Positions 1-64,000 of a DNA stretch of 64,000 nucleotides are shown one piece after another. The notes under the pieces were generated by a model, which was given only the letters and a program-made list of their open reading frames with translations, made no database searches and was not told the origin of the DNA. How positions within the stretch are numbered: the stretch's first letter is position 1; each line of letters starts with the position of its first letter. Where the stretch lies: NCBI GenBank assembly GCA_052387815.1, contig JBQTIU010000022.1, forward strand, positions 15,428 to 79,427. The letters are read 5' to 3'. The DNA comes from Pseudomonadota bacterium (GTDB lineage Bacteria; Pseudomonadota; Alphaproteobacteria; CACIAM-22H2). A program made the translations under genes and the position numbers.

Positions 1-396
1 GGCATGGTGCATGCCCCCGGCGGGGTGGTAGGCGACGCCGCCCTCGACCACCAGCTCGGCGGCGCGGATCGAGCCGTCGCAGGCCGTGGCGGCGCGCTCG
101 TACATCGAGGCAAACCATGGGTTCTCGAAGGTGCCGAGCTCGTAGCGCGCGCGGTCATCGAGGCGCACGCCCTTGTCGTCCTGGGCCCGCCGCACGGCGG
201 CGATGTAGTCCCGGTCGTGGAAGCGCGCCAGCTCGTCCGCGCTCGCCAGCGGGCAGTCGACGTAAGTCCCCGGGCCAAGCCAGCCCAGTCGCGTCGCGAG
301 GTCGATCACCGTGCCGACCCGGGGAATGCCCAACGGATGGCCAGGCGGATAGCCGCGGTCGCGGAATATCCTGCCGCCGAGGAAGAACGCGCTCAT
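1..396 (-). CDS. Histone deacetylase / acetoin utilisation AcuC-family protein, N-terminal part; the gene runs off the left edge
   Basis: Reverse-strand translation from ATG (complement 396..394) gives MSAFFLGGRIFRDRGYPPGHPLGIP...FHDRDYIAAV...GTFENPWF...AYHPAGGMHHA, typical of the HDAC/AcuC N-terminus. The listed +ORF 4..426 is its antisense shadow. Confidence 0.6.
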   Translation of the reverse strand, partial: MSAFFLGGRIFRDRGYPPGHPLGIPRVGTVIDLATRLGWLGPGTYVDCPLASADELARFHDRDYIAAVRRAQDDKGVRLDDRARYELGTFENPWFASMYERAATACDGSIRAAELVVEGGVAYHPAGGMHHA

Positions 397-642
397 GATC
401 GCGACCATGGCCCACGAGTCGGGTAAACTCCAGCGGCCACAGGAACGGCCTCGCGCCGCGCCTCGTCCCGGCGGGGTTGCGGCGCTACCTGCCGGCGGCG
501 CGCCGCTAGTCGCGCCGCCGGATCATCGCCAGCCGGGCAACGCGCTCGAGGGACGACCGGGCTTGGTTTTTATCCTGAAATGGATCAAGATCAAGAGGGT
601 CCTTCACGGGAGCCCATGACACCACAGGGAGGCAAGATCATT

Positions 643-951
643 ATGCATCGTCGCATTGCGGGCGCGGTGGCGGCCGCGCTGCTGGTCGCCTTCGCCGCCC
701 CCGGCGCCCAAGCGCAGAATGCCGATCCCCAGCTGTTGACCATCAGTTGCGCGGGCTGCCATGGCCCGGGCGGGAAGAGCCCCGGCCCGATGCCGGCGCT
801 CAACGGCCGCAGCGCCCAGTCGCTCGCCGAGCTGATGCGCGCCTTCCGCGCCGACCAGCGACCAGCGACGGTCATGAACCGTATCGCCAAGGGCTACAGC
901 GACGCCGAGATCGACGCGGTGGCCCGCGAAATCGCCACTGCCTGGAAGTGA
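643..951 (+). CDS. Mono-haem c-type cytochrome (flavocytochrome c small subunit, FccA/SoxE-like)
   Basis: CAGCHG haem-binding motif, N-terminal signal peptide (AGAVAAALLVAFAAPGAQA), GGAGG 10 nt upstream of ATG 643. Sits immediately upstream of the FccB-like flavoprotein. Confidence 0.75.
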   Translation: MHRRIAGAVAAALLVAFAAPGAQAQNADPQLLTISCAGCHGPGGKSPGPMPALNGRSAQSLAELMRAFRADQRPATVMNRIAKGYSDAEIDAVAREIATAWK

Positions 952-962
952 GGAGGCGACCC

Positions 963-2258
963 ATGACCACCAAGCTTTCCCGCCGCGGGTTCAACCGGCT
1001 CGTTGGCCTGGCCGCCGCCTCCTCCGCGCTCGGCCTGTCGGCCTGCGCCACCACCGAGGCCCAGGCCAAGGGCCGGGCGGTCGTCATCGGTGGCGGCTTC
1101 GGCGGCGCCACGGCCGCTAAATACATCCGGTTGTTGGACCCGGGCGTCCAGGTGACGCTGGTCGAGCCGAGCCGGACCTTCCTCACCTGCCCGTTCAGCA
1201 ATTACGTGCTGGCGGGGTTCAAGACCATGGCCAACATCACCCACGACTACAACGCGCTCTCGACCACGCACGGCGTCCAGGTGGTCCACGAGACGGCGGT
1301 TGCGATCGATCCGGCGGCGCGCATCGTGCGCCTCGCCTCGGGCGCGAGCCTGCCTTACGACCGCCTAGTCGTTTCGCCCGGCATCGACTTCCGGTGGGGC
1401 GCGATCGAGGGCTATGTCGAGACCGCGGCCGAGGTCATGCCGCACGCCTGGAAGGCCGGGCCGCAGACGGTCCTCCTGCGCCGCCAGCTCGAGGCGATGC
1501 CCGATGGCGGCCTGGTCATCATCGCGGCGCCGGCCAACCCGTTCCGCTGTCCGCCGGGCCCTTACGAGCGCGCGGCGATGATCGCCCACTATCTCAAATC
1601 GGCGAAGCCGCGCTCCAAGATCCTGGTGCTCGACGCCAAGGACATGTTTTCCAAGCAGGGCCTGTTCCAGGACGGCTGGAAGGCGGTCTACGGCGACATG
1701 ATCGAGTGGGTGGCGCTGGGCAAGGACGGCAAGGTGACGCAAGCGATCCCGGCCGAGATGACGCTGGTCAGCGAGTTCGGGCAGCGGCACAAGGGCGCGG
1801 TGGTCAACGTCATCCCACCGCAATGGGCGGGCGCGATCGCGCGCCAGGCCGGGCTTGCCAACCAGACCGGCTGGTGCCCGGTCGACCCGGTGACCTTCGA
1901 ATCGGCGATCCACAAGAACGTCCACGTCATCGGCGATGCTTCGCTCGCCGGCGCCATGCCCAAATCGGGCTTCGCGGCCAACAGCCAGGGCAAGGTGGCG
2001 GCGATGGCGGTCGTGAACGCGATCAACGGCCGGCCGACCGCGGCGCCGACCTACGTCAATACCTGCTACAGCCTGATCACGCCCGATTACGGCATTTCGG
2101 TCGCCGACGTCTACCGCGTGACGGCACAGGGCATCGTCACCACCCCGGGTGCGGGCGGCGTGAGTCCGCGCCAAGCCGATGCCGCGTTCCGGGCCGCCGA
2201 GGCGCGCTATGCCGAAGGCTGGTATGCGGCGATGGGGCAGGACATCTGGGACGCCTGA
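963..2258 (+). CDS. Flavocytochrome c sulfide dehydrogenase flavoprotein subunit (FccB/SoxF-like)
   Basis: Tat signal SRRGFNRLVGLAAASSALGLSACA, FAD-binding GGGFGGATAAKY, CPFSN motif, about 430 aa. Real start is ATG 963, inside listed ORF 747..2258. Confidence 0.85.
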   Translation: MTTKLSRRGFNRLVGLAAASSALGLSACATTEAQAKGRAVVIGGGFGGATAAKYIRLLDPGVQVTLVEPSRTFLTCPFSNYVLAGFKTMANITHDYNALSTTHGVQVVHETAVAIDPAARIVRLASGASLPYDRLVVSPGIDFRWGAIEGYVETAAEVMPHAWKAGPQTVLLRRQLEAMPDGGLVIIAAPANPFRCPPGPYERAAMIAHYLKSAKPRSKILVLDAKDMFSKQGLFQDGWKAVYGDMIEWVALGKDGKVTQAIPAEMTLVSEFGQRHKGAVVNVIPPQWAGAIARQAGLANQTGWCPVDPVTFESAIHKNVHVIGDASLAGAMPKSGFAANSQGKVAAMAVVNAINGRPTAAPTYVNTCYSLITPDYGISVADVYRVTAQGIVTTPGAGGVSPRQADAAFRAAEARYAEGWYAAMGQDIWDA

Positions 2259-2303
2259 GCGAGGGCCGCCGCCGCGACAAACGATCACCGGGAGGCTCAG
2301 CGC

Positions 2304-3167
2304 ATGGACCAAAGGATCATCGCGCTTTACGACGAGTACACGCACAAGCCGCTCGCGCGCCGCTTGTTCCTGCGCCGCCTGGCGGCGCTCGCGGGCGGCC
2401 CCGCCGCCGCAGCGGCGCTGCTGCCATTCCTCGAAAACAACTACGCGCGGGCCGCGATCGTTGCCGACACCGACCCCCGGCTCGACGTCGAGGACATGTC
2501 GTACAAGGGAACCCCGGGGCAGATCCACGGCTATGCGGCGAAGCCCAAGGGCGCGGGGAGGCTGCCCGCGGTCGTCGTCATCCACGAGAACCGGGGGCTC
2601 AATCCCTATATCAAGGACGTGGCGCGGCGCGTGGCGCTTGCGGGATTCGTCGCCATCGCCCCGGACCTCCTGTCGCCGTTCGGCGGCACGCCCCGCGACC
2701 CCGAGCATGCGGCTAGAGCGCTCCGTGAGATGGGGCCAACGATGCCGAGCAACAACCTCGTCGCGGCGGTGCGCTATGCGAAGGAGCGGCCCGACGCGAC
2801 GGGCAAGGTGGGATGCGTCGGCTTTTGCTGGGGCGGCGGCATGGCGAACCAGCTCGCGATCGACGCCGGGACCGACCTCGCGGCGGGCGTGTCGTTCTAC
2901 GGCCCAACGCCCGCGCCCACCGAGGTTCCCTATATGAAGGCGCGCATGCTGCTGCACTACGCGGGCCTCGACGCCCGGATCAACGGGGGCGTTCCCGGCT
3001 ATGAAAAGGCCCTCAAGGCGGCGGGCGTGGCCTACACGCTCCACATGTACGAGGGCGTCAACCACGCTTTCCACAACGACACCGGGGGCGCCCGCTACAA
3101 CCAGGAGGCGGCGGAGCTCGCCTGGCGGCGGACGATCGAGTTCCTGAAGGGCGCGCTTGCCGAGTGA
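2304..3167 (+). CDS. Dienelactone hydrolase family protein (carboxymethylenebutenolidase-like)
   Basis: Tat-like N-terminus RRLFLRRLAALAGG, DLH-family motifs (VVVIHENRGLNP, GFCWGGG nucleophile elbow), 287 aa. Confidence 0.8.
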   Translation: MDQRIIALYDEYTHKPLARRLFLRRLAALAGGPAAAAALLPFLENNYARAAIVADTDPRLDVEDMSYKGTPGQIHGYAAKPKGAGRLPAVVVIHENRGLNPYIKDVARRVALAGFVAIAPDLLSPFGGTPRDPEHAARALREMGPTMPSNNLVAAVRYAKERPDATGKVGCVGFCWGGGMANQLAIDAGTDLAAGVSFYGPTPAPTEVPYMKARMLLHYAGLDARINGGVPGYEKALKAAGVAYTLHMYEGVNHAFHNDTGGARYNQEAAELAWRRTIEFLKGALAE

Positions 3168-3191
3168 GCGCGCGTGGGCGCGCGGCCCTCG

Positions 3192-3599
3192 CTATCCGCT
3201 CGATCGGCTCACGAGCTCGAACTCGTCGAGCTTCGCGGCTTCGCGATCGAACGTTCCGGTGACCTCGCACGCGTGGCGATGATTCGAAAGGCCGATGAGC
3301 GCATCCGCGAAATCCATCTCGCCCACCTGGTAGCGCTGCGCCGCAACTCGCACAAGATCAGCGTCCTCCAGTGCAAGCCGATCGTGGCGCAGCAGATGGT
3401 CAATCGCCAGCGCGACGCGTGATCGGTCGATTCGTTGAACGCGTTCCAATGTCCATATGACCTCGCAGAGCACGACCCGGTTGACAAAACAGGGTTCCGC
3501 CCGGGTTTCGCGGGCCAGGTACCGCTCGGCCTGGTCCGCCTGCTCCCGGTCATCGTCGAGCAGCAGCCGCAAGAGAATGTTCGTGTCGATGCCCTTCAC
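3192..3599 (-). CDS. vapC: PIN-domain toxin VapC
   Basis: MKGIDTNILLRLLLDDD...FADALI..., PIN acidic residues, 135 aa. Start overlaps the stop of the upstream antitoxin by 4 bp. Confidence 0.85.
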   Translation of the reverse strand: MKGIDTNILLRLLLDDDREQADQAERYLARETRAEPCFVNRVVLCEVIWTLERVQRIDRSRVALAIDHLLRHDRLALEDADLVRVAAQRYQVGEMDFADALIGLSNHRHACEVTGTFDREAAKLDEFELVSRSSG

Positions 3600-3889
3600 G
3601 CCGAGCGCCGCGGACGCTTGGACTTGCGATAACCCAGCCCACGCATGACGTCTTTCGCCACCGCCTTCTTCATGGCTTCGTCCATCTCTTCCATCGACAG
3701 CTTCCGCCTGCCTGGCCGCGCGAGAAGGCCCTTGAGGCTCGAGATATCGTCGTCCACGGGGCGCAGAACGGCGCGGTCATCGCTTTCGACGGTGAACTCC
3801 ATCCGCGCGCCCGTCTTAAGGCGCAGCCGCTCGCGGACCTCCTTGGGGATCGTCGTCTGGCCCTTGCTGGTGAGGGTCGCGTAGGGCAT
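3596..3889 (-). CDS. vapB: AbrB/MazE-fold antitoxin VapB
   Basis: SpoVT/AbrB motif TIPKEVRERLRL, 97 aa, directly upstream of and overlapping vapC. Confidence 0.75.
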   Translation of the reverse strand: MPYATLTSKGQTTIPKEVRERLRLKTGARMEFTVESDDRAVLRPVDDDISSLKGLLARPGRRKLSMEEMDEAMKKAVAKDVMRGLGYRKSKRPRRSA

Positions 3890-3960
3890 CGATGTGTTCC
3901 TTACGTTTTGGGAACTTCCTTACATTACGGCAAGGACCGCCCGCGGCGCAAGGCCCGCGC

Positions 3961-4773
3961 CTAACCCCCTACCTTCGCCAGCACGTCGGCCTTGAGGAAC
4001 CGCTCGACCACCAGCATGAAGCCGATCGAGGGGACGAGCAGAATGAGGGCGGTGATCGACGAGATCTGGTAGTTGCCGCCCATGCTGGCGAGGAACATTA
4101 GGAGCGGCAGGGTCGTCACCTCGGGCGCGCCGACGAAGAACGAGCCGGTGAACTCGTCGAGCGATTCGAGGAACACGAAGATCGAGCTGGCGATGATGCC
4201 GGGCGCGGCGAGCGGCAGGGTCACGGTAGCGAAGGTCCGCAGCGCCGAGGCGCCGAGGTTGCGCGCCGCCTGCTCGAGCTCGGGATCGACGGCGGCGAAG
4301 GCGGCGGTGGTGATCCATACCGCGAAGACGAGGCCGTGGACGGTGTGGACGAGCACGACGCCCGCGACCGTGCCGTTGAGGCCGAACTCGTAGAAGACGC
4401 GCGCGATGTTCATATAGATCGGCAGGCTCGGAAACGCCTGCGGCAAGAGGAAGGCGAGCATGAACAGCGCCCGCCAGGGCAGCCGCCCGCGCGCCAGCGC
4501 CAGACCCGCCGGCACCGAGACCGCCAGACAGAGGGCGACCGTCAAAAGCGCGATCCAGATGCTGACCGACAGCGATTCCATCGCGCGGCCGGTCGGCCGG
4601 AAGACGTGCTCCCACCACCGGAAGCCCCATTGCGAGGGCAGCTTGTGGGGGAAGTACCACGCCTCGGCGAGCGACCACAGCACGAGGTTGGCGAGCGGCC
4701 CGAAGATTGCGAAGGCGATGAGGCCGAGCACGATCCCGCGCGCCAGCCACCCCCAAGCGGAGGCGCCGGTCAT
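3961..4773 (-). CDS. ABC transporter permease (PotC/spermidine-putrescine type)
   Basis: Six TM segments, EAA-like loop LEQAARNLGASALRTF, 270 aa. Confidence 0.85.
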   Translation of the reverse strand: MTGASAWGWLARGIVLGLIAFAIFGPLANLVLWSLAEAWYFPHKLPSQWGFRWWEHVFRPTGRAMESLSVSIWIALLTVALCLAVSVPAGLALARGRLPWRALFMLAFLLPQAFPSLPIYMNIARVFYEFGLNGTVAGVVLVHTVHGLVFAVWITTAAFAAVDPELEQAARNLGASALRTFATVTLPLAAPGIIASSIFVFLESLDEFTGSFFVGAPEVTTLPLLMFLASMGGNYQISSITALILLVPSIGFMLVVERFLKADVLAKVGG

Positions 4774-5603
4774 GCGCCGCTCCTCTCGCGCACGCCCTGG
4801 CGCAGATAGATCCAGGCGGCGGCGGCGGTCACCACGTACGAGATGAAGCCCAGCGCGTTGGCCACCCCGTAGTCACCGAAGGCGTTGATGCGATAGGCCA
4901 TATCGACGGTGATCATGGTCGGCGTGCCGCCGCTGATCATCAGCGGCACCGACAACACCGACATCATGGTGACGAAGGACAGGATCAACCCGACGACAAG
5001 GGTCGGGCGGATCTGCGGGACGACGATCTCGAAGAGGATGCGCAAGGGCGAGGCGCCGAGATTGCGCGCCGCCTCGATGGTGGCGCGGTCGAGCGAGGCC
5101 ATGGCGCCGGAAACCATCAGGGCGACGAACGGCGTCTGCTTCCACACGAAGGTGATGATGATGCCCCGCCAGTCGAGGAAGCTCTGGGTGTCGGCGATGT
5201 CGATGAGGTCGAGCGAGACCAGCGTATTGTTCATGAGCCCGTTCTTGGCGAGGAAGGTGCGCATGCACTGGGCGGCGACGATGAACGGGACGAACAGCGG
5301 CCAGCGATAGAGCCACGACAGGATGGCAATCGCGGTCCGGTTGCCGCCGAGCGTGAGGTATCCGCCGATGGCGATTGCGGCCAGCCCGATCAACGTGGAG
5401 GAGGAGGCGACGATGATCAGTGTGAAGATGATGTCGCGCGAGTAGAGCTCGTAGGACTTGCCGAAATTGTCGAGGGTGAAGCCGCCGCTGCGCGCCTCGA
5501 ACGCGCTTATGAGCGAGAAGCCGAGCGGAAAGATGAACAGCGCCAGCACCACGACGAGGGCCGGCGCGACGAGCGCGAGCGAGAGGGCGCGCGAGTGCTC
5601 CAT
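4770..5603 (-). CDS. ABC transporter permease (PotB type)
   Basis: MEHSRALSLALVAPALVVVLALFIFPLGF..., EAA loop IEAARNLGASPLRILFEIVVP. Start set at the internal ATG (complement 5603..5601) of ORF 4770..5858; the upstream part is Arg-rich shadow. Confidence 0.8.
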   Translation of the reverse strand: MEHSRALSLALVAPALVVVLALFIFPLGFSLISAFEARSGGFTLDNFGKSYELYSRDIIFTLIIVASSSTLIGLAAIAIGGYLTLGGNRTAIAILSWLYRWPLFVPFIVAAQCMRTFLAKNGLMNNTLVSLDLIDIADTQSFLDWRGIIITFVWKQTPFVALMVSGAMASLDRATIEAARNLGASPLRILFEIVVPQIRPTLVVGLILSFVTMMSVLSVPLMISGGTPTMITVDMAYRINAFGDYGVANALGFISYVVTAAAAWIYLRQGVRERSGA

Positions 5604-5700
5604 CGCCGCGCGCGGTTCATGCGCCCCCGCTCGCTCGCCGGATGCGCCGCGGGCGAGCGGGGGTCGTTCTCCAGGTTCCGGCGATCGCCGCCGGCGCGCT

Positions 5701-6858
5701 TCAGTTGGCGACCTGGCGTTCGTAGGCTTCCAGGATCTCGCGGAAATACTCGCCGATCGGCATCGGCTTGCCCTTGGCCGCCAGGTCGTGCGGCGAGACG
5801 TCCTTGAACAGCTTGTCCCACACCGCCTTTTCGAGATGCACCTCGACGTGCTGGGCATCGATGCCGGGGTACCAGTTAAAGCGCTTGACGATGCCTTCGG
5901 CCTGGATCGCGGGGCTGGTCGCGAACTCGACGAATTGCCGCGCGGCAGGCGCGTTGGCCGCCTTGCTCGGGATGACGTAGTACATCGGCTGGCCCGGCAG
6001 GCCCGGCGAGATGAGTTGGAGACGGACGGTGGGCGCCATCCGGCCCTCCGCCTGCCAGGTGTAGAACATGTCGACCCACACCGGGCCCATCGCGATCTCG
6101 CCGCGGTTCAGCATGTCGAGCGTGCCGGCGTTGCCGGGCGTGAGCACGACGTTGGTGTTGAACTCCTTGAGCTTGGCGAGCGCCGGGGCCCAGGTGGCCT
6201 TGAGGTTGGGGTCGTACGGGCCTTCCATGAGCTGCTGCGGGTTGGGCGAGTGGGCGTAGACCCAGCCGAACAGGAAAGCTACGCCCGACATCCCGCCCTT
6301 GATGCCGTTATAGCCGAACTTCTTGGGGTTGGCCTTCACCCACGCCGCCAGCTCGTCGTAGCTCTTGGGCGGGCTGGCGATCAGCGTCGGGTTGTAGGCG
6401 ATCGCCGTCTGGCTGTGGAACATCGGGAGGACGAAGCCGTCCACATTGGCGCCGAGCGAGTTCTTGGCCGTATCCCGCGACACCAGGGCGCCGGTCTTGA
6501 TATTGGGCCGGTAGCGTTCGAGCAGGCCTTCCTGCACCATCTGGCCGGCCATGCGCTGGTGGACGACGGCAACGTCAACGTCCCATTGCGGGGCGTTCGC
6601 CTTTTTCTGCGCGTCCAGGCGCTCCCAGATCTTCTGCGAGCCGGTGTCGCCAGGCCCCGTGCCGACCGCGCGCACGCGCACGCCGGGGTTGTCCTTCTCG
6701 AATCGGGGCCCGAGGAAATCGGTGACGTAGTCGACCATGTTCTGGTCGCCGGCGGTCATGACGTTGAGCGTGACGCGCTGCTGGGCGCCGGCATCCGCGG
6801 CAAGAGCGAGCGCGAAGCCGGAGGCGAGCAGCGTTGGCAAGAGGACGGATTTACGCAT
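5701..6858 (-). CDS. ABC transporter periplasmic substrate-binding protein (family 1, polyamine/iron type)
   Basis: Signal peptide MRKSVLLPTLLASGFALALAADAGAQ, 385 aa, SBP_bac_1-like. Confidence 0.85.
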   Translation of the reverse strand: MRKSVLLPTLLASGFALALAADAGAQQRVTLNVMTAGDQNMVDYVTDFLGPRFEKDNPGVRVRAVGTGPGDTGSQKIWERLDAQKKANAPQWDVDVAVVHQRMAGQMVQEGLLERYRPNIKTGALVSRDTAKNSLGANVDGFVLPMFHSQTAIAYNPTLIASPPKSYDELAAWVKANPKKFGYNGIKGGMSGVAFLFGWVYAHSPNPQQLMEGPYDPNLKATWAPALAKLKEFNTNVVLTPGNAGTLDMLNRGEIAMGPVWVDMFYTWQAEGRMAPTVRLQLISPGLPGQPMYYVIPSKAANAPAARQFVEFATSPAIQAEGIVKRFNWYPGIDAQHVEVHLEKAVWDKLFKDVSPHDLAAKGKPMPIGEYFREILEAYERQVAN

Positions 6859-6926
6859 GTCGAAGTTCCTCCTGGTTGGGCGTCGGGGTGCGGCGATCCG
6901 GGCAGTCCCCGCGCGGTTTTTGTGTC

Positions 6927-8018
6927 CTACCCTCCATTTGGGCTCGCCGGGTAGAGATGGAGCGCAGCGGATTTGAGCCGGACGCCGATCTCGGCGCCGA
7001 CGGCGAACCGCCGCTCGTCATCGACCATGAATTGCCGGTCGCCCACGCTGACCGCGTAGCGCCAGAAGCCGCCGGGATACGAGGTCTGGGCGATGCGGCC
7101 CTTGAGCACGAGGTCGCCGCTCGCCGCGGCCTCGCCGATCGCCTCGGGCGGGATCAGGCGGGCGGTCTCGCTGCGGAAATAGGCATCGACCGGGCCCGGC
7201 GCGACGGCGCCGTCGGGCGCCAGGCGGGCCGGGCTGTTGTAGGGGCCGGGCTCGATCGCGATGCCGCCGTTGGCCGCCCGCGCCGACAGACGGATGGAAT
7301 TCGCGGCGCCCATGAACGCGGCGACGAAGGGCGAGACCGGGCGATTGTAAACCTCCTCCGGCGCGCCCACCTGGGCGATGGTGCCGGCGTCGAGGATGAC
7401 GAGACGGTCGGCCATCACCATCGCTTCCTCGCGGTCGTGGGTGACGTGGATGGTGGTGATGGCGAGCGACTGCTGCAGGGCCTTGATCTCGTGGCGCACC
7501 TCCTCGCGGATGCGCGCATCGAGGTTCGACAGCGGCTCGTCGAGCAGCAGGATCTGCGGGTTGATGGCCAGCGCCCGGCCGAGCGCCACGCGCTGGCGCT
7601 GGCCGCCGGATAGCTGCGTGACCATGCGCGCGCCCAAGCCCTCAAGCTTGAGCATGGCGAGGATCTCGTCGACCCGCCGGCCGATCGCCGCCCGCTTATG
7701 CGCGCGCAGGCGCAGGCCGTAGCCGATGTTCTGCGCCGCGCTCATGTGCGGCCACAGGGCGTAGGACTGGAAGACCATCGCCATCTCGCGCTTGTCGGGG
7801 GGCGCGGTGGTGATGTCGCGGCCGGCCACCCGGATGGCCCCCGCGGCCACCGGGACGAATCCCGAAATCGCGCGCAAGAGCGTCGTCTTGCCGCAGCCCG
7901 AGGAGCCGAGCAGGGCCACGAACTCGCCGCGCGCCACGGACAGCGACACGTCTTTCAAGACCTTGACGCGGCCGTAATTGACTTCGAGCGCCTCGACGTC
8001 GAGCGCGGCTGCCGCCAT
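6927..8018 (-). CDS. ABC transporter ATP-binding protein (PotA/MalK-like with C-terminal TOBE domain)
   Basis: Walker A GSSGCGKTT, signature LSGGQRQRVALGRAL, Walker B LLLDEPLSNLD, 363 aa. Confidence 0.9.
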   Translation of the reverse strand: MAAAALDVEALEVNYGRVKVLKDVSLSVARGEFVALLGSSGCGKTTLLRAISGFVPVAAGAIRVAGRDITTAPPDKREMAMVFQSYALWPHMSAAQNIGYGLRLRAHKRAAIGRRVDEILAMLKLEGLGARMVTQLSGGQRQRVALGRALAINPQILLLDEPLSNLDARIREEVRHEIKALQQSLAITTIHVTHDREEAMVMADRLVILDAGTIAQVGAPEEVYNRPVSPFVAAFMGAANSIRLSARAANGGIAIEPGPYNSPARLAPDGAVAPGPVDAYFRSETARLIPPEAIGEAAASGDLVLKGRIAQTSYPGGFWRYAVSVGDRQFMVDDERRFAVGAEIGVRLKSAALHLYPASPNGG

Positions 8019-8164
8019 CCGAACCGTACCTCCGGGCCGGCCAAGCTTTCCGTACCCCCTATTCTAGCGGACCGGCCCCGCAAATACAAAACGCTGGCGG
8101 CTCGGGCGCCTCCTCCCCAATAATGGGTTCCAAGGCGCGACGGCGGCAAAGCCAAGGAGGAGCC

Positions 8165-8917
8165 ATGAACCGAATCGACCTCGCCGGTCGCAAGGCCGTC
8201 GTCACCGGGGCCGGCCGCGGCATCGGCTATGCGATCGTCGAGCGCATGCTCGAGTCCGGCGCCGAGGTGGCGTTGTGGGACATCGACGCCCATGCGCTCG
8301 ACGCCTCCTCGAAGCGGCTCGCCGGCCGCGGTGCGGCGCACACGACCGTGGTCGACCACGCCGACGCGGCCCAGGTGACGGCCGCCGCCCAGGCCGCCAT
8401 CGGCCAGATGGGGCGGATCGACATCCTGGTCAACAACGCCGGCATCGCCGGCCCCAACCAGAAGACCTGGGAGTGTTCGCCCGAGGACTGGCGACAGGTC
8501 CTCGAGGTCGACCTGATCGGTCCGTTCCTATGCTGTCGGGCGATCGTGCCGCGCATGATCGCGCAGAAATACGGCCGCATCGTCAACATCGCCTCGATCG
8601 CCGGCAAGGAGGGAAACCCCAACGCCGCCGCCTACAGCGCCGCCAAGGCCGGGCTCATCGCGCTCACCAAATCCTTGGGCAAGGAACTGGCCGAAAGCGG
8701 CGTGCTCGTCAACTGCGTGACGCCGGCCGCGGCCAAGACCGACATTTTCAAGCAGATGACCGAACAGCACATCCAGTACATGCTGTCGAAAATCCCGATG
8801 AACCGCTTCGTCGACACCTCCGAGGTCGCCGCGCTGGTGGTCTGGCTGTGCTCGGCCGATTGCAGCTTCTCGACTGGCGCGGTGTTCGACATCTCGGGCG
8901 GCCGCGCCACCTATTGA
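8165..8917 (+). CDS. Short-chain dehydrogenase/reductase (SDR)
   Basis: MNRIDLAGRKAVVTGAGRGIGYAI (TGxxxGIG), NNAGI, YSAAKAG catalytic motif. AAGGAGG upstream of ATG 8165. Confidence 0.85.
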   Translation: MNRIDLAGRKAVVTGAGRGIGYAIVERMLESGAEVALWDIDAHALDASSKRLAGRGAAHTTVVDHADAAQVTAAAQAAIGQMGRIDILVNNAGIAGPNQKTWECSPEDWRQVLEVDLIGPFLCCRAIVPRMIAQKYGRIVNIASIAGKEGNPNAAAYSAAKAGLIALTKSLGKELAESGVLVNCVTPAAAKTDIFKQMTEQHIQYMLSKIPMNRFVDTSEVAALVVWLCSADCSFSTGAVFDISGGRATY

Positions 8918-8981
8918 GGCCCCGCCTAAGCCGGCGGTCGGGGTCGCGGGCCCGATCGCGATCCGGGCTATCCTTCAAACC

Positions 8982-9722
8982 TCACAGGCTGAACCCACCG
9001 TCGACCACGAACACCGATCCGGTGGTGAAGGCGCTTTCATCGCCGGCGAGATGGACGCCCACCGCCGCCACCTCCGCAGGGTGGCCCAGCCGGCCCATCG
9101 GCTGGCGGGCAATGAAGTCCTTGCGGGCCTGGATGGGATCGGCGAAGGCGGCGATGCGCGCCTCGAGCGACGGCGTCTCTATGGTTCCGGGGCAGATCGC
9201 GTTGCAGCGGATGCCCGCCCTGATGTAGTCGGCGGCGATCGCCTTGGTCAGCCCGATCACCGCCGCCTTGGTGGTGCCGTAGACGAAGCGGTTGGGGATC
9301 CCACGGATCGACGAGGCGCCCGAGGACACGTTGATGATCGATCCCTTTTTGCGCTGGAGCATGCCCGGTAGAACGGCGCGCGTGACCCAGTACATCGACC
9401 GCACGTTGAGGTTCATCGCGAACTCCCATTGCTCGTCGGTGCACTCGAGGATGGTGCCGTGATGGACGAAGCCGGCGCAGTTGAACAGCACCTCGATCGG
9501 CCCCACCGCGGCCGTGGTCGTGGCGATCGCCGTTTTGTCCAAGACATCGAGCCGGCGCGTGGCGATGCCCGGCGTGAGCGCGAGTTCCGTAAGCTTCGCC
9601 TCGTCGATATCGGTGGCGAAGACCGTAGCGCCCTCGGCGGCGAAGGCGAGCGCGGTTGCCCGGCCGATGCCCTGCGCCGCGGCGGTGACCAGCGCCGTCT
9701 TGCCGTGCAGCCGGTTGCCCAA
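8982..9722 (-). CDS. Short-chain dehydrogenase/reductase (SDR)
   Basis: LHGKTALVTAAAQGIGRA, NCAGF, YGTTKAA motifs. Proposed TTG start (complement 9722..9720) preceded by GAGGAGGGGGAG; the listed ORF extends upstream into shadow sequence. Confidence 0.7.
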   Translation of the reverse strand: MGNRLHGKTALVTAAAQGIGRATALAFAAEGATVFATDIDEAKLTELALTPGIATRRLDVLDKTAIATTTAAVGPIEVLFNCAGFVHHGTILECTDEQWEFAMNLNVRSMYWVTRAVLPGMLQRKKGSIINVSSGASSIRGIPNRFVYGTTKAAVIGLTKAIAADYIRAGIRCNAICPGTIETPSLEARIAAFADPIQARKDFIARQPMGRLGHPAEVAAVGVHLAGDESAFTTGSVFVVDGGFSL

Positions 9723-9825
9723 CTCCCCCTCCTCGTTCGCGCCCGGCGATGGTAGTGGGCCGAGCTTCCACCTGGCAAGCGAAGGCCCTATATTGGGGCG
9801 CGCGATTGCAACCTCGGAGCCCGCC

Positions 9826-11367
9826 ATGGCCGAAGCCGCCAGAGCGACCATTCGCCTCAACCCCTTGGACAACGTCGTCGTGGCGCGGACCGACATCCTG
9901 CGGGGGACCGCCATACCGGCCGAGGGCGTCAGCGCGCGCGCCCACATCCCCGCGGGCCACAAGCTCGCGACCCGCGCCATCCCGCTTGACGCGCCCGTGA
10001 AGCGCTACAACCAGGTCATCGGCTTCGCCACCGCGTCGATCGCGCCGGGCGATCACGTCCACACCCACAATTGCGAGATCCGAGACTTCGCGCGCGATTA
10101 CGGCTTCGGCGAGACCGCGCGGCCCACGCCCTATGTCAACGAGCCGGCGACCTTCCAGGGGATCGTGCGGCCGGACGGACGGGTGGCGACGCGCAATTTC
10201 ATCGGCGTGCTCACTTCGGTGAACTGCTCGGCGACCGTTGCCAAGCATATCGCCGCGGCCTTCAAGACGAATCCGTTCACGGGCGAGGGACCGCTCGCCG
10301 CCTTCCCGAACGTCGACGGCGTGGTCGCGCTCACGCACAAAAGCGGCTGCGGCATGAGCGGCGAGGGCGAGGGCATCGAGGTGTTGCGACGGACCATCGC
10401 GGGCTATGCGCGCCACCCCAATTTCGGCGCCGTGCTGGTGGTCGGGCTGGGCTGCGAGGTCAACCAGATCGACGCGCTCGTGCAGGAGGAAAAGCTGATC
10501 GCCGGCGACCTCCTCCAGACCATGACCATCCAGGAGACCGGGGGGACCGCGAAGACGGTCAAGTCCGCGATGTCCCGTATCAATGAGCTGCTGCCCGAGC
10601 TCGACAAGGTCCGCCGCCAGGCCGTGCCGGCCGCGCATATCACGGTCGGCCTGCAATGCGGCGGATCGGACGGCTATTCCGGGATCTCCGCCAACCCGGC
10701 GCTCGGCGCCGCCTCGGACCTCTTGGTGCGCCACGGCGGCACGGTGATCCTGTCGGAGACGCCGGAGACCTACGGCGCCGAGCACCTCTTGACCCGGCGC
10801 GCGGCGAGCCGCGAGGCTGGCGAGAAACTGGTCGCGCTGATGAAATGGTGGGAGGCCTACACCGCGCGCCACGGCGGCGAGATGGACCACAACCCGACGC
10901 CCGGCAACAAGGCCGGCGGCATCACCACCATCCTCGAGAAGTCGCTGGGCGCCGCCGCCAAGGCGGGCACGACCAACCTGGTCGAGGTGTACAAATACGC
11001 CGAACCGGTCATGGCCAAGGGCTTCGTGTTCATGGACACGCCCGGCTACGACCCGGTCTCGGCGACGGGCCAAGTCGCGGGCGGCGCCAATCTCGTCTGC
11101 TTCACCACCGGCCGCGGGTCGGTGTACGGCTGCAAGCCGGCGCCCTCGCTCAAGCTGGCGACCAACACCAGGCTCTACGAGCGGATGACCGACGACATGG
11201 ACTTGAACTGCGGCGGCATCATCGACGGCACCGAGACGATCGAGGAATGCGGGCGGCGCATCTTCGAGCTCATCTTGAAGACCGCGGCGGGCGAGAAGAC
11301 CAAGAGCGAGGGGCTGGGCTTCGGCGAGGACGAGTTCGCCCCCTGGCAGTTGGGGGCGGTGATGTGA
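9826..11367 (+). CDS. UxaA-family sugar-acid dehydratase (altronate/galactarate dehydratase, SAF N-domain)
   Basis: MAEAARATIRLNPLDNVVVARTDILRG (SAF domain), then the altronate-hydrolase-like body (GLGCEVNQ, GGSDGYSGISANP, FTTGRGS). ATG 9826 with GGAG 8 nt upstream; about 513 aa. Confidence 0.85.
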   Translation: MAEAARATIRLNPLDNVVVARTDILRGTAIPAEGVSARAHIPAGHKLATRAIPLDAPVKRYNQVIGFATASIAPGDHVHTHNCEIRDFARDYGFGETARPTPYVNEPATFQGIVRPDGRVATRNFIGVLTSVNCSATVAKHIAAAFKTNPFTGEGPLAAFPNVDGVVALTHKSGCGMSGEGEGIEVLRRTIAGYARHPNFGAVLVVGLGCEVNQIDALVQEEKLIAGDLLQTMTIQETGGTAKTVKSAMSRINELLPELDKVRRQAVPAAHITVGLQCGGSDGYSGISANPALGAASDLLVRHGGTVILSETPETYGAEHLLTRRAASREAGEKLVALMKWWEAYTARHGGEMDHNPTPGNKAGGITTILEKSLGAAAKAGTTNLVEVYKYAEPVMAKGFVFMDTPGYDPVSATGQVAGGANLVCFTTGRGSVYGCKPAPSLKLATNTRLYERMTDDMDLNCGGIIDGTETIEECGRRIFELILKTAAGEKTKSEGLGFGEDEFAPWQLGAVM

Positions 11368-11376
11368 GGGCGCCGG

Positions 11377-12144
11377 ATGAGCGATAGCCTGTTCTCGCTC
11401 GCGGGCCGCACGGCGCTGGTCACCGGCGCCTCGCGCGGCCTCGGCCTGGCGATCGCACGGGCGCTCGGGGCCCACGGCGCGCGCGTTGTTTTGAATGCCC
11501 GCGATGCCAAGCTCCTCGAGGCCCGCGCCACCGTGCTGCGGGACAAAGGGATCGCGGCCGAGGTCGCGCCCTTCGACGTCACCGACGAGGCGGCAGCCAC
11601 GGCCGCGCTCGCCCGCATCGCCCGCCAGCACGGGCGCCTCGACATCCTGGTCTCCAATGCTGGGATCAACATCCGCAAGGCCGCGCTCGAATATCCGACC
11701 GCGGATTTCCAGGCGGTGATCGCCACCAATCTCACCGCCTGCTTCATCCTCGGCCGCGAGGCCGGCAGGCTCATGGCGGCGCAAAATTACGGCCGCATCA
11801 TCATGGTGAGCTCGATCATCGCGCGCCTGGCCCGGCCCACAATCTCGGCCTACGCGGCCGCCAAGGCCGGGCTCGACTCGCTAACCCGCGCGCTCGCCGT
11901 CGAGCTGGGGCCGAAGGGGGTGACGGTCAACGCCATCGCACCGGGCTTTTTCGCCACCGACCTCAACGCCCCGCTCATGGCCAACCCGGACTTCGACGCC
12001 TTCGTGCGCAAGCGCACGCCGATCGGGCGCTGGGGCCAGCCCGACGAGCTCGGCGGCGCGGCCGTCTTCCTCGCCTCCGATGCGGCGGCTTACGTCAACG
12101 GCCACACGCTGGTGGTCGACGGCGGCGTCACCGTGGCGCTGTAG
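11377..12144 (+). CDS. Short-chain dehydrogenase/reductase (gluconate-5-dehydrogenase-like SDR)
   Basis: LAGRTALVTGASRGLGLAIA, SNAGI, YAAAKAG, 255 aa. Start is 10 nt after the dehydratase stop. Confidence 0.85.
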   Translation: MSDSLFSLAGRTALVTGASRGLGLAIARALGAHGARVVLNARDAKLLEARATVLRDKGIAAEVAPFDVTDEAAATAALARIARQHGRLDILVSNAGINIRKAALEYPTADFQAVIATNLTACFILGREAGRLMAAQNYGRIIMVSSIIARLARPTISAYAAAKAGLDSLTRALAVELGPKGVTVNAIAPGFFATDLNAPLMANPDFDAFVRKRTPIGRWGQPDELGGAAVFLASDAAAYVNGHTLVVDGGVTVAL

Positions 12145-12235
12145 AGCCCTCGGGGGCGAGATCGTCCTCGATGAAGGCGTTGATGATCGCGTCGATCGAG
12201 GCGTCCGCCTCGAACCCCATAGCGCGCGCGCCGCT
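12059..12235. repeat. Left copy of a ~180 bp direct duplication: SDR 3' end plus orphan epimerase C-terminal fragment
   Basis: 12059..12235 matches 13600..13778 with only a few mismatches, including an identical 76-nt block after the TAG stop. The minus-strand reading of the left copy gives ...ARAMGFEADASIDAIINAFIEDDLAPEGSTAPR*, the last ~33 aa of the epimerase encoded at 13670..14668. Confidence 0.7.
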
Positions 12236-12320
12236 GCGCTCGCGATGGGGCTTCGCGCCGCGCGCGGGTCCTCCGTGTGGACGACCGGGACGACCTCGCA
12301 CCTCATCCCCGGGCGCAAAA

Positions 12321-12366
12321 AAGTGTTACCAATGTGCCCGGTCTAAAGTGTTACCCATGTCCCCGG
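12321..12366 (+). promoter_or_regulatory. Two 21-bp tandem direct repeats upstream of the DUF433-MNT-HEPN operon (candidate operator/promoter)
   Basis: AAGTGTTACCAATGTGCCCGG (12321..12341) and AAGTGTTACCCATGTCCCCGG (12346..12366), 25-bp period, in a locally AT-richer patch 40 bp upstream of ATG 12405. Confidence 0.45.
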
Positions 12367-12404
12367 CTGTACAAGGAGCTGACCCGGAGCGGGGGAGAGA
12401 AGGC

Positions 12405-12611
12405 ATGGCCCGCAAGCGTATCGAGATCAACCCCCAGATCATGTTCGGCAAGCCGGTCATCCGAGGCACGCGGATCACCGTCGAGCACATCCTGCGCAAG
12501 CTGTCCGCCGGGAGGACGCCGGAAGAGATTCTGCGCAACCGTCCGCAACTGAGCGTCGACGACATCCGTGCCGCCGAGGCCTTCGCTGCCGATCTGGGGA
12601 GGACGCCATGA
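12405..12611 (+). CDS. DUF433-family small protein (antitoxin-like)
   Basis: MARKRIEINPQIMFGKPVIRGTRITVEHILRKLSAGRTPEEILRNRPQLSVDDIRAA fits the DUF433 pattern (GKPvIrGTRI). GGAG upstream; stop overlaps the next start (ATGA). Confidence 0.75.
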   Translation: MARKRIEINPQIMFGKPVIRGTRITVEHILRKLSAGRTPEEILRNRPQLSVDDIRAAEAFAADLGRTP

Positions 12612-12928
12612 TCAGCGCCGCAGTTCCGGAAGCCCTATTGAACTCGGTGATCGCCTATTTCAATCCGCGCCGGGTGATCCTGTTCGGCTCCGCTGCGCGC
12701 GGCGCGGCGGGACCCGACAGCGACTATGACCTGGTGGTCGTACTCGACGACGACGTGCCGCCGGAGCGATTGAGCTGGCGGGCGAGCTACGAGGCGCGGC
12801 GCGACTGGCACCGTGCGGTGGACATCCTCCAGTGTCGGGAAACGACCTTCCGCGAGCGATCCCGCATCGTCGGCTCGCTCGCCCACAGCGTCGCTACCGA
12901 GGGCGTCATCGTCTATGAGCGCACCTGA
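12608..12928 (+). CDS. Minimal nucleotidyltransferase (MNT) partner of a HEPN/MNT module
   Basis: ILFGSAARGAAGPDSDYDLVVVL (GS...DxD nucleotidyltransferase motif), 106 aa. Confidence 0.8.
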   Translation: MISAAVPEALLNSVIAYFNPRRVILFGSAARGAAGPDSDYDLVVVLDDDVPPERLSWRASYEARRDWHRAVDILQCRETTFRERSRIVGSLAHSVATEGVIVYERT

Positions 12929-13337
12929 GGATTCGCGCTGGCTGGAGGCGCGCCGCTGGTTCGCGGTCGCGAACGAGGATCTGCGCGTCGCCCGCGCCTG
13001 CCTGACGATGGACGAGCCGGCCCTCGGCGCGGCGGCGTATCACTGCCAGCAGGCGGTGGAGAAGCTTATGAAGGGGCTTCTCGTCGCGGGCGCGCGACCG
13101 TTCCGCAAGATCCACGATCTCGACGAACTTGCCGAGGCGGCAACGGCGGTATTTCCGGGCCTTCGTCCGCATCTCGACGCCTGCCGTCCGTTCACCCGCT
13201 GGGGAACCGCGCTCCGCTATCCGGAGATCGGCGACGAGGCGCTCGTCGGGCCGACGGCGGCGGACATCGCCTCGGCCCTGCCTCGGATCGAAGCCCTCGC
13301 CGCCGCCGTCGCCGAACTCGGTTCCGGACGACGGTAG
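12915..13337 (+). CDS. HEPN-domain protein (HepT-like toxin partner)
   Basis: AAYHCQQAVEKLMKGLLVAG helix typical of HEPN, then the ALRYP segment; 140 aa. Start ATG 12915 overlaps the MNT 3' end by 14 nt; the listed ORF 12813..13337 contains it. Confidence 0.75.
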   Translation: MSAPEDSRWLEARRWFAVANEDLRVARACLTMDEPALGAAAYHCQQAVEKLMKGLLVAGARPFRKIHDLDELAEAATAVFPGLRPHLDACRPFTRWGTALRYPEIGDEALVGPTAADIASALPRIEALAAAVAELGSGRR

Positions 13338-13517
13338 CCGCGGAGAATCAATCGCATGGCCATCGTCAACAAGGATCGCATCAGCCGCGGGCCGGAGCTG
13401 CTGCGCCAAGGGCTGACGCCCTTGATCGAACGGCAGCTCGAGGCGCGACTCGGCGCCAACGGGGTGAAGCGCGCCCTCGAGCTCATCCTCGAGACCGCGG
13501 CGGGCTCGAACACCCAA

Positions 13518-13686
13518 GGGCGGCGCCGGCCTCGAGGAGCTTGGCGCCGCGGGCGTTCAAGACCACGCGCGCGCCGCCGAGCTGCGGGGCAAAGGGATCG
13601 CGGCGGTGTTCCTCGCCTCCGACGCGGCGGCTTACGTCAACGGCCACACGCTGGTGGTCGACGGTGGCGTCACCGTGGCGCTGTAG
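13518..13686 (+). pseudogene. Scrambled remnant of a second copy of the 11377..12144 SDR gene
   Basis: 13521..13577 is the reverse complement of SDR nt ~11472..11535. 13578..13603 matches SDR nt ~11536..11562 in direct orientation. 13604..13686 matches the SDR 3' end 12062..12144 including the TAG stop. No intact reading frame. Confidence 0.6.
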
Positions 13687-13778
13687 AGCCCTCGGGGGCG
13701 AGATCGTCCTCGATGAAGGCGTTGATGATCGCGTCGATCGAGGCGTCCGCCTCGAACCCCATCGCGCGCGCGCGCCGC
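13600..13778. repeat. Right copy of the ~180 bp direct duplication (SDR remnant 3' end plus intact epimerase 3' end)
   Basis: See left copy 12059..12235. Identity breaks at ~12235/13778. Confidence 0.7.
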
Positions 13779-14668
13779 GAATCGAGCCGGCCCGGCCAGC
13801 CGTCGACGATGTTCTGGATGCGCGGATCGATTTCCCACTGGATGCGCCCGTAGGCGGCCGCGCCGGCGACCCGCCGCAGGCCCTCGGCCATCTCGGCCAC
13901 CGACAGATCGAGCGAGGGCAGCATCAGCGTCCGCCAGCTGCCCCAGGCCGCTTGCGGCAGGTCGTGGGCGCGGATGAATGCCGCAATTGTCCGGCGCGGG
14001 CTCAACAGCGGCATCATCGAAGTGGGCTTGACCGGACAGACGGCGGTCTTGCCCATCAGCGGCTCGCGGATGATCGAGGAAGCGAAGGTCGAGGCGGCGG
14101 GGTTGGGCTTGCCCGGGCGGACCACGATGGTCGGCAGGCGCAAGCACCGCCCGTCGATGAAGCCCTTGCGGGAATAGTCGGCGATCAGCAGTTCGCCCAT
14201 CGCCTTATGGGCGCCGTAGGAGGTCTGGGGGGTGAGCTTGTGGCCGTCGGCGATGACCTCGGGCAGCTCGCCCCCGAACACCGCGACCGAGGAGGCGAAC
14301 ACCAACCGCGGCGGCGAGCCCAGCGCGCGGCAGGCCTCGAGGACGGCGCGCGTGCCGTCGAGATTGACGCGGTAGCCGAGATCGAAATCGGCCTCGGCGC
14401 CGGCGCTCACCACCGCCGCGAAGTGGAACACGGCCCCGGTGTCGGCCGAGATCACGCGTTTCATCAATTGGGCGTCGTCGATCTCGCCGGCGACGAAGGT
14501 GAGCCGGCGGTCGGCCGGCAGGTCGCTCGCCGCGACGTTGTCGAACAGGACCAGGCGAGCGATGGCTCGCGGCTTCCCGTCCGGCCCGGCGAGGCCGCCC
14601 CGCTTCAAGAGCTCGCGCGCCAGCTTCTTGCCCAGCATCCCGGCGCCACCGGTGATCACGACCTGCAT
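13670..14668 (-). CDS. NAD-dependent epimerase/dehydratase-family oxidoreductase (DenD-like sugar-acid dehydrogenase family)
   Basis: MQVVITGGAGMLGKKLAREL (Rossmann GxxGxxG), YGAHKAMGE (YxxxK), 332 aa. Confidence 0.85.
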   Translation of the reverse strand: MQVVITGGAGMLGKKLARELLKRGGLAGPDGKPRAIARLVLFDNVAASDLPADRRLTFVAGEIDDAQLMKRVISADTGAVFHFAAVVSAGAEADFDLGYRVNLDGTRAVLEACRALGSPPRLVFASSVAVFGGELPEVIADGHKLTPQTSYGAHKAMGELLIADYSRKGFIDGRCLRLPTIVVRPGKPNPAASTFASSIIREPLMGKTAVCPVKPTSMMPLLSPRRTIAAFIRAHDLPQAAWGSWRTLMLPSLDLSVAEMAEGLRRVAGAAAYGRIQWEIDPRIQNIVDGWPGRLDSRRARAMGFEADASIDAIINAFIEDDLAPEGSTAPR

Positions 14669-14687
14669 CGGCTGGGCCCCCGGCCGC

Positions 14688-15590
14688 CTATTCCTTGACC
14701 GCGCCGGTCAGGGAAGAGACATAGTGCTCGACGAAGAACGAATAGAGGATCGCCACCGGCAGCGAGCCCAACAGGGCGCCGGCCATCAGCGCACCCCAAT
14801 GGTAGACGTCGCCCTCGACCAACTGGGTGAGCACGCCCACGGGCACGGTCTTGTTCTCGGAGGACGAGATGAAGGCCAGCGCGTAGATGAACTCGTTCCA
14901 CGACAGGGTGAACGAGAAGATGCCGGCCGAGATGAGGCCCGGAACGGCCAAGGGCAGGGTGATCTTGATCAGGATCTGGATGCGGGTCGCGCCGTCGATG
15001 AGCGCGCATTCCTCGAGCTCGTAGGGGATGGACTTGAAATATCCCATCAACAGCCAAGTGCAGAATGGGATGAGGAAGGTGGGGTAGGTGAGGATCAGCG
15101 CCCAGTTGCTGTCGTAGATGTCGAGGGCGTAGACCATGGTGGCGAGCGGAATGAACAGGATCGAGGGCGGCACGAGGTAGGCGAGGAAGATCAGCAGGCC
15201 CACGGTCTGGGCGCCGCGGAAGCGCAGCCGCTGGATGGCGTAGGCGGCGAGCACGCTGGCGAAGATCGACAAGCAGGTCGAGACCACGGCGACGATCATG
15301 GTGTTCAAGAGCCATTCCGGATACTGGGTCCGGAACAACAGCTTCTCGATGTTGGCGAGCGTCGGATTGGCGACCCAGTACGGGCTGAAGGCCTTGAAGT
15401 TGTACAGCTCCTCGTTCGGTTTGAAGGTCGTCACCCCCATCCAGTAAAAGGGGAAGAGCAGGACGAAGAGGAAGACGCCGAGCGGCACGTACAGGGTCAC
15501 CACGCGGCGCGGCAGGGTGCTCAAATAGGCCATGCCCTGGGTATCGGTGGCCGAGCCCGAAAAACGGGACGAGGGGCTGGCATCATTCAT
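14688..15590 (-). CDS. Carbohydrate ABC transporter permease (MalG/UgpE type)
   Basis: Six TM segments, EAA loop ECALIDGATRIQILIKITLP, 300 aa. Confidence 0.85.
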   Translation of the reverse strand: MNDASPSSRFSGSATDTQGMAYLSTLPRRVVTLYVPLGVFLFVLLFPFYWMGVTTFKPNEELYNFKAFSPYWVANPTLANIEKLLFRTQYPEWLLNTMIVAVVSTCLSIFASVLAAYAIQRLRFRGAQTVGLLIFLAYLVPPSILFIPLATMVYALDIYDSNWALILTYPTFLIPFCTWLLMGYFKSIPYELEECALIDGATRIQILIKITLPLAVPGLISAGIFSFTLSWNEFIYALAFISSSENKTVPVGVLTQLVEGDVYHWGALMAGALLGSLPVAILYSFFVEHYVSSLTGAVKE

Positions 15591-16533
15591 CGGCGCTTCC
15601 TTGCTGCCACTTGCGGCGCTGCAGGCCGTAATAGCTGATCACCGTCGCCACCACCAGGAACGGGATCATCGCCGTGGCGATGGCGGCGCCCTCGCCGAGC
15701 TGGCCGCCGGGGATGGCGCGCTGGAAGGCCAGCGTCGCCATGAGGTGGGTGGCATTCAACGGCCCGCCGCGGGTGATCGCGTAGATGAGCTGGAAATCCG
15801 TGAAGGTGAACAAGACCGAGAAGGTGAGCACGACCGACAGGATCGGCATCAGCATCGGCACCGTGACGTGGCGGAAGCGCTGCCAGGCGGTGGCGCCGTC
15901 GAGCGCCGCCGCCTCGTAGAGTGAGGGCGAAATGGTCTGCAGGCCCGCCAACAGGCAGATGGCGACGAAGGGAATGCCGCGCCAGACATTGGCGAAGATG
16001 ACCGAGGCGCGCGCCGCGTTCGGCTGGCCCAGGAAATCGATATAGGTGTCGATGAGGCCGAGCCGGCTCAACGTGTAGCTGATGATCGAAAACTGCGCGT
16101 CGAAGATCCACCAGAAGGCAATCGCCGACAGCACGGTCGGCACGATGTAGGGCAGGAGCACGATGGCGCGGAGGAAGGCCTTGAACGGCATGCTGTTGTT
16201 GAGCAGCAGCGCCAGCCACAGGCCGAGGCCGAACTTGAAGACGGTGGCGACGGAGGTGTAGAGCAGGGTGTTGAACACGGAAAGCAGGAACACGCTGTCG
16301 GCGAACAGCGAGACGTAGTTCTCGAGCCCGACGAAGATCCCCGGCCGGCCGATCTTGGTGTCGGTGAAGCCGAGCCAGATGCCGAGGCCCATGGGATAGG
16401 TGAGGAACACCAAGAGCAGGGCGGAAGCCGGCAGCATGAAGACGAACGACAGGAAGCCGCTGTGGTCGAACAGCCGCGCGAGCCGGTGCGCGGCAGCCGG
16501 CGCGACAGCGGCCGATTTTACGACCGTCGCCAT
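15583..16533 (-). CDS. Carbohydrate ABC transporter permease (MalF/UgpA type)
   Basis: TM protein with EAA loop YEAAALDGATAWQRFRHVTVP, 316 aa. Confidence 0.85.
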   Translation of the reverse strand: MATVVKSAAVAPAAAHRLARLFDHSGFLSFVFMLPASALLLVFLTYPMGLGIWLGFTDTKIGRPGIFVGLENYVSLFADSVFLLSVFNTLLYTSVATVFKFGLGLWLALLLNNSMPFKAFLRAIVLLPYIVPTVLSAIAFWWIFDAQFSIISYTLSRLGLIDTYIDFLGQPNAARASVIFANVWRGIPFVAICLLAGLQTISPSLYEAAALDGATAWQRFRHVTVPMLMPILSVVLTFSVLFTFTDFQLIYAITRGGPLNATHLMATLAFQRAIPGGQLGEGAAIATAMIPFLVVATVISYYGLQRRKWQQGSADE

Positions 16534-16608
16534 GCGCGGCCCGGCTGCCCCCCGCCCGCGCGCGGGCGGGGGGTCGAGAGCGTCGGCGCGAAGGCGCGCA
16601 ACCCCGGG

Positions 16609-17934
16609 CTAGACCTTGTAGTAGCGCTCGGCGCGTCGCTGGGCCTCGGCGGCGGCATCCTTCGGCGTTTTCGCCCCCGATGCCGCCTGGGCCACCATGT
16701 TGACCATGACGAAGTCGGCGAGCACGCCGGCCGAGGCGTAGCCGAGGCTCCCCGCATAGCTCGGCCACAACATGTTCTTCATGCTGTCGCGATAGGGCGT
16801 GTGCTTGGGATCCTCGGTCCACACCGGGCTCTGCTCGTAGGCCTTGAGCGACTGGCTGAAATAGCCGATCGAGGCCTGCTGCCAGGGCACGTATTGCTCC
16901 TTCTCGAACATGAAGCGGATGTAATCCTTGGCCGCGTTCGGATACTTCGTGTATTTGAACACCATGGCCGGCACCGCCAAGTTGAGCTCGGTCGGCCGCC
17001 CCACCGGGCCGATCGGCATGTTCGCGTGCTGGATGTCCTGGGCTATCGCCTTGAGCGCCGGATCGGTCGACGTCTTGGCCGCGTAGTAGATCGAGATGCC
17101 GTTGGTGGTCAGCCCGATCTGCCCATCCAGGAACGCCTTGTTGTTGTTGGGGTCGAGCCAGGACAGCGTGCCCGGGATGAAGGTCTCGTAGAGCTGCTTG
17201 GCGTATTCGAGCGCCGCGACGGTCTCCGGGCTGTTGATGACCACCCGGTCCTTGTCGTCGACCATCTTGCCGCCGAACGACCACACCAGCCAGTGGGTCC
17301 ACACATTGCCGTCGCCGACCGCGTTGCCGAGCGCGAAGCCGGCGGGGTGGCCCTTCGCCTTGAGCGCCTGGCAGAGCTTGAGGAGCCCCGCGGGGTCGGT
17401 CGGGAACCGCTCGAAGCCCGCTTCCTTCACCCACGACTGGCGGTAGACGATCTGGTTGCCGGCGGCGCCGAGCGGCAGCGCGATCCACCGGCCACGCCGC
17501 ATTCCGAACTTCTTGCACACGTCGTACCAGCCGCCGTACTTCTTATCGAGATAGTTGCCGAGGTCGGTCAGGTCCAACAGCTTGTCCGGGTACTGGTGCG
17601 CGTCGTCGTACCAGCCATAGACGACATCCGGACCCCGGCCGACATTGGCGGCGACGGCCGATTTCGGGCGCAAATCCTCCCATCCCTCGCTATCGACCCG
17701 GACCTCGACCCCCGACGTGGCCTGGTACTTCTTGGTGTTCTCCAGCCACACGGTCTCGTCGCCCTGGACGAATTTCGACGGCCGCATGACCCGGAGCTTG
17801 GCGCCCGTTTCCGGCGTCAGCTTGAACTCCGGGACGGCCTGGGCGTTGGCCGCGCCCGCGTTCAAACCGATCGCCGCGCCGGCGGCGATGCCGGCGCCAA
17901 TCTTAAGGGCATCGCGTCTCGTAAAATCGCTCAT
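16609..17934 (-). CDS. Sugar ABC transporter substrate-binding protein (Tat-exported)
   Basis: MSDFTRRDALKIGAGIAAGAAIGLNAGAANAQA Tat signal, family-1 SBP, 441 aa. Confidence 0.85.
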   Translation of the reverse strand: MSDFTRRDALKIGAGIAAGAAIGLNAGAANAQAVPEFKLTPETGAKLRVMRPSKFVQGDETVWLENTKKYQATSGVEVRVDSEGWEDLRPKSAVAANVGRGPDVVYGWYDDAHQYPDKLLDLTDLGNYLDKKYGGWYDVCKKFGMRRGRWIALPLGAAGNQIVYRQSWVKEAGFERFPTDPAGLLKLCQALKAKGHPAGFALGNAVGDGNVWTHWLVWSFGGKMVDDKDRVVINSPETVAALEYAKQLYETFIPGTLSWLDPNNNKAFLDGQIGLTTNGISIYYAAKTSTDPALKAIAQDIQHANMPIGPVGRPTELNLAVPAMVFKYTKYPNAAKDYIRFMFEKEQYVPWQQASIGYFSQSLKAYEQSPVWTEDPKHTPYRDSMKNMLWPSYAGSLGYASAGVLADFVMVNMVAQAASGAKTPKDAAAEAQRRAERYYKV

Positions 17935-17998
17935 TTCCCATATCCTCCGTTGGTTGTGAGAACGATGATTGACAGCCTCGGCGCCCTTGCGGGGTCGA

Positions 17999-19066
17999 CT
18001 ACAAGTGCCGGCCCGAAGCGGCGTCGAAGAGATGGATCGCGGCGGGCTGCGGGACGAGGCCGATCCATTCGCCCGGTCGGAACGGGTGCCGTTCGGTGAA
18101 CAAGGCGGAGATCTGCATCCCGGCCATCTCGGCCACGACTTGGATCTCGGCCCCGGTCGGCTCGACCACCAGCACCTCGGCTGTCAGCCCGGCGCCGTTC
18201 GCGCCGAGCGACAGGTGCTCGGGCCGGATGCCGAAAATCACCCTCTGCCCGTCGGCGCCGGCGGTGGCCGGCACATCGATCGCCGCGCCGCCGGCCAGCT
18301 CGACCCGCGCCGCCCCGCCGTAACGGCTGAGCGTGCCGGAAAGGAAGTTCATCGCCGGCGAGCCGATGAACCCGGCGACGAACAGGTTCGACGGGCGGTC
18401 GTAGAGTTCGAGCGGCGCGCCGACCTGCTCGACGATGCCGTCGTGCATGACCACGATGCGATCGGCCATGGTCATCGCTTCGATCTGGTCGTGGGTGACG
18501 TAGACCGTCGTGGTCTTGAGGCGCTGGTGCAGCGCCTTGATCTCGGTGCGCATGGCCACGCGCAGCTTGGCGTCGAGATTGGACAGGGGCTCGTCGAACA
18601 GGAACACCTGCGGATCGCGCACGATGGCGCGGCCCATGGCGACGCGCTGGCGCTGGCCGCCCGACAGCTGGCGGGGATAGCGGCCGAGAAATTCGGTCAG
18701 GTTCAGGATCTCCGACGCCTTGCGGACCCGCTCGTCGATGAGCCGGCGGTCGGCCCGGCGCAGCTTCAAGCTGAAGGCCATATTGGCGTAGACCGTCATG
18801 TGCGGGTAGAGCGCGTAGTTCTGGAACACCATCGCCACGTCGCGGTCCTTGGGCGGCAGGTTGTTGACCTCCCGCTCGCCGATGGCGATCGATCCGACGG
18901 TGATCTCCTCGAGCCCGGCGATCATCCGCAGGAGGGTCGATTTCCCGCACCCCGACGGCCCCACCAGCACCACGAACTCGCCGTCCGTGATGTCGATGCT
19001 GACGCCGTGGATGACCTTAGTGCTGCCGAACGCTTTCTCGACGTCGCGAATGATGACCGAAGCCAT
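17999..19066 (-). CDS. Sugar ABC transporter ATP-binding protein (UgpC/MalK-like)
   Basis: GPSGCGKST Walker A, LSGGQRQRVAMGRAI, LFDEPLSNLD, TOBE C-domain, 355 aa. Confidence 0.9.
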   Translation of the reverse strand: MASVIIRDVEKAFGSTKVIHGVSIDITDGEFVVLVGPSGCGKSTLLRMIAGLEEITVGSIAIGEREVNNLPPKDRDVAMVFQNYALYPHMTVYANMAFSLKLRRADRRLIDERVRKASEILNLTEFLGRYPRQLSGGQRQRVAMGRAIVRDPQVFLFDEPLSNLDAKLRVAMRTEIKALHQRLKTTTVYVTHDQIEAMTMADRIVVMHDGIVEQVGAPLELYDRPSNLFVAGFIGSPAMNFLSGTLSRYGGAARVELAGGAAIDVPATAGADGQRVIFGIRPEHLSLGANGAGLTAEVLVVEPTGAEIQVVAEMAGMQISALFTERHPFRPGEWIGLVPQPAAIHLFDAASGRHL

Positions 19067-19169
19067 GCCTGTTCCTGGGCGATGGAGTTTTCTTACGGGC
19101 GGGGCGCGAGGCTGTCTTGCTGTGGTCTAGCGCGTTTAACCCGCCCTGGCAAGACCGCAGCCGGAGCCG

Positions 19170-20329
19170 TCAGGACAGCTCCGGCTCGAGGCGGTCGAGC
19201 GCTTCGGAAAGACGGGCGGCCGAGGTCGCGAAGCACAGCCGGAGCCATCCTTCCCCTTCGGGCCCGAAGGCGATGCCGGGGGCGAGACCCACTCCGGCGC
19301 GCGCCACGAGGTCCTTGGCGAAGGCTAAGCTGTCGGTCATGCCGTCGACCTCGAAGAAGGCGTAGAACGCGGCCTCGGGGCGCATCAGGCGGACTCGCCG
19401 CATCGCGCCGAGGCGCTGGACGACGAGATCGCGGGCGGCGCGATACTGCGCGAGGATCTCGGCGATGAAGCCCTCGCCGTCCTCGAGCGCCGCCATGCCG
19501 GCGGCTTGCGCGAAGGTGGCGGCGCACGACACGTTGAATTCGTTGATCTTCCCCAAGGTCTCGCCAGTCGCCGCGGGGGTCACCGCCCAGCCGAGCCGCC
19601 AGCCGGTCATGCACCACGACTTGGAGAAACTGTTGATGGCGATCACCGGGTCCTCGGGCAAGGCGACGTCGAGCAGCGAGGGGGCGATCTTGCCCTCGTA
19701 GACGATGCGATCGTAGACCTCGTCGCCGATCGCCCAGATGCCGCGCCGGCGGCAGAAGGCCAAGACCTCGACGAGGTCGGCCGCCGGCATCACCCAGCCG
19801 GTGGGGTTGCCGGGCGAGTTGATGAAGATGGCGCGCGTGCGCGCATCGCAGGCGTCGAATAGCCGCTCCAAGTCGAGCGACCAGCCGGCGGGGCCGGGCG
19901 CGAGCGCCACGCGGCGCGGCTCGCCGCCCATGATCCGGACCGCATCCGCGCAGTTCGGCCACAAGGGCCCGGTCAGCACCAGATTGTCCCCGGGGTCGAT
20001 CAGGCTTTCCATGACCAGCATGATCGCGCTCATGCCCGAGCCGGTGACGGTCACGCGCGCCTCCTCGATCTCGACCCCGCGCAGGCGCGAAAGGTAGCGG
20101 GCGAGCGCCTGGCGCAGCTCGGGGATGCCGCGATTGGGCGTGTAGAACGTGCGCCCCGCCGCCAAGGCGCGGCTCGCCGCCTCGCAGATGAACGCCGGGG
20201 TCGGCCGGTCGGATTCCCCGAACCACAGCGGGATGAGGCCGGGCACCCCGAAGCCGGCGTCGGAGACGGCGCGGATGCGCGAGCCCGTCAGCCCCTCGAC
20301 GAGGGCTCGCAGCGGGGCGCGAGGCTGGT

Positions 20330-20333
<4 letters not shown>
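19170..20333 (-). CDS. Class I/II (aspartate-aminotransferase-family) PLP-dependent aminotransferase
   Basis: GEPDF-like GESDRPTP, SFSKSWCMTGWRLGW (PLP lysine region), ~387 aa. Proposed TTG start overlapping the upstream dehydratase stop (TTGA). The listed 612-aa ORF N-terminus is Arg-rich shadow. Confidence 0.75.
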
Positions 20334-22075
<1,742 letters not shown>

Positions 22076-22277
22076 TTTTTTTCCCTTCGAAGTGGGGCTC
22101 GACATCGATGCGACTCTAGCAGGAGGGGAGAAAAAGGTCGTGCCCGAGATGGCGGGTGGCGCGGTCGTCGGCGGCCGCGGGGCGGCGGCTGCCAACATCC
22201 GGCTTCCACCGCGCTCGCCGGCTCGGGTAACATGACCGGGGGCAGCTGCTGGCGGGGACGGCCGCGGGGAGCGTCGG

Positions 22278-23063
22278 ATGGCATGGATCACGGGCGCGTA
22301 TCTGCTCTATCTGTTCACGCCCATCGTGCTGCTGCTGGTTGGCTCGTTCGGCGAGGCGTGGTTCAACACCCTGCTCCCCACCGGCTTCACCGGAAAGTGG
22401 TACGAGGCGGTGTGGCGGGACGGCAGCTTTCAGCGGGCTTTCTGGGTGAGCCTCGAGGTCGCGGCCGCCGCCTGCGCGATCTGCACCGCGATCGGGCTGC
22501 CTTTCGCCTATGCGATCTATGGCGCGGCCTCGCGCGGCGTGCGTGCCGCGGCACGCATCGTCTACCTGCTGCCCATCGCGATGCCGCCGCTGGTGCTGGC
22601 GTTCGGCTTCCTGCTCGTGTTCTCCAGCGACACCCTGCCGTTCCTCGGCAGCCTGTGGGTGCTGATCGGGGGCCATGTCGTGCTCACCCTGCCCTACATG
22701 CTCCAGAGCCTGGTCGGCGATATGCGGCATCTCGGGCTGGCCGAGCTCGAGCGCGCCGCCGAATCGCTTGGCGCCTCGGCCGCGTCGCGCTTCTTCAACA
22801 TCGTGCTCCCGGCGCTGCGCCACAGTCTCGCCTCCGGCCTGATCATGGTGGCCGCCTTGTCGATCGGCGAATTCCAGCTCTCCAACCTGGTTGCCGGGTT
22901 CCTCACCCGCCCCTACCCCGTTGTCCTGCTCCAGGCATTCTACGGGGCGACCGGCTTCGCGTGCGCGGCGACGGTGATCCTCCTCGTCCTGGCGCTGTTG
23001 GCGGCGGTGGGCGGCGGGCGCGCGGCGCGCGGGGCGCGGCTGGCGCACGGGATGTCGGCATGA
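22278..23063 (+). CDS. ABC transporter permease
   Basis: TM protein, EAA loop LERAAESLGASAASRFFNIVLP, 261 aa. Confidence 0.8.
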   Translation: MAWITGAYLLYLFTPIVLLLVGSFGEAWFNTLLPTGFTGKWYEAVWRDGSFQRAFWVSLEVAAAACAICTAIGLPFAYAIYGAASRGVRAAARIVYLLPIAMPPLVLAFGFLLVFSSDTLPFLGSLWVLIGGHVVLTLPYMLQSLVGDMRHLGLAELERAAESLGASAASRFFNIVLPALRHSLASGLIMVAALSIGEFQLSNLVAGFLTRPYPVVLLQAFYGATGFACAATVILLVLALLAAVGGGRAARGARLAHGMSA

Positions 23064-24145
23064 GCGGCGCGGCGGTGGTCGCGCTCGAGGGCGTCGGCTT
23101 CGTCTACCCGGGCACGGCGGCGGGCGTGTGCGACGTCACGCTCGACATCCGCGCCGGCGAACTGGTCGCGATCATCGGGGCGAGCGGCTGCGGCAAGTCG
23201 ACGCTGCTCAAGCTGATCGCCGGGTTTCTGGCCCCCGCGCGCGGCCGCGTGCGGCTCGACGGGCACGACATGGAAGGTGTGCCCCCGCGCGAGCGCCGGC
23301 TCGGGGTCGTCTTCCAGGCCTATGCGCTGTTCCCGCACATGACCGCCGCCGAGAACGTCGCCTATCCGCTCAAGGTGCGCGCCGTGCCGGCGGCCGAGCG
23401 GCGTCGTCAGGCGCTGGCGATGCTGGCGCTGGTCGGCCTGTCGGCCTTCGCCGAGCGCATACCGGCCGATCTCTCGGGCGGCCAACAGCAGCGCGTGGCC
23501 CTCGCCCGGGCGCTGGTCTTCCGGCCGCGCGCCCTGCTGCTCGACGAGCCGCTCTCGGCGCTCGACGCCGCGCTCCGCCTCGAGATGCGCGACGAGATCC
23601 GCCGCCTGCAGCGCGAGTCCGGCATCGCCACGCTGCACATCACCCACGACCAGGAAGAGGCGTTGTCGATGGCCGACCGCGTGGCGATGATGCGCGCCGG
23701 GCGGCTGGAGCAGGTCGGCGCGCCGCGCGACCTTTACGACCGGCCGGCGAGCCGCGCCGTCGCTGCCTTCGTCGGACATGCCAACCTGTGGCCGGGCGTG
23801 GTGGCGGGGCCGACCATGCTGACGACGCCCCTCGGGCCGCTCGTCGTCCCCCCGCACGCTCGCCCGGCCGGCGCGCGGATGACCGTGCTGGTGCGGCCCG
23901 AACGGGTATGCGTCGGCGCGGCCGCGGACGGGGTCAACGGCTTCGCCGGCCGCCTGGTGCGCGATCGCTTCCTCGGCGCGGTCCGGCGCTTCGATCTGGC
24001 GGCGGCGGGCGGCGTCATCGTCGGCGAGACCGCGCAACCGGGCGACGTCGATTTCGTTCATGTCCGCCCCGAACACGTCCAGCTTCTGCCCGACGAGCCG
24101 GGCGAAGACTCGAGCCCTGTCGTGACAACCAGCAATGGAGGATGA
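23060..24145 (+). CDS. ABC transporter ATP-binding protein
   Basis: GASGCGKSTLLK, LSGGQQQRVALARAL, LLLDEPLSALD; start ATG 23060 overlaps the permease stop. This is the true gene inside the spurious 1270-aa ORF 20333..24145. Confidence 0.9.
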   Translation: MSGAAVVALEGVGFVYPGTAAGVCDVTLDIRAGELVAIIGASGCGKSTLLKLIAGFLAPARGRVRLDGHDMEGVPPRERRLGVVFQAYALFPHMTAAENVAYPLKVRAVPAAERRRQALAMLALVGLSAFAERIPADLSGGQQQRVALARALVFRPRALLLDEPLSALDAALRLEMRDEIRRLQRESGIATLHITHDQEEALSMADRVAMMRAGRLEQVGAPRDLYDRPASRAVAAFVGHANLWPGVVAGPTMLTTPLGPLVVPPHARPAGARMTVLVRPERVCVGAAADGVNGFAGRLVRDRFLGAVRRFDLAAAGGVIVGETAQPGDVDFVHVRPEHVQLLPDEPGEDSSPVVTTSNGG

Positions 24146-24146
24146 G

Positions 24147-25226
24147 ATGAGAATGCTCAAGCACGCACTTGCCGTGGCGGCGCTGGCAGCCCTGCCGACG
24201 CTGGCCCTCGCCCAGACGGCGGTCGATTCCCCCGAGCTCTATCCGGGTGAGCGGGCGCTCTACGAGGCGGCGAGCCGGGAAGGCCTCGTTGTCTCCTTCG
24301 ACACCGGCCCGACCTGGGCCAACTGGGCGGCCCAGTTCGCCGCCTTTAAAGTGCGTTATCCGAATGTCGAGATGACCTACAACGATCTTGGCTCGGCGGC
24401 GACGGTGGTGGCGCTGGACAAGGCGCGCAATCGGCCGCAGGCCGACACCGCCTATTACTTCGCCGCCTCGGCGGTGGACGCCGTGCGCAAGGGCGTGGTG
24501 GCGCCGTTCAAGCCGGTCAATTTCGACAAGCTGCCGGAAGTGTTCCGCCACCCGGAAGGCGAGTGGTTCACCATCCACTCGCTGACCATCGCCTTCGTGA
24601 TCAACACCAAACTGGTCAAGAACGTGCCGCAGTCCTGGGCCGACCTGCTGAAGCCCGAATACAAGAACTCGATCGTCTATCTCGACCCGCGCTCGACCGG
24701 CGTCGGCCAGGTGCTCACCTTCGCCGCCAACTTCGCCGGCGGCGGCGACATGAGCAACGTCCAGCCGGGCCTCGACTACCTGGGCAAGCTGCACAAGGCC
24801 GGCAATGTGCTGCGCGTGGTCGGCACTACGCCTTATGCGCAGTTCGTCAAGGGCGAGATCCCGATCTGGATCTCCTACGAGAACGATGGGCTCAAGGCCA
24901 AGCACATCGACGGGCTGGGCGAGGCGGTCGCGGTGGTGATCCCGAAGGAGGCCTCGGCCGCCGCCCCCTACGCCATCAGCCTGGTCAAGAACGGCCCCAA
25001 CCCCAATGCGGGCAAGCTGTGGCTCAACTTCATTATGACCGAATTGGGCCAGGGCATCTTCGCCCAGGGCTTCGTCCGGCCGGCCGTCCCGGGCGTCAAG
25101 GTGCCCGACGCGGTCGCCGACAAGCTGCCGCCGGCGCCGCAGGTCAGGCCGCTCGACGTGCAGGCGGCGGCGGCCAAGAAGGCGGAGATCGACGCCGGCT
25201 GGGCCAAGGTCGCGGTCGGAAACTGA
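24147..25226 (+). CDS. ABC transporter substrate-binding protein (family 1)
   Basis: MRMLKHALAVAALAALPTLALAQT signal peptide, GGAGG 8 nt upstream of ATG 24147, ~359 aa. Confidence 0.8.
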   Translation: MRMLKHALAVAALAALPTLALAQTAVDSPELYPGERALYEAASREGLVVSFDTGPTWANWAAQFAAFKVRYPNVEMTYNDLGSAATVVALDKARNRPQADTAYYFAASAVDAVRKGVVAPFKPVNFDKLPEVFRHPEGEWFTIHSLTIAFVINTKLVKNVPQSWADLLKPEYKNSIVYLDPRSTGVGQVLTFAANFAGGGDMSNVQPGLDYLGKLHKAGNVLRVVGTTPYAQFVKGEIPIWISYENDGLKAKHIDGLGEAVAVVIPKEASAAAPYAISLVKNGPNPNAGKLWLNFIMTELGQGIFAQGFVRPAVPGVKVPDAVADKLPPAPQVRPLDVQAAAAKKAEIDAGWAKVAVGN

Positions 25227-25300
25227 CGCTCGACCCGCCCCGCCCCGCCCCCGCCCCCATGTCATCCGCGACCGGGGCGGGGCGGGGCGTGAGCGATCGC

Positions 25301-26131
25301 ATGGCGCGCCACCGCCCCCCCGCCCGCTTGTGGCTGGCCGCGCCCGGGCTGTCGGTGCTCGCCTTCTTCTTCCTGCTGCCGCTCGCCGCTGTCTCGGCGG
25401 ATGCGTTCGCCGACCGCGCCTTCGCCCGGGTACTCGCCAATCCGCTCGTCTGGCGCGGTCTGCAAGGCAGCATCCTCCTGACGCTGGTGGCGTCGGGGTT
25501 CTCGCTCGCGGTCGGCTTCGCCGTGGCGCTGCACCTGTCGCGCCTTGCCGATGGCGTGCGCGCGGCGCTCGTTTTCCTGATCTCGCTGCCGCTCACCTTC
25601 TCCGGGCTGATCGTCGCCTACGGCTTCATCCTGGGCTATGGCCGCGCCGGGTTCGTCACTCAGTTGCTGGCTTTCCTCGGCGTCGATCCGGCGTGGTTCT
25701 CCGGCCTGCTCTACAGCCCCGTCGGCCTCGCCTTCGCGTCGTCGTATTACCTGATACCGCGCGTCGTCATGTTGCTGTTGCCGGTGCTGGTCAACTTCGA
25801 CTGGACGCAGCTCGCCGCCGCCGAGTCGCTGGGCGCGACGCGCCGGCAGGCGATCGCCGGCATCGTCGTGCCGCAGATTCTTCCCACCGCCTTCGCCACC
25901 TTCTGCCTGATCGCGGCGGTGGTGTTCGGCGCCTACGGCACGGCGCTTGCCCTGGTCGGCACGCGGGTCAATATCCTGCCGCTGCAGCTCTACAGCTTGA
26001 TCTCCGAGACCGGCTCCGACTTTCCCGCCGCGGCGGCGTTGTCACTGGTGCTGACCGCGATTTGTTCTTGCATGATGGCGGCCGGCGAGATCGTCGCGGC
26101 GCGCCGCGAGGGGCGCGATGCTCACCCTTGA
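25301..26131 (+). CDS. ABC transporter permease
   Basis: MARHRPPARLWLAAPGLSVLAFFFLLP..., EAA loop AAAESLGATRRQAIAGIVVP, ~276 aa; internal ATG of listed ORF 24563..26131. Confidence 0.8.
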   Translation: MARHRPPARLWLAAPGLSVLAFFFLLPLAAVSADAFADRAFARVLANPLVWRGLQGSILLTLVASGFSLAVGFAVALHLSRLADGVRAALVFLISLPLTFSGLIVAYGFILGYGRAGFVTQLLAFLGVDPAWFSGLLYSPVGLAFASSYYLIPRVVMLLLPVLVNFDWTQLAAAESLGATRRQAIAGIVVPQILPTAFATFCLIAAVVFGAYGTALALVGTRVNILPLQLYSLISETGSDFPAAAALSLVLTAICSCMMAAGEIVAARREGRDAHP

Positions 26132-26741
26132 CCGCGCCGCCGGCCGACTGGCCGACGCCGGGGGACGGCGGTTCGACCCCGCGAGCCGCACCTGGAGGCC
26201 CGGCGCGGCCGTAGCCGGTGAGCGCGTCGACCCGCGCGCGGCGGTGCGCTGGCTGCAGAACGAGAGCGGCGCGCGGCTGCGCGTGCCGGTCGGGGTCATC
26301 GGCCCGCGCCAGGCGAGCCCCGAGCAGCTCGCCGCCGCCGAGGCGATCGGCCGCGGCCTGGCCGAGATGGGCCTGACCGTGCTGTGCGGCGGCCGGCAGG
26401 GGGTGATGGAGGCGGTTTGTCGCGGCGCCGCCGCGGCGGACGGCCTCTCGGTCGGCTTGCTGGCCGAGGCCGACGCGGGCGCCGCCAACCCGTTCCTCGG
26501 CGTGGCGTTGGCCACCGGCATCGGCGAAGCGCGCAACGCGCTCATCGCGCGCGCCGCCTTCTGCCTGATCGCCGTCGGCGACAGCCTCGGCACGCTCTCC
26601 GAGGTGGCGCTCGGCCTGCAGTTCGGCAAGGCGGTGCTCGGGCTGGCCGGGGCGGCGCGTCTCTCCGGGGTGCGGACGGTCGAGGGTGCGGATGCCGCCC
26701 TCGACGCGGTGGCGGCGCTGGTTCTCGATCTTTCCGGCTGA
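26118..26741 (+). CDS. TIGR00725 / LOG-like (SLOG Rossmann) family protein
   Basis: PVGVIGPRQASPEQLAAAEAIGRGLAEMGLTVLCGGRQGVMEAVCRGAAAADGLSVGLL...GIGEARNALIARAAFCLIAVGDSLGTLSEVALGLQFGKAVLGL matches the remembered TIGR00725 pattern. Start overlaps the permease 3' end by 14 nt. Confidence 0.6.
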   Translation: MLTLDRAAGRLADAGGRRFDPASRTWRPGAAVAGERVDPRAAVRWLQNESGARLRVPVGVIGPRQASPEQLAAAEAIGRGLAEMGLTVLCGGRQGVMEAVCRGAAAADGLSVGLLAEADAGAANPFLGVALATGIGEARNALIARAAFCLIAVGDSLGTLSEVALGLQFGKAVLGLAGAARLSGVRTVEGADAALDAVAALVLDLSG

Positions 26742-26786
26742 CCGGCCGGTAAGCGAGGCGCCCGCCAACCGACGTTCCGGACAGGC

Positions 26787-28496
26787 TCACACCTTTTCCT
26801 TGGTCATCGCCGTCGCCGCGCGGGCGTCCGCGCGCACCGCCGTGACGGTCTTGCGCGTGGTCAGCCATTCGCGGTCGGTGCGCAACTCGATCACCGCGGG
26901 CTTGCCGGAAGCGATCGCGCGCTCGAGCGCCGGGGCGAACTCCGCGGTCCGCTCGACGATCTCCCCGTGCCCGCCATAGGCGCGGGCGAGGGCGGCGAAG
27001 TCCGGGTTGACGAGGTCGGTGGCGACCACGCGCTCGGGATGCTCGCGCTCCTGGTGCATGCGGATGGTGCCGTACATGCGGTTGTTGAAGACCAGCACGA
27101 TCGGCGCCACGCCGTGCTGCGCGGCGGTCGCCAGTTCCTGGCCGCTCATCATGAATCCGCCGTCGCCGACGCTGGCGAGCACCAGCCGGTCGGGATGGAC
27201 GAGCTTGGCGGCGACGGCGGCCGGCACCGAATAGCCCATGGCGCCGCTGGTCGCCCCGATCTGCCGGGTGGGGCGGCGATGGATGAGGTAGCGCTGCAGC
27301 CAGCCGGTGTGGTTGCCGGCATCGAGGGTGAGGATGAAATCCTCCGGCAGCCGCGCGCGCAGGCCGGCGAGCGCCTGGCCCATGTCGAGCGCCCCGTCGT
27401 AGGGCGTGGGCTCGAGATGGCCGAGATAGTCGCGGCGCGCCGCCTGCGCCCAATCCCGCCAGCGAGTCCCTTCGACCGGCGCGAGTTCGGCCGCGGCGGC
27501 GGCGAAGGCGGCCGCGCCCGACTGGATCGCCAGATCGGGGCGGAAGACCCGCCCGAGCTCGTCGGCGTCGGCATGGACGTGGATCAACGTCTGGCGCGGC
27601 TCGGGCGCCTCGAGGACCGTATAGCCTTGAGTCGTCATTTCGCCGAGCCGGGCCCCGATCACCAACAGAACGTCCGCCTGCTTGGCGCGCTCGACCAGGC
27701 CCGGCGGCGGCGCCGTCCCGAGATCGCCGACAAAAACGGGGCTGTGGTTATCGAACACGTCCTGGCGGCGGAAGGAGCAGCAGGTCGGCAGGCCGTTCGC
27801 TTCGGCGAAGGCGACGATCTGGCGGCAGGCGACATCGTTCCAGCCGGGCCCGCCGACCAGCATCAGGGGTCGCTCGGCCCGCTCCAGCATCGAACGCAGC
27901 CGGGCCATGTCGCTGCGGCCGGGGTGGGCGTGGACGGCGGTGTAGGGTTCGGCGTCGCGGACCGCGACTCGGGTCGCCAGCATGTCCTCGGGCAGGGCGA
28001 GGACCACCGGTCCTGGCCGGCCGGAGGCGGCGACATGGAAGGCGCGGGCAATGTATTCGGGGATGCGCTCGGCGACCTCGATCTGTGCCACCCATTTGGC
28101 GAGCGGCGCGAACATCTTTCGGTAATCGACTTCCTGGAAGGCTTCGCGGTCGATCGCCTGGCGCCCGACCTGGCCGATCAACAGGATCATCGGCGTCGAG
28201 TCCTGGAAGGCGGTGTGGACACCGACCGCGGCGTGGCAGGCTCCGGGGCCGCGCGTCACCAAGCACAGGCCCGGGCGGCCGGTGAGCTTGCCGTAGGCCT
28301 CGGCCATGTTGGCGGCGCCCGCCTCGTGGCGCGCATTGATGAGCCGGATGCGGTGGCGGGCATCGTGGAGCGCGTCGAGCACTTCGAGATAGCTCTCGCC
28401 CGGCACGCAGAACGCCATGTCGGCGCCGTGGATCAGCAACTGGTCGACCACGACCCGGCCGCCGCTGCGCAAGCTTGGCTTGGTCATCGCCACCAC
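26787..28496 (-). CDS. Thiamine-diphosphate-dependent enzyme (acetolactate-synthase-like family)
   Basis: Three-domain ThDP layout: N-terminal PYR domain (FCVPGESYLEVLDAL), central domain, C-terminal GDGGFMMSGQELATA ThDP-binding motif; 569 aa. Confidence 0.85.
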   Translation of the reverse strand: MVAMTKPSLRSGGRVVVDQLLIHGADMAFCVPGESYLEVLDALHDARHRIRLINARHEAGAANMAEAYGKLTGRPGLCLVTRGPGACHAAVGVHTAFQDSTPMILLIGQVGRQAIDREAFQEVDYRKMFAPLAKWVAQIEVAERIPEYIARAFHVAASGRPGPVVLALPEDMLATRVAVRDAEPYTAVHAHPGRSDMARLRSMLERAERPLMLVGGPGWNDVACRQIVAFAEANGLPTCCSFRRQDVFDNHSPVFVGDLGTAPPPGLVERAKQADVLLVIGARLGEMTTQGYTVLEAPEPRQTLIHVHADADELGRVFRPDLAIQSGAAAFAAAAAELAPVEGTRWRDWAQAARRDYLGHLEPTPYDGALDMGQALAGLRARLPEDFILTLDAGNHTGWLQRYLIHRRPTRQIGATSGAMGYSVPAAVAAKLVHPDRLVLASVGDGGFMMSGQELATAAQHGVAPIVLVFNNRMYGTIRMHQEREHPERVVATDLVNPDFAALARAYGGHGEIVERTAEFAPALERAIASGKPAVIELRTDREWLTTRKTVTAVRADARAATAMTKEKV

Positions 28497-28627
28497 CAGA
28501 TCCGGTAGGATCGGAGCCCTTGCCCCGGCTTGGGACGCCGGGCAGTTAAGGGCCGGATCCCAAGGCTGTCAACGGACCTTCTTACGGATGGACAAGGACA
28601 GCCGGTTGTGGTTAGGTTTGGCGGGCT

Positions 28628-29122
28628 ATGAACGAGATGATCGAAGAAAAGACGGTCTACGCGGAAGCCATCACCGAGTTCCCGAGCGGCTTCCATCAGA
28701 TGCTCGGCTACCGGATCATGGAATGGACCGATGGCGCGGCGACGCTGGCGCTCACCGTCGGCCCGCGGCACCTGAACCGCGGCGGGGTGTTGCATAGCGG
28801 CGTGCTTGCCACCCTGATCGGCACGGCGGGCGCCTATGCCGGCTGCTACTGCCCCCATGCCGAGCGCGCCCGGCGGGTCGCCGCCATCTCGTTGTCGGTC
28901 CAGTTCGTCGCCCCGCCGAAGAGCGGCGCCGTCCTCGCCCGCGCCAAGGTTCGCGGCGGCGCCAAGAAAATGTACATTGCCTCGGCCGAGGTGCACGACA
29001 CGGCGGGCACGCTGCTGGCGGTAGGCGAGGTCGTTTACCGCTACCAGGCGGGCAGCGAGACGACCGAAGGCGTGCCGCTCGGGCAAGAAGGCGGCGAAAA
29101 GCGCAACACTTCCTTGGGCTAA
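28628..29122 (+). CDS. PaaI/4HBT-family hotdog-fold thioesterase
   Basis: MLGYRIMEWTDGAATLALTVGPRHLNRGGVLHSGVLATLIGTAGA, 164 aa. Confidence 0.8.
   Translation: MNEMIEEKTVYAEAITEFPSGFHQMLGYRIMEWTDGAATLALTVGPRHLNRGGVLHSGVLATLIGTAGAYAGCYCPHAERARRVAAISLSVQFVAPPKSGAVLARAKVRGGAKKMYIASAEVHDTAGTLLAVGEVVYRYQAGSETTEGVPLGQEGGEKRNTSLG
28941..29122 (+). repeat. Left copy of a ~185 bp direct duplication (3' end of the thioesterase gene)
   Basis: 28941..29122 aligns with 39605..39789 with a handful of substitutions and one extra A in the right copy; both copies end exactly at the stop codon. Confidence 0.75.
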
Positions 29123-29234
29123 AGCCGCAGCGTCCGAATTGTCGCTCATCGTCGCCGGATCGTAACCCCTTGGCATCAAAATCCGGCCATCCTAATTGTC
29201 GCCGACCGGACATCACAATTGTCGTTGTACAGCG

Positions 29235-29805
29235 TAGCGGCCTGGCCGCCGCGAGGATCGCTTGGCGCCAGGCTCAGCCGACGCTTGATCCCGCCCGGCT
29301 CGTCTTCCTCGACGAAACCGGAGTGACCACCAACATGGCGTGACGCTATGGGCGGGCGCCGCGCGGCCGGCGGCTGGGATGCTCCGTTCGCCGCGGCCCC
29401 TGGAAAACCACGACGTTCGGCGCCGCCCTGCGCCAGGATGGCATCGCCGCTCCTTGCGTCTTCGATGGACCGATCAACGGCGATGCTTTCCGCGCCTATA
29501 TCCAGCAGTGCCTGGCGCCGACCCTGAGGCCGGGCGACACTGTGATCATGGACAATTTCGGCAGCCACAAAGTCGCCGGCGTCCGGGAAACCATCGAGAG
29601 TGGCGGCGCGACACTATGGTTCCTGCCGCCCTACAGTCCCGACCTCAACTCGATCGAGCAGGCCTTCGCCAAGCTCAAAGCCATCCTGCACAAAGCCGCT
29701 GCCAGAACCCTCGACACCCTCACCACAGCCATCGCCGTCGCCCTCGACCACTTCCCAACATCCGAGTGCGCCGTATACCTCGAAAACTCAGGATATGTTC
29801 CAATC
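29235..29805 (+). mobile_element. IS630-family transposase gene remnant: DDE C-terminal half only, with an in-frame TGA
   Basis: ...LDPARLVFLDETGVTTNMA*RYGRAPRGRRL...GPWKTTTFGAALRQDG...VIMDNFGSHKVAGVRETIESGGATLWFLPPYSPDLNSIEQAFAKLKAILHKAAART...ECAVYLENSGY is a canonical IS630 DDE region. The codon at 29341..29343 is TGA where family members have Arg. No N-terminal HTH part. Confidence 0.7.
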
Positions 29806-29826
29806 AACCGAAAAACGCTCCAGGCG

Positions 29827-30100
29827 GCTCGCCCAATCCATCACCACAACCAAATAGAGAAAGCCGCGCGCCATCGGGATGCAAGTAATGTCCGCCGCCC
29901 ACACCTGGTTCACCCGCTCGATCGCGAGCCCGCCCAAGAGGTAGGGATAAACCTTGTGATTCCCCGCCGGCGCGCCGATCGCCGCACGACAGCGTCTCAT
30001 CGCTTCGCGATGAGACGCTCCCACAGCCGCTCGAACCCCAGCGCTGGCCCGATGCGCCGTGTCGCGGTCTTCGTCGCCGTGTCGTTGTCGAGCGCGCCCA
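29827..30100 (-). mobile_element. IS3-family transposase OrfB (integrase core N-terminal part) remnant
   Basis: Minus-strand ...REAMRRCRAAIGAPAGNHKVYPYLLGGLAIERVNQVWAADITCIPMARGFLYLVVVMDWASR matches the IS3-family OrfB block (HKTYPYLLRGL...NQVW..DITYIPM..GFLYLV..MDW.SR). Homology stops abruptly at ~29827, where the IS630 fragment abuts on the other strand. Confidence 0.6.
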
Positions 30101-30447
30101 GCACCATCGTCTTGTCGGCGAAGCGCGCCCGAGCGCCGCAGCCGTTCCAGTTGTCCGCTCGCCTGCAGCTCTTCCCACCGCCCGAGCGTGGCGATCACCC
30201 GTTGGCGGACCTGCCGCCCGGTGCGCACGCTCCCCACGATCGGCAAGTAGGCGCGCCCGCCGGAGTCCTCTTGCGGAAGTACAACGGTGCCTCCGTGTGG
30301 TGCGCACGGAATCACCGAACACAACGCCGAAATCAGCAAAAATAAAGCACCGACGTGGCACTATAAATTCAGCCCCTTCCACCCTCGCCTCTCAACCTAT
30401 CAAGGGGTTACGCCATGCCACCCGTCGGGAACCGATGAAGATGGGTG

Positions 30448-30840
30448 AGAGCGGATGACCTCCGCCTCGCGCACCCGCTCGTAGCGTGCATCCAAGATCA
30501 GATACGGATCGGGCTCGACCAGCCGCCGGCTGGCAAACGCCGCCAGGCCCGCGTCCAGGGTCTTGTTGATGGCGCTGATCGCGGAGGCTGAGAACTGGTG
30601 CCCGCAGAGTTCTTCCGTAATCGCCTTGATCTTGCGGCTCGACACGCCCTGGACGTACATCTCCGCCAACCTCCCGACCAGTGCCTTCTCCGAGCGCCGG
30701 TAGCGAGCGAACAGCGCGGTCGAAAATCGCCCTTCGCGATCCTGCGGCACCCGCAGCTCGAGCTTGCCCACCCGCGTGATCAGAGTCCGGCCGTAATAGC
30801 CGGCCCAGTCGCCAAGACGTCCCGCCGTTCGCCCGCCGGA
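30448..30840 (-). mobile_element. IS256-family transposase internal fragment (residues ~80-210 equivalent)
   Basis: Minus-strand ...DWAGYYGRTLITRVGKLELRVPQDREGRFSTALFARYRRSEKALVGRLAEMYVQGVSSRKIKAITEELCGHQFSASAISAINKTLDAGLAAFASRRLVEPDPYLILDARYERVREAEVIRS is near-consensus IS256 family. Both termini are missing: stop codon upstream, and divergence after VIRS. Confidence 0.75.
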
Positions 30841-30934
30841 TCAGGCAGAAATGGACCACGACGATGACCAGCACGATGGGCAGCAGCTGGGTGAGCCGCA
30901 GCACGACGTAGGCGCTCATCGAGCCGGGCTTCAT
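30841..30934 (-). pseudogene. N-terminal stub of an ABC (Dpp/Opp-type) permease truncated by the IS256 fragment
   Basis: MSAYVVLRLTQLLPIVLVIVVVHFCL resembles DppB/OppB N-termini (MLRYILRRLLQLIPTL...); there is no downstream body. Confidence 0.35.
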
Positions 30935-31100
30935 GAGCGCATCAATCGGCGGCTCGCCGGTTCACCGGCGCTCCCCGCCGGGCCGGGGCGGCGCCATCGC
31001 GGGCCTCCTTGCATCGTCGCGACCCGGGTTCACGCGGGGCAACCGCGGCTCGAAGATACGGCGACGGTACCGACTCCCGCCCGCCGAGTTCAAGCGACGG

Positions 31101-31868
31101 TCAAAGCAGGGCCTTGCGCAGGCCGCCGTCGATCTGCAGGGTCGTTCCAGTGACGTACGAACCCTTCGGCGAGGCGAGGAGCGCGGTCATCGCCGCGATG
31201 TCCTCGGGCCGGCCGATCCGCCCGACCGGAATATCGGCCGCGAGGTCCTTCATCGCCTTGCCCGACTGCTCGCTCACCTTGTGGAGCCGCGGGGTCTCGA
31301 TCAAGCCCGGGCAGATGGTGTTGATGGTGATGCCGAGCGGCCCCAATTCCAGGGATAGCGTCTTGGCGAGGCCGATGACGCCGGCCCAGGTCGCGACCGA
31401 CAGGCCGAAGCCGACGATCGGCTGCACCGCCGACAAGGCCGTGATGTTGACGATGCTGCCCCGGCCGCGCCGGCGCATGTGCGGCACCACCGCCCGGATC
31501 ATACGCAGCACGCTCAATAGGTTCTGCTCCACCGCCTTGCCCCAGGCGACGTCGTCGAAGGCGAGGCTGTCGCCGAGCGGCGGCGCCCCGTCGTTGTTGA
31601 CCAGGATGTCGACCCCGCCGAGCCGACGCACCGCCTCCTCGACGATGCGCGCGCAGTCCTCGGCCCGGCGGATGTCGCCCTGGACGGCGGCCACCCGGGC
31701 TCCGGTCTCGCGCGCCACTCGATCGGCCGCCTTGCCCAGCGCCGGCTCGCGGCGGGCGGTCATGCAGACCGCCGCACCCTCCGCGGCCAGGGTCCGCGCG
31801 ATGGCGAGGCCGATCCCTTGGCTCGCGCCGTTGACGATCGCGATCTTGCCGCCGAGTTCGAGGTCCAT
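31101..31868 (-). CDS. Short-chain dehydrogenase/reductase (SDR)
   Basis: GKIAIVNGASQGIGLAIA, NNDG, catalytic region, 255 aa. Confidence 0.85.
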   Translation of the reverse strand: MDLELGGKIAIVNGASQGIGLAIARTLAAEGAAVCMTARREPALGKAADRVARETGARVAAVQGDIRRAEDCARIVEEAVRRLGGVDILVNNDGAPPLGDSLAFDDVAWGKAVEQNLLSVLRMIRAVVPHMRRRGRGSIVNITALSAVQPIVGFGLSVATWAGVIGLAKTLSLELGPLGITINTICPGLIETPRLHKVSEQSGKAMKDLAADIPVGRIGRPEDIAAMTALLASPKGSYVTGTTLQIDGGLRKALL

Positions 31869-31870
31869 GG

Positions 31871-32728
31871 CTACCCCTTCAATGTGGCGAGGAACCGCTC
31901 CGCGTTCGAGCGGAACACCTTCTCCAGCACCGCGTCGGCGAAGCCGAGGCCCTGCCAGTCCCGCACCAGCCGCTCGTAGGTGAACAGCGGATAGTCGGCC
32001 CCGAACATCACGCGGTCCTGCAACCGGCGCGCGATCTCGTGCTTGAGGTCGTCGCTCAGGTAGCGCGGCGACCAGCCGTGGAGCTCGTACCAGACGTTCG
32101 GCTTGTGCAGCATCACCGCGATCATCTCGGTCTGCCAGGGCCAGGCCGGTCGCGCGGCGACGATCGTGAGCTTGGGATGACGCGCCGCCACGGCGTCGAG
32201 ATGGCGCGGGTGGCAGCTGTCGAGGGTGATCCCCGCGCCCCCCGGCAGGCCGGCGCCGAGGCCGGTGGTGCCGACGAAGATCAGCGCCGGCATCTTGGCC
32301 TCGATGCAGGTCTTGTAGAACGGGTCCCAGGCGGGATCGCTCGCCGGCACGCCGCCCGACCCCGACACGGCGAGGCCGACGAAGCCCGAGCCCGCCGCGA
32401 GGCAGCGCTTGAACTCGTCGAGCGCCGGCGTGCCGAGCTCCGGCTGGAAATGCACCCAGTTGCCGATGATCACGTCGGCATGGGCGCGCTGGGTGGCGAA
32501 GCCGTAGTCGTGGAGGTCGCGCGCCTGATCGACCGGCAGGAACTTCGTGAACCCGAAATCCAGGATCACGCGCAGCTCGGCCCGCCGGAAGTCCTCCGCC
32601 ATTTCTGCTTCGGTCGCGTATTGCGGTCGCGAGCGCCAGGTATGCTCCTGTCGTGCCAGCTCGTCCTCGGTCCTGAGCGGATAGCCCCGTTTCGTCTTCC
32701 AGTGCGAGTGCATGTCGATCAGCGGCAT
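31871..32728 (-). CDS. Amidohydrolase-2 (PF04909) family metal-dependent hydrolase/decarboxylase
   Basis: MPLIDMHSHW..., TIM-barrel amidohydrolase-2 signature residues, 285 aa. Confidence 0.75.
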   Translation of the reverse strand: MPLIDMHSHWKTKRGYPLRTEDELARQEHTWRSRPQYATEAEMAEDFRRAELRVILDFGFTKFLPVDQARDLHDYGFATQRAHADVIIGNWVHFQPELGTPALDEFKRCLAAGSGFVGLAVSGSGGVPASDPAWDPFYKTCIEAKMPALIFVGTTGLGAGLPGGAGITLDSCHPRHLDAVAARHPKLTIVAARPAWPWQTEMIAVMLHKPNVWYELHGWSPRYLSDDLKHEIARRLQDRVMFGADYPLFTYERLVRDWQGLGFADAVLEKVFRSNAERFLATLKG

Positions 32729-32757
32729 GAGGCGTTCCTTTCTCCGGTGGCGGCGTC

Positions 32758-33465
32758 TCAGGAGAGCCCGAGATAGGTCCGACGGATGTCCGCGCTCTCG
32801 CGCAGTTCGGCGCCGGTGCCTGCGACGACCACGCGCCCGGTCTCGAGCACGTAGACGCGGTTGGCGATCGCCAGCACCTGGTGCGCGTTCTGCTCGGCGA
32901 CGACGATGGTGACGCCCTCTTCGTTCAGCCGGCGGATGACGTGGAAAATGTCGCGCACGATCCGCGGCGCGAGCCCGAGGGACGGCTCGTCGAGAACGAG
33001 GAGGCGCGGCACGCTCATCAGCGCCCGGCCGATCGCCAGCATCTGCTGCTCGCCGCCGGAGAGCAGGCCGGCCGGCTGCCGGCGCCGCGCGGCGAGGATT
33101 GGAAAATAGGACTCGACCCGCTCGAGCGTGCGGCGGAATTCGCGGCGCGCGGCCGGCAGATAGGCTCCGACCTCCAGGTTCTCGGCCACGGTGAGGTCCG
33201 GGAACAGCAGGCGGCCTTGCGGAACCTGGACCATCCCGGCGGCTACGATCTGCTCGGGCGCCAGGCCCCGGATCGGTCGTCCCTCGAGCATGATCCGCCC
33301 GGCATGGACCGTGGTCAGGCCGGACAGGGTGCGCGCCAGCGTCGTCTTTCCGGCGCCGTTGGTTCCCAGGATGCCGACGATCGCGCCGCGCTCGACCGAC
33401 AGCGCGACGTCGCGCAGGACGTCAATACGCCCGTAGCCGGCAGAAAGGCCCGCGATCTCAAGCAT
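32758..33465 (-). CDS. livF: Branched-chain-amino-acid-type ABC transporter ATP-binding protein (LivF-like)
   Basis: GTNGAGKTTL, LSGGEQQMLAIGRAL, 235 aa. Confidence 0.85.
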   Translation of the reverse strand: MLEIAGLSAGYGRIDVLRDVALSVERGAIVGILGTNGAGKTTLARTLSGLTTVHAGRIMLEGRPIRGLAPEQIVAAGMVQVPQGRLLFPDLTVAENLEVGAYLPAARREFRRTLERVESYFPILAARRRQPAGLLSGGEQQMLAIGRALMSVPRLLVLDEPSLGLAPRIVRDIFHVIRRLNEEGVTIVVAEQNAHQVLAIANRVYVLETGRVVVAGTGAELRESADIRRTYLGLS

Positions 33466-34231
33466 GGGGCTCGCTCTCGCCGAGATAGGCCTCGATCACG
33501 CGCGGGTCCGCCTGGACCTCGACCGGCGTCCCTTCGGCGATTTTCTCCCCGTGGTCGAGGACCGTGATGCGGTCGGCGAGCGCCATGATGACGCGCATGT
33601 TGTGTTCGACCACGACCAGGGTGATGCCGTGCTCGCCGGCGAGCGCGCGGCAGGTGCTCACCAGGTCCTGCGCCTCTTGGGCGGCCATGCCGGACGCCGG
33701 CTCGTCGAGCATCAGCAGGCGCGGGTCGCCGAACAGGGCGCGGACCAGGTCGACCTTCTTCAGCACGCTGAAGGGCAGGTCGCCGGCGAGCGCGTCGCGG
33801 TAGGGCGTAAGACCGAACCGTTCGATCAGCGCCTCCGCCCCGCCGATCGCCGCGCGCTCCGTCCTCGCCATCGCCGGCGTGCCGATCAGGTTGTGCCAGA
33901 AGCCCGCATTGTGCCGTTCGTAGCTGGCGGTGAGCACGTTGGTCAGCACGGTCTGGTCGGGGAAGACCTCGGCGTGCTGGAAGGTGCGGCCGATGCCGAG
34001 CGCGGCGATGCGGTGGCCCGGAAGCGTCTGCATCTCGCGCCCGTCGAACCGGATCCGCCCGGCGCTCAGCGCGACGAGGCCCGAGGCCGCGTTGATCAAC
34101 GACGTCTTGCCGGCGCCGTTCGGACCGATCAGGCCGTGGATCTCGCCCTGCTCGATGGCGAACGAGACGTCCGACAGGGCAGCGAGACCGCCGAAGGTCA
34201 CCGACAGCCGCTCGACGGCGAAGTAGCTCAC
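33458..34231 (-). CDS. livG: Branched-chain-amino-acid-type ABC transporter ATP-binding protein (LivG-like)
   Basis: GPNGAGKTSL, C-terminal LivG extension. Proposed GTG start (complement 34231..34229) preceded by GGAGGG and overlapping the LivM stop (GTGA). Confidence 0.8.
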   Translation of the reverse strand: MSYFAVERLSVTFGGLAALSDVSFAIEQGEIHGLIGPNGAGKTSLINAASGLVALSAGRIRFDGREMQTLPGHRIAALGIGRTFQHAEVFPDQTVLTNVLTASYERHNAGFWHNLIGTPAMARTERAAIGGAEALIERFGLTPYRDALAGDLPFSVLKKVDLVRALFGDPRLLMLDEPASGMAAQEAQDLVSTCRALAGEHGITLVVVEHNMRVIMALADRITVLDHGEKIAEGTPVEVQADPRVIEAYLGESEPHA

Positions 34232-35205
34232 CGCGGCCCTCCGCTCGCCGCGCCGGCCGTGCCGCGCGCCAGGAGGCGCTTGAGCGCCGGCCACAGCCCG
34301 ATGAGCCCGCTCGGCATGACCATGAGCACCAGCAGCAGGAGGCCGCCGTAGACCAGCTCGTTGTATTCCTTGAACCCGCGCAGCAGCTCGGGCAGCACGG
34401 TGAGGACCGCGGCGCCGATCACCGATCCGGCGACCGAGCCGAGGCCGCCGACGACGATGAAGGTCACGTGCCGGATCGAGGTCCAGACGCCGAATTCCAG
34501 CGGATCGATGAAGCGCACCAGCGTCGCGAACATGGCGCCGGCGACGCCAGCATAGACCGCAGCCACCACGAAGGCGATCAACTTCACCCGGGTGACCGGG
34601 ATGGCCAGGGTCTCAGCCGTCGCTTCGCTCACCCGGATGCTGTTGAACGCTCGGCCGATCGGCGAGTTGAGCAGCCGCCAGGCGGCGTAGAGCGCCATGA
34701 AGGCGACCGCGAGAATCACGTAGTAGAGCGACAGGTCGCTGGCCAGGCGGACCCCGAATAGCGACGGGCGGGGCACCGCGAGGCCGCGCACGCCCCCGGT
34801 CACCGACGGCAGCGACTCGATGATGATCTGCATGATCTCGAGAAAGCCGAGGGTGACGACGGCGAGGTAGAAGCCCCTCAGGCGCAGCGCCGGCAGGCCG
34901 AGCACGACCCCGAACAGGCCGGAAACGGCGCCGGCCAGCGGCAGAGCCAGCCAGAAGGTGAGGCCGAGCTGGGTGAGGAGGAACGCGCTCGTATAGGCGC
35001 CGATCGCCATGAAGGACGAGTGGCAGAGCGAGATCTGGCCGGCGTTGCCGGTGAGCAGATTGAGGCCGATGGCCAGGACGACGTTGATCAGCGCCAGCGA
35101 CAGCAGGTAGTGGTGGTAGGAGCCGAGGAACCACGGGCCGACCAGGAGCAGCGCCACGAGCCCGGCCAGGCCCGCCCGTCGCAGCGAAGCTTCGTCGGGC
35201 CGCAT
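34228..35205 (-). CDS. livM: Liv-type ABC transporter permease (LivM-like)
   Basis: Polytopic membrane protein, 325 aa, LivM-like order in the operon. Confidence 0.85.
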   Translation of the reverse strand: MRPDEASLRRAGLAGLVALLLVGPWFLGSYHHYLLSLALINVVLAIGLNLLTGNAGQISLCHSSFMAIGAYTSAFLLTQLGLTFWLALPLAGAVSGLFGVVLGLPALRLRGFYLAVVTLGFLEIMQIIIESLPSVTGGVRGLAVPRPSLFGVRLASDLSLYYVILAVAFMALYAAWRLLNSPIGRAFNSIRVSEATAETLAIPVTRVKLIAFVVAAVYAGVAGAMFATLVRFIDPLEFGVWTSIRHVTFIVVGGLGSVAGSVIGAAVLTVLPELLRGFKEYNELVYGGLLLLVLMVMPSGLIGLWPALKRLLARGTAGAASGGPR

Positions 35206-35212
35206 GCCTGGC

Positions 35213-36091
35213 TCAGACCCGGCGCGCTTCGGCCTGGCCGAACAGGCCGTGCGGCCGCACCAGCAGGATGAGAAGCAGCAGGACGAAGGCGACCGTCTCC
35301 TTGAACAGGCCGCCGAAATAGGCGCCGCCGAAGACCTCGAGCACGCCGAGCAGCATGCCGCCGATGACCGCGCCGACCAGGCTGTGGAATCCGCCCAGGA
35401 TCGCCGCCACGAAGGCCTTGAGGATGACGCCGCCCATCTCGGCGTGGATACCGATGAGGGGCGCGACGAGAATCCCGGCGACGGCCGCGATCATCGTGCT
35501 GATGGCGAAGGTGATGGCAAACATCCGGTTGACCCTGATCCCCATGAGCTGAGCCGCCACCGGGTTCTGCGCCACGGCGCGCATCGCCTTGCCGACCAGG
35601 CTGCTGCGGAAGAACGCGGCCAGCGCGGCCATCAGCACCAGGGAGCAGCCGATCACCCACAGGTACTGCGGATTGATCCGCAGGCTGCCGACGGCGAGGG
35701 GCGCATCCCCGAACGGTGTGGCGATGGTCGACACTTGCTCCTGCCACGACAGACGCAGGACGTTCTTGATCATCAGCCCGACCGCCAGGGTCGCGATGAC
35801 GACGGTGAAGGCCGGCGCGCGGGCGAGCGGCCGGATCAGGCCGCGCTCGAGGGCGATCCCCACCCCGCCGGTGATCAGCAGCGTCAGGACGAACACCCAG
35901 GGGTAGGACAACTTGGCCAAGGTGCTGAGGAACAGCGCGATGTACGCGCCGAGCGTGACCAGCTCGCCCTGGGCGAAGTTGACCACCGAGGTACCCTTGA
36001 ACGCGAGCACCAGGCCCAGCGCGACGAGGGCGTAGATGCTGCCGGTGCTGAGGCCGGCAATCGCCAGCTGCAAGGCGACCTCAAGAGTCAT
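35213..36091 (-). CDS. livH: Liv-type ABC transporter permease (LivH-like)
   Basis: MTLEVALQLAIAGLSTGSIYALVALGLVLAFKGTSVVNFAQGE... canonical LivH N-terminus; start ATG complement 36091..36089 inside listed ORF 35213..36214. Confidence 0.85.
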   Translation of the reverse strand: MTLEVALQLAIAGLSTGSIYALVALGLVLAFKGTSVVNFAQGELVTLGAYIALFLSTLAKLSYPWVFVLTLLITGGVGIALERGLIRPLARAPAFTVVIATLAVGLMIKNVLRLSWQEQVSTIATPFGDAPLAVGSLRINPQYLWVIGCSLVLMAALAAFFRSSLVGKAMRAVAQNPVAAQLMGIRVNRMFAITFAISTMIAAVAGILVAPLIGIHAEMGGVILKAFVAAILGGFHSLVGAVIGGMLLGVLEVFGGAYFGGLFKETVAFVLLLLILLVRPHGLFGQAEARRV

Positions 36092-36170
36092 GACGAGGCC
36101 CCGGCCGGCGCGGGGCGGCGAGAGGCCCGGCGGCGGGCCGACCGGCCGCCGGACCCGCCGCCCAGTGCGT

Positions 36171-37391
36171 CTATTTCTTGTACTCGGCGAGGATCTCGCT
36201 GTCGCGCGCCGCATCCCACCGCACCGGGACCCAGTGCTGGTTGATCACCACCATCATCTGCATTCGCAGGTTGCCGATGTGATGCCAGTCGGTGAACGTG
36301 CGCGGCGTTGCGATCTCGCTCACCTTGTAGTCCTTGATCGTCTCCAGCGCCTTGACCAGGCCGTCGCGGGTGAGCCCCCGGCCCGCCCGGCGCAGTCCCT
36401 CGGCGACCACATGCATGTCGGAGTAGGAGAGGATGTCGAACAGGTTCGGCCGGCCCTTGATCTCGGTCGGATTGAGCTTCGACCAGGCCTCCTTGAACTT
36501 GAGCATGTCGGGATGCACCGAGTCGAGGAAGACGCCGGTCAACCATCCGCCCATGAACCCCTCGGCGGAATAGCCGGCGGCGGCGATCAAGGAGTTGTCG
36601 ACCATCGCGCCGCTGCCGAAGATTGGTTGGCGCAGCCCCAGCTCCCGCGCCTGGCGGAGGATGATCGACGCCTCGGTGACGTGCCCGAGGGTCATGATCA
36701 CCTCGGGGTTCGCTTCCTTGATCTTCAACAGCTGCGGCGTGAAATCCTTGTCGCCGACCTTGAACTCGGCGCGCAGCACGGGCTTCATGTTGTACCACTT
36801 GGCGAGCAGCCGCTCGGTCGCGTCGCCCTCGTTCTTCGGGAACTCGTCGCTGCCGCTCAGGATGGCGATCTTCTTCGCCTGCAGGAACTGGGTGATGAAC
36901 TCGGCGTAGAGCTCGCCGTAGCGCGCCGCCTCGGTCGTGCCGCCGCGGAAGAAATACTTGTTGAACGGCCGCGTCACCGGGGGCGCTGAGGCGAAGGAAA
37001 CGTAGTTCGGCACCTTGAGGTCGCGCAGATATTCGAGCGTGCCGACCGTCGGGTTGCTGCCCGAGACGCCGAAGATCATGAATGCCTTGTCCTGCTCGAC
37101 CAGCTTCTTGACCGCCGCCAGCGCCCTGGCCGGCGAGAAGCCGTCGTCCTCGAACTCCACCCTGATCTTCCGGCCATGGATGCCGCCCGCGTCGTTGATC
37201 TCCTTGACCGCGACCGCCAGGCCGTCGCGCCCGCCGAGGCCGATATAGGCGGCCGGCCCGGTGAGCGGGCCGTAGGCGCCCAAGACGATGGTGTCGCTGG
37301 TTACGCCGTCTTGCGCGCTCGCCGGCGATCCGGCGAGGGCAACCGCCGCGGCGAAGGCGGCGGCGATGATTCGATCGGTACTCTTGCGCAT
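36171..37391 (-). CDS. Liv-type (family 4/6) periplasmic substrate-binding protein
   Basis: Signal peptide MRKSTDRIIAAAFAAAVALAGSPASA, LivK/ligand-binding-receptor fold motifs, 406 aa. Confidence 0.85.
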   Translation of the reverse strand: MRKSTDRIIAAAFAAAVALAGSPASAQDGVTSDTIVLGAYGPLTGPAAYIGLGGRDGLAVAVKEINDAGGIHGRKIRVEFEDDGFSPARALAAVKKLVEQDKAFMIFGVSGSNPTVGTLEYLRDLKVPNYVSFASAPPVTRPFNKYFFRGGTTEAARYGELYAEFITQFLQAKKIAILSGSDEFPKNEGDATERLLAKWYNMKPVLRAEFKVGDKDFTPQLLKIKEANPEVIMTLGHVTEASIILRQARELGLRQPIFGSGAMVDNSLIAAAGYSAEGFMGGWLTGVFLDSVHPDMLKFKEAWSKLNPTEIKGRPNLFDILSYSDMHVVAEGLRRAGRGLTRDGLVKALETIKDYKVSEIATPRTFTDWHHIGNLRMQMMVVINQHWVPVRWDAARDSEILAEYKK

Positions 37392-37469
37392 GGGGTTCCT
37401 CCTCTCTCCTTGGGTCCTCGTTCGATGCGCCGCGGTCCGGAGCGGCGCCGACTTCGCTGTCCTCCCCGC

Positions 37470-39122
37470 CTAGCGGGCGTGCTTGCGGTCGGCCGCGCGG
37501 CGGCCGATGACGATGTCCCTGAGCGGTCCCTTCTGGATCTTGCCGGTCGGGGTCCGCGGCAGCTCGCTCATCAGCTCCAGGAATTCGGGCAGCTTGTAGG
37601 TCGCGATGCGCGGCCGCAGGAAGTCGTTGATCTCGTCGAAGGTGATCGTCTGCCCGGCCTTGGGCACGATGCAGGCGCAGGTGCGCTCGCCCAGCCGCGG
37701 ATCGGGCAGCCCGACCACGGCGGCGTCCATCACCTTGGGGTGCTGGTAGAGCACCTCCTCGATCTCCCGCGGATAGATATTGGCTCCGCCGCGGATGATC
37801 ATCTCCTTCTTGCGCCCCGCGATCCGTAGATAGCCCTTTTCGTCGAACACGCCGAGATCGCCGGTGCGGAACCAGCCGTCCTTGGTGAAGCTGCGCCGGT
37901 TGACGTCGGGATTGTTGTAATAGCCGATGGTGACTGAGGGTCCGTAGGTCAGGATTTCGCCGACCGTCCCCGGCGGGCACTCGACGCCGTTGTCGTCGAC
38001 CACCTTGTTCCGCATCGCGGGCAGCGAGCGTCCGACCAGCCCGCACACGGATTCCGGGTGCTCCGAGAGCCGCGTATGCGCCTGCGAGCCGCATTCGAGC
38101 ATGCCGTACATCTCCAGGAGATGGCCGGGGATCCGGGCACGAATCTCGCGGATCACCTCGATCGGACAGGACGCCCCGCCGGTCATCATCACCTGGAGCG
38201 AACGGAGATCGTACTTGCCGAAGTCGGGCGCGTGGAGCAGCGACACCAGGTGCGCCGGCGCACAGCAGAAATGCGTCACCTTCTCCTTCTGGATCAGCTC
38301 CAGCGCCCGCTCGGCCCTGAAGATGTCGAGGAGCACTACGGTGCACCCGGCGAAGATCGCCTGCAGCACGTTGAACAGGCCCCAGTTCAGGCCGACCGGC
38401 AGGAAGATCAGGAACACGCTGTTCGACGTGATCGCCTGGCCTTCGTTGAGGAAGCGGCCCGCGCAATTCGTGGTGTTGTGCAGGTGGAGCACGGCTTTGG
38501 GGTCGCCCGTCGTGCCCGAGGTGAAGGCGGCCCGCACCAGGTCGTTGCCGTGCGGCCGGCGGCGGCGCAGCTCCGCCTCCGGCACCGCGAGCGGTGCGTC
38601 GTGGTCGAGGAAGCCCCTCAGATCGAAGGCGTCCTCCGGCACGGCGTCGCCAACGAACATCACGTGCTTCAGCGCCGGCAGGCGCGGCCGCAGCTCGCGG
38701 ATCATCGCCGGGTAGTCGAACCGGCGGAACCCGCTCGGCGCGATCACCGCTGAGGCGCGCGTGAAGCCGAGGATGAACTCGACCTCGCGGGCGCGGAAAT
38801 CGCTGTGGTACTGGCAGAACGGCACCCCGGCCATCATCGCCGCGTTGATCGCAACCACGAACTCGCTCCAGTTCGGCAGCTGGATCGCGATCACGTCGTC
38901 GGCGGTCAGGCCGAGCTTGACGAAATGCGCCGCCAGACGCTGGGCGCGGCGGTGAAGCTCGGCATAGGTCAACCGGCAGCGGCCGTCGATCACCGCGATC
39001 TTGTCCGGGGTGCTCGCCGCGACGCGATCGAGTTCCTCGTTGCTGGTCGTCTGGACCCAGTACCCGGCGCGCTCGAACTCGCGCATGCGCTCGGGCGGGA
39101 TCTGGGGGTCGTCTATCCGCAC
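37470..39122 (-). CDS. AMP-dependent synthetase/ligase (acyl-/aryl-CoA ligase)
   Basis: TSGTTGDPKAV AMP-binding motif, YGMLECG, GWFRTGDLG, PRTPTGKIQK; 550 aa. Confidence 0.85.
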   Translation of the reverse strand: MRIDDPQIPPERMREFERAGYWVQTTSNEELDRVAASTPDKIAVIDGRCRLTYAELHRRAQRLAAHFVKLGLTADDVIAIQLPNWSEFVVAINAAMMAGVPFCQYHSDFRAREVEFILGFTRASAVIAPSGFRRFDYPAMIRELRPRLPALKHVMFVGDAVPEDAFDLRGFLDHDAPLAVPEAELRRRRPHGNDLVRAAFTSGTTGDPKAVLHLHNTTNCAGRFLNEGQAITSNSVFLIFLPVGLNWGLFNVLQAIFAGCTVVLLDIFRAERALELIQKEKVTHFCCAPAHLVSLLHAPDFGKYDLRSLQVMMTGGASCPIEVIREIRARIPGHLLEMYGMLECGSQAHTRLSEHPESVCGLVGRSLPAMRNKVVDDNGVECPPGTVGEILTYGPSVTIGYYNNPDVNRRSFTKDGWFRTGDLGVFDEKGYLRIAGRKKEMIIRGGANIYPREIEEVLYQHPKVMDAAVVGLPDPRLGERTCACIVPKAGQTITFDEINDFLRPRIATYKLPEFLELMSELPRTPTGKIQKGPLRDIVIGRRAADRKHAR

Positions 39123-39336
39123 TCGGTGTTCCCTCCCGCCGCGATCAGGTAGACCGCGCCGCGGCCGCGAACCCTCGCCTGGCGTCTGATCGGTCAGTTA
39201 GCATTCGCCGGTCTTTCCCGTCAAGGACGGGCGGTCGGCCGCTCCGCCCCGTGCGATCCGCACCCGCGTCGGTCCCGGCGCGCGAGCGATCGGACGGTCG
39301 CGGATCCCGGCGGCGCCGGGGGATGACCGTCGCCGC

Positions 39337-39600
39337 TCAGCGCACCACCAGATCGAGTGGCCGGGCCGAAAGCAGCGCGTTGCCGGATTCGGTCACCACC
39401 ACCGACGCGCCGGGATACATCGCGATGCCGGCGCTCGAATCCATCAGGATCATGTGCAGGAAGAAGACCATGTTGGGCGCGGCCACGATCGGGTTGCCGG
39501 CGTAGAGCGTCGGCCAGTCCATCCAGTTGGGCGCGAAGGTCGTGCCGAGCGAATAACCGCACGCATTCAGCCGATACTCGCGCATTCCCGCGCCGGCCGC
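39337..39600 (-). pseudogene. C-terminal fragment of an M24-family (creatinase/prolidase-type) peptidase
   Basis: Minus-strand ...MREYRLNACGYSLGTTFAPNWMDWPTLYAGNPIVAAPNMVFFLHMILMDSSAGIAMYPGASVVVTESGNALLSARPLDLVVR* resembles the M24 C-terminus (GMVFTIEPG...G.RIED.V.VTE.G.E.L). Upstream it runs straight into the antisense of the thioesterase fragment, so the N-terminal ~300 aa are absent. Confidence 0.55.
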
Positions 39601-39604
39601 GACG

Positions 39605-39789
39605 CGCGCCAAGGTCCGCGGCGGCGCCAAGAAAAAATGTACATCGCCTCGGCCGAGGTGCACGACACGGCGGGCACGCTGCTGGCGGTAGGCGAGGTCG
39701 TCTACCGCTACCGGGCGGGCAGCGAGACGACCAAAGGCGTGCCGCTCGGGGAAGAAAGCGGCGAAAAGCGCAACACTTCCTTGGGCTAG
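39605..39789 (+). pseudogene. Right copy of the thioesterase 3' end (gene fragment; direct repeat of 28941..29122)
   Basis: ...KMYIASAEVHDTAGTLLAVGEVVYRYRAGSETTKGVPLGEESGEKRNTSLG*; an extra A (AAAAAA vs AAAAA) shifts the frame relative to the intact copy; no 5' part. Confidence 0.75.
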
Positions 39790-39815
39790 CCGGCCCTTCG
39801 GGCTCTTAGGGAGGC

Positions 39816-40607
39816 CTAGCGCCCCTTGAACACCGGTTTGCGCTTGGCGAGGAAAGCGCGGGTGCCTTCCCGAAAATCCTCGGTATCGAAGCAAGCATAG
39901 CCCTCTTCGAGCTCGCGCCCCGTGAGCGGGCGCGGGTCGGCGAGGCGGCGCGCGAATTTCTTGTGCCAGCGATTGCACAAGGGCGCGCCGTCGGCGATGC
40001 GGCGGGCGGCGGCATAGGTCTCCTTCACGACCTCGGCGTCGGGGACGACGCGGTTGACCAGGCCTTTCTCCTTGGCCTCGGCGGCGCCGAACACGCGGCC
40101 CTCGAGCAGGATTTCGAGCGCCGCGGCGCGGCCCACGAGGTCGATGAACGCCTCGAGCTCCGGGTAGGCCATGATCACGCCGATGCGGTTGATCGGCACG
40201 CCGAAGCGCGACGATTGGCCGGCGATGCGCAGGTCGCACATGCTCGCCAGCTCCAGGCCCCCGCCCACGCACAGCCCGTGGATCATCGCCACGCTGGGGT
40301 GGCGGCAATCGCGGAGCGCGTGCATGGCCGCATGCATCAGCTTGCCGTAGGCCGCCGCCTGCCGGGGGTCGTTGCGCATGGTCTCGAACTCGGCGATGTC
40401 GGCCCCCGGCGCGAATGCCTTCTCCCCCGCGCCGCGCAGCACGATGCAACCGACCCGGTCCTCGCGCTCCAGCCCCCGGATGACCTCGCCCAGCCGCTTC
40501 CACATCGGCGCGTTGAGCGCGTTGAGCTTGTCCGGGCGATTGAGCGTCACGGTGACGATGTCGGCGTCGCGCTCGACCAGGATGACGTCGCTCTCCGCCG
40601 CCGGCAT
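39816..40607 (-). CDS. Enoyl-CoA hydratase/isomerase (crotonase) family protein
   Basis: LNRPDKLNAL..., crotonase-fold motifs, 263 aa. Confidence 0.85.
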   Translation of the reverse strand: MPAAESDVILVERDADIVTVTLNRPDKLNALNAPMWKRLGEVIRGLEREDRVGCIVLRGAGEKAFAPGADIAEFETMRNDPRQAAAYGKLMHAAMHALRDCRHPSVAMIHGLCVGGGLELASMCDLRIAGQSSRFGVPINRIGVIMAYPELEAFIDLVGRAAALEILLEGRVFGAAEAKEKGLVNRVVPDAEVVKETYAAARRIADGAPLCNRWHKKFARRLADPRPLTGRELEEGYACFDTEDFREGTRAFLAKRKPVFKGR

Positions 40608-40612
40608 GGCGC

Positions 40613-41815
40613 CTAGCCTCGGCGCCCGGCGGATTCGCCGAGGTAGTCGAGCGCCGCCGCCGCTCCGCCCTTGCGGTGCGGCACGTTTGCGAGCCCGAGG
40701 CCCATCTCGACCCCGGCGAGCGTGCCCATGAGCATCAAATCGTTGAAGTCGCCAAGATGCCCGATGCGGAACACCTTGCCCTTGAGCCGGCCGAGCCCGG
40801 ACCCGAGCGACATGTCGAATTGCTCGAGGATCGCCCGGCGCAATTCGTCAGCGTCGTGGCCGTCGGGCACGAGCACGGCGGTGAGCGAGGCCGAATACTC
40901 GGCCGGGTTCGTGCACAGGATCTCGAGGCCCCAGGCGCGCACGGCCCGGCGCGTCGCCTCGGCATGGCGGCGGTGACGAGCGAAGACGTTGTCGAGCCCC
41001 TCCTCGCGCAGCATCGCGATCGCCTCGCGCAAGCCATAGAGCAGATTGGTCGCCGGGGTGTACGGGAAATACCCGCTCCGGTTGGCTTCGAGCATCGCCC
41101 CCCAGTCCCAGTACGAGCGCGCCAGCCGCGCCGTCCGGTGGGCGGCGAGCGCCTTGTCGCCGAGCGCGTTGAATGACAGGCCCGGCGGCAGCATGAGGCC
41201 CTTCTGCGACCCGGCGACCGTCACGTCCACGCCCCATTCGTCGTGGCGATAATCGATCGAAGCGAGCGAGGAGATGGTATCGACCAGGAACAGCGCCGGG
41301 TGGCGGGCGCGGTCGATCGCCGCGCGCAGGTCCGCGACACTGCTCGTGACCCCGGTCGAGGTCTCGTTGTGGACCGCCGCCACCGCCTTGATGCGACGCC
41401 CGTGGTCCGCGGCAAGGCGCGCTTCGAGCGCGGCCGGATCGGCGCCCGTGCGCCAGTCGCCCGGCACCATCTCGACCTCGAGGCCGAGCCGCGCAGCCAT
41501 TTCGCTCCACAGCGTGGCGAAATGCCCGGTCTCGAACATCAGCACCCGGTCGCCGGGCGACAGCGTGTTGACCAGCGCCGCCTCCCAGGCCCCGGTGCCC
41601 GAGGCCGGGTAGATGACGACCGGCCCGGCGGTGCGAAACACCGATTTGAGGCCGTCGAGGACCTCGCGCGCGAGGCGGCCGAAGGCGGGGCCGCGATGGT
41701 CGATGGTCGCTCGATCGATCGCCCGCAGGACGCGGTCGGGCACGTTGGTGGGCCCCGGGATCTGCAGGAAATGCCGGCCGCTCCGGCGGAGGTTGGCGTG
41801 GGCGTCTGGGGGCAT
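40613..41815 (-). CDS. Class V aminotransferase (serine-glyoxylate / alanine-glyoxylate aminotransferase-like)
   Basis: MPPDAHANLRRSGRHFLQIPGPTNVPDRVLRA..., SQKGLMLPPGLSF (PLP lysine), ~400 aa. Start ATG complement 41815..41813 inside listed ORF 40613..42166. Confidence 0.85.
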   Translation of the reverse strand: MPPDAHANLRRSGRHFLQIPGPTNVPDRVLRAIDRATIDHRGPAFGRLAREVLDGLKSVFRTAGPVVIYPASGTGAWEAALVNTLSPGDRVLMFETGHFATLWSEMAARLGLEVEMVPGDWRTGADPAALEARLAADHGRRIKAVAAVHNETSTGVTSSVADLRAAIDRARHPALFLVDTISSLASIDYRHDEWGVDVTVAGSQKGLMLPPGLSFNALGDKALAAHRTARLARSYWDWGAMLEANRSGYFPYTPATNLLYGLREAIAMLREEGLDNVFARHRRHAEATRRAVRAWGLEILCTNPAEYSASLTAVLVPDGHDADELRRAILEQFDMSLGSGLGRLKGKVFRIGHLGDFNDLMLMGTLAGVEMGLGLANVPHRKGGAAAALDYLGESAGRRG

Positions 41816-41916
41816 GAGTCGCAGTGTCCACAGCAAGTTGAGACGTCCGGGATTTGTAGCACATCGGATGTCCCTGGCGTTACCGATGTCCGGGAGCCGC
41901 CCGCCGCGCGCTAGCG

Positions 41917-41945
41917 CTGACCCTCGCCGATCGAGGGTGTATAAT
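41917..41945 (+). promoter_or_regulatory. Sigma-70-like promoter (-35 CTGACC, 17-bp spacer, -10 TATAAT) facing the upstream ORF and FAD/Fe-S oxidoreductase
   Basis: Perfect TATAAT at 41940..41945, which is unusual in this GC-rich context, with CTGACC 17 bp upstream. Confidence 0.4.
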
Positions 41946-41984
41946 TCGCCCGCCACGCCGTTTGGCTGCCGCCGGAGGCCCCGC

Positions 41985-42089
41985 ATGTCGCGCCTAGTGA
42001 TCGCCGCCGTCCTCGCCCTCGCCCGGTCGACGCCCGCCGGCGCCAAGGCGCCGCGCGGGCCGCTGGCGGTCTCGGCCAGCTTCGAGTAG
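41985..42089 (+). CDS. Candidate 34-codon upstream ORF / leader peptide (MSRLVIAAVLALARSTPAGAKAPRGPLAVSASFE)
   Basis: GGAGG 9 nt upstream of ATG 41985. Stop is 8 nt before the ATG of the large oxidoreductase, which itself lacks a Shine-Dalgarno. Signal-peptide-like hydrophobic core. Different frame from the downstream gene. Confidence 0.3.
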   Translation: MSRLVIAAVLALARSTPAGAKAPRGPLAVSASFE

Positions 42090-42097
42090 CCGCAACC

Positions 42098-45055
42098 ATG
42101 GCGCCCGCCGGCGCTCCCACCTCGGCCGCCCGGATTCACCCCGGCGACGGCGCGCTCGCCCGGCACCTCGGCCGCGAGCTGGCGGGCGAGGTGTTGTTCG
42201 ACGCCTTCTCGCGCGGCCGCTATTCAACCGACGCCTCGATCTACCAGATCGAGCCGATCGGCGTGGTCGTGCCGGCGCGCGTCGAGGACATCGAAGCCGC
42301 GATCGCGATCGCGCGCCAGCACGGCGTGCCGGTCTTGCCCAGGGGCGGCGGCACCTCGCAAGGCGGCCAGACGGTCGGCCGGGCGCTGGTGATCGACACC
42401 TCGAAGCACCTGAACCGCCTGATCGATATCGATCCCGCACGGCGCATCGCGCGGGTCGAGCCGGGGCTGACCCTCGATGCCTTGAACCGCAAGCTCAAGC
42501 CCCACGGCCTGTTCTTTCCGGTCGACATCTCGACCGGCAGCCGCGGCACGCTGGGCGGCATGGCCGGCAACAATTCCTGCGGCGCGCGCTCGATCCGCTA
42601 CGGCAACATGGTCCACAACGTGCGCTCGATCGACGCCGTGTTGGCCGACGGGACGCTCGCCTGCTTCGGCGAGGTGCCCGAGGCCCTCGACGGGCTCGTG
42701 GCCCCACGGCGCTATGTTGAGCTGGTCCGCACCCTGCGCGGGCTCGCCGAGGGCGTCGCCGACGAGTTCGCCTCCGAGCGCTGGCCGCGCCTGTTGCGCC
42801 GGGTCGGCGGCTACAACCTCGACATGATCCGCCCGCACGCCGTTCCGGGCCTCGGCCGCAACGAGCCCGGCCACAACCTGGCCAAGCTGTTGGTCGGCTC
42901 CGAGGGCACGCTTGGCTTCTTCACCCGGCTCGAGCTCGCGCTCGCGCGCATCCCTCCGGCGCGGATGCTCGGCGTCTGCCACTTTCCGACGTTCTACGAA
43001 GCGATGGACGCCACGCGCCATATCGTCGCGCTCGACCCGAGCGCGGTCGAGCTCGTCGATCGGACGATGATCGAGCTCGCCCGCGACATCGCCATGTTCC
43101 GGCCGATCGTCGAACGCTTCGTCAAGGGCGAGCCCGCGGCCATCCTGCTGGTCGAGTTCGCCGGCGAGGAGCTCGAGGTCCAGAGACGCAAGCTCGCCGA
43201 CCTGGTGGCGCTGATGGCCGAGCTCGGGTTCGCGGGCGCCGTCGTCGAGGCCGTGGACTCCGCCTTGCAGACCGCGATCTGGGAGGTTCGCAAGCAGGGC
43301 CTCAACATCATGATGTCGATGAAAGGCGACAGCAAACCCGTATCCTTCATCGAGGATTGCGCGGTCGCCCTCGACGACCTCGCCGAGTACACGCGGCGGA
43401 TCGACGAGGTGTTCCGCAAGCACGGGACCACCGGCACCTGGTACGCGCATGCCTCGGTCGGCACGCTGCACGTGCGCCCGATCCTTGCCCTCAAGGACCC
43501 CGACGAGGTCAAGAAGATGCGCGCCATCGCCGAAGAGACCTTCGCCATCGTGCGCGCGTACAAGGGCTCGCATTCGGGCGAGCACGGCGACGGCCTGGTG
43601 CGCTCCGAATTCCACGAGCGGATGTTCGGGGCGCGCATCGTGCGCGCCTTCGAGGCGGTCAAGGACGCCTTCGACCCCGACGGCCTGTTCAACCCCGGTA
43701 AGATCGTCCGGCCGCCGCGCATGGACGACCGCACGCTGTTCCGCTACCGGCCGGGCTACCAGGCCCTGCCGCTCAAGACCGCGCTCGACTGGTCGGCCTG
43801 GGGCGGATTCCCGGCCGCGGTCGAGATGTGCAACAACAACGGCGAGTGCCGCAAATCCGATCCCGGCGTGATGTGCCCGTCCTACCGCGCCACCGGCGAC
43901 GAGCAGCACCTGGTGCGGGGGCGCGCCAACACGCTGCGCCTGGCATTGACCGGGCAGCTCGGCCCCGACGCCCTGGTCTCCGACGCGATGTGGGAGACCA
44001 TGGATCTGTGCGTCGCCTGCAAGGGCTGCAAGCGCGAATGCCCGACCGGCGTCGACCTGGCGCGCATGAAGATCGAGTTCCGCCACGCCTGGAACCGGCG
44101 CCACGGGCTCAAGCTCCGCCAGCGCCTCGTCGCCTACCTGCCGCGCTACGCCAAGGTGGCGGCGCGCCTCGCGCCGGTCCTCAATCTGCGCGACCGCTGG
44201 CGGGTCCTCGCCCAGGCGTCGGAACGGGTCCTCGGCCTGAGCGCCCGGCGCACCCTGCCGGCTTGGCGACGGGACACCTTCCGCGCCGAAGGGGCGCCGG
44301 GGCCTGGGGATCGCGAGGTCGTGCTGTTCGCGGACACCTTCAACAACTATTTCGAGCCCGAGAACCTGCGCGCGGCGGTCAAGGTCCTGGGCGCCGCGGG
44401 CTACGCCGTCGTTGTGCCCAAAGCGGCCGACGGCAAGGGCGCTCGGCCGTTGTGCTGCGGGCGGACGTTCCTCGCCGAGGGCCTGGTCGAGGAGGCGCGC
44501 GCCGAGGCGCGGCGCGTGCTGGCGGCGCTCGGGCCCTATGTCGCGCGGGGCGTTCCGATCGTCGGGCTCGAGCCCGCCTGTCTGTTCACCCTGCGCGACG
44601 AGTTCCTCGCCATGCTGCCCGGCCCCGAGACCGAGGCGCTCGCGGGCCGGGCCCTCATGTTCGAGGAGTTCCTCGCCGCCGAGCACAAGGCCGGCCGCTT
44701 GGGCGCGCTCAAGCTCAAGGCCCTCCCCGAGCCGCGCTGCCTCGTCCACGGCCACTGCCACCAGAAGGCGTTCGGCGCGATGGACGCGGCCTTGACGGCG
44801 CTCAAATTCGTCCCCGGCCTCAAGGTCGAGGTCATCGAGTCGAGCTGCTGCGGCATGGCCGGCGCCTTCGGCTACGAGGCCGGGCACTACGACATCTCGA
44901 TGAAGATGGCGGAGTTGTCGCTGCTGCCGGCGGTCCGCGCGGCCGGCGATGTGCTTCTGGTCGCCGACGGGACGAGCTGCCGCCACCAGATCGAGGACGG
45001 CGCCGGCCGTCGGGCGATCCACGCCGCCCGCGTGCTCGAACGGGCGCTCATCTGA
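42098..45055 (+). CDS. FAD-binding (FAD-linked oxidase) plus Fe-S (CCG-domain) fusion oxidoreductase, glycolate-oxidase/D-lactate-dehydrogenase superfamily
   Basis: N-terminal FAD_binding_4 ([32 protein letters not shown]), two C-terminal CxxCxxC clusters ([14 protein letters not shown]; later cysteine-rich CCG repeats), 985 aa. Confidence 0.85.
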
Positions 45056-45086
45056 GCCGGCCTCCCACATCCGCACGGAAGACCCC

Positions 45087-45773
45087 TTGAGCCCCGAGGA
45101 AATCGCCCGCACCACCGCCCGCATCCTCATCGAGGTGAAGGCGGTCCATTTCAATACCGCCAAGCCCTACATCTTCACCTCGGGCTGGGCGAGCCCGACC
45201 TACATCGACTGCCGCCGGCTGATCTCCTTCCCCCGCGCCCGCACCAGGCTCATCGACATGGCGATCCGGACCATCGAGCGCGGGGTCGGCTTCGAGGCGA
45301 TCGACGCGGTGGCCGGCGGCGAGACAGCCGGCATTCCCTTCGCCGCCTGGATCGCCGACCGGCTGGCCCTGCCGATGCTCTACGTGCGCAAGAAGCCCAA
45401 GGGCTTCGGCCGCAACACCCTGATCGAGGGCGCGCTCGAGCCGGGGGCGCGCGTGCTCTTGGTCGAGGACCTCGCCACCGACGGCAGGAGCAAGCTCGGG
45501 TTCTGCAAGGGTCTCAGGGAGGCCGGCGCCGAAGTCGAGCACGCCTTCGTGCTGTTCCATTACGGCATCTTCCCCGAAAGCACCGAGGGCATGGCCGCGA
45601 TCGGGGTCAAGCTGCATGCGCTGGCGACCTGGTGGGATGTCTTGCGGCTGGCCGAGGAAGGCGGCCATTTCGACCCAGCCGAGCTCGCCGAAGTGCGCAA
45701 GTTCCTCGAACGCCCGGCCGAGTGGTCGGCCGCGCACGGCGGCGCCGATCAGCCGGCCCCGCCCCGCCCCTGA
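45087..45773 (+). CDS. pyrE: Orotate phosphoribosyltransferase
   Basis: [30 protein letters not shown]..., PRPP-binding [11 protein letters not shown]; start uncertain (TTG 45087 proposed; listed ORF starts upstream and overlaps the previous gene). Confidence 0.75.
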
Positions 45774-45786
45774 GCCGCGGCCGGGC

Positions 45787-46620
45787 ATGCCCAGGTTCGC
45801 GGCCAACATCTCGCTGATGTTCAACGAGTGGGCGCCGCTCGACCGCCTGGCGGCGGCACGCGATGCCGGGTTCGCGGCGGTCGAGATGCAGTTCCCCTAT
45901 GCGATCCCGCTCGACGACTTCGCCCGGGCGCGCGAGCGCGCCCAAGTCGAGGTCGCGCTGATCAACATTCCGGCCGGCGAGCGGGCGAAGGGCGATGTCG
46001 GCCTCGGCGCCCTGCCCGGCCGCCGCGCCGAACTCGGCGCCGGCATCGCAGAGGCGCGGCGCTACGCCGAAGCGCTCGGCGTCAAACGGGTGAACCTCCT
46101 GGCAGGCGCCCCGGAGCGGGGCGCCGATCTGGCGCGCTGCCGCGCGACACTCGTCGACAACATGCGCGCCGCCGCCGCCGAGATGGCGGAGATCGGGGCC
46201 GTCGTGTGCATCGAGGCGATCAACACCCGCGACGTGCCGGGCTTCTTCGTCACCGGCAGCGAGCAGGCGATCGCGCTCATCGACGAGGCCGGCGTCCCCA
46301 ACCTCGCCCTCCAGTACGACGTCTACCACATGCAGATCATGGAGGGCGACCTGATCGGGACGCTCACCCGCCTTCGCGCCCGCATCGGCCACATTCAGTT
46401 CGCCGATACCCCGGGCCGGCACGAGCCCGGTACCGGCGAGATCGATTTCGCCGATGTCTTCGCCGCCCTCGACCGCATCGGCTACGCCGGCTGGCTCGGC
46501 GCCGAGTATCGCCCGAGCGGGGCGACCCTCGCCAGCCTCGGCTGGTTCCAAGCCTGGCGGCAGGCCGCCGCGACGGGATTAGCGGCTGTCCGATCCTTCA
46601 CCGGCCTGGAATCCTGTTAA
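45787..46620 (+). CDS. Hydroxypyruvate-isomerase-family (xylose-isomerase-like TIM barrel) protein
   Basis: MPRFAANISLMFNEWAPLDRLAAARDAGFAAVE..., Hyi/OtnI-like, 277 aa; ATG 45787 inside listed ORF 45616..46620. Confidence 0.8.
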   Translation: MPRFAANISLMFNEWAPLDRLAAARDAGFAAVEMQFPYAIPLDDFARARERAQVEVALINIPAGERAKGDVGLGALPGRRAELGAGIAEARRYAEALGVKRVNLLAGAPERGADLARCRATLVDNMRAAAAEMAEIGAVVCIEAINTRDVPGFFVTGSEQAIALIDEAGVPNLALQYDVYHMQIMEGDLIGTLTRLRARIGHIQFADTPGRHEPGTGEIDFADVFAALDRIGYAGWLGAEYRPSGATLASLGWFQAWRQAAATGLAAVRSFTGLESC

Positions 46621-46657
46621 GATCGCTGCGCTCCCTTGCGCGCCAAGGAGGGAAAAG

Positions 46658-48328
46658 ATGCGCGTGGCAACCTTGCATCTGTTCGCGGCGGCCGTTGTCG
46701 CATGGGGCCTGGGCGCGCCCGCGGCCGGCGCCAAGGACGAGCTCGTCATCGGAATGACCCAGTTCCCCTCCACCTTCAATCCCAACATCGACGCCATGCT
46801 CGCCAAGACCTATGTGCTGGCGATGACGCGCCGCCCGTTGACCGCCTATGACAAGCACTGGAAGCTCATCTGCCTGCTGTGCACCGAGCTGCCGACCATC
46901 GAGAACGGGCTCGCCAAGCCGTTCGAGGTCGGCGACGGCAAGCACGGCATCGCCGTCACCTACACGATCCAGCCCGGCGCCACCTGGGGCGACGGGGTGC
47001 CGGTGACGACCGAGGACGTGCTGTTCACCTGGGAGGTCGGGCGCCATCCCAAGACCGGGGTCAGCGACATGGAGCTCTACCGCCGCATCGTCAAGATCGA
47101 TGTCCACGACCGGAAGACCTTCACCCTCCATGTCGACAAGCTCACCTTCGAATACAACGCCGTCAACGATTTCGATCTGCTGCCGGCCCATGTCGACCGG
47201 CGTCATTTCGCCGACCCGGAGAATTACCGGCGGCGGACGGCCTACGATTCCGACACCGTCAACCCCGGGCTCTATTTCGGCCCCTACCGCATCGTCGAGG
47301 TCGTCCCAGGCGCGCACATCGTGCTCGAACCCAATGCGACCTGGTACGGAGCGAAGCCGCATTTCAAACGCATCGTCGTCCGCGTGATCGAGAACACGGC
47401 GGCGCTCGAGGCCAACCTGTTGTCCGGGTCCATCGACTACATCGCCGGCGAGCTCGGCCTGTCGCTCGACCAGGCCTTGGCCTTCGAGAAGCGGCACGGC
47501 CCCCGCTTCGACATCCAATACAAGGCCGGCCTCATCTACGAGCACATCGACCTCAACCTCGACCAGCCGACGCTCAGGGACCGGCGGGTCCGCCGCGCCC
47601 TCCTCCATGCGCTCGACCGCGAGACGCTGAGCCGCCAGCTTTTCGAGGGCAAGCAGCCGGTCGCCCATTCCTTCGTCAGCCCGCTCGACTGGATATCCGT
47701 CGACGATCTCCCCAAATACGCCTACGACCCGGCCCGCGCCGCCTCGCTTCTCGACGAGGCCGGGTGGTCGTCGATCAAGGGCGGCTTGCGCCACAACCAG
47801 GCCGGCGAGCGCCTGGCCTTCGAGCTCATGACCACGGCCGGCAACCGGACCCGCGAGACCGTGCAGCAGGTCCTGCAGAGCCAGTGGCGCAAGGTCGGCA
47901 TCGACGTGCGGTTGCGCAACGAGCCGGCGCGGGTGTTCTTCGGCGACACCGTGCGCCAGCGCAAGTTCCCCGCCATGGCGATGTTCGCCTGGATCAGCAG
48001 CCCGGAGAACGTGCCGCGCTCGACCCTCCATTCCGAGCACATCCCGGCGTCCGACAACAATTTCGCCGGCCAGAACTACACCGGCTTCCGCAACGCCGAG
48101 ATGGATTCGCTGATCGAGCGCATCGAGGTCGAGCTCGATCGCGACCGGCGCCGCGCCTTGTGGCGCCGGGCGCAGGAGATCTACATCGCGGAGCTGCCGG
48201 TCCTGCCCCTCTATTTCCGCGCCGACGCCTTCATCGTCCCGAAATGGCTGGCCGGCATCGAACCCACCGGGCACCAGGGGGTGACGACGCTGTGGGTCGA
48301 GCAGTGGCGCCCGCGCCCCTCGCCGTAG
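46658..48328 (+). CDS. ABC transporter substrate-binding protein, family 5 (peptide/opine type)
   Basis: Signal peptide, SBP_bac_5 architecture, 556 aa. Confidence 0.85.
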   Translation: MRVATLHLFAAAVVAWGLGAPAAGAKDELVIGMTQFPSTFNPNIDAMLAKTYVLAMTRRPLTAYDKHWKLICLLCTELPTIENGLAKPFEVGDGKHGIAVTYTIQPGATWGDGVPVTTEDVLFTWEVGRHPKTGVSDMELYRRIVKIDVHDRKTFTLHVDKLTFEYNAVNDFDLLPAHVDRRHFADPENYRRRTAYDSDTVNPGLYFGPYRIVEVVPGAHIVLEPNATWYGAKPHFKRIVVRVIENTAALEANLLSGSIDYIAGELGLSLDQALAFEKRHGPRFDIQYKAGLIYEHIDLNLDQPTLRDRRVRRALLHALDRETLSRQLFEGKQPVAHSFVSPLDWISVDDLPKYAYDPARAASLLDEAGWSSIKGGLRHNQAGERLAFELMTTAGNRTRETVQQVLQSQWRKVGIDVRLRNEPARVFFGDTVRQRKFPAMAMFAWISSPENVPRSTLHSEHIPASDNNFAGQNYTGFRNAEMDSLIERIEVELDRDRRRALWRRAQEIYIAELPVLPLYFRADAFIVPKWLAGIEPTGHQGVTTLWVEQWRPRPSP

Positions 48329-48332
48329 CGAC

Positions 48333-49313
48333 ATGATCCGCTACCTCGTCGACCGAGCCCTCCAGGGCCTCATCGTCCTGGTCATGATGTCGTTCGCCAT
48401 CTACACGCTCATCGGGCTGATGCCCGGCGACCCCATCGACCTGATGATCAGCGCCAACCCGAAGCTGACCGCGGCCGACGCCGAGCGGCTGCGCCAAATC
48501 CACGGCATCGACCGGCCGATCCTCGAGCGCTATGCCGCGTGGGCGCGCGCCGCGCTCGACGGCGATTTCGGCTACAGCCGCACCTATTCCCAGCCGGTGT
48601 TCGCCGTCCTCGGGCCGCGCCTTGCCAATACGGCGGCGCTCATGCTCGCCGCCTTCGCCCTCGCGCTCGCCCTCGGCCTGCCGGCCGGCATCCTCGCCGC
48701 GACGCGGCCCGGCACCAGGTTCGATCAAGCCATCAATATGTTCTGCTTCCTGTCGGTCTCGGTGCCGACCTTCTGGCTCGCCCTGCTGCTGATCATCGTG
48801 TTCGCGGTGGCGCTCGGCTGGCTGCCGGCGAGCGGGTTCGGCACGCCCGGGCGGAGCGGATTTTGGGACACCGCTCGCCATCTCGTGTTGCCGGTGACGA
48901 CGCTGGCGCTGGTCGAGGCCGGCGGCTACGCGCGCTACATGCGGGCCTCGATGCGCGAGGCCTTGCGCCAGGACTGGATCCGCACCGCCCGCGCCAAGGG
49001 GGCGGGCGAGGCGCGCGTCGTCCTTCGCCACGCGCTCGGCAATGCCATGATCCCGGTGGTGACGATCATGGCGCTCTCGTTCGGCACGCTGTTTTCGGGC
49101 GCGCTCGTCACCGAGACCATGTTCGCCTATCCCGGCATGGGCAAGCTCATCTTCGATTCGGTGATGGGCAACGACTACAACCTGGCGCTGGTCTCTTTGC
49201 TCTTCGCCACGCTGCTCACGCTGGCGGGCAATCTCGGCGCCGACCTCGCCTATGTGGCGCTCGACCCGCGCATCTCGCTGGTGGCGCGCGGCAGAGGCGG
49301 AGGGATGGCATGA
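48333..49313 (+). CDS. ABC transporter permease (DppB/OppB type)
   Basis: MIRYLVDRALQGLIVLVMMSFAIYTL... canonical DppB N-terminus, 326 aa. Confidence 0.85.
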   Translation: MIRYLVDRALQGLIVLVMMSFAIYTLIGLMPGDPIDLMISANPKLTAADAERLRQIHGIDRPILERYAAWARAALDGDFGYSRTYSQPVFAVLGPRLANTAALMLAAFALALALGLPAGILAATRPGTRFDQAINMFCFLSVSVPTFWLALLLIIVFAVALGWLPASGFGTPGRSGFWDTARHLVLPVTTLALVEAGGYARYMRASMREALRQDWIRTARAKGAGEARVVLRHALGNAMIPVVTIMALSFGTLFSGALVTETMFAYPGMGKLIFDSVMGNDYNLALVSLLFATLLTLAGNLGADLAYVALDPRISLVARGRGGGMA

Positions 49314-50185
49314 TCGCGCTCGGCCGCACCCCCGGCGCGAGGGCCGCGCTCGCCGTCCTTGCCGCCTTGCTCGCCCTCGCGGCTGCCGCTCCGTTGATCG
49401 AATCGGCAACGGGCACCGACGCCAACGCGGCCGACCTCTTGAACCGCTTCGCCCCGCTCTCCCTCGCCCATCCGCTCGGCACCGACGAGATCGGCCGCGA
49501 CGTGGCGCTCCGCCTGCTCTACGGCGGCCGGGTGTCGCTCGCCGTCGGCCTGGTGGCGGCCCTGGTCGCGGCGACGTTCGGCACGGTCATCGGCCTCCTC
49601 GCCGGCTATTTCGGCGGCCGCCTCGATGCGGCTCTGATGCGGCTGACCGACGGCGTCATCGCCCTGCCGCTGTTGCCGCTGCTCATCGTGCTGGCGGCCG
49701 TCGACCTCGCGAAGCTCGGCCTGCCCGAGCGTTTCGTCCACTCGGAGGAGCTCAGCCTCTACCGGCTCATCGCCATCACCGCGCTGGTCGGCTGGACGAC
49801 CGTGGCGCGGCTGGTGCGGGGCGCGACCTTGAGCCTGCTCGCCCGCGATTTCGTGCGCGCGGCCGTGGCGCTGGGCGCGGGGCCGGTCAGGATCATGGCT
49901 CGGCACATCCTCCCCAATGCCGTCTCGCCGATCGTCGTCGCCACGACGCTGGCGGTGGGGAATATCATCCTGTTCGAATCGGTGCTGAGCTTCCTGGGGC
50001 TGGGCGTACAGCCCCCCCTGCCGAGCTGGGGCAACATGCTGACCAACGCCCAGGAGGTGATCTGGACGGCGCCGATGCTCGCCGTCTACCCCGGCCTGTT
50101 GATCCTCGCCACCGTCGCCGCCTGCAACCTGCTGGGCGATGCCCTTCAGGACGTGCTCGATCCCAGGAGCGGGGCCAGGCACTAA
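49310..50185 (+). CDS. ABC transporter permease (DppC/OppC type)
   Basis: ATG 49310 overlapping previous stop (ATGA); DppC-like TM protein, ~291 aa. No ATPase genes follow. Confidence 0.85.
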   Translation: MIALGRTPGARAALAVLAALLALAAAAPLIESATGTDANAADLLNRFAPLSLAHPLGTDEIGRDVALRLLYGGRVSLAVGLVAALVAATFGTVIGLLAGYFGGRLDAALMRLTDGVIALPLLPLLIVLAAVDLAKLGLPERFVHSEELSLYRLIAITALVGWTTVARLVRGATLSLLARDFVRAAVALGAGPVRIMARHILPNAVSPIVVATTLAVGNIILFESVLSFLGLGVQPPLPSWGNMLTNAQEVIWTAPMLAVYPGLLILATVAACNLLGDALQDVLDPRSGARH

Positions 50186-51152
50186 GCGTCGGCGCGCCGG
50201 GCCGGCCGCGCGGACCCGGCGCCGCCTGCCACCGCCATGCCGACCGACACCAGGACGATGCCGGCGACCACCAGCCACGACGGCACCTCGCCGAGGACGG
50301 GATAGGCGAGCGCGTTGGCGAAGCCCGGCACCAGGGCCGGGAACCATGCCGCGTGCCCGGCGCCGAGCAGGCCGACCACGCGGGTGAACAGCACCAGCGC
50401 GACAATGCTGGCCAGCAGGCCCTGGTAGAAGCCCTGCAGCAGCAATTCTCCCACCGGCGCGCGAGCAGCCGCAAGCGGGCGGCGATCAGATAGGGCGGCA
50501 GGTAGAGAACGAGCGAGCCCATGCAAACGATCGCGGTCGCGGTCCAGGGGTCGACGCGAGCCGACCGGGCGGCGACGGTGTAGACCGCCCACAGGACGGC
50601 GGCGAGGACGAACAGGACGTGGCCGCGCCATTGTCCGGCAGCGGCATCCCCGAGCCCCTGCCAGCCGATCAGCGCGACTCCGACGCCGACCACCGCGACC
50701 CCGAGGGCGCGCATCGCGGTCCACCGTTCGCCGAGCCACCACAGGCTCAACAGCGTCATCGCCACCAGCACGGAGCTCGGCATGACGACGGCGCCATGGC
50801 CCGCCGGCGCGAAGGCGTAGCCCATGTAGGCGAGAAGCGCGCCCGGCCAGCACCGAGGATCAAGAGGCCGACGTGGCTTCAGCCGATCCCGCCGACCCCG
50901 CGCGCGCCGAGCGTGGTGCGGCGAGCGGCCAGGGCCGCCCACGCGGCCGACCCCGCGCGCGCCGAGCCGCCAGACGACCAGCGCCAGCACCGCGCCGGAG
51001 ATAAGGAACCGCAGCGCCGCCAGATCGAAGGGATCGAGCGCGGCCTGCACGGCGTGGCGCGAGGCCACCGCCCAACTGGCCCAGATCACGGCCGTGGCAA
51101 CCCCGGCCAGGATGCCGACCAACAACTTCGCGCCGGATTCGGTCATGAACAA
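50182..51152 (-). pseudogene. EamA/DMT-family transporter gene, probably disrupted
   Basis: The N-terminal half reads in one frame (ORF 49965..51152: MFMTESGAKLLVGILAGVATAVIWASWAV...). The C-terminal half reads only in another frame (ORF 50182..50853: ...LQGFYQGLLASIVALVLFTRVVGLLGAG...); the switch is near 50470..50480 in a GCGCGCC run. There is also a 40-aa Arg-rich non-hydrophobic stretch where TM4 is expected, beside a 22-bp direct repeat (50891..50912 / 50946..50967). Confidence 0.45.
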
Positions 51153-51299
51153 CGGGCCCTGTAGGGGCGAGGCGCTGTCTCGCCGGTCTCACGACCCGCC
51201 CGCGGACCGGTTTGAAACCGGCCCCTACAAATCAATGGAGTCTGTCAGCATGCCCACCATAGCCCGCCGCGCGGGCAGCGGGCCCGCAAATTCCGCGGG

Positions 51300-52226
51300 T
51301 CAGCCCGGAATTTTGCGCGCGGGACCCAGATCCCGGAGCCGGGCGTCGATGGCGGCGCCGGCCGGCAGGCTCGGCTGCGCGCCGCGCGTAAGGCAGGCGA
51401 GGCCGGCGCCCACGCTCGCCCGGTGCAGGGCCTCGGGCAGCGACCGACCGCGGTCGAGGGCGGCGGCGAGAATGCCGACGAAGGCATCGCCCGCGGCGGT
51501 CGTATCGACGGCCTCGACCTCGAGCGCCGCCACCGCCCAGGTCTCGCCACCATGAACTGCGAGCGCGCCCTCGGCGCCGAGGGTGACGACGACCGTGCCG
51601 CCCAAGCCCGCCGAAAGTCGGCGCGCCAACGGCGCCGGCCGGTCGGCCCGGAGCCCGCGCCAGCCCACCAACGCCGCGGTCTCGATCTCGTTCATCACCA
51701 GCACGTCGACCGCGCCCAGCGCCGCTTCGTCGAGGCCGACGGCAGGCGCGAGGTTGAGCACGATGCGCGCCCCCTTGGCCTTCGCCCGGGCGATGAGCGC
51801 CGCGGTCTCGACCGGGGGCACTTCCATCTGCAGGACCACGGTTGTTGCCGGGCCGAGCAGCGAGTCGGGGATTCGCGCGGCGGCGGCCCGAAGGTTGGCG
51901 CCCTGCGCCACGGCGATCAGGTTGCGCCCGGCTTCATCCACGCACACCGCCGCACAGCCGGTGGGCTCCGGCCCGCTCACCACGCCGGCGATGTCGACGC
52001 CGGCGGCCGCCAGGCTCGCGAGCGCCAATCGCCCAAACGCGTCATCGCCGACGCAGGCCACCATGGACACGTGCGCGCCGTCGCGCGCGGCCGCGACCGC
52101 CTGGTTCGCGCCCTTGCCGCCCGGCACCAGCGCGTAGCTTTGGCCGAGCACGGTCTCGCCCGGGCGCGGCAGCGCGTGCAGCGGGAAGACGAGGTCCATA
52201 TTGATCGATCCGAAGACGACGATCAT
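51300..52226 (-). CDS. PfkB-family carbohydrate kinase (ribokinase-like)
   Basis: MIVVFGSINMDLV..., GGKGANQAVAAA, C-terminal DTTAAGDAF anion-hole motif, 308 aa; ATG overlapping the uspA stop (TGATG). Confidence 0.8.
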   Translation of the reverse strand: MIVVFGSINMDLVFPLHALPRPGETVLGQSYALVPGGKGANQAVAAARDGAHVSMVACVGDDAFGRLALASLAAAGVDIAGVVSGPEPTGCAAVCVDEAGRNLIAVAQGANLRAAAARIPDSLLGPATTVVLQMEVPPVETAALIARAKAKGARIVLNLAPAVGLDEAALGAVDVLVMNEIETAALVGWRGLRADRPAPLARRLSAGLGGTVVVTLGAEGALAVHGGETWAVAALEVEAVDTTAAGDAFVGILAAALDRGRSLPEALHRASVGAGLACLTRGAQPSLPAGAAIDARLRDLGPARKIPG

Positions 52227-53053
52227 CAATGCGCCATCAGGACCGGCACCGTCATATGCTGTAGCAGGTGTCGCGTCGCGCCGCCGAGCACAATCTCGCG
52301 TAGCCGCGAATGCCCGTAGGCGCCCATGACGATGAGGTCGGCGCCGAAATCGGCAGCCCGCGACAACAGTACATCGCCGATTCCGAGCTCGGCGGTCCGG
52401 GTCGTCGTCGCCTCGACCGCGACCCCGTGCCGGGCCAAGTGCAGCGCCATATCCGTCCCCTGCAGGCGGGCCTCCGCGGACTCTTGCGGATTGACCACCA
52501 GCACGAAGGCACGCTTCGCCCGCCTGAGCAAGGGCAGCGCGTCGTTGACCGCGCGGGTCGATTCGCGGGTCGCGTTCCAGGCCACCAGCACCCGCTCGCC
52601 AACGGTCGCGAAGGTGCCGAAGCGCGGCACCACCAGGACCGGCCGGCCCGAGCCCATCACCAGGGCCTCGGGGAGGTCCGCGGCGAGCGTTGCCGCGGCT
52701 CCTTCGCCGGCCTGGCTGACGATCGTGAGGTCGACATGGCGGGCGTGCAGTTGGGCGATCTCGACCACATCGCCCCTCGTCGTCCGCCATTCCAGATCGA
52801 GGCCGGCGCGGGCCGCAAGGTCGCGGGCCAGCTTTTCGGCCTGCGCCGCATCCTCGCGCAGCATCTTTTCGTGGGACGCGAAGACTTCGGCCGGCAGCTC
52901 GGCCGCGATATAGCCGGGCACGGACGGCCTGTGCATCACGTACAAGGCCGCGAGATGCGCCCGGTGATCGGCCGCCAGCCGCAACGCCAGCTCGAGCCGG
53001 GCCTTCGCCGTCTCGGTGGTGTCGGCATAAACGAGTAGATCCTTGTATCCCAT
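52226..53053 (-). CDS. uspA: Tandem-domain universal stress protein
   Basis: MGYKDLLVYADTTE... and a second Usp domain ending ...GHSRLREIVLGGATRHLLQHMTVPVLMAH, ~275 aa; ATG complement 53053..53051. Confidence 0.75.
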   Translation of the reverse strand: MGYKDLLVYADTTETAKARLELALRLAADHRAHLAALYVMHRPSVPGYIAAELPAEVFASHEKMLREDAAQAEKLARDLAARAGLDLEWRTTRGDVVEIAQLHARHVDLTIVSQAGEGAAATLAADLPEALVMGSGRPVLVVPRFGTFATVGERVLVAWNATRESTRAVNDALPLLRRAKRAFVLVVNPQESAEARLQGTDMALHLARHGVAVEATTTRTAELGIGDVLLSRAADFGADLIVMGAYGHSRLREIVLGGATRHLLQHMTVPVLMAH

Positions 53054-53146
53054 CGCCCGCCCCTCCGCTTCGGGTCTCGCCGGCCCCCGGAGGACCGGCC
53101 AAGCCCCATGCCCGGGGCATGATAGCATCGGGATCCGTGGTTGCAT

Positions 53147-53160
53147 TTGATGCAGATCAA
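53147..53160. promoter_or_regulatory. FNR/FixK/CRP-family dimer site TTGAT-N4-ATCAA
   Basis: TTGATGCAGATCAA, a perfect match to the anaerobox consensus, centred ~100 bp upstream of the uspA ATG (minus strand) and ~80 bp upstream of manC (plus strand). Confidence 0.5.
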
Positions 53161-53233
53161 GCCATGGCGGTTGGCGGCGCCCGCCTTTTGCGGTAGCAAG
53201 ACATGGGGTGCGGCTTTCGTGGGGTGCGCGGTC

Positions 53234-54667
53234 ATGGAGAGTCCGATCTATCCGGTGATCCTGTCCGGAGGCGCGGGCACGCGCCTGTGGCCGCTGTCAC
53301 GCGAGCTCTATCCCAAGCAGCTTCTGCCGCTCACCTCGGAGCTGAGCCTGTTGCAGGAGACCGCGCGCCGGGTCGCCGGGCCGGCCTACGGGCCGCCCTT
53401 GATCGTGTGCAATGACGAGCACCGATTCATCATCGCCGAGCAGCTGCGCGAGCTCGGCCTCGCCGCGCCAATGATCGTGCTCGAGCCGGTGGCGCGCAAC
53501 ACCGCCCCGGCCGCCGCCGCCGCCGCCATGCTGGCGGGCCGCGAGCCCGGCGCGCTCATGCTGGTGCTGCCCTCCGACCATGCGATCGGCGATCAGGCGG
53601 CATTCGGCCGGGCGGTCGCGACCGCCGCGGCGGCGGCGCGAACCGGCCGACTGGTCGCCTTCGGCATCGCTCCCACCCGGCCGGAGACGGGGTACGGCTA
53701 CATCCGCCGCGGCCGCGCCCTCGACGGCGTCGCCGGCGCCTATGGGATCGAGCGCTTCGTCGAGAAACCCGACCTCGAGACCGCCCGATCCTTCCTTGCC
53801 GATGGCGCCCCCGGCGATCTCAGGTGGTCCTGGAACAGCGGCATGTTCCTGTTCCCCGTCGCTCTGTTCCTCGCCGAGCTCGGGCGCTTCGAGCCCGAGC
53901 TGGCGGCGGCGGTCCGCGAGGCCTGCGCGAACAGCGCGCGCGACCTCGATTTCATCCGCCTCGACAAGGAAAGCTTGGCGCGCGCGCCGGCGAAATCGAT
54001 CGACTATGCGGTGATGGAGCGGACCGCGGCAGCGGCGGTGGTGCCGGCCGACCTCGAGTGGAGCGACGTCGGCGCGTGGTCCGCGCTGTGGGAGCTCGGC
54101 CGCCGCGACGAAGCCGGCAACGTCAAGATCGGCGACGTGATGGCCGAGGCGACGACGAATTCCTATCTGCGCAGCGAACGCTCGTTGTTGGCGGCGGTCG
54201 GGCTCGACGAGGTGATCGTCGTCGCCACCGCCGACGTCGTCCTCGCCGCCGCCAAGGACCGCGCCCAGGACGTGAAAAAGATCGTCGATCGCCTCAAGGC
54301 GGCGGGCCGCAGCGAGGCGGTCTCGCACCCCATCGTTTACCGGCCGTGGGGCAGCTACCGGACCATCGACAGCGGGGAGCGCTTCCAGGTCAAGCGGATC
54401 ACCGTCAACCCCGGCGCCAAACTCTCGTTGCAGAAGCACGCGCACCGCGCCGAGCATTGGGTGGTGGTGCGCGGCACGGCGCGGGTGGTGCGCGGGAACG
54501 AGACGATGACGCTCGGCGAGAACATGTCGATCCATATCCCCGGGGGCTCCGTCCACCGGCTGGAAAACCCCGGGCCCGGGCCGCTCGAGGTCATCGAGGT
54601 GCAGTCCGGCCACTATCTCGGCGAGGACGACATCGTCCGCCTCGAGGACAGCTACGGGCGGGCGTGA
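53234..54667 (+). CDS. manC: Mannose-1-phosphate guanylyltransferase / mannose-6-phosphate isomerase (bifunctional, type II PMI)
   Basis: MESPIYPVILSGGAGTRLWPLSR..., C-terminal cupin (QKHAHRAEHWVVVRGTA), 477 aa from ATG 53234. Confidence 0.9.
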   Translation: MESPIYPVILSGGAGTRLWPLSRELYPKQLLPLTSELSLLQETARRVAGPAYGPPLIVCNDEHRFIIAEQLRELGLAAPMIVLEPVARNTAPAAAAAAMLAGREPGALMLVLPSDHAIGDQAAFGRAVATAAAAARTGRLVAFGIAPTRPETGYGYIRRGRALDGVAGAYGIERFVEKPDLETARSFLADGAPGDLRWSWNSGMFLFPVALFLAELGRFEPELAAAVREACANSARDLDFIRLDKESLARAPAKSIDYAVMERTAAAAVVPADLEWSDVGAWSALWELGRRDEAGNVKIGDVMAEATTNSYLRSERSLLAAVGLDEVIVVATADVVLAAAKDRAQDVKKIVDRLKAAGRSEAVSHPIVYRPWGSYRTIDSGERFQVKRITVNPGAKLSLQKHAHRAEHWVVVRGTARVVRGNETMTLGENMSIHIPGGSVHRLENPGPGPLEVIEVQSGHYLGEDDIVRLEDSYGRA

Positions 54668-54703
54668 CCCGCGCCCGGCGGCAGCCGGTGCCGTGCGTCA
54701 AGC

Positions 54704-55210
54704 ATGATCGGCAAAACCTACGACGTGCTATTCCTTTGCACCGGCAACTCGGCGCGCAGCATTATGGCCGAGGCGCTGATGACCCACTGGGGCCGAGGCC
54801 GGTTCCGCGGCCATAGCGCCGGCAGCTTCCCCAAGGGCACCGTCCATCCCATCGCGCTCGCGCTCTTGGCCGAGCGGGGCCTGCCGAGCGCGGGGCTCAG
54901 GAGCAAGAGCTGGGAGGAGTTCGCGAGGCCGGGCGCGCCGGCGATGGACTTCGTCCTCACGGTTTGCGACCGGGCCGCGGGCGAAGTCTGCCCGGTGTGG
55001 CCAGGCCGCCCGGCGAGCGCCCATTGGGGCGTCCCCGATCCGGCCGCGCTCGAGGGCACCGAAGCCGAGAGGCGGCAGGCGTTCCGGGGCGCGTACGCGG
55101 CGCTCGAGCGCCGCATCCGGATGCTCGCCGGGCTTGGCGTCGATGGGCTGGAGCGGGCGGCGCTCGAGCGCGCGCTGGCGAGGATCGGTGGAACCAGGAG
55201 CTTCCGGTGA
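54704..55210 (+). CDS. arsC: Low-molecular-weight phosphatase-family arsenate reductase (thioredoxin-coupled ArsC type)
   Basis: LFLCTGNSARS P-loop (CX5R), second cysteine pair VCDRAAGEVCP, 168 aa. Confidence 0.7.
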   Translation: MIGKTYDVLFLCTGNSARSIMAEALMTHWGRGRFRGHSAGSFPKGTVHPIALALLAERGLPSAGLRSKSWEEFARPGAPAMDFVLTVCDRAAGEVCPVWPGRPASAHWGVPDPAALEGTEAERRQAFRGAYAALERRIRMLAGLGVDGLERAALERALARIGGTRSFR

Positions 55211-55389
55211 GCCAGCGCAAGGGGCGGGCATCGCTAGGGCGCTCTGGACAACGGCGCCCGCGCGCGGTTTACTGATCGCGAGGCCACCGCCGGCGGGGAG
55301 AAGCCGCACCATGGTTTCGCCCAGGAACGCCAGCGCTCGGCCGCCCGCGCCGGGACCGGGGCGGGCTCCGGATCAACAGGGAGGACGAT
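55211..55389 (+). promoter_or_regulatory. Conserved leader upstream of the first family-5 binding-protein paralogue (copy 1)
   Basis: Near-identical to 57036..57173 apart from a ~48-bp insertion; contains a 10-bp-stem hairpin GCCCGCGCCGGGACCGGGGCGGGC ~20 nt before the GGGAGG Shine-Dalgarno. Confidence 0.4.
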
Positions 55390-56991
55390 ATGCGATTCAA
55401 GAGTTTGACACTCGCCGCGGTGCTCGGCCTGGCGGCGACGGCGATGGTGTTCATCAGCGCGGCCGAGGCCAAGACGTTCCGCTTCGCCAATGACGGCGAC
55501 GTCGCTTCGATGGATCCCTACAACCGCAACGAGACGTTCCAGCTCGGCGTGATGTGGAACGTCTACGAGGGCCTGGTGCGCCGCGACCAGGACCTCAAAC
55601 TCGAAGGCGCGCTGGCCACCGAATGGAGCCAGGCTGCGCCCAACCTGTGGCGCTTCAAGCTGCGCCCCGGCGTCAAGTTCCACGACGGCACGCCGTTCAC
55701 CGCCGACGACGTGGTGTTGTCGATGACGCGGGCCAGCACGCCGCCCTCCAACATGACCGGCTATTTCGCCTCGGTCAAAGAGGTGCGCGCGGTCGATCCG
55801 CTGACCGTCGAGTTCGAGACCAAGGTCGTCGATCCGCTGCTCGACAGCAAGCTCAACGCCATCGGCATCATGTCGAAGGCGTGGGCCGAGAAGCACGGCG
55901 CGCAGAGGGCCACCGACGTGACCAAGCCGCAGGAGGAGAACTACTCCACCCGCAACGCCAACGGCACCGGGCCCTTCATGCTGAAGAGCCGCGAGCCCGA
56001 CGTGCGGACGGTGTTCGTCAAGAATCCGAACTGGTGGGACAAGGCGACGCACAACATCGACGAAGTCGTGTTCTCGCGCATCGCCAGCGACCCGACGCGC
56101 GTCGCCGCCCTGCTGTCGGGCGAGGTCGACATGATCTACACCGTGCCGCCGCAGGACACCGACCGCCTGAGCAAGACCCAAGGTATCAAGATCATGCAGG
56201 GCCCGGAGACGCGCGTCGTTTACCTGGGCTTCGACCAGGCCCGCGACGAACTGCTCGAATCCAACATCAAGGGCAAGAACCCGTTCAAGGACAAGCGTGT
56301 GCGCGAGGCGTTCTACCGCGCCATCGACATCGAGGCGATCAAGACCCGCGTCATGCGCGGCCAGGCCTTCCCGGTGGCGCTGATGGTGGCGCCGGGCATC
56401 AACGGCTACGCGAAGGACGTCGACGTGCGGCCGAAATACGATCCCGATGCCGCCAAGAAGCTGTTGGCCGATTCCGGCTATCCCGCCGGTTTCGAGGTCG
56501 GCATGGACTGCCCGAACGACCGCTACGTCAACGACGAGGCGATCTGCCTGGCGGTCGTCGCCATGCTGGCGCGCATCGGCGTCAAGGTCAACCTGCTGGC
56601 CCAGACGCGCAGCAAGTACTTCGCGAAGATCCTCGGCCCCGGCTATACCACCAGCTTCTACATGCTCGGCTGGTCGCCGGCCGCGACCTACGACGTGCAC
56701 AACGTCTTCGAGCAGCTATTGCAGACCCGGAACGCGCCGGCACGAAAAGGCGCATTCAACGTCGGCGGCTACTCGAACCCGCAGCTCGACGCGCTCACCA
56801 ACCGGATCGAGGAGGAGGCCGACAAGGCCAAACGCGACGCCATGATCCTCGCGGCGCACAAGATCTACACTGGCGACTTCGCCAACATCCCGCTGCACCA
56901 GCAGGCGCTGATCTGGGCGATGCGCAGCAACGTCGAGATGGTGCAACCGGCCGACAACTCGCTGCCGTTGCGCTACCTCAACGTCAAGTAG
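55390..56991 (+). CDS. ABC transporter substrate-binding protein, family 5 (paralogue 1)
   Basis: MRFKSLTLAAVLGLAATAMVFISAAEA signal, SBP_bac_5, 533 aa. Confidence 0.85.
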   Translation: MRFKSLTLAAVLGLAATAMVFISAAEAKTFRFANDGDVASMDPYNRNETFQLGVMWNVYEGLVRRDQDLKLEGALATEWSQAAPNLWRFKLRPGVKFHDGTPFTADDVVLSMTRASTPPSNMTGYFASVKEVRAVDPLTVEFETKVVDPLLDSKLNAIGIMSKAWAEKHGAQRATDVTKPQEENYSTRNANGTGPFMLKSREPDVRTVFVKNPNWWDKATHNIDEVVFSRIASDPTRVAALLSGEVDMIYTVPPQDTDRLSKTQGIKIMQGPETRVVYLGFDQARDELLESNIKGKNPFKDKRVREAFYRAIDIEAIKTRVMRGQAFPVALMVAPGINGYAKDVDVRPKYDPDAAKKLLADSGYPAGFEVGMDCPNDRYVNDEAICLAVVAMLARIGVKVNLLAQTRSKYFAKILGPGYTTSFYMLGWSPAATYDVHNVFEQLLQTRNAPARKGAFNVGGYSNPQLDALTNRIEEEADKAKRDAMILAAHKIYTGDFANIPLHQQALIWAMRSNVEMVQPADNSLPLRYLNVK

Positions 56992-57035
56992 ACTCGGGGG
57001 GTCCCGGCGCAGTCCGGGCCAAGCCCCGGGCCGCG

Positions 57036-57173
57036 GCCAGCGCAAGGGGCGGGCATCGCTGGGGCGCTCTGGACAACGGCGCCCGCATGCGGTTTACTGA
57101 TCGCGGGCCATCGTCGGCGCTCGGCCGCCCGCGCCGGGACCGGGGCGGGCTGCGGATCAACAGGGAGGACGAT
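57036..57173 (+). promoter_or_regulatory. Conserved leader upstream of the second family-5 binding-protein paralogue (copy 2)
   Basis: See 55211..55389; the same hairpin and Shine-Dalgarno are retained. Confidence 0.4.
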
Positions 57174-58760
57174 ATGCGATTCAAGGGCTGGACGGTCGCC
57201 GCGGTGCTCGGCCTGGCGGCGGCGGCGATGGTGCTCATCACGGCGGCCGAGGCCAAGCCCCTGCGCTGGTCGAGCCAGGGCGACATCCTGACCATGGATC
57301 CGCATGCGCAGAACGAGGGGCTGAACAACACCGTCTCGTCCTACATCTACGAGTCGCTGCTCACCCGCGACAAGGAGATGAAGCTCGAGCCGGCGCTCGC
57401 CGTGTCGTGGAGCCAGCCCGAGCCCAACCGCTGGCGCTTCGTCCTGCGCCAGGGTGTCAAGTTCCATGACGGCGCGCCGTTCACCGCCGACGACGTGGTG
57501 TTCACGGTCCAGCGCGCCATGGCGCCCACGTCGAACTTCAAGATCTACACCCAAGGCATGGCCGAGGCGCGCCGGGTGGACGAGCACACGGTCGATATCC
57601 TCACCAGCGGTCCGAACCCGGTTTTGCTGCAGCAGCTTCCCGAGCTGCGCCTCATGAACAAGGCGTGGGCCGAGAAGAACAACGCCACCCGGCCGCAGAA
57701 CTACGTCGAGAAGGAGGAGACCTACTCGGCACGCAACACCAACGGCACCGGCCCCTTCATGCTCCGCTCGCGCGAGCCGGACATCCGCACCGTGTTCGCC
57801 CACAATCCGAACTGGTGGGGCAAGCGCGAGGGCAACGTGACCGAGATCGTCTACCAGCCGATCAAGTCGGATGCCACGCGCGTCGCGGCACTGCTCACCG
57901 GCGAGATCGACTTCGTGCTCGACCCGCCGGTTCAGGATCTCGAGCGCCTGAGGCGCGGCGGCAACGTCAAGGTCGTCGAGGGCAACGAGAACCGTACCAT
58001 CTTCCTCGGCTTCGACCAGGCCCGCGACGAGCTGCTCTACTCCAACGTTAAGGGCAAGAACCCGTTCAAAGACTTGAGAGTGCGCCAGGCGGTCTATCAT
58101 GCCATCGACATCGAGGCGATCAAGAGCCGCATCATGCGCGGGCAGTCGCGGCCCAGCGGCTCGATCATCGCGCCGCAGGTGCACGGCTTCACGCCCGAGA
58201 ACGACATGCGCCCGCCGCTCGATCGCGCCAAGGCGCGCCAGCTCCTCGCCGAGGCGGGCTATCCCAGCGGCTTCGAGGTGACGCTTGACTGCCCGAACAA
58301 CCGCTATATCAACGACGAGGAGATCTGCCTGGCGATCACCGCCATGCTGGCCCAGGTCGGGATCCAGGCCAGGCTCAACGCCATGCCGCGGGCCACCTAC
58401 TTCCCGAAGATTCAGAAGTATGACACCAGCTTCTACCTGCTGGGTTGGGGCGTGCCGACCTTCGATGCGCTGTACACGCTCCAGAGCCTGGCGCGCACGG
58501 TCGGGCAGGGCGGCGACGGCAATTTCAACCTCGGCAAGTTCTCGAACGCCAAGTTCGATGCCCTGGTCGACCAGATCAAGACCGAGATCGACCAACCCAA
58601 GCGCGACAGGTTGATCGCCGAGGCGCTGAAGATTCACAACGCCGAGGTCGCCCACCTGCCGCTGCACCACCAGGTGATTCCGTGGGCGATGCGCGCCAAC
58701 GTCGAGGTCGTCCACCGGCCCGACAACCGGCTGGAGGCGCGCTGGGTCAAGATCAACTGA
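57174..58760 (+). CDS. ABC transporter substrate-binding protein, family 5 (paralogue 2)
   Basis: MRFKGWTVAAVLGLAAAAMVLITAAEA signal; roughly half the residues identical to paralogue 1 by eye; 528 aa. Confidence 0.85.
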   Translation: MRFKGWTVAAVLGLAAAAMVLITAAEAKPLRWSSQGDILTMDPHAQNEGLNNTVSSYIYESLLTRDKEMKLEPALAVSWSQPEPNRWRFVLRQGVKFHDGAPFTADDVVFTVQRAMAPTSNFKIYTQGMAEARRVDEHTVDILTSGPNPVLLQQLPELRLMNKAWAEKNNATRPQNYVEKEETYSARNTNGTGPFMLRSREPDIRTVFAHNPNWWGKREGNVTEIVYQPIKSDATRVAALLTGEIDFVLDPPVQDLERLRRGGNVKVVEGNENRTIFLGFDQARDELLYSNVKGKNPFKDLRVRQAVYHAIDIEAIKSRIMRGQSRPSGSIIAPQVHGFTPENDMRPPLDRAKARQLLAEAGYPSGFEVTLDCPNNRYINDEEICLAITAMLAQVGIQARLNAMPRATYFPKIQKYDTSFYLLGWGVPTFDALYTLQSLARTVGQGGDGNFNLGKFSNAKFDALVDQIKTEIDQPKRDRLIAEALKIHNAEVAHLPLHHQVIPWAMRANVEVVHRPDNRLEARWVKIN

Positions 58761-58852
58761 GCCGGACCGCCGGCCGGCCGGCGCCCCCGCCGGGTCCGGC
58801 CGGCGACGGCCCCGCCGCTTTGGACCCGCCCCTCCCGGGCCCCGAGCCTTAG

Positions 58853-59836
58853 ATGATCGCCTACATCGTCCACCGCCTCGTCCAGTCAGTCGGGGTCATG
58901 CTGGCGGTGGCTTTCGTCGCCTTCTCGCTGTTCGCCTACGTGGGCGATCCGATCACCATCATGCTCGGACAGGACTACAATGAAATCGACCGCGCGCGGC
59001 TGATGCGCGAGCTCGGTCTCGACCGGCCGTTCTTCGTCCAATACGCCTATTTCATCGGCAACGCGATCCAGGGCGATTTCGGCATCTCCTACCGCATGGC
59101 GGAAGCGGTCGGTCCGCTGATCCTCGGTCGGCTGCCGGCGACGCTCGAGCTCAGCTTCGTCGCCGCGACCCTGGCTTTGATCGTCGGCGTGCCGATGGGC
59201 GTCTATACCGGACTCTACCCGAAGCGCTGGCTGAGCCGCGTGTTCCTCACCGTGTCGCTGATCGGCATATCGCTGCCGACCTTCCTGATCGGCATCCTGC
59301 TGATCCTGATCTTCGCCGTGCTGCTGGGCTGGTTGCCGTCGTTCGGCCGCGGCGAGGTGGTGCGTCTCGGCTGGTGGTCCACCGGGTTCCTCACCGCCAG
59401 CGGCCTCAAGGCGCTGATCCTGCCGTCGATCACGCTGGGGCTGTTCCAGATGACCCTGATCATGCGCCTGGTGCGCTCCGAGATGCTCGAGGTCATGCGC
59501 ACTGACTACATCAAGTTCGCGCGCGCCCGCGGCCTCGCCAACCGCGCCATCCATTTCGGCCACGCGCTCAAGAACACGCTGGTGCCGGTGATCACCATCA
59601 CCGGGCTACAGCTCGGCGCGATCATCGCCTTCGCCATCATCACCGAGACGGTGTTCAGTTGGCCGGGCATGGGCCTGTTGTTCATCCAGTCGGTGCAGTT
59701 CGCCGACATCCCGGTGATGTCCGCCTACCTGGTGCTGATCGGCTTCCTGTTCGTGGTCATCAACCTGTCGGTCGATCTACTCTACTTCGCGGTCGATCCG
59801 CGGCTGCGCCTCGATCGCGACGTGAAGGGCCTATGA
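58853..59836 (+). CDS. ABC transporter permease (DppB type)
   Basis: MIAYIVHRLVQSVGVMLAVAFVAFSLF..., 327 aa. Confidence 0.85.
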   Translation: MIAYIVHRLVQSVGVMLAVAFVAFSLFAYVGDPITIMLGQDYNEIDRARLMRELGLDRPFFVQYAYFIGNAIQGDFGISYRMAEAVGPLILGRLPATLELSFVAATLALIVGVPMGVYTGLYPKRWLSRVFLTVSLIGISLPTFLIGILLILIFAVLLGWLPSFGRGEVVRLGWWSTGFLTASGLKALILPSITLGLFQMTLIMRLVRSEMLEVMRTDYIKFARARGLANRAIHFGHALKNTLVPVITITGLQLGAIIAFAIITETVFSWPGMGLLFIQSVQFADIPVMSAYLVLIGFLFVVINLSVDLLYFAVDPRLRLDRDVKGL

Positions 59837-60768
59837 GCGCGGCCGCACTGCGCGTCCTCGACGGTCTGCGGCGCGCCGCCGACAGCGACATCTTCTACAG
59901 CTTCCGCCGCTCGCCGGCGGTGGTCGCCGCCGCCATCCTCACCGCGGCCTTTTTTCTGGCGGCGCTGCTGGCGCCGTGGGTGGCGCCGCACAACCCCTTC
60001 GACCTCGCCTCACTGGATCTCCTCGACGCCTTCGCGCCGCCCGCCTGGGTCGAGGGCGGCAGCCGGCGCTTTGTGCTCGGCGCCGACGACCAGGGCCGCG
60101 ACGTGCTGTCCACCATCATCTACGGCTCGCGCATCTCGCTGATGATCGGGTTCGCCGCGGTGCTGTTCGCCATGGTGCTCGGCATCGGCCTCGGCTTGGT
60201 CGCCGGTTATGCCGGCGGCGTCCTCGATGCCGTGATCATGCGCGTCGCCGACGTGCAATTGTCGTTCCCGGCGATCCTCATCGCGCTGTTGATCGACGGC
60301 GTCGTCCGCGGGCTGATCGCCCACGAGCACCGGGCCGACGTCGCCATCCTCGTCCTCGTGCTGTCGATCGGCCTGTCGTTCTGGGTGCAGTACGCGCGCA
60401 CGGTGCGCGGCTCGGTGATGGTCGAGAAGAACAAGGAGTACGTCCAGGCGGCGCGGGTGATCGGCATCCACCCGCTGCTGATCGCGGTCCGGCACGTGCT
60501 GCCGAACGTGATGGGCCCGGTGCTGGTCATCGCCACCATCAACTTGGCGCTCGCCATCATCGTCGAGGCGACGCTGTCGTTCCTGGGCGTCGGCGTGCCG
60601 CCGACCCGGCCGTCCTTGGGCACGCTGATCCGCATCGGCAACGACTTCCTGTTCTCGGGCGAATGGTGGATCACGGTGTTCCCCGGCGCGGCGCTCGCCC
60701 TGCTGGTGCTCGCGGTCAACCTGCTCGGCGATTGGCTGCGCGACGCCTTGAATCCCAAGCTCCGCTAG
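59833..60768 (+). CDS. ABC transporter permease (DppC type)
   Basis: ATG 59833 overlapping previous stop; DppC-like, 311 aa. Confidence 0.85.
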   Translation: MSAAALRVLDGLRRAADSDIFYSFRRSPAVVAAAILTAAFFLAALLAPWVAPHNPFDLASLDLLDAFAPPAWVEGGSRRFVLGADDQGRDVLSTIIYGSRISLMIGFAAVLFAMVLGIGLGLVAGYAGGVLDAVIMRVADVQLSFPAILIALLIDGVVRGLIAHEHRADVAILVLVLSIGLSFWVQYARTVRGSVMVEKNKEYVQAARVIGIHPLLIAVRHVLPNVMGPVLVIATINLALAIIVEATLSFLGVGVPPTRPSLGTLIRIGNDFLFSGEWWITVFPGAALALLVLAVNLLGDWLRDALNPKLR

Positions 60769-60769
60769 G

Positions 60770-61772
<1,003 letters not shown>

Positions 61773-61780
<8 letters not shown>

Positions 61781-62840
61781 GAAGCGGCCGCTGCTCAAGG
61801 TCGCGGACCTGCGGCGCTACTTCGATGTCTCGCCGCCGCTGCTCAGCCGCCTGATCGCAGGCACCGGCCGCCGGATCGTCAAGGCGGTCGACGGCATCAG
61901 CTTCGCCATCGAGCGGGGCGAGACCTTCGCCCTGGTCGGCGAATCGGGCTGCGGCAAGTCGACGGTCGCGCGCCTCGTCGTCGGCCTCTACGCGCCGAGC
62001 GGCGGCCGCGTCGAGTTCGCCGGCGTCGATCTTGGCCGGCTGCGCGGCCGGGCCGCGCGCGCGCCCTACCAGGCGCGCATGCAGATGATCTTCCAGGACC
62101 CCTACGCCTCGCTCAACCCGCGCTGGCGCGTCGCCGACATCGTCGCCGAGCCGCTGACGGCGCGCCGCCTGGTGCAGGGCCGCCGGGCGATCGCCGATCG
62201 CGTCGGCGAGCTGCTGCGCCAAGTGCGCCTGTCTCCGGCCGACGGCGACAAGTACCCGCACGAGTTCTCCGGCGGCCAGCGCCAACGCATCTCGTTCGCC
62301 CGGGCGCTCGCTGGCCAGCCCGAATTCCTGGTCTGCGACGAGCCGACCTCGGCGCTCGATGTCTCGGTGCAGGCGCAGATCCTCAACCTGATGAAGGACC
62401 TGCAGCGCCAGCTCGGCCTCACCTACCTGTTCATCTCGCACAACCTGGCCGTCGTCTACCACGTCTCGACCACGATCGGCGTGATGTACCTCGGCCGCCT
62501 GGTCGAGTGGGCCGACACCCGCACCCTGTTCGCCGATCCCTCGCATCCCTATACGCGGATGCTGCTCGACACCATTCCCGACCTGTCGATGAGCGGGGCC
62601 GACCGCGCGCCGGTGGCCGGCGAGGTGCCGAGCCCGATCGACCCGCCGGCGGGCTGCGCCTTCCATCCGCGCTGCCCGTTGGCCGCCGAGCGCTGCCGGC
62701 GCGAGCGGCCGGAGCTGATCGAGACCGGCCCCCGCCGCGTCGCCTGCCACGCGGTCGCCGAAGGCCGCCTGCCGGCGTGGCAAGGGGGAGCGCGCCTGAC
62801 GGGCGCGCGCCAGACGCTTTCGCCTCCGGAAATCTGCTAG
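61773..62840 (+). CDS. ABC transporter ATP-binding protein (DppF/OppF type)
   Basis: [24 protein letters not shown], start ATG 61773 overlapping the previous gene by 8 nt. Confidence 0.9.
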
Positions 62841-62870
62841 ATTGGGGGGCCGAGCTCGAGGAGGGCCGAC

Positions 62871-64000
62871 ATGACCCAACGCGGCAATTCGATGAGTAGC
62901 CGGGACATCGCCGCGCTCATCCACCCGTACACCAACCTCAAGGTGCACGAGAAGGACGGGCCGCTGGTGGTCGGCCGCGGCAACGGGATTTACGTCTACG
63001 ACGAGGACGGCAAGCGCTATATCGAAGGCCTGGCCGGGCTGTGGTGCACCTCCTTGGGCTTCGACGAGGAGCGCCTGGTCGCGGCGGCCGCACGCCAGAT
63101 GCGGAGCTTGCCCACCTATCACATCTTCGCCCACAAATCCCACCCGCCCGGGATCGAGCTCGCCGAACGGCTGCTCGGGCTTTCCCCGGCGCCGATGTCG
63201 AAGGTGTTCTTCGCCAATTCGGGCTCGGAGGCCAACGACACCGCGGTCAAGCTGGTCTGGTACTACAACAACGCGCTCGGCCGGCCGCGCAAGAAGAAGA
63301 TCGTCTCGCGCTGGCGGGCCTATCACGGCGTCACCATCGCCGCGGCGAGCTTGACCGGCCTGCCGGCGAACCACCGCGATTTCGATCTGCCGATCGCCGG
63401 CATCCTCCACGCCGACTGCCCGAGCCATTACCTTTACGGCGCGCCCGGCGAGAGCGAGGAGGCGTTCGCCCAGCGGCTAGCCGAGAATTTGGAGGGGCTG
63501 ATCCTCAAGGAAGGCCCGGACACGGTGGCCGCGTTCATCGCCGAGCCGGTCATGGGCGCGGGCGGGGTGATCGTGCCGCCGGCGACCTATTTCGCCAAGA
63601 TCCAGCCGATCCTCAAGAAGTACGACATCCTGTTCATCGTCGACGAGGTGATCACCGGCTTCGCTCGCACCGGCAACATGTTCGGGACGCAGACCTTCGA
63701 TTTGAAGCCCGACATGATCGCGCTCGCCAAGGCCCTGTCCTCGGCCTACCTGCCGATCTCGGCCCTCCTCATCGCCGAGCCGATCTACCGCGCGCTGGTT
63801 TCGGAGAGCGAGAAGATCGGCGTGTTCGGCCACGGCTTCACCTATTCCGCCCACCCGGTCGCGGCGGCGGTGGCGTTGGAGACTCTCAAGATCTACGAGG
63901 AGCGCGACATCGTGGGCCACGTCCGGCGCGTCGCCCCGCGCCTGCAGGCGGCCTTGCGGAAATTCGCCGCTCACGACCTCGTCGGCGAGGTCCAGGGCGT
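62871..64000 (+). CDS. Class III (omega) aminotransferase, 5' part; continues past the right edge
   Basis: MTQRGNSMSSRDIAALIHPYTNLKVHEKDGPLVV..., GSEANDTAVKL, DEVITGFARTG (PLP lysine region); no stop before the window end. Confidence 0.85.
   Translation, partial: MTQRGNSMSSRDIAALIHPYTNLKVHEKDGPLVVGRGNGIYVYDEDGKRYIEGLAGLWCTSLGFDEERLVAAAARQMRSLPTYHIFAHKSHPPGIELAERLLGLSPAPMSKVFFANSGSEANDTAVKLVWYYNNALGRPRKKKIVSRWRAYHGVTIAAASLTGLPANHRDFDLPIAGILHADCPSHYLYGAPGESEEAFAQRLAENLEGLILKEGPDTVAAFIAEPVMGAGGVIVPPATYFAKIQPILKKYDILFIVDEVITGFARTGNMFGTQTFDLKPDMIALAKALSSAYLPISALLIAEPIYRALVSESEKIGVFGHGFTYSAHPVAAAVALETLKIYEERDIVGHVRRVAPRLQAALRKFAAHDLVGEVQG

Follow-up and report, generated by a model that had tools for sequence, protein, structure and literature searches.

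How does a toxin-antitoxin-like cassette come to lie between two convergent sugar-acid genes, with the junction of these genes present on either side of it? This question is raised by a locus in the window analyzed here, a 64-kb stretch (64,000 nucleotides) taken from a metagenome-assembled genome (MAG). The original prediction offered two answers, an insertion that duplicated its target or repair by recombination, and the second of these fits best. With a probability of roughly 45%, the locus would result from recombination, in part homologous and in part illegitimate, between two diverged forms of the same region, followed by the decay of a redundant SDR gene copy. The structure of the locus, the identities of its parts, and the microhomologies at its junctions can be read directly from the DNA (Table 1).

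Table 1. Features of the locus, in window coordinates.
Feature	Position	Strand	Basis or remark
Galactarate/altronate dehydratase-family gene	9481..11367	+	Pfam GD_AH_C, GD_AH_second, SAF
Intact SDR gene, gluconate 5-dehydrogenase-like, 255 aa	11377..12144	+	Pfam adh_short_C2 2e-65; NCBIfam PRK06124
Left copy of the 175-nt direct repeat	12057..12231	+	SDR 3' end and dehydrogenase 3' end
Orphan dehydrogenase 3' remnant, 33 codons and stop	12128..12231	-	Translation equals C-terminus of intact gene
88-nt stretch on the inner side of the IS end	12232..12319	.	Possibly IS interior
Solo IS481-family end	12320..12373	+	Two 22-nt tandem repeats, then ...CTGTACA terminus towards DUF433
DUF433 (COG2442), 68 aa, small DNA-binding protein	12405..12611	+	Pfam DUF433 7.8e-23, full length
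Minimal nucleotidyltransferase (MNT), 106 aa	12608..12928	+	Pfam NTP_transf_2, Polbeta; PADLOC PDC-S09
HEPN-domain protein, 140 aa	12915..13337	+	Pfam HEPN (PF05168) 2.7e-12; 14-nt overlap with MNT gene
5' fragment of Swt1-family HEPN gene, ~37 codons	13356..13468	+	Cut at the right edge of the insert
Dehydratase 3'-end scrap (source 11256-11308)	13469..13522	+	~80% identity; core E 0.005 (blastn)
Inverted SDR scrap (reverse complement of 11475-11532)	13519..13576	-	88% identity, E 2e-11
Direct SDR scrap (source 11521-11558)	13567..13604	+	89% identity, E 1e-6
Right copy of the 175-nt direct repeat	13599..13773	+	SDR 3' remnant (28 codons and stop) = 13599-13686
Intact D-erythronate dehydrogenase (epimerase-family), 332 aa	13670..14668	-	NCBIfam NF043036 equivalog; Pfam Epimerase

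Flanking Genes and Their Relatives

The first gene on the left belongs to the galactarate/altronate dehydratase family. Its true start probably lies downstream of 9481, since the Pfam and TIGR03248 matches begin at about residue 123-130. One of the scraps in the right copy derives from the 3' end of this gene. The SDR gene that follows scores 316 bits against NCBIfam PRK06124 (cut-off 303), and its product is a 100% match to P0073, a protein of an NCBI MAG. Convergent to it, the gene first read as an epimerase is indeed intact and can be named more exactly as a D-erythronate dehydrogenase, with 443.8 bits against NF043036 (cut-off 325). Exact-protein look-ups returned no match for the dehydrogenase, the SDR, or a 139-aa reading of the HEPN protein of the cassette. 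For the 140-aa reading, which is a 100% match to P0001, a single Logan contig was returned.

The expectation that the two convergent genes should abut does not hold for the nearest genomes: in relatives with 71-78% aa identity they never do, and 0.8-5.5 kb of varied, unrelated genes lie between them. It stands for the immediate ancestor, in which the SDR and dehydrogenase genes would have abutted, as follows from the internal structure of the two repeat copies only. None of the relatives' loci examined has a similar junction duplication; relatives carrying the duplicated junction around other content, which would speak against the original prediction, were looked for and not encountered. The collections searched contain no close relative: the best dehydrogenase match has 78% aa identity (genome contig scan) and the best SDR match 75% (search of 5.8 billion proteins, with the source MAG left out), and neither search gave an empty site or a donor allele. 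A precise pop-out of the insert, i.e., the empty site, would read C12123, C at the 12221 position, then GCGCCGCGAATCG.

The Direct Repeat and Its Support in the Assembly

The near-identical junction repeat, first put at ~180 bp, is real: blastn aligns the two copies over 175 nt with 97% identity (5 mismatches, at left-copy positions 12063, 12066, 12081, 12123, and 12221; E 2e-85). The exact core spans 97 nt (12124-12220) and contains the identical 76-nt block after the SDR stop that had been described before. In each copy, the SDR and dehydrogenase frames overlap convergently by 17 nt. All 5 differences within the repeat are synonymous third-position changes, and the one that falls in the orphan dehydrogenase remnant is its single difference from the intact gene. 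As predicted, both flanking genes are whole, and behind each lies an orphan 3' piece of its partner.

Given a MAG as the source, and copies that differ by SNPs like strain variants, it might be argued that an assembler chained such variants through the shared repeat, and that the two copies do not occur on one molecule. This artefact is very unlikely. An independent k=31 contig, assembled from run SRR34758880, matches 12191-13653 without any difference and confirms both inner junctions. It has no branch and connects left-copy A12221, through the entire cassette and the scraps, to 13605, 13608, and 13623 of the right copy, which places the inner half of each copy, at the least, on one molecule. 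Its two ends lie exactly 30 nt from SNPs 12221 and 13623, which is what reads containing both repeat copies should give. Furthermore, a simple strain bubble cannot give both an orphan dehydrogenase remnant and an SDR remnant.

The DUF433-MNT-HEPN Cassette

The predicted DUF433-MNT-HEPN gene content is borne out by Pfam and NCBIfam. The DUF433 stop overlaps the MNT start (ATGA). The MNT sequence shows the GSx(n)DxD nucleotidyltransferase motif (GSAARG...DSDYD) and scores 41.8 bits against NCBIfam MntA_antitoxin (NF047752), below the cut-off of 60. The HEPN protein is matched by PF05168 alone, with no NCBIfam match; over 60 homologues, its conserved residues are H43, Q45/Q46, E49/K50, R64-K65-x-H67-D68, and R101-Y102-P103. 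A sequence search of the PDB gave no useful match for the HEPN protein and one weak match (1wot) for the MNT.

The cassette had been called AT-richer, which is weakly true: GC dips to 0.60-0.67 at 12300-12800, versus 0.69-0.73 in the flanks. It looks foreign because GC3 is 0.81-0.84 in its three genes versus 0.91-0.92 in their neighbours. Of 82 related loci, with L127, the contig of the window itself, included in the count, 62 have adjacent MNT and HEPN genes, and the MNT-HEPN module alone shows 72-81% nucleotide identity in unrelated contexts; this module appears to move independently. With adjacent, co-oriented PF01909 and HEPN genes that recur together, the feature fits the MNT-HEPN pair class.

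Since the cassette genes are intact, the MNT and HEPN proteins probably function as a toxin-antitoxin pair regulated by the DNA-binding DUF433. The DUF433-MNT-HEPN gene order is unusual and makes it a candidate toxin-antitoxin variant: DUF433 lies directly upstream, in the same orientation, in 0 of the related MNT-HEPN loci examined, and is absent from nearly all of them. It is conceivable, if rather improbable, that the three genes form a three-component toxin-antitoxin unit in which a DNA-binding antitoxin that usually accompanies PIN toxins was recruited as the regulator of an MNT-HEPN pair, and that addiction could stabilise the 175-nt repeats. If this is true, any RecA-mediated pop-out between the repeats would cost the cell its antitoxin and be lethal, and the duplication would thereby be kept in place.

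The Insert and Its Edges

The foreign insert comprises 1237 nt (12232-13468). An IS end comes first, the DUF433-MNT-HEPN operon follows, and the beginning of a Swt1-family HEPN gene closes it. Its left breakpoint, 12231/12232, sits in a (GC)5 run. The first 88 nt have no significant match in the window, in plasmids, or in IS481 transposases. They are followed by two 22-nt repeats (12320-12341 and 12345-12366, period 25), a motif that is unique in the 64-kb window (0 expected by chance). These had been taken for the cassette's own promoter repeats and turn out to be IS481-family terminal repeats. Two tandem copies of the motif, GTTACCNATGTNNCCGG, border transposases matching NF033577 (cut-off 224), with 225 bits in locus L131 and 202.8, below the cut-off, in locus L129. 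On Enterobacter and Rhizobium plasmids, the tandem motif brackets IS481-family transposase genes in inverted orientation; it stands at either side of such genes in L129 and L131, and in L130 and L077 it adjoins transposase fragments. The segment 12320-12373 is thus read as the relic end of an IS481-family element, not an active element. No transposase homologue was found at 12232-13598, and no IS-end-like motif near 13468 or elsewhere in the 64-kb window. The IS end points outward, and the cassette is therefore outside the IS.

A search for a sigma-70 promoter or intrinsic terminator consensus at 12000-13900 gave none, and an Rfam scan of 12100-13800 gave no match. One-ended ISEcp1-like mobilisation was ruled out, with no surrogate end near 13468, as was an integron cassette or site-specific integration, with no attC-like or att inverted repeat flanking the insert and no integrase in it.

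At the right edge, most of the plasmid matches listed by tblastn for the Swt1 fragment span residues 1-37/40, with E values of only 8e-4 to 0.6. These matches coincide with genes whose annotation is 'Swt1 family HEPN domain-containing protein'. The match to Pfam HEPN_Swt1 covers profile positions 4-33 (E 0.06, below threshold), and a homologue search with the 41-aa fragment gave no candidates. Because it is truncated at both ends (an IS end on the left, a Swt1 gene start on the right), the insert is a random piece of a foreign island, not a discrete element.

Remnants beside the Right Copy

Three fragments of upstream genes, which were absent from the original prediction, occupy 13469-13604. 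Together with the repeat, the segments of the right copy match 11256-11308, 11475-11532 (inverted), 11521-11558, and 12057-12231, in source order, and overlap at their junctions by 4, 10, and 7 nt. Between the direct SDR scrap and the 3' remnant, 504 nt are deleted in frame, and the microhomology GCGGC(C/G)G marks the join. The dehydratase scrap is the weakest of the three, and its colinearity with the others supports its assignment. To judge from these matches, the original duplication covered at least 976 nt, not ~180.

Identity climbs from left to right, from ~80% through 88% and 89% in the scraps to 94% in the first 67 nt of the repeat and 99% in its last 108 nt. For the SDR remnants, pS is 0.16-0.25 (two longer remnants) and pN 0-0.12, and the variant residues NARG and AAEL of the right copy are also present in natural SDR homologues. 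Because of these values and residues, and because five of the five repeat differences are synonymous, the substitution pattern points to a diverged allele that was once functional more than to random decay. For five of five, p is ~0.016 when one copy is modelled as constrained and the other as neutral; when all differences in the SDR and the dehydrogenase are taken together (9/14), the synonymous excess is not significant, and it is not decisive. In the dehydratase scrap, pN exceeds pS, which looks like decay.

Origin of the Duplication

The order of events and the diverged-allele origin that we infer are as follows. In the ancestor, the dehydratase, SDR, and D-erythronate dehydrogenase genes would have stood in a row, the last two convergent with a 17-nt overlap. 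Two diverged versions of this locus would have recombined, one of them carrying a fragment of a foreign defence/toxin-antitoxin island (an IS481-family end, the DUF433-MNT-HEPN operon, and a Swt1-type HEPN start). One join would have been homologous, in or beyond the dehydrogenase 3' end, and the other illegitimate, at the (GC)5 run at 12231/12232. The product would hold 11256-12231 on the left, its counterpart on the right, and the 1237-nt foreign piece between them; two overlapping locus copies would arise because the illegitimate join fell within a region also present on the incoming piece. The redundant right SDR copy would then have been broken by two microhomology-mediated deletions, of 166 nt and of 504 nt, and by a fold-back inversion of 58 nt, with the 175-nt repeat and the scraps left over. 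The survival of this form would follow because only an overlap-duplicating insertion leaves both overlapping genes whole. With a diverged donor, a live SDR allele would carry GARVVLNARGAKLLEAGAAELRGKGIA together with synonymous variants at 13605, 13608, 13623, and 13665. Against this model stands that it requires a prior Swt1'/dehydratase' fusion in the island-bearing version, i.e., a second illegitimate junction, and the identity gradient could alternatively come from gene conversion homogenising the longest repeat.

A duplication in situ is also possible, if on the unlikely side. End-joining or microhomology-mediated template switching, acting on sister chromatids or a collapsed replication fork, would have linked 12231 to 11256 out of register and trapped the foreign 1.2-kb piece as filler; the second SDR would then decay, and gene conversion would keep the 175 nt similar. 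This agrees with the microhomology at every internal junction, with a fold-back inversion typical of template switching, with the arbitrary position of both insert ends, one within an IS and the other within a gene, and with the excess of pN in the dehydratase scrap. However, the divergence is significantly uneven (10-20% in the scraps versus 1-6% in the repeat), the repeat differences are all synonymous, the variant residues resemble natural alleles, and a ~1-kb tandem duplication must last to a dS of ~0.2 without recombinational loss.

The gradient also bears on Campbell-type integration, the entry of a small circle with the cassette and a junction copy through a single homologous crossover, which does not predict it. 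Such a circle, made of island and locus fragments, itself needs explaining, and the insert holds no replication or integration function; this route is improbable, even though direct repeats around the insert are its expected product and the 97-nt exact core would support a RecA crossover. The insertion that duplicated its target, understood as transposition of a mobile toxin-antitoxin cassette with a ~180-bp target-site duplication, is hardly credible. Direct repeats of the target do flank the insert and an IS end is present, but this end is single and points outward, leaving the cassette outside the IS, and there is no transposase. The other edge is a truncated gene, with no IS-end-like sequence near it, so that the insert is cut at both ends. 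Moreover, DDE transposases generate target duplications of a few bp, far below the extent of the duplication found here.

Recombination between diverged versions of the locus, with later decay, thus remains the preferred reading, and what is left looks like an ordinary recombination scar, not a new kind of mobile element, which leaves current understanding unchanged. It would offer a small, clean case of how toxin-antitoxin and defence modules enter chromosomal operons without dedicated mobility machinery, and suggests that convergently overlapping genes tolerate only overlap-duplicating insertions. In the scrambled remnants, an uncultured alphaproteobacterium-like lineage would have kept traces of microhomology-mediated deletion and of fold-back inversion.

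Comparison with Known Systems

The HepT/MntA type VII systems have been characterised experimentally. Their toxin is of the DUF86/HepT family, whereas the HEPN protein here belongs to PF05168, and the MNT here scores under the NCBIfam MntA cut-off. MNT-HEPN toxin-antitoxin pairs were predicted by Makarova et al. 2009 (PMC2701414), and the locus likewise has overlapping, adjacent PF01909 nucleotidyltransferase and HEPN genes, self-contained in many contexts. Unlike the four closest relatives, which have no DUF433, the window has a DUF433 gene translationally coupled upstream of the MNT. DUF433 (COG2442) is known from toxin-antitoxin pairs with PIN, its sole conserved neighbour according to the same authors (PMC2701414). 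A full-length DUF433 is also the first gene of a small operon here, but MNT-HEPN comes next instead of a PIN or DUF5615 partner. Regarding the IS481 family, the 22-nt repeats and the ...TGTAC(A) terminus match the ends in L129, L131, L130, and L077, but one end stands alone in the 64-kb window, without a transposase or a second end.

The closest mechanistic parallel is homology-facilitated illegitimate recombination, described in Acinetobacter, S. pneumoniae, and P. stutzeri, in which one side is anchored by homology and the other is joined illegitimately. It has also been reported in E. coli conjugation (PMC3240628), and the same mechanism was proposed to account for the orphan remnants of genes in V. 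cholerae T6SS arrays (PMC5361080). Here too, foreign DNA lies beside a homologous stretch, with the other join at a GC-rich microhomology, and orphan 3' remnants and a repeated conserved stretch remain; the event is known here from its product alone. While this mechanism usually deletes, it would have produced a duplication here, because the illegitimate join lies within the anchor's own homology.

The Duplicated Junction and Its Flanking Genes

A 175-nt direct repeat with 5 mismatches (97% identity, E 2e-85) was recovered consistently by repeat search, MAFFT, and blastn, confirming the predicted duplication of the junction between the SDR gene and the convergent dehydrogenase gene. Its exact core spans 97 nt (12124-12220), of which 76 nt lie 3′ of the SDR stop codon and form the identical block already predicted. 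The gene calls are backed by Pfam and NCBIfam, as are the orphan last 33 codons of the dehydrogenase in the left copy and an SDR remnant (last 28 codons) in the right copy by the sequence itself. Because the two stops pass each other by 17 nt in both copies, the 3′ ends of SDR and dehydrogenase would have overlapped in the direct ancestor of this locus. The dehydratase start is a mechanical call: as family matches begin around residue 123-130 and the ORF also overlaps a divergent upstream SDR ORF (8982-9980, minus strand), translation probably starts only at about 9820-9850, leaving 9481-9850 doubtful.

The source of the window is a MAG (P0001 and P0073, the HEPN and SDR protein matches, are 100% identical Pseudomonadota bacterium MAG proteins on a contig of 191,887 nt), and an assembly artefact was considered. 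This is countered by an independent Logan contig (L127, run SRR34758880, 1463 nt), 100% identical to 12191-13653, whose two ends lie exactly 30 nt beyond SNPs 12221 and 13623, as expected of a k=31 graph when reads hold both repeat copies. Its single unbranched path runs from the left-copy variant through the entire insert and the gene scraps to three right-copy variants, which places the inner half of each copy on the same molecule; the links to the outer halves, across the 97-nt exact core, are probable.

Coordinates of the features (window positions unless a comparison contig or locus is named)
Feature	Position	Detail
Galactarate/altronate dehydratase-family gene	9481-11367	Pfam, NCBIfam
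Intact SDR	11377-12144	Pfam, NCBIfam
DUF433	12405-12611	Pfam, NCBIfam
MNT nucleotidyltransferase	12608-12928	Pfam, NCBIfam
HEPN	12915-13337	Pfam
Intact epimerase-family gene	13670-14668	minus; NCBIfam D-erythronate dehydrogenase equivalog, 443.8 bits (cut-off 325)
Right-copy segment	13469-13522	dehydratase 11256-11308, ~80% identity
Right-copy segment	13519-13576	reverse complement of SDR 11475-11532, 88%, E 2e-11
Right-copy segment	13567-13604	SDR 11521-11558, 89%, E 1e-6
Right-copy segment	13599-13773	12057-12231 (175-nt repeat), 97%
AAAGTGTTACCNATGTNNCCGG repeat sites	12320-12387	L129 2796-2812, 4007-4048; L131 2764-2805, 4007-4048; L130 4005-4046; L077 242-283
MNT-HEPN relatives	12616-13340	L132 307-1045; L128 5694-6423; L047 305-1037; L133 107-477
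Dehydrogenase-SDR gaps		L001 1425-2526; L003 8978-10758; L004 8975-12365; L005 8975-14436; L006 5060-7269; L007 8969-9735; L023 8991-9996

A Wrecked Second Copy

Three further pieces of upstream genes adjoin the right copy on its left side. Scraps and repeat are colinear with the intact locus, so the right side is a damaged duplicate that covered 11256-12231 (976 nt) or more, with deletions of 166 nt and 504 nt and a 58-nt fold-back inversion. The scrap junctions overlap by 4 nt (GGCG), 10 nt (GCGCGCGCCG), and 7 nt (GCGGC[C/G]G). The predicted ~180-bp duplication thus exists as the 175-nt repeat, but it extended to at least 976 nt and is much damaged. Once the scraps are assigned to the right copy, the truly foreign insert is 12232-13468 (1237 nt).

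Two chimeric frames span the edges. At 12128-12301 (minus strand), 24 insert codons read in frame into the orphan dehydrogenase C-terminus, giving a predicted 57-aa ORF with a GTG start. A 165-codon open frame (13356-13853), in which a Swt1-HEPN start (37 codons) is fused in frame to the dehydratase scrap, continues through the SDR remnant in another frame and is probably meaningless.

Content of the Insert

The insert was described as AT-richer; its GC does dip to 0.60-0.67, although only within 12300-12800, and the contrast is modest, with a GC3 of 0.81-0.84 in the three cassette genes vs 0.91-0.92 in their neighbours.

Two 22-nt repeats (12320-12341 and 12345-12366) have no further copy in the window, the chance expectation being 0. 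The tandem motif, with an identical 25-nt period, is also carried by plasmids from several genera, among them Escherichia, Enterobacter, and Rhizobium. On an Enterobacter (L129) and a Rhizobium plasmid (L131), it stands just 3′ of a DDE transposase stop, with an inverted copy upstream of the gene; against the NCBIfam IS481 family model, these transposases score 202.8 bits (L129, under the cut-off of 224) and 225 bits (L131). On an E. coli plasmid (L130) it adjoins a truncated copy of that transposase (84% identical to that of L129), and on a soil metagenome contig (L077) it lies 3′ of a transposase C-terminus. What had been read as promoter repeats is, therefore, the motif found at the ends of IS481-family elements. 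Since it always reads from element interior to tip, the window tip (...CTGTACA, ~12373) faces DUF433, 31 nt ahead of its start codon, and the IS body would have been to the left. There, just 88 nt precede the breakpoint, with no identifying match in the window, plasmids, or IS481 transposases; neither a transposase nor a second IS end was found anywhere in the window.

From E. coli, Enterobacter, and Rhizobium plasmids to the present high-GC MAG, IS481-family ends share the 22-nt terminal repeat AAAGTGTTACCNATGTNNCCGG, present twice in tandem with a 25-nt period. Between the window and the E. coli plasmid, similarity continues ~14 nt beyond the apparent terminus (GGAGCTGNYCCGG). Another IS relic, a truncated IS256-family (Transposase_mut) fragment of 123 aa (profile positions 74-181 of 379), lies in a lower-GC3 stretch at 30403-30771 (minus strand).

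The three cassette genes are full length and, given that the DUF433 stop overlaps the MNT start (ATGA), form one operon. MNT and HEPN constitute a widespread minimal-nucleotidyltransferase/HEPN pair, side by side in 62/82 related loci (the window's own contig, L127, included). The nucleotidyltransferase motif is present, as are the conserved HEPN residues H43, Q45/Q46, E49/K50, R64-K65-x-H67-D68, and R101-Y102-P103. From family knowledge, the pair would work as a toxin-antitoxin. Its membership of the characterised HepT/MntA type VII family is not demonstrable from sequence, as the HEPN is PF05168, whereas the HepT toxin is DUF86, and the MNT scores 41.8 bits for MntA (cut-off 60).

The closest MNT-HEPN relatives (72-81% nucleotide identity) match both genes and nothing more. 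In L132 the pair is flanked by ABC-transporter genes, in L128 by genes for an ABC-transporter ATPase and a 2-hydroxyacid dehydrogenase, and in L133 it stands ahead of a different, uncharacterised gene; DUF433 is absent from all three. Such pairs sit among unrelated housekeeping genes (e.g., between ABC-transporter ATPase and permease genes), with homology stopping at gene boundaries and no mobility gene nearby (L132, L128, L047, L133). Among all related loci, DUF433 is nearby in only two, in neither directly upstream in the same orientation, which makes the DUF433-MNT-HEPN order mildly unusual. The role known for DUF433 (COG2442) is that of predicted antitoxin to PIN toxins, and PMC2701414 reports no further conserved neighbour. 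Elsewhere in the window, a MazE/AbrB-type antitoxin gene (3599-3889, minus strand; Pfam MazE_antitoxin, 1.9e-11) adjoins small lower-GC3 ORFs (3174-3648); this is possibly another toxin-antitoxin locus.

Beyond HEPN, a reading frame starts with the ATG at 13356, and its first 37 residues resemble the N-termini of plasmid genes, most of those among the matches listed being annotated "Swt1 family HEPN domain-containing protein" (individual E 8e-4 to 0.6); the Pfam HEPN_Swt1 match (profile positions 4-33) is sub-threshold. The similarity ends where the dehydratase scrap starts. As both edges cut through other features (the IS and the Swt1-family gene), the insert is an arbitrary slice of a foreign toxin-antitoxin/defence island, without element boundaries.

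Comparison with Other Genomes

No close relative turned up: the best dehydrogenase match shows 78% amino acid identity (185,579 species genomes) and the best SDR match 75% (5.8 billion proteins, source MAG left out). The seven nearest loci, from uncultured Acetobacteraceae, Rhodospirillales, and other alphaproteobacterial MAGs, keep the order ABC transporter-dehydrogenase ... SDR, with the dehydratase 3′ of SDR in one (L023). Their dehydrogenase-SDR gaps (0.8-5.5 kb) differ in content: a metallo-beta-lactamase-fold protein; EcsC, an AraC regulator, and an MFS transporter; a second SDR; or a chemoreceptor. DUF433, MNT, and HEPN genes are absent from all seven, as is any duplication of the junction; its presence in relatives with unrelated content had been named as counter-evidence in the original prediction. 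The position is, thus, generally variable across the group, and the duplication is specific to the present genome vs these loci. That the two genes "should abut" applies to the ancestor of the present lineage, for which both copies suggest the 17-nt overlap as an exception, but not to the relatives.

Origin of the Structure

The original prediction offered an insertion that duplicated its target, or repair by recombination. A transposase-made target duplication is very unlikely, since the only IS end faces outward, a transposase is lacking, the right edge is arbitrary, and ~1 kb was duplicated. For the actual course of events, microhomology, uneven identity, and the substitution pattern are informative. 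Every junction lies in GC-rich microhomology, the left breakpoint in a (GC)5 run, which indicates illegitimate joining. Identity between the copies climbs from left to right (~80%, 88%, 89%, then, within the repeat, 94% over the initial 67 nt and 99% over the final 108 nt; p ~0.003, chi-square on these counts). Each of the five differences in the repeat is a synonymous change at a third codon position, pS is 0.16-0.25 in the two longer SDR remnants and pN 0-0.12 in all three, and the residues that vary in the right copy (NARG, AAEL) are also found in natural SDR homologues. The copies, therefore, look more like alleles that diverged while both were functional than like a fresh duplicate in random decay, which favours recombination of diverged versions.

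The statistics behind this reading are weak: tested against a model that constrains one copy, the 5/5 synonymous changes give p ~0.016, but across all 14 differences the excess falls short of significance, and pN exceeds pS in the dehydratase scrap. A serious rival is, consequently, that the locus was joined in situ and out of register, capturing filler DNA, and that gene conversion came afterwards. Under any model, insertion into the 17-nt overlap would spare both genes only if the overlap was duplicated, a simple reason for the survival of the present form.

The structure is real, well resolved, and ordinary: a foreign toxin-antitoxin-bearing fragment, probably fixed through illegitimate/homologous recombination, beside a target duplicate in decay. 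Besides the cassette order, its neat record of microhomology-mediated rearrangement is mildly unusual. In the favoured scenario, two diverged versions of the locus, one bearing the island fragment, would have recombined through one homologous crossover, in or beyond the dehydrogenase 3′ end, and one illegitimate join at 12231/12232, the redundant SDR copy being destroyed afterwards. One homologous plus one illegitimate join is the pattern of homology-facilitated illegitimate recombination (PMC3240628), a process that has been suggested to explain the orphan remnants of V. cholerae T6SS arrays (PMC5361080).

Follow-up and report, generated by a model that had tools for sequence, protein, structure and literature searches.

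Two insertions bounded by long direct repeats of gene 3' ends within one 64-kb bacterial window, and their possible origin by homology-anchored integration

Introduction

Two insertions lie within 30 kb of each other on an NCBI MAG contig of 191,887 bp, each enclosed between two copies of a gene 3' end, which raises the question of how DNA could enter a gene junction, leave a gene end in duplicate and yet keep the gene itself intact. A sequence-only reading of the 64-kb stretch analysed here (termed the window) had described both insertions with direct repeats of ~180 bp and had put forward two candidates, namely insertion by recombination with gene ends restored, and gene-end-targeting integration. 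The features of both sites are collected in Table 1.

Table 1. Features of the two insertion sites (window positions; L050 is a distant relative, L059 a locus carrying the operon of insert 2)
Feature	Position	Strand	Basis or remark
Altronate/galactarate dehydratase family gene	9481..11367	+	Pfam GD_AH_C, GD_AH_second, SAF; directly upstream of SDR
Intact SDR gene	11377..12144	+	Pfam adh_short_C2, E 2e-65; last 88 nt within D1 copy A
D1 copy A	12057..12231		SDR 3' end (12057-12144) and non-functional epimerase 3' fragment (12128-12231, minus strand)
Insert 1	12232..13598		1,367 nt between D1 copies
Two direct ~22-nt copies AAGTGTTACCAATGTGCCCGG / AAGTGTTACCCATGTCCCCGG	12321..12367	+	Starts 25 nt apart; upstream of DUF433 gene
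DUF433 gene, 68 aa	12405..12611	+	Pfam DUF433, E 8e-23; stop overlaps start of next gene
Nucleotidyltransferase gene, MNT-type antitoxin-like	12608..12928	+	Pfam NTP_transf_2, Polbeta; PADLOC PDC-S09
HEPN-domain gene, toxin-like MNT partner	12915..13337	+	Pfam HEPN, E 5e-12
Truncated gene, 5' start only	13356..13500 (end approximate)	+	ORF list
Possible second dehydratase 3' remnant	13469..13522	+	80% to 11256-11308; E 5e-7, restricted search
Inverted SDR 5'-region remnant	13519..13576	-	88% to 11475-11532, E 3e-13
Direct SDR 5'-region remnant	13567..13604	+	89% to 11521-11558
D1 copy B	13599..13773		Non-functional SDR 3' fragment and functional epimerase 3' end
Intact NAD-dependent epimerase / D-erythronate dehydrogenase gene	13670..14668	-	Pfam Epimerase; NCBI name of 100% identical MGQ0662875.1
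Thiamine-pyrophosphate (TPP) enzyme gene	26787..28496	-	Pfam; conserved left neighbour of thioesterase, order as in L050
Intact PaaI/4HBT thioesterase gene	28628..29122	+	Pfam 4HBT; C-terminal tail conserved across family
D2 copy A	28926..29121		Thioesterase 3' end up to stop codon
Insert 2	29122..39589		10,468 nt between D2 copies; insertion per uninterrupted L050 gene order
Three direct AATTGTCG motifs in 88 nt	29137..29224	+	Immediately 3' of thioesterase stop
IS630-family transposase, C-terminal half	29236..29830	+	Pfam DDE_3; blastn to annotated IS630 transposases; translation
IS3-type (rve) transposase fragment	29824..29960	-	Pfam rve E 7e-5, below gathering cut-off; translation
IS256-family (Transposase_mut) fragment	30400..30771	-	Pfam E 2e-36, profile positions 74-181 of 379; ISRm5-like matches
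Eight-gene operon	31101..39122	-	Acyl-CoA ligase, liv-type ABC transporter (5 genes), amidohydrolase_2, SDR
Xaa-Pro (M24) peptidase C-terminal fragment	39340..39579	-	tblastn to annotated Xaa-Pro peptidases, E 3e-17 to 3e-18
D2 copy B	39590..39788		Displaced thioesterase 3' fragment
Enoyl-CoA hydratase (ECH) gene	39816..40607	-	Pfam ECH_1; convergent thioesterase neighbour in uninterrupted L050 order
Class-V aminotransferase gene	40613..42166	-	Pfam; belongs to conserved L050 order

Repeat pairs D1 and D2

Self-BLAST identified D1 as a gapless pair of 175 nt (170/175 identical, 97%; E 2e-79), while D2 was found to span 199 aligned columns at 93.5% identity with 3 gap positions, its core (28967-29121 / 39634-39788) being 155 nt long at 96% identity. 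The longest perfect runs were 97 nt for D1 and 56 nt for D2. Both insertions were thus confirmed to be flanked by direct repeats of about the length first described, far exceeding the target-site duplications of transposases. D1 and D2 were the sole dispersed repeats above 88% within the window, and no pair like them was found by self-BLAST in 51 control loci (755 kb); two such pairs per 64 kb against this background corresponds to a Poisson p of ~0.001-0.003.

At both sites, as originally noted, one flank holds an intact gene and the opposite flank a fragment. Their topology is also shared, consisting of a convergent junction with the intact plus-strand gene to the left and the fragment to the right, beside the downstream gene, and at both sites the identity of the right-hand copy drops toward its left edge. 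The similar length of the two repeats (~180 bp) is probably a coincidence.

Site 1: the SDR/epimerase junction

D1 covers the final 88 nt of the SDR gene (+) together with the final 104 nt of the convergent epimerase gene (-), the 3' ends of which overlap by 17 nt. The SDR gene is completed by copy A and the epimerase gene by copy B, leaving both intact. The initial picture had placed the repeat ends near a stop codon, which applies to D2, where identity stops at the second base of TAA/TAG (5 nt further if a 2-nt gap is allowed), but not to D1, which holds two stop codons in its mid-region and does not itself end at one. All mismatches between the D1 copies (5/5) were synonymous, at the third codon position in the frame of the gene concerned.

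Additional SDR remnants were identified to the left of D1 copy B, the direct one joining this copy with a ~480-nt gap relative to the intact SDR. They share 88-89% identity with the resident SDR and ~55-65% with that of any relative, suggesting that they originate from a closely related allele. Mismatches amounted to 11/96 in these remnants versus 5/175 in D1 (Fisher p = 0.006; three-way chi-square p = 0.01). As SDR pieces, and perhaps a dehydratase piece, occur in gene order left of copy B, a longer second homologous copy probably once existed, of which D1 copy B is the best-preserved part, the remainder being scrambled. The putative dehydratase remnant gave no match in whole-window BLAST at 1e-5.

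Insert 1 carries a DUF433-MNT-HEPN toxin-antitoxin cassette, and the AAGTGTTACCAATGTGCCCGG / AAGTGTTACCCATGTCCCCGG repeats preceding it may be operator-like. The truncated gene behind the cassette shows a weak resemblance to HEPN_Swt1 (Pfam E 0.06, below threshold). No transposase or integrase gene was found by Pfam scan of the ORFs of this insert. A third toxin-antitoxin cassette is present at 3192-3889, also at a convergent junction, and no flanking duplication was found for it.

Site 2: the thioesterase/enoyl-CoA hydratase junction

The mismatches between the D2 copies comprise 2 synonymous and 4 non-synonymous changes in addition to indels. Within its left 44 nt, copy B loses the reading frame through a +1 and a +2 indel, the latter situated in a run of A.

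The left end of insert 2 is a cluster of truncated transposase fragments of the IS630, IS3 and IS256 types. The IS630-family gene is 5'-truncated with one in-frame stop in its translation, and the IS256-family fragment is truncated on each side. Five AATTGTCG motifs were counted in the window against 1.0 expected; the region of the three beside the thioesterase weakly matched repeated elements located close to IS21-like and IS66 genes, and the motifs are possibly the remnant of an IS end. At the opposite end, the Xaa-Pro peptidase fragment is truncated at its junction with D2 copy B.

In the intervening operon, Pfam matches identified the genes for the SDR, amidohydrolase_2, binding protein and CoA ligase, and the other four ABC genes were named from their L059 counterparts. 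The same eight genes were found as a unit in L059 (76% aa) and on a JGI contig (84% aa), in other genomic contexts, indicating that this cargo moves between genomes.

Relatives and searches for mobility functions

In L050, the order TPP(-) / thioesterase(+) / ECH(-) / aminotransferase(-) is uninterrupted, with a thioesterase-ECH spacing of 13 nt. In seven relatives the epimerase and SDR genes are convergent with 0.8-5.5 kb of differing cargo in between, and no gene-end remnants were found in those relatives with other cargo at this junction. These comparisons bear out the view that both structures are true insertions at gene ends, the empty site being defined by gene order in one distant relative (L050) rather than at nucleotide level. 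For this MAG, no donor, empty-site strain or conspecific genome was found in the collections searched, where the closest homologues reached 78% aa for the epimerase and 61% aa for the thioesterase; the D1 and D2 copies are thus not polarisable.

The reported lack of an integrase or nearby tRNA was upheld. No integrase domain was found in the window ORFs scanned against Pfam, the L059 counterparts of four further operon ORFs (32758-36214) are ABC-transporter proteins, and no tyrosine or serine recombinase was found in the scanned ORFs or in a six-frame reading of 29100-31100. No tRNA gene was detected in the 64-kb window, no terminal inverted repeats at insert 1 or insert 2, and no sequence motif common to the ends of the two inserts.

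Comparison with known systems

Insertion with long target duplication was reportedly a subject of Nobusato et al. (2000, Gene 259:99). The pattern of D1 and D2 matches this class, which is known from the literature and mechanistically unsolved (Furuta, Abe & Kobayashi 2010, NAR, PMC2853133). Published members have inserts <20 kb, direct repeats of 46-423 bp with ~92-100% identity and no mobility genes, and the repeats often span a stop or start codon while the target gene is left intact (PMC2853133). Both inserts are likewise <20 kb with repeats of 175 and 199 bp (97% and 93.5%) that span or end at a stop codon, the target gene remains intact, and no integrase gene was found in either, nor a transposase gene at site 1. 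Addiction-type modules are frequent cargo in this class and one is present at site 1. However, the published cases are restriction-modification systems with nucleotide-level empty sites in conspecifics, whereas the cargo here is a DUF433-MNT-HEPN module and a catabolic/transport operon and the empty site is a gene order in a distant relative. Site 2 also differs in holding transposase fragments, all truncated, and site 1 in its extra, more diverged remnants, which suggest that the second copy used to be much longer.

Single-crossover integration and homology-facilitated illegitimate recombination (HFIR) are reportedly treated by de Vries & Wackernagel (2002) and Prudhomme et al. (2002). When homology was confined to one side in E. 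coli conjugation experiments, 56/60 analysed recombinants duplicated the homologous locus around the insert, the duplications measuring 109-950 bp in 14 sequenced clones and arising by single crossover of a circular molecule, with true HFIR being rarer (Amarir-Bouhram et al. 2011, PMC3240628). The resemblance lies in one-sided homology of ~100-1000 bp driving the integration of otherwise foreign DNA, with no element-encoded enzyme required; those cases, though, are laboratory events with known donors, and no donor was found here in the collections searched.

Displaced ('orphan') 3' gene remnants of successive module replacement have been described at Rhs/CDI/T6SS loci, with HFIR invoked as the mechanism (Kirchberger et al. 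2017, PMC5361080). There too, the resident copy gives way to an incoming allele with cargo, and a 3' remnant is left on the downstream side of the insert, but the sites described here are ordinary metabolic genes and the remnant has no evident function. The elements e14 and phage 21 integrate into the 3' end of icd in E. coli and bring a replacement end; elements of this type possess a tyrosine integrase of their own, and their crossover core is defined. They share with the present sites an intact gene at one end, a 3' fragment of ~165-200 bp displaced to the opposite end and copies that are similar rather than identical, as well as, at site 2, homology ending at the stop codon; unlike them, no recombinase was found here in the scanned ORFs.

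Origin of the insertions

The reading favoured here, tentatively and with somewhat less than even confidence, is that both structures were left by the general (RecA-type) recombination machinery of the host, through homology-anchored integration of related-lineage DNA, and not by a gene-end-targeting enzyme encoded on an element. The incoming DNA would have borne the cargo (the toxin-antitoxin cassette at site 1, the IS-rich catabolic/transport operon at site 2) as well as homology to the local gene end, and may have entered either by a Campbell-type single crossover of a circular molecule or by HFIR, with one homologous and one illegitimate joint. Either route would leave the homologous gene end present twice, one copy from each partner. 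The only survivors would be products with both convergent flanking genes intact, which would account for the position of the repeats over gene 3' ends. Deletion, inversion and indels would then have eroded the redundant copy, starting at its 5' side and sparing the part that adjoins the downstream convergent gene. The repeats, the insertions and the remnants of a second copy are observed directly; from this anatomy we infer by which route recombination took place, that one copy is foreign and which side carried the homology.

Exclusively synonymous mismatches, as in D1, are what one expects of two alleles diverging as functional genes, and are unlikely to result from neutral decay of an in-situ duplicate (p roughly 0.02-0.1, by our estimate). 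The end of D2 at the stop codon also fits, as homology between alleles in different contexts naturally stops at the gene end. Counted for homology-anchored integration as well were the location in convergent pairs, the SDR remnants, the identity heterogeneity, the lack of integrase, tRNA, terminal inverted repeats and shared end motif in the searches above, the E. coli precedent and the mobility of the operon of insert 2. Counted against it were the negative search for a donor, empty-site strain or conspecific genome in the collections examined, the illegitimate joints that each version of the model leaves unexplained, one or more at either site (12231/12232; about 39580-39590), and the need for the site 1 donor to have had an epimerase or SDR fragment beside its cargo. 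The D2 mismatches and indels, judged by their type, look more like pseudogene decay than allelic difference, and gene conversion after an old in-situ duplication could be the source of the identity gradient.

Such an origin in situ, as long target duplication in the strict sense with both copies resident-derived and initially identical, is considered unlikely. Two offset breaks (staggered nicks 175-200 nt or more apart, or differing positions on sister chromosomes) would have been filled in or joined with foreign DNA caught between, followed by decay and gene conversion. The anatomy agrees with the published class (PMC2853133), the D2 mismatches (4/6 non-synonymous, plus indels) fit decay of a duplicate, and conversion could hold a contiguous 175 nt at 97% while isolated 38-58-nt pieces drifted to 88-89%. 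However, the five synonymous D1 mismatches and the significant identity heterogeneity across site 1 speak against it, the homology end at the thioesterase stop is unexplained except via selection, and the published driver, cargo-encoded DNA cleavage, cannot apply to a HEPN/MNT module and a catabolic operon, no DNase gene having been detected in the cargo of either insert. Less probable still are remnants of integrase-mediated islands that carried a replacement end into protein-gene 3' ends and have since lost their recombinase, by IS-mediated decay at site 2 and by deletion to 1.4 kb at site 1. The order of intact gene, island, displaced 3' fragment and original downstream DNA is as such islands would leave it, D2 ends at the stop codon, the IS cluster occupies the expected integrase position beside the restored gene end, the three AATTGTCG repeats after the stop could be arm-type binding sites, and truncated genes at the inner edges indicate that both inserts lost material. 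Nevertheless, the recombinase searches of the ORFs and of 29100-31100 were negative, element homology at site 1 would span most of an SDR gene (att sites are not usually of this kind), the AATTGTCG region is instead weakly similar to repeats associated with IS elements, and no integrase-bearing related island was found, the cargo relatives occurring in other contexts without an integrase.

It is very unlikely that two unrelated local histories produced look-alikes with no common mechanism, site 1 by partial tandem duplication of the dehydratase-SDR-epimerase end with a cassette later received or retained, and site 2 by IS-mediated rearrangement. A scrambled second gene copy at one site contrasts with IS debris and a peptidase fragment at the other, synonymous mismatches number 5/5 in D1 versus 2/6 in D2, and neither the third cassette nor the relatives show a duplication; against this stand two pairs in 64 kb versus none in 755 kb of controls, the same topology and the same fall in identity toward the left edge of the right copy. 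The earlier preference for recurrence over coincidence is accordingly supported by the frequency of the pairs in 30 kb and weakened by their differing anatomy and the third cassette. Least probable of all, and scarcely to be expected, is an assembly artefact in which two co-existing strain variants of the MAG (ends 3-7% diverged) were stitched serially. The source is a MAG contig, the copies diverge at strain level and the +2 indel of D2 copy B lies in an A run, a typical site of consensus error, but a mis-join requires shared k-mers at 12231/12232 and 29121/29122, where only a few bases are common, every flanking gene is intact and in frame, and the cargo ORFs are intact. Common final k-mers of short-read assemblers exceed 97 nt; the perfect runs (97/56 nt) are shorter, making the copies resolvable.

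Of the two candidates proposed at the outset, the better supported is thus insertion by recombination with gene ends left intact. Dedicated gene-end-targeting integration is disfavoured by the lack of a shared end motif and of terminal inverted repeats at the inserts and by the differing site anatomies, and is further weakened by the third cassette and by SDR/epimerase cargo of relatives, which come without duplication or gene-end remnants. The repeats themselves, with perfect runs of 97 and 56 nt, could allow RecA to bring about precise loss, amplification or circle formation, and both insertions may therefore be reversible in principle.

Direct repeats at two sites

Comparison of the window with itself using BLAST identified exactly two dispersed high-identity repeats, D1 and D2, both direct and with E-values of ~1e-79. 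The left and right copies at each site are termed A and B. The DNA enclosed amounts to 1,367 nt for D1 (insert 1) and 10,468 nt for D2 (insert 2), with D2 possessing a core of 155 nt that is 96% identical. At both sites the 3' end of the target gene forms the repeats, each insert having an intact gene on one side and a displaced fragment on the opposite side. A sequence-only reading of this region had proposed two insertions flanked by gene-end duplications, each with an intact gene on one flank and a fragment on the other, and this was found to be essentially right (repeats of 175 nt and 199 nt, together with the gene order of locus L050 from a distant relative). Its description of the repeats as stopping at the stop codon holds for copy A of D2, which extends up to the thioesterase stop codon, but not for D1, which spans both convergent gene ends.

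The same self-BLAST applied to 51 control loci (755 kb, mostly from other Alphaproteobacteria) returned no comparable repeat, so that two repeats in 64 kb represent an enrichment (Poisson p ~0.001-0.003), in agreement with the earlier suggestion that two cases in 30 kb exceed chance. The longest perfect runs are 97 nt in D1 and 56 nt in D2, which suffice for RecA-dependent recombination, and precise loss or amplification is therefore possible.

Features at the two repeat sites and at a VapBC-like gene pair (window coordinates)
Feature	Position	Strand or orientation	Remarks
PIN-like ORF	3192-3599	-	PIN call by eye
AbrB/MazE-type antitoxin	3596-3889	-	
SDR gene	11377-12144	+	convergent with epimerase gene; Pfam
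D1 (copy A = copy B)	12057-12231 = 13599-13773	direct	175 nt, 170 identical, 0 gaps
Insert 1	12232-13598		
Operator-like repeats	12321-12367	direct	two, ~22 nt, 25 nt apart start to start
DUF433 gene	12405-12611		first gene of insert 1 module
MNT-type nucleotidyltransferase gene	12608-12928		second gene of insert 1 module
HEPN protein gene	12915-13337		third gene of insert 1 module
Possible dehydratase 3' piece	13469-13522		80%; upstream of SDR pieces; restricted search
Second-SDR-copy piece	13519-13576	inverted	88%
Second-SDR-copy piece	13567-13604	direct	89%
Epimerase / D-erythronate dehydrogenase gene	13670-14668	-	convergent with SDR gene; Pfam
Thioesterase gene	28628-29122	+	intact
D2 (copy A = copy B)	28926-29121 = 39590-39788	direct	199 aligned columns, 93.5%, 3 gap positions; copy B a frame-broken thioesterase 3' fragment
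Insert 2	29122-39589		
AATTGTCG, three motifs	29137-29224	direct	within 88 nt, directly after thioesterase stop; 5 in whole window against 1.0 expected
IS debris	29236-30850		truncated IS of at least 3 families, none intact
Enoyl-CoA hydratase gene	39816-40607		convergent; 26 nt past D2 copy B

The SDR/epimerase junction and insert 1

Once insert 1 and one copy of D1 are removed, the 3' ends of the SDR and epimerase genes overlap by 17 nt. D1 corresponds to this overlap region and covers 88 nt at the 3' end of the SDR gene together with 104 nt at that of the epimerase gene. In copy A the SDR gene is completed and the epimerase end is dead; in copy B the epimerase gene is completed and the SDR end is dead. 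The C-terminus of the epimerase (…DDLAPEGSTAPR) was observed to be longer than those of relatives (…DDLRPAAG and similar), and its last codons lie antisense to the SDR 3' end across the overlap (12128-12144 / 13670-13686). Because of this lengthening by antisense codons, the abutting genes look like the product of an earlier deletion of intervening DNA.

Epimerase and SDR genes were also found to be convergent in all seven relatives compared (71-78% aa), separated by 0.8-5.5 kb of unrelated cargo that included a metallo-beta-lactamase-fold protein, a chemoreceptor, an AraC/MFS pair and another SDR. Such varied cargo indicates that the junction is a variable spot, as judged from gene order, and none of the seven carried gene-end remnants there.

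Insert 1 carries a module of three genes with overlapping stops and starts (at 12608-12611 and 12915-12928). At ~40 nt upstream of where the DUF433 gene begins lie two direct repeats, AAGTGTTACCAATGTGCCCGG and AAGTGTTACCCATGTCCCCGG, which resemble operators through which the DUF433-MNT-HEPN module would regulate itself. The usual partner of DUF433 is the PIN-like DUF5615, and for this reason its presence in one operon with an MNT/HEPN pair is an unusual arrangement. Relatives of the HEPN protein in a metagenome scan reached at most 49% identity, with no informative context. A truncated gene start downstream of the HEPN gene (13356-13500) weakly resembles that of a Swt1-like HEPN gene, a candidate that was set aside as the Pfam match was below threshold (E 0.06).

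Downstream of this truncated gene start, the two pieces of a second SDR copy stand in gene order, with the direct piece joining copy B of D1 and ~480 nt missing relative to the intact gene. Both pieces are far nearer to the window's own SDR gene than to the SDR of any relative. Because they run in gene order into copy B, the 175-nt D1 appears to be what survives best of a second copy that was formerly longer. The match to a dehydratase 3' end (46 nt, 13469-13514) was missing from the whole-window BLAST at 1e-5, but obtained an E-value of 5e-7 in a restricted search, and was for that reason kept as a possible remnant of a second dehydratase 3' end. A hairpin at the left junction of site 1 was also considered and rejected, its fold being no better than that of shuffled sequence (z = -0.67).

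The thioesterase junction and insert 2

At locus L050, genes for a TPP enzyme (-), thioesterase (+), enoyl-CoA hydratase (-) and class-V aminotransferase (-) share the order and orientation of the window flanks, with a gap of only 13 nt between the thioesterase and the hydratase. This uninterrupted order indicates that site 2 is a true insertion, L050 (proteins 56% aa identical) being an empty site at the level of gene order and not of nucleotides.

The first 114 nt of insert 2 hold the three AATTGTCG motifs, a stretch that may be an IS end or a set of protein-binding sites; positions 29183-29234 gave a weak match to multi-copy DNA beside IS21-like/IS66 genes on plasmids of Azospirillum and Paraburkholderia. 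The IS debris that follows, with a GC content (0.64-0.67) below that of its surroundings, comprises the C-terminal half of an IS630, interrupted by an in-frame stop, a fragment of an IS3-type rve and a piece from the interior of an IS256. An IS4/IS1634-like reading of positions ~30080-30260 was considered and is not claimed. The intact eight-gene operon of insert 2, on the minus strand, encodes a CoA ligase, a five-gene liv-type ABC transporter, an amidohydrolase_2 and an SDR. The whole set was also found together in other genomes, where its surroundings differ (76-84% aa identity). A C-terminal fragment of a Xaa-Pro peptidase ends the insert ~10 nt from copy B of D2.

Mobility functions

No tRNA or tmRNA gene that could provide an attachment site was identified in the window with ARAGORN. 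Pfam scans of ORFs across the window detected no domain of a tyrosine or serine recombinase or integrase; for four ORFs of the ABC operon (32758-36214) that lay outside these scans, the counterparts at L059, a locus with the same operon in another context, are ABC-transporter proteins. A six-frame reading of 29100-31100 gave no recombinase in the region of IS debris. Neither integrase nor transposase was found in insert 1; insert 2 likewise gave no integrase, yet truncated IS630, IS3 and IS256 transposase fragments are present at its left end. There was no inverted match of at least 9 nt between the ends of either insert, nor any end motif common to both.

Hallmarks of DDE transposons and IS elements are target-site duplications of ~2-14 bp with terminal inverted repeats; the inserts have repeats of 175 and 199 nt and no terminal inverted repeats. 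The sequence-only reading was thus correct in regarding the repeats as longer than transposase target-site duplications and in noting no integrase or tRNA nearby. Its candidate of a dedicated gene-end-targeting system found no support, as the inserts share no end motif and neither has terminal inverted repeats.

Relatives and other features of the window

Proteins of the window are present in NCBI (MGQ0662875.1, MGQ0662888.1). After the MAG's own proteins (100%), the nearest were at 78% for the epimerase (also 78% aa for the best match in a scan of genome contigs), 61% for the thioesterase and 85% for the CoA ligase. Look-ups of identical proteins gave no match for the SDR or for one further protein (P0001). 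No conspecific genome was present in the collections searched, and no close relatives of the inserts were found on plasmids, where matches were distant (65-77% nt).

A VapBC-like pair (3192-3889, minus strand) brings the accessory cassettes at convergent junctions to three; it lies between genes for a dienelactone hydrolase (2304-3167, +) and an ABC permease (3961-4773, -). Local GC is lower here (0.647), and no flanking direct repeat longer than ~18 nt was found. Tandem paralogous genes for family-5 solute-binding proteins (55211-56987 and 57036-58756) are 69% identical overall. Close to their 5' ends, however, identity reaches 91% over 104 nt (55370-55473 vs 57154-57257), which suggests a local gene-conversion tract. 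ABC transporters and genes of sugar-acid and acyl-CoA catabolism dominate the content of the window, and its nearest DNA matches are megaplasmids of Azospirillum, Sinorhizobium and Rhizobium (65-77% identity). The contig may be part of a chromid-like secondary replicon, a type of replicon that is recombination-prone.

Origin of the inserts

All five mismatches of D1 are synonymous and at third codon positions (four within the SDR reading frame and one within that of the epimerase). Identity at site 1 is lowest for the isolated remnants (~80-89%), higher where D1 covers the SDR gene (95.5%) and highest where it covers the epimerase gene (98.9%), a significant heterogeneity (p = 0.006-0.01). Because the mismatches are all synonymous and identity is heterogeneous, the pattern would fit two alleles that diverged while functional, one copy arriving with foreign DNA. 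D2 shows two synonymous and four non-synonymous mismatches, with indels of +1 and +2 among its leftmost 44 nt, a mixed signal that appears neutral or against a two-parent origin of its copies.

Recombination-mediated insertion, also a candidate of the sequence-only reading, is considered the most likely explanation, at a little under an even chance. DNA of a related lineage would have entered both sites through host recombination, anchored by homology, either in a Campbell single crossover or by homology-facilitated illegitimate recombination. Only products in which neither convergent neighbour was damaged would have survived, with later decay of the redundant gene-end copy. Long target duplication in situ is unlikely: under uniform neutral decay such a duplicate would fit the synonymous changes and heterogeneity of D1 less well, though gene conversion homogenising only the contiguous 175 nt is possible and could account for the pattern at site 1.

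An island at a gene 3' end that has since lost its integrase would explain why the repeats are the 3' end of the target gene, accompanied by an intact gene and a displaced fragment. The elements e14 and phage 21 at icd, which bring a replacement gene end, have the same outer layout, but require an integrase. With no recombinase in the ORFs scanned and no tRNA or tmRNA gene in the window as an attachment site, such an island is quite unlikely here. That two unrelated local histories coincide is very unlikely, and an assembly artefact highly improbable.

Relation to known systems and biological meaning

The anatomy of the two sites matches the pattern known as insertion with long target duplication, where repeats of 46-423 bp with ~92-100% identity, inserts below 20 kb and no mobility genes have been published (PMC2853133); both inserts here are below 20 kb with flanking direct repeats above the 30 bp used as size criterion for this class. 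In many of the published cases the duplication extends across a stop or start codon and leaves the target gene intact (PMC2853133). They have been described for restriction-modification systems, with the mechanism unsolved (PMC2853133; see also PMC3457768), and one proposal links them to a DNA-cleaving activity of their own cargo. Whereas the published cargo is mainly restriction-modification, the window has a HEPN/MNT module and a CoA-ligase/ABC-transporter operon, and no DNase was detected in either. Since the same anatomy surrounds cargo without a detectable DNase, a host recombination route is pointed to rather than a cargo-encoded one. Long target duplication is an already known pattern, and the useful addition is this cargo with no detectable DNase.

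In the laboratory, conjugation with one-sided homology in E. coli has been documented to give the same product. Of the 60 recombinants analysed, 56 had the insert flanked by a duplicated homologous locus (109-950 bp in 14 sequenced clones), arising from single crossover of a circular molecule, with true homology-facilitated illegitimate recombination being rarer (PMC3240628). Module replacement at T6SS/Rhs loci leaves displaced 3' remnants (PMC5361080), and transformation can create duplications by bridging sister chromatids (PMC3784515).

A further proposal, which we hold to be decidedly doubtful, is that cassettes with gene-end repeats move independently of recombinases, by RecA loop-out circles and single-crossover re-entry. 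If true, a cassette bracketed by ~100-200 bp of conserved gene-end sequence would leave as a circle through host RecA and re-enter any genome with the same gene end by a single crossover, the flanking genes always being restored. Small addiction or defence cassettes and operons would in that case land preferentially where two genes converge, and the lineage would be unusually active, with two cases and, as a third, a toxin-antitoxin cassette, all at convergent junctions in a stretch of 40 kb.

The practical value of these observations is limited by their source, one MAG contig (191,887 bp) for which the collections searched contain no close relative. For the host, an uncultivated alphaproteobacterium-like lineage, they mean that regions dense in genes can take in accessory DNA with both neighbours spared, even where convergent gene ends overlap.

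What the first reader, a model, noticed from the sequence alone, without database searches (positions are those of the whole stretch)
28941..39789. A ~10.5-kb segment bounded by ~185-bp direct repeats of the thioesterase 3' end
The last ~185 bp of the PaaI-thioesterase gene (28941..29122) recur at 39605..39789 in the same orientation, with a few substitutions and one extra A that breaks the frame. The right copy has no 5' part and is fused back-to-back to a C-terminal fragment of an M24 peptidase gene. Both copies end exactly at the stop codon. Everything between them looks like acquired and partly decayed DNA: IS630, IS3 and IS256 remnants, a permease stub, and an intact SDR / amidohydrolase-2 / livFGMHK / acyl-CoA-ligase cassette. 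This is the same architecture as the small cassette at 12 kb, on a larger scale.
Basis: seen in the sequence. Interest (0 to 1): 0.6.

Follow-up and report, generated by a model that had tools for sequence, protein, structure and literature searches.

The report
Gene-end repeats bracketing an inserted operon
A 10.7-kb block carrying a nutrient-uptake operon sits between two copies of the last 183 bases of a thioesterase gene, which looks like the scar of a DNA circle that recombined into that gene's end; this is a familiar kind of scar and matters mainly as a tidy example.

Summary
Window 28940-29122 (the 3' end of an intact 164-aa PaaI/4HBT thioesterase) recurs at 39605-39789 in the same orientation. 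Identity is 175 of 185 aligned columns: 8 substitutions and a 2-nt (not 1-nt) A-run insertion. Both boundaries are sharp, and the 3' boundary falls inside the stop codon (TAA vs TAG).

The interval holds 110 unassigned bp, truncated IS630, IS3 and IS256 remnants, an intact 8-gene operon and an 88-aa C-terminal M24 peptidase fragment. The operon is acyl-CoA ligase, livKHMGF, amidohydrolase_2 and SDR. It recurs as a unit in three other contigs with different neighbours. The M24 fragment meets the right repeat at a GCGCGC microhomology. No recombinase gene and no permease stub were found.

Distant relatives keep the TPP enzyme, thioesterase and aminotransferase as neighbours without this block. 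Its composition, however, is native-like, and no close relative with an empty site was available.

Best reading (about 0.5): a Campbell-type single-crossover insertion of a circle carrying a thioesterase 3' end. The architecture parallels e14 at icd/icdC in E. coli, but without an integrase.

It is a new example of a known kind, of low to moderate interest.

The parts
26787..28496 (-). TPP-dependent enzyme (569 aa); conserved left-hand neighbour of the thioesterase
   Evidence: Pfam TPP_enzyme_N/M/C. 68-75% identical orthologues lie next to the thioesterase in L001-L004 and L009.
28628..29122 (+). Intact PaaI/4HBT hotdog thioesterase (164 aa; NCBI start gives 161 aa)
   Evidence: Pfam 4HBT. 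P0001 is 100% identical, MGQ0662888.1. The C-terminal tail motif GEKRNT.LG is conserved in homologues.
28940..29122 (+). Left repeat copy (183 bp): in frame, completes the thioesterase, ends at TAA
   Evidence: Alignment and sequence.
29123..29232 (.). 110 bp of unassigned DNA with three AATTGTCG boxes, lying between the thioesterase stop and the IS630 remnant
   Evidence: No similarity to anything fetched. Motif count is 3 here against 0.27 expected in the whole window.
29233..29826 (+). IS630-family transposase remnant. It lacks about the first 140 codons and has an in-frame TGA at 29341-29343.
   Evidence: Six-frame Pfam finds DDE_3 profile positions 1-145 of 146, E 2e-32. blastn to annotated IS630 transposases on plasmids covers window 29236-29826. 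Sequence read directly.
29823..29916 (-). IS3-family integrase-core (rve) fragment, cut by the IS630 end
   Evidence: Weak rve hit, E 4e-4, below the Pfam cutoff. The motif NQVWAADITCIP...VVVMDWASR is visible in the translation.
30444..30846 (-). IS256-family (Transposase_mut) internal fragment
   Evidence: Pfam PF00872 profile positions 48-181 of 379, E 3e-41. About 75% identical to ISRm5-like transposases on Sinorhizobium plasmids.
31101..39122 (-). Intact 8-gene operon. In transcription order: acyl-CoA ligase 37470-39122, LivK-type binding protein 36171-37391, permeases 35213-36214 and 34228-35205, ATPases 33458-34294 and 32758-33465, amidohydrolase_2 31871-32728, SDR 31101-31868.
   Evidence: Pfam. 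The same eight genes in the same order occur in three other contigs with different neighbours. Logan contigs L006 and L011 are 99.75-99.95% identical.
39340..39609 (-). C-terminal fragment (about 88 aa plus the stop at 39337-39339) of an M24 creatinase/Xaa-Pro-dipeptidase-type gene. The 5' part is missing.
   Evidence: Best hits are PF00557 proteins at up to 74% identity. The alignment shows homology up to the Ala-Arg codons at 39604-39609. A single-sequence Pfam scan of the fragment gives no hit.
39604..39609 (.). Junction microhomology GCGCGC, shared by the end of the M24 fragment and the start of the right repeat
   Evidence: Overlap of M24 homology with thioesterase homology.
39605..39789 (+). 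Right repeat copy (185 bp): orphan thioesterase 3' end with a +2 frameshift in the A-run at about 39632-39633, ending at TAG
39816..42166 (-). Right flank: enoyl-CoA hydratase (39816-40607) and class-V aminotransferase (40613-42166)
   Evidence: Pfam. The aminotransferase lies next to the thioesterase in L001 and L002, at 79-82% identity. L005 is 100% identical.

Best explanation
The two repeats are the scar of a Campbell-type, single-crossover insertion. A circular DNA of about 10.7 kb recombined with the resident thioesterase gene. The circle carried the last ~183 bp of a thioesterase allele, together with IS debris, the 8-gene ligase/LIV-type uptake/amidohydrolase/SDR operon and a truncated M24 gene. 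A single crossover inside the shared 183 bp duplicates that segment.

The left copy stays joined to the gene's 5' part and keeps the thioesterase intact. The right copy is left as an orphan next to the original downstream DNA (ECH and aminotransferase). It has since picked up a +2 frameshift.

The joint between the M24 fragment and the thioesterase fragment, at a GCGCGC microhomology, is an illegitimate-recombination joint. It either closed the circle in the donor, or later deleted the 5' halves of a full-length second thioesterase copy and of M24.

No dedicated recombinase is needed; host homologous recombination suffices. The repeats still share a 56-nt and a 31-nt identical block. The block could therefore loop out again and leave an in-frame hybrid thioesterase.

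Shown: the repeat, its sharp limits, the gene content, the microhomology, and the absence of a recombinase gene. Inferred: the circle, the crossover and the reversibility.
For: - The repeat is exactly the segment expected to be duplicated by a single crossover. It lies in direct orientation, with an intact gene at one end and an orphan 3' fragment at the other. Identity drops to random (27-28%) immediately outside.
- Homology ends in the stop codon. This fits two thioesterase alleles that share coding sequence but have different downstream neighbours. The region downstream of this thioesterase is variable among relatives.
- The frame-corrected right copy still encodes the conserved tail GEKRNTSLG and keeps a stop. 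Each copy carries one derived residue at a conserved position: Q for R in the left copy and K for E in the right. The differences are therefore not simply decay of one copy.
- TPP enzyme, thioesterase and aminotransferase are direct neighbours in L001 and L002.
- The operon is a self-contained unit found in three other contexts.
- Nested, truncated IS630, IS3 and IS256 remnants sit at one end.
- The M24/thioesterase joint has a 5-6-nt microhomology.
- The known e14 insertion at icd/icdC in E. coli K-12 has the same anatomy: 165 bp, an 11-nt identical stretch at the 5' edge, and an end at the stop codon (PMC13626634).
- Both repeat-end junctions are seen in an independent short-read assembly.
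Against: - No empty site, donor locus or circle junction was observed. The closest thioesterase relatives are only 55-61% identical.
- The operon is compositionally native. The donor would have to be a close relative, or the block would have to be old.
- 183 bp at 96% identity is a short substrate for RecA-dependent single crossover.
- The synonymous excess expected for two functional alleles is not significant. Four of 8 substitutions are silent; P(>=4) is 0.25 under random substitution.
- The model needs an extra illegitimate event to explain the M24 joint.
Confidence: 0.5

Rival explanations
1. The interval is a decayed site-specific integrative element of the e14/phage-21-at-icd type. The element carried its own copy of the target gene's 3' end next to attP. 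A tyrosine or serine integrase crossed over in the 11-nt identical stretch CGCGCCAAGGT at the 5' edge of the repeat. The integrase module was later destroyed by IS insertions and deletions.
For: The anatomy matches e14/icd/icdC almost point for point. The direct repeats measure 183 bp here and 165 bp in e14. Each begins with an 11-nt identical stretch followed by scattered mismatches. Each ends at the stop codon, with an intact hybrid gene on one side and an orphan fragment on the other (PMC13626634). The IS debris lies where e14 keeps its integrase-side genes.
Against: No integrase, excisionase, phage or conjugation gene or remnant appears in six-frame Pfam of 29101-31120. The rest of the interval is filled by the operon. 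Coding sequence of a truncated M24 gene runs right up to, and overlaps, the putative core, where an attP arm would be expected. Substitutions are half non-synonymous here, against 10 of 12 synonymous in icd/icdC. The similar 12-kb cassette also lacks any recombinase.
Confidence: 0.15
2. The duplication arose in situ during a replication or repair accident, such as fork collapse at a convergent gene junction followed by microhomology-mediated template switching. Foreign or distant DNA was copied in. Replication then resumed 183 bp upstream of the break, creating a long 'target duplication' in one step.
For: Two inserts in one 64-kb window both sit at convergent gene ends, have 175-185-bp direct repeats and lack a recombinase. 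The 12-kb cassette junction carries an inverted and a direct snippet of the neighbouring SDR gene, which resembles templated insertions. There is microhomology at the M24 joint.
Against: At formation the copies would be identical, yet they now differ by 4.4% plus an indel, and the selected left copy carries a derived residue at a conserved site. A duplication ending exactly at the stop codon would be a coincidence. The SDR snippets in the 12-kb case are only 79-88% identical to their supposed template, whereas the repeat there is 98% identical. The insert is a mosaic of old IS debris plus an operon, not a single templated patch.
Confidence: 0.15
3. Assembly or phasing artefact of the metagenome-assembled contig. 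The real population would have one chromosomal thioesterase 3' end, plus a second context in another strain or molecule. The assembler threaded both into one path through the 56-nt identical block.
For: The source is a MAG contig of 191,887 bp. The k=31 Logan assembly breaks at the shared k-mers and cannot phase the copies. One Logan contig stops unexpectedly at 39539.
Against: The M24/thioesterase joint shares only 11 identical bases with the left context before the first variant, so it cannot be a k-mer mis-join. Each copy carries its own variants within 12 nt of its outer junctions. The thioesterase protein is absent from the Logan gene set although its neighbours are present, as expected if the gene is split by a real repeat there. 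A 10.7-kb circle without replication genes is not a plausible stable molecule.
Confidence: 0.07

Closest known systems
Cryptic prophage e14 (and phage 21) inserted in the 3' end of icd in E. coli K-12, leaving the icdC pseudogene
   Same: An intact hybrid gene lies at one end and an orphan 3' fragment of the same gene at the other. The repeats are direct and of similar length (165 bp in e14, 183-185 bp here). Each begins with an 11-nt fully identical stretch. Identity is 93% in e14 and 95-96% here. Homology ends at the stop codon. Recombination between the copies would regenerate a functional chimeric gene (PMC13626634, which cites Hill et al. 1989).
   Different: e14 has an integrase and excisionase (intE, xisE) and phage genes. 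This interval has none. icd/icdC differences are 10 of 12 synonymous, against 4 of 8 here. Here the far end of the insert is a truncated M24 gene rather than an att arm.
Campbell-type (single-crossover) integration of circular DNA by host homologous recombination, as with suicide plasmids or excised circles
   Same: It duplicates exactly the shared homologous segment as direct repeats around the insert. It needs no element-encoded recombinase and is reversible by recombination between the repeats. This rests on established knowledge and is consistent.
   Different: This is a natural example in which the homology is only a 183-bp gene end. The circle itself and its origin are inferred, not observed.
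IS-bounded composite transposons and IS-mediated acquisition
   Same: IS630, IS3 and IS256 sequences accompany the cargo operon.
   Different: The IS copies are truncated, belong to three different families and lie at one end only. The flanking duplication is 183 bp rather than the 2-9 bp made by these transposases (family knowledge).
The 12-kb cassette in the same window (DUF433 plus NTase/HEPN genes between 175-bp repeats)
   Same: It has direct repeats of about 180 bp at a convergent gene junction, no recombinase, and both flanking genes intact.
   Different: Its repeat spans the stop codon and the overlapping 3' ends of both genes. The insert is 1.4 kb. Its junction contains inverted and direct SDR snippets.

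Membership tests
Site-specific integrative element that rebuilds the 3' end of its target gene (e14/phage 21 at icd type) | Direct repeats consisting of the target gene's 3' end: an intact gene at one end and an orphan 3' fragment at the other | tested here: met
   The same layout is seen in MG1655.
Site-specific integrative element that rebuilds the 3' end of its target gene (e14/phage 21 at icd type) | Element-encoded integrase (tyrosine or serine recombinase) inside the repeats | tested here: not met
   Pfam on all ORFs and on the six-frame translation of 29101-31120 finds only DDE_3, Transposase_mut and a weak rve hit.
Site-specific integrative element that rebuilds the 3' end of its target gene (e14/phage 21 at icd type) | Short identical crossover core at the 5' edge of the repeat, flanked on the element side by non-coding att arm DNA | tested here: inconclusive
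   An 11-nt identical stretch is present at the 5' edge. The adjacent element-side DNA, however, is M24 coding sequence that overlaps the stretch.
Site-specific integrative element that rebuilds the 3' end of its target gene (e14/phage 21 at icd type) | Differences between the copies dominated by synonymous changes, because both were functional coding ends | tested here: inconclusive
   Four of 8 substitutions are silent; P is 0.25 under random substitution. In icd/icdC 10 of 12 are silent.
Campbell-type insertion by homologous recombination | Direct repeats equal to the full extent of shared homology, with identity falling to background at both edges | tested here: met
   Identity is 175 of 185 inside the repeat and 27-28% in the 60 nt outside each edge.
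Campbell-type insertion by homologous recombination | Existence of an empty site and/or a circular form or donor locus carrying the single repeat | not testable with these tools
   No relative has more than 61% thioesterase identity, and no raw reads were available.
Transposon or IS insertion | Element ends with terminal inverted repeats and a short target duplication (2-9 bp for IS630, IS3 and IS256) | tested here: not met
   The IS copies are truncated and confined to one end. No matching inverted repeat exists at 29123 versus the IS630 end. The duplication is 183 bp.
Simple tandem duplication | The sequence that follows each copy is the same, because whole segments are repeated head to tail | tested here: not met
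   Downstream of the left copy lie 110 unassigned bp and then IS630. Downstream of the right copy lies ECH. Identity between the two downstream stretches is 27%.
HAAT/LIV-type ABC uptake operon with acyl-CoA ligase (the cargo) | Peripla_BP_6 binding protein, two BPD_transp_2 permeases, two ABC ATPases (one with BCA_ABC_TP_C) and an AMP-binding ligase | tested here: met
   Pfam. The gene order is conserved in three other contigs. The substrate was not tested.

The most novel reading that the evidence does not exclude
The repeat-bounded block may be a recombinase-free 'homology-anchored' mobile unit. A portable copy of a gene's last ~180 bp would let host recombination loop a cargo operon out as a circle and drop it into any genome with that gene, without breaking the gene. 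A second insert in the same 64 kb, at another convergent gene junction, also has ~175-bp repeats and no recombinase. This would point to a recurrent, lineage-wide route of cassette gain, by homologous capture or by template switching that leaves ~180-bp duplications.
Probability: 0.12. Interest if true: 0.55.

Novelty: new member of a known kind. Interest (0 to 1): 0.27.

Why it matters
If the reading is right, this is a clean natural example of a metabolic operon added to a catabolic locus without damaging the target gene. The operon combines uptake, CoA activation, an amidohydrolase and an SDR. The insertion would have used a short stretch of gene-end homology and no element-encoded recombinase, and it would leave a structure that can still revert.

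For annotation there are two practical points. The 91-aa 'hypothetical protein' called at 39340-39612 is a truncated M24 remnant whose called start lies inside the repeat. The orphan thioesterase end is a pseudogene fragment.

The finding does not open a new class of system. Its main value is as a worked case, and as a pointer to check whether ~180-bp-flanked inserts are common in this lineage.

Tried and rejected
- **Search for an empty site or close relatives.** I scanned genome contigs and metagenome contigs with the thioesterase and ran a protein search. Only 50-61% identical relatives turned up. They show the conserved neighbours but cannot show an empty site.
- **Exact-protein look-ups.** These found only short Logan contigs of a near-identical strain. 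They do not phase the repeat. Look-ups of the thioesterase, the TPP enzyme and the 12-kb SDR found nothing.
- **A family of short stand-alone M24 C-terminal proteins.** The many 82-156-aa hits suggested this. I rejected it because the two cases examined were a gene cut by a contig end and a frameshift-split gene.
- **IS630 inserted at the TA of the stop codon.** Rejected: the IS630 copy lacks its 5' third, and no terminal inverted repeat pairs 29123 with the IS630 end.
- **The 110 bp after the left copy as a diverged ECH or aminotransferase end.** No similarity was found.
- **The left 12-kb repeat continuing as a diverged epimerase fragment.** Not supported.
- **Composition as evidence of foreign origin.** The operon is indistinguishable from the flanks.
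- **Second thioesterase-end fragments in relatives.** None were found.
- **Plasmid collection.** It holds no near relative of the region.
- **RNA genes.** There is no Rfam family hit in 26000-43000 and no tRNA in the window.
- **Promoter and terminator scans.** These were uninformative.

Full report
**1. Observation**

The last 183 bp of the thioesterase gene (28940-29122) recur at 39605-39789 on the same strand.

- A base-by-base comparison gives 175 identical positions of 185 aligned columns. There are eight substitutions and a two-base insertion in an A-run: left AAGAAAATG, right AAGAAAAAATG. The frame is broken either way.
- Identity in the 60 nt outside each end is 27-28%, the random expectation for this composition (0.286).
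- The chance probability of such a match is about 10^-73 after correcting for all position pairs in the window.
- Homology stops after the TA of the stop codon (TAA left, TAG right).

**2. Is it an assembly artefact?**

The window comes from an NCBI metagenome-assembled contig of 191,887 bp, labelled 'Pseudomonadota bacterium' (thioesterase MGQ0662888.1).

- Short-read Logan contigs from run SRR34758880 carry a near-identical strain. L005 equals window 39759-41209 at 100% identity. L006 equals 29092-33054 at 99.75%. L011 equals 33984-39539 at 99.95%.
- L006 and L005 end exactly at the only 31-mer shared by the two repeat ends (29091-29121 / 39758-39788). This is what a k=31 graph does at a true two-copy repeat. 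Both contexts are present in those reads: repeat followed by the IS630 remnant, and repeat followed by ECH.
- The thioesterase protein is not on record from that sample, although its neighbours are. That is consistent with the gene being split by the repeat there too.
- The joint between the M24 fragment and the right copy shares only 11 bases with the left context before the first variant. It cannot be a k-mer mis-join.
- What I could not check is the phase of the two copies across the 56-nt identical block (28979-29034). I leave about 7% for an artefact.

**3. Anatomy**

- Left flank: a TPP-dependent enzyme (26787-28496, minus strand) and the intact 164-aa 4HBT/PaaI thioesterase.
- After the stop codon come 110 bp that match nothing I could fetch. 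They contain three AATTGTCG boxes.
- Next is an IS630-family transposase remnant (29233-29826). Its DDE_3 domain is complete, but it lacks about the first 140 codons and has an in-frame TGA.
- Then a short IS3 rve fragment on the opposite strand (about 29823-29916, a weak hit) and an internal IS256 fragment (30444-30846).
- No integrase, resolvase, excisionase or permease stub appears in the six-frame Pfam scan of 29101-31120.
- From 31101 to 39122, all on the minus strand, lies an intact operon: acyl-CoA ligase, a LivK-type binding protein, two permeases, two ATPases, an amidohydrolase_2 enzyme and an SDR.
- Upstream of the ligase is an 88-aa C-terminal fragment of an M24 (creatinase/Xaa-Pro dipeptidase type) gene, with its stop at 39337-39339. 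Its best relatives are PF00557 proteins at up to 74% identity.
- Alignment shows M24 homology running to the Ala-Arg codons at 39604-39609. It therefore overlaps the first five bases of the right repeat in a GCGCGC microhomology.
- Right flank: 26 nt, then ECH (39816-40607) and a class-V aminotransferase, both on the minus strand.

**4. Is the interval an insertion?**

- In the nearest relatives available (thioesterase only 55-59% identical), the TPP enzyme, thioesterase and aminotransferase are neighbours. In L001 and L002 they are direct neighbours.
- The stretch after the thioesterase is variable elsewhere. L003 has a small ORF, a CoA-transferase and then ECH. L004 and L009 have about 4.5 kb of unrelated genes.
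- The eight-gene operon occurs with the same content and order in three other contigs (ligase 84%, 76% and 76% identical). The neighbours differ each time, and none has an M24 or a thioesterase alongside.
- These two facts, plus the IS debris, support acquisition.
- Composition does not support it. Operon GC is 0.686 and GC3 is 0.89-0.93, matching the flanks. The tetranucleotide correlation of 0.979 is only just below the range for 8-kb flank chunks (0.983-0.992). Only the IS debris is lower in GC, at 0.654.
- A donor of similar composition, or long residence, is therefore required.

**5. What the differences between the copies say**

- The three substitutions in the hotdog-domain part are all third-position and silent. 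Four lie in the C-terminal tail and change residues. The stop is kept as a stop.
- With only eight changes the silent excess is not significant. P(>=4 silent) is 0.25 under random substitution with the observed spectrum.
- The tail is not junk. Homologues conserve YRYR.GSE..EGVPL....GEKRNT.LG.
- The frame-corrected right copy still encodes this motif.
- The left (functional) copy has Q where 10 of 11 homologues have R. The right copy has K where most homologues have E.
- Both copies therefore carry derived states. This fits two diverged alleles somewhat better than one-sided decay, but the evidence is weak.

**6. Mechanism**

The layout is the formal product of a single crossover between a chromosome and a circle that share only that 183-bp segment, which is Campbell-type integration. 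The features that fit are:

- direct repeats exactly as long as the shared gene end;
- an intact gene on the left and an orphan end on the right;
- native DNA beyond the right copy and foreign DNA beyond the left copy.

It also explains why homology stops at the stop codon. Two alleles share coding sequence but not their downstream neighbours, and that downstream region is variable among relatives.

The M24/thioesterase joint is a separate illegitimate event at a microhomology. Either it closed the circle in a donor whose order was thioesterase, IS debris, operon, M24. Or the circle carried a longer piece of the thioesterase, and a later deletion removed the 5' halves of M24 and of the second thioesterase copy.

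I rate this reading, in either variant, at about 0.5. The copies still share 56-nt and 31-nt identical blocks downstream of the frameshift. Host recombination could therefore loop the block out and leave an in-frame hybrid gene. That step is inference.

**7. Rivals**

- *A decayed e14-like integrative element.* I fetched the E. coli K-12 locus and aligned icd with icdC. It has 165 bp of homology beginning with an 11-nt identical stretch, 12 differences (10 silent), and an end at the stop codon (PMC13626634). The anatomy here is strikingly parallel, including an 11-nt identical stretch at the 5' edge. However, there is no integrase or remnant, and M24 coding sequence occupies the place of an att arm. 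I rate it 0.15.
- *A one-step replication or repair accident with template switching.* It is suggested by the second insert at 12 kb (see section 8). It fits poorly with 4.4% divergence, with a derived residue in the selected copy, and with a boundary exactly at the stop codon. I rate it 0.15.
- *Artefact.* I rate it 0.07 (see section 2).
- *Simple tandem duplication and IS transposition.* Both fail their defining features. The two copies have different downstream sequence. The IS copies are truncated and one-sided, and the duplication is 183 bp rather than 2-9 bp.

**8. The 12-kb cassette**

- The repeats 12057-12231 and 13599-13773 (three mismatches) bracket a 1.4-kb insert. It encodes a DUF433 protein and a nucleotidyltransferase/HEPN pair.
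- Unlike the main case, the repeat runs through the SDR stop codon. It covers the overlapping 3' ends of both convergent genes, so both stay intact.
- The right repeat is preceded by an inverted piece (88% identical) and a direct piece (79% identical) of the SDR 5' region.
- The resemblance is real: about 180-bp repeats, a convergent junction and no recombinase. The two structures are not the same architecture in detail.

**9. Verdict**

- The structure is best filed as a new example of a known kind of scar, a gene-3'-end duplication from Campbell-type insertion, as at icd/icdC. It is not a member of the integrase-bearing element family, because that defining feature was tested and not met.
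- Interest is low to moderate. The more novel reading is a recombinase-free, homology-anchored mobile unit, or a recurrent ~180-bp-duplicating insertion process in this lineage. It is not excluded, and I put it at about 0.12.

Noticed in passing
window 12057-13773: A second insert is bounded by 175-bp direct repeats (three mismatches) that span the overlapping 3' ends of a convergent SDR (11377-12144) and an epimerase (13670-14668). The cargo is a DUF433 gene plus a nucleotidyltransferase/HEPN pair. The right repeat is preceded by inverted (13519-13576) and direct (13567-13624) pieces of the SDR 5' region, at only 79-88% identity.
   Followed up: partly
window 12321-12366: Two tandem 21-nt boxes, AAGTGTTACCMATGTSCCCGG, lie 25 nt apart just upstream of the DUF433 gene and occur nowhere else in the window. 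They may be an operator for the toxin-antitoxin-like cassette.
   Followed up: partly
window 29123-29232: 110 bp of unassigned DNA lie between the thioesterase stop and the IS630 remnant. They contain three AATTGTCG boxes (three here and one elsewhere, against 0.27 expected in the whole window). Their origin is unknown.
   Followed up: partly
window 55211-58411: A tandem duplicate of a ~1.78-kb unit. The coding parts are 74-88% identical, while a 70-nt upstream stretch is 96% identical (55211-55280 / 57036-57105).
   Followed up: no
window 39509-39539 (end of Logan contig L011): The independent short-read contig stops 65 nt before the right repeat. Its last 31-mer lies in the most conserved M24 motif (FAPNWMDWP). 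A k-mer shared with another organism's M24 gene in that sample is a guess and was not tested.
   Followed up: no
window 39340-39612 (NCBI MGQ0662897.1): The public annotation calls a 91-aa 'hypothetical protein' with a TTG start that lies inside the right repeat. It is a truncated M24 C-terminal remnant and not a stand-alone gene. The many 82-156-aa M24 hits in the protein database are contig-end or frameshift fragments, judging from the two cases I checked.
   Followed up: yes
window 29046-29119; L001-L004, L007, L009: This PaaI thioesterase subfamily has a conserved C-terminal tail (YRYR.GSE..EGVPL....GEKRNT.LG) beyond the hotdog domain. It sits next to a TPP-dependent enzyme in every relative whose contig reaches that side (L001-L004, L007, L009). 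No function for the tail is known to me.
   Followed up: no
window 30265-30287 vs L006: Six of the ten differences between the window and the near-identical Logan strain cluster in 23 nt of the IS debris, including a 1-nt indel. Elsewhere the two are 99.9-100% identical.
   Followed up: no
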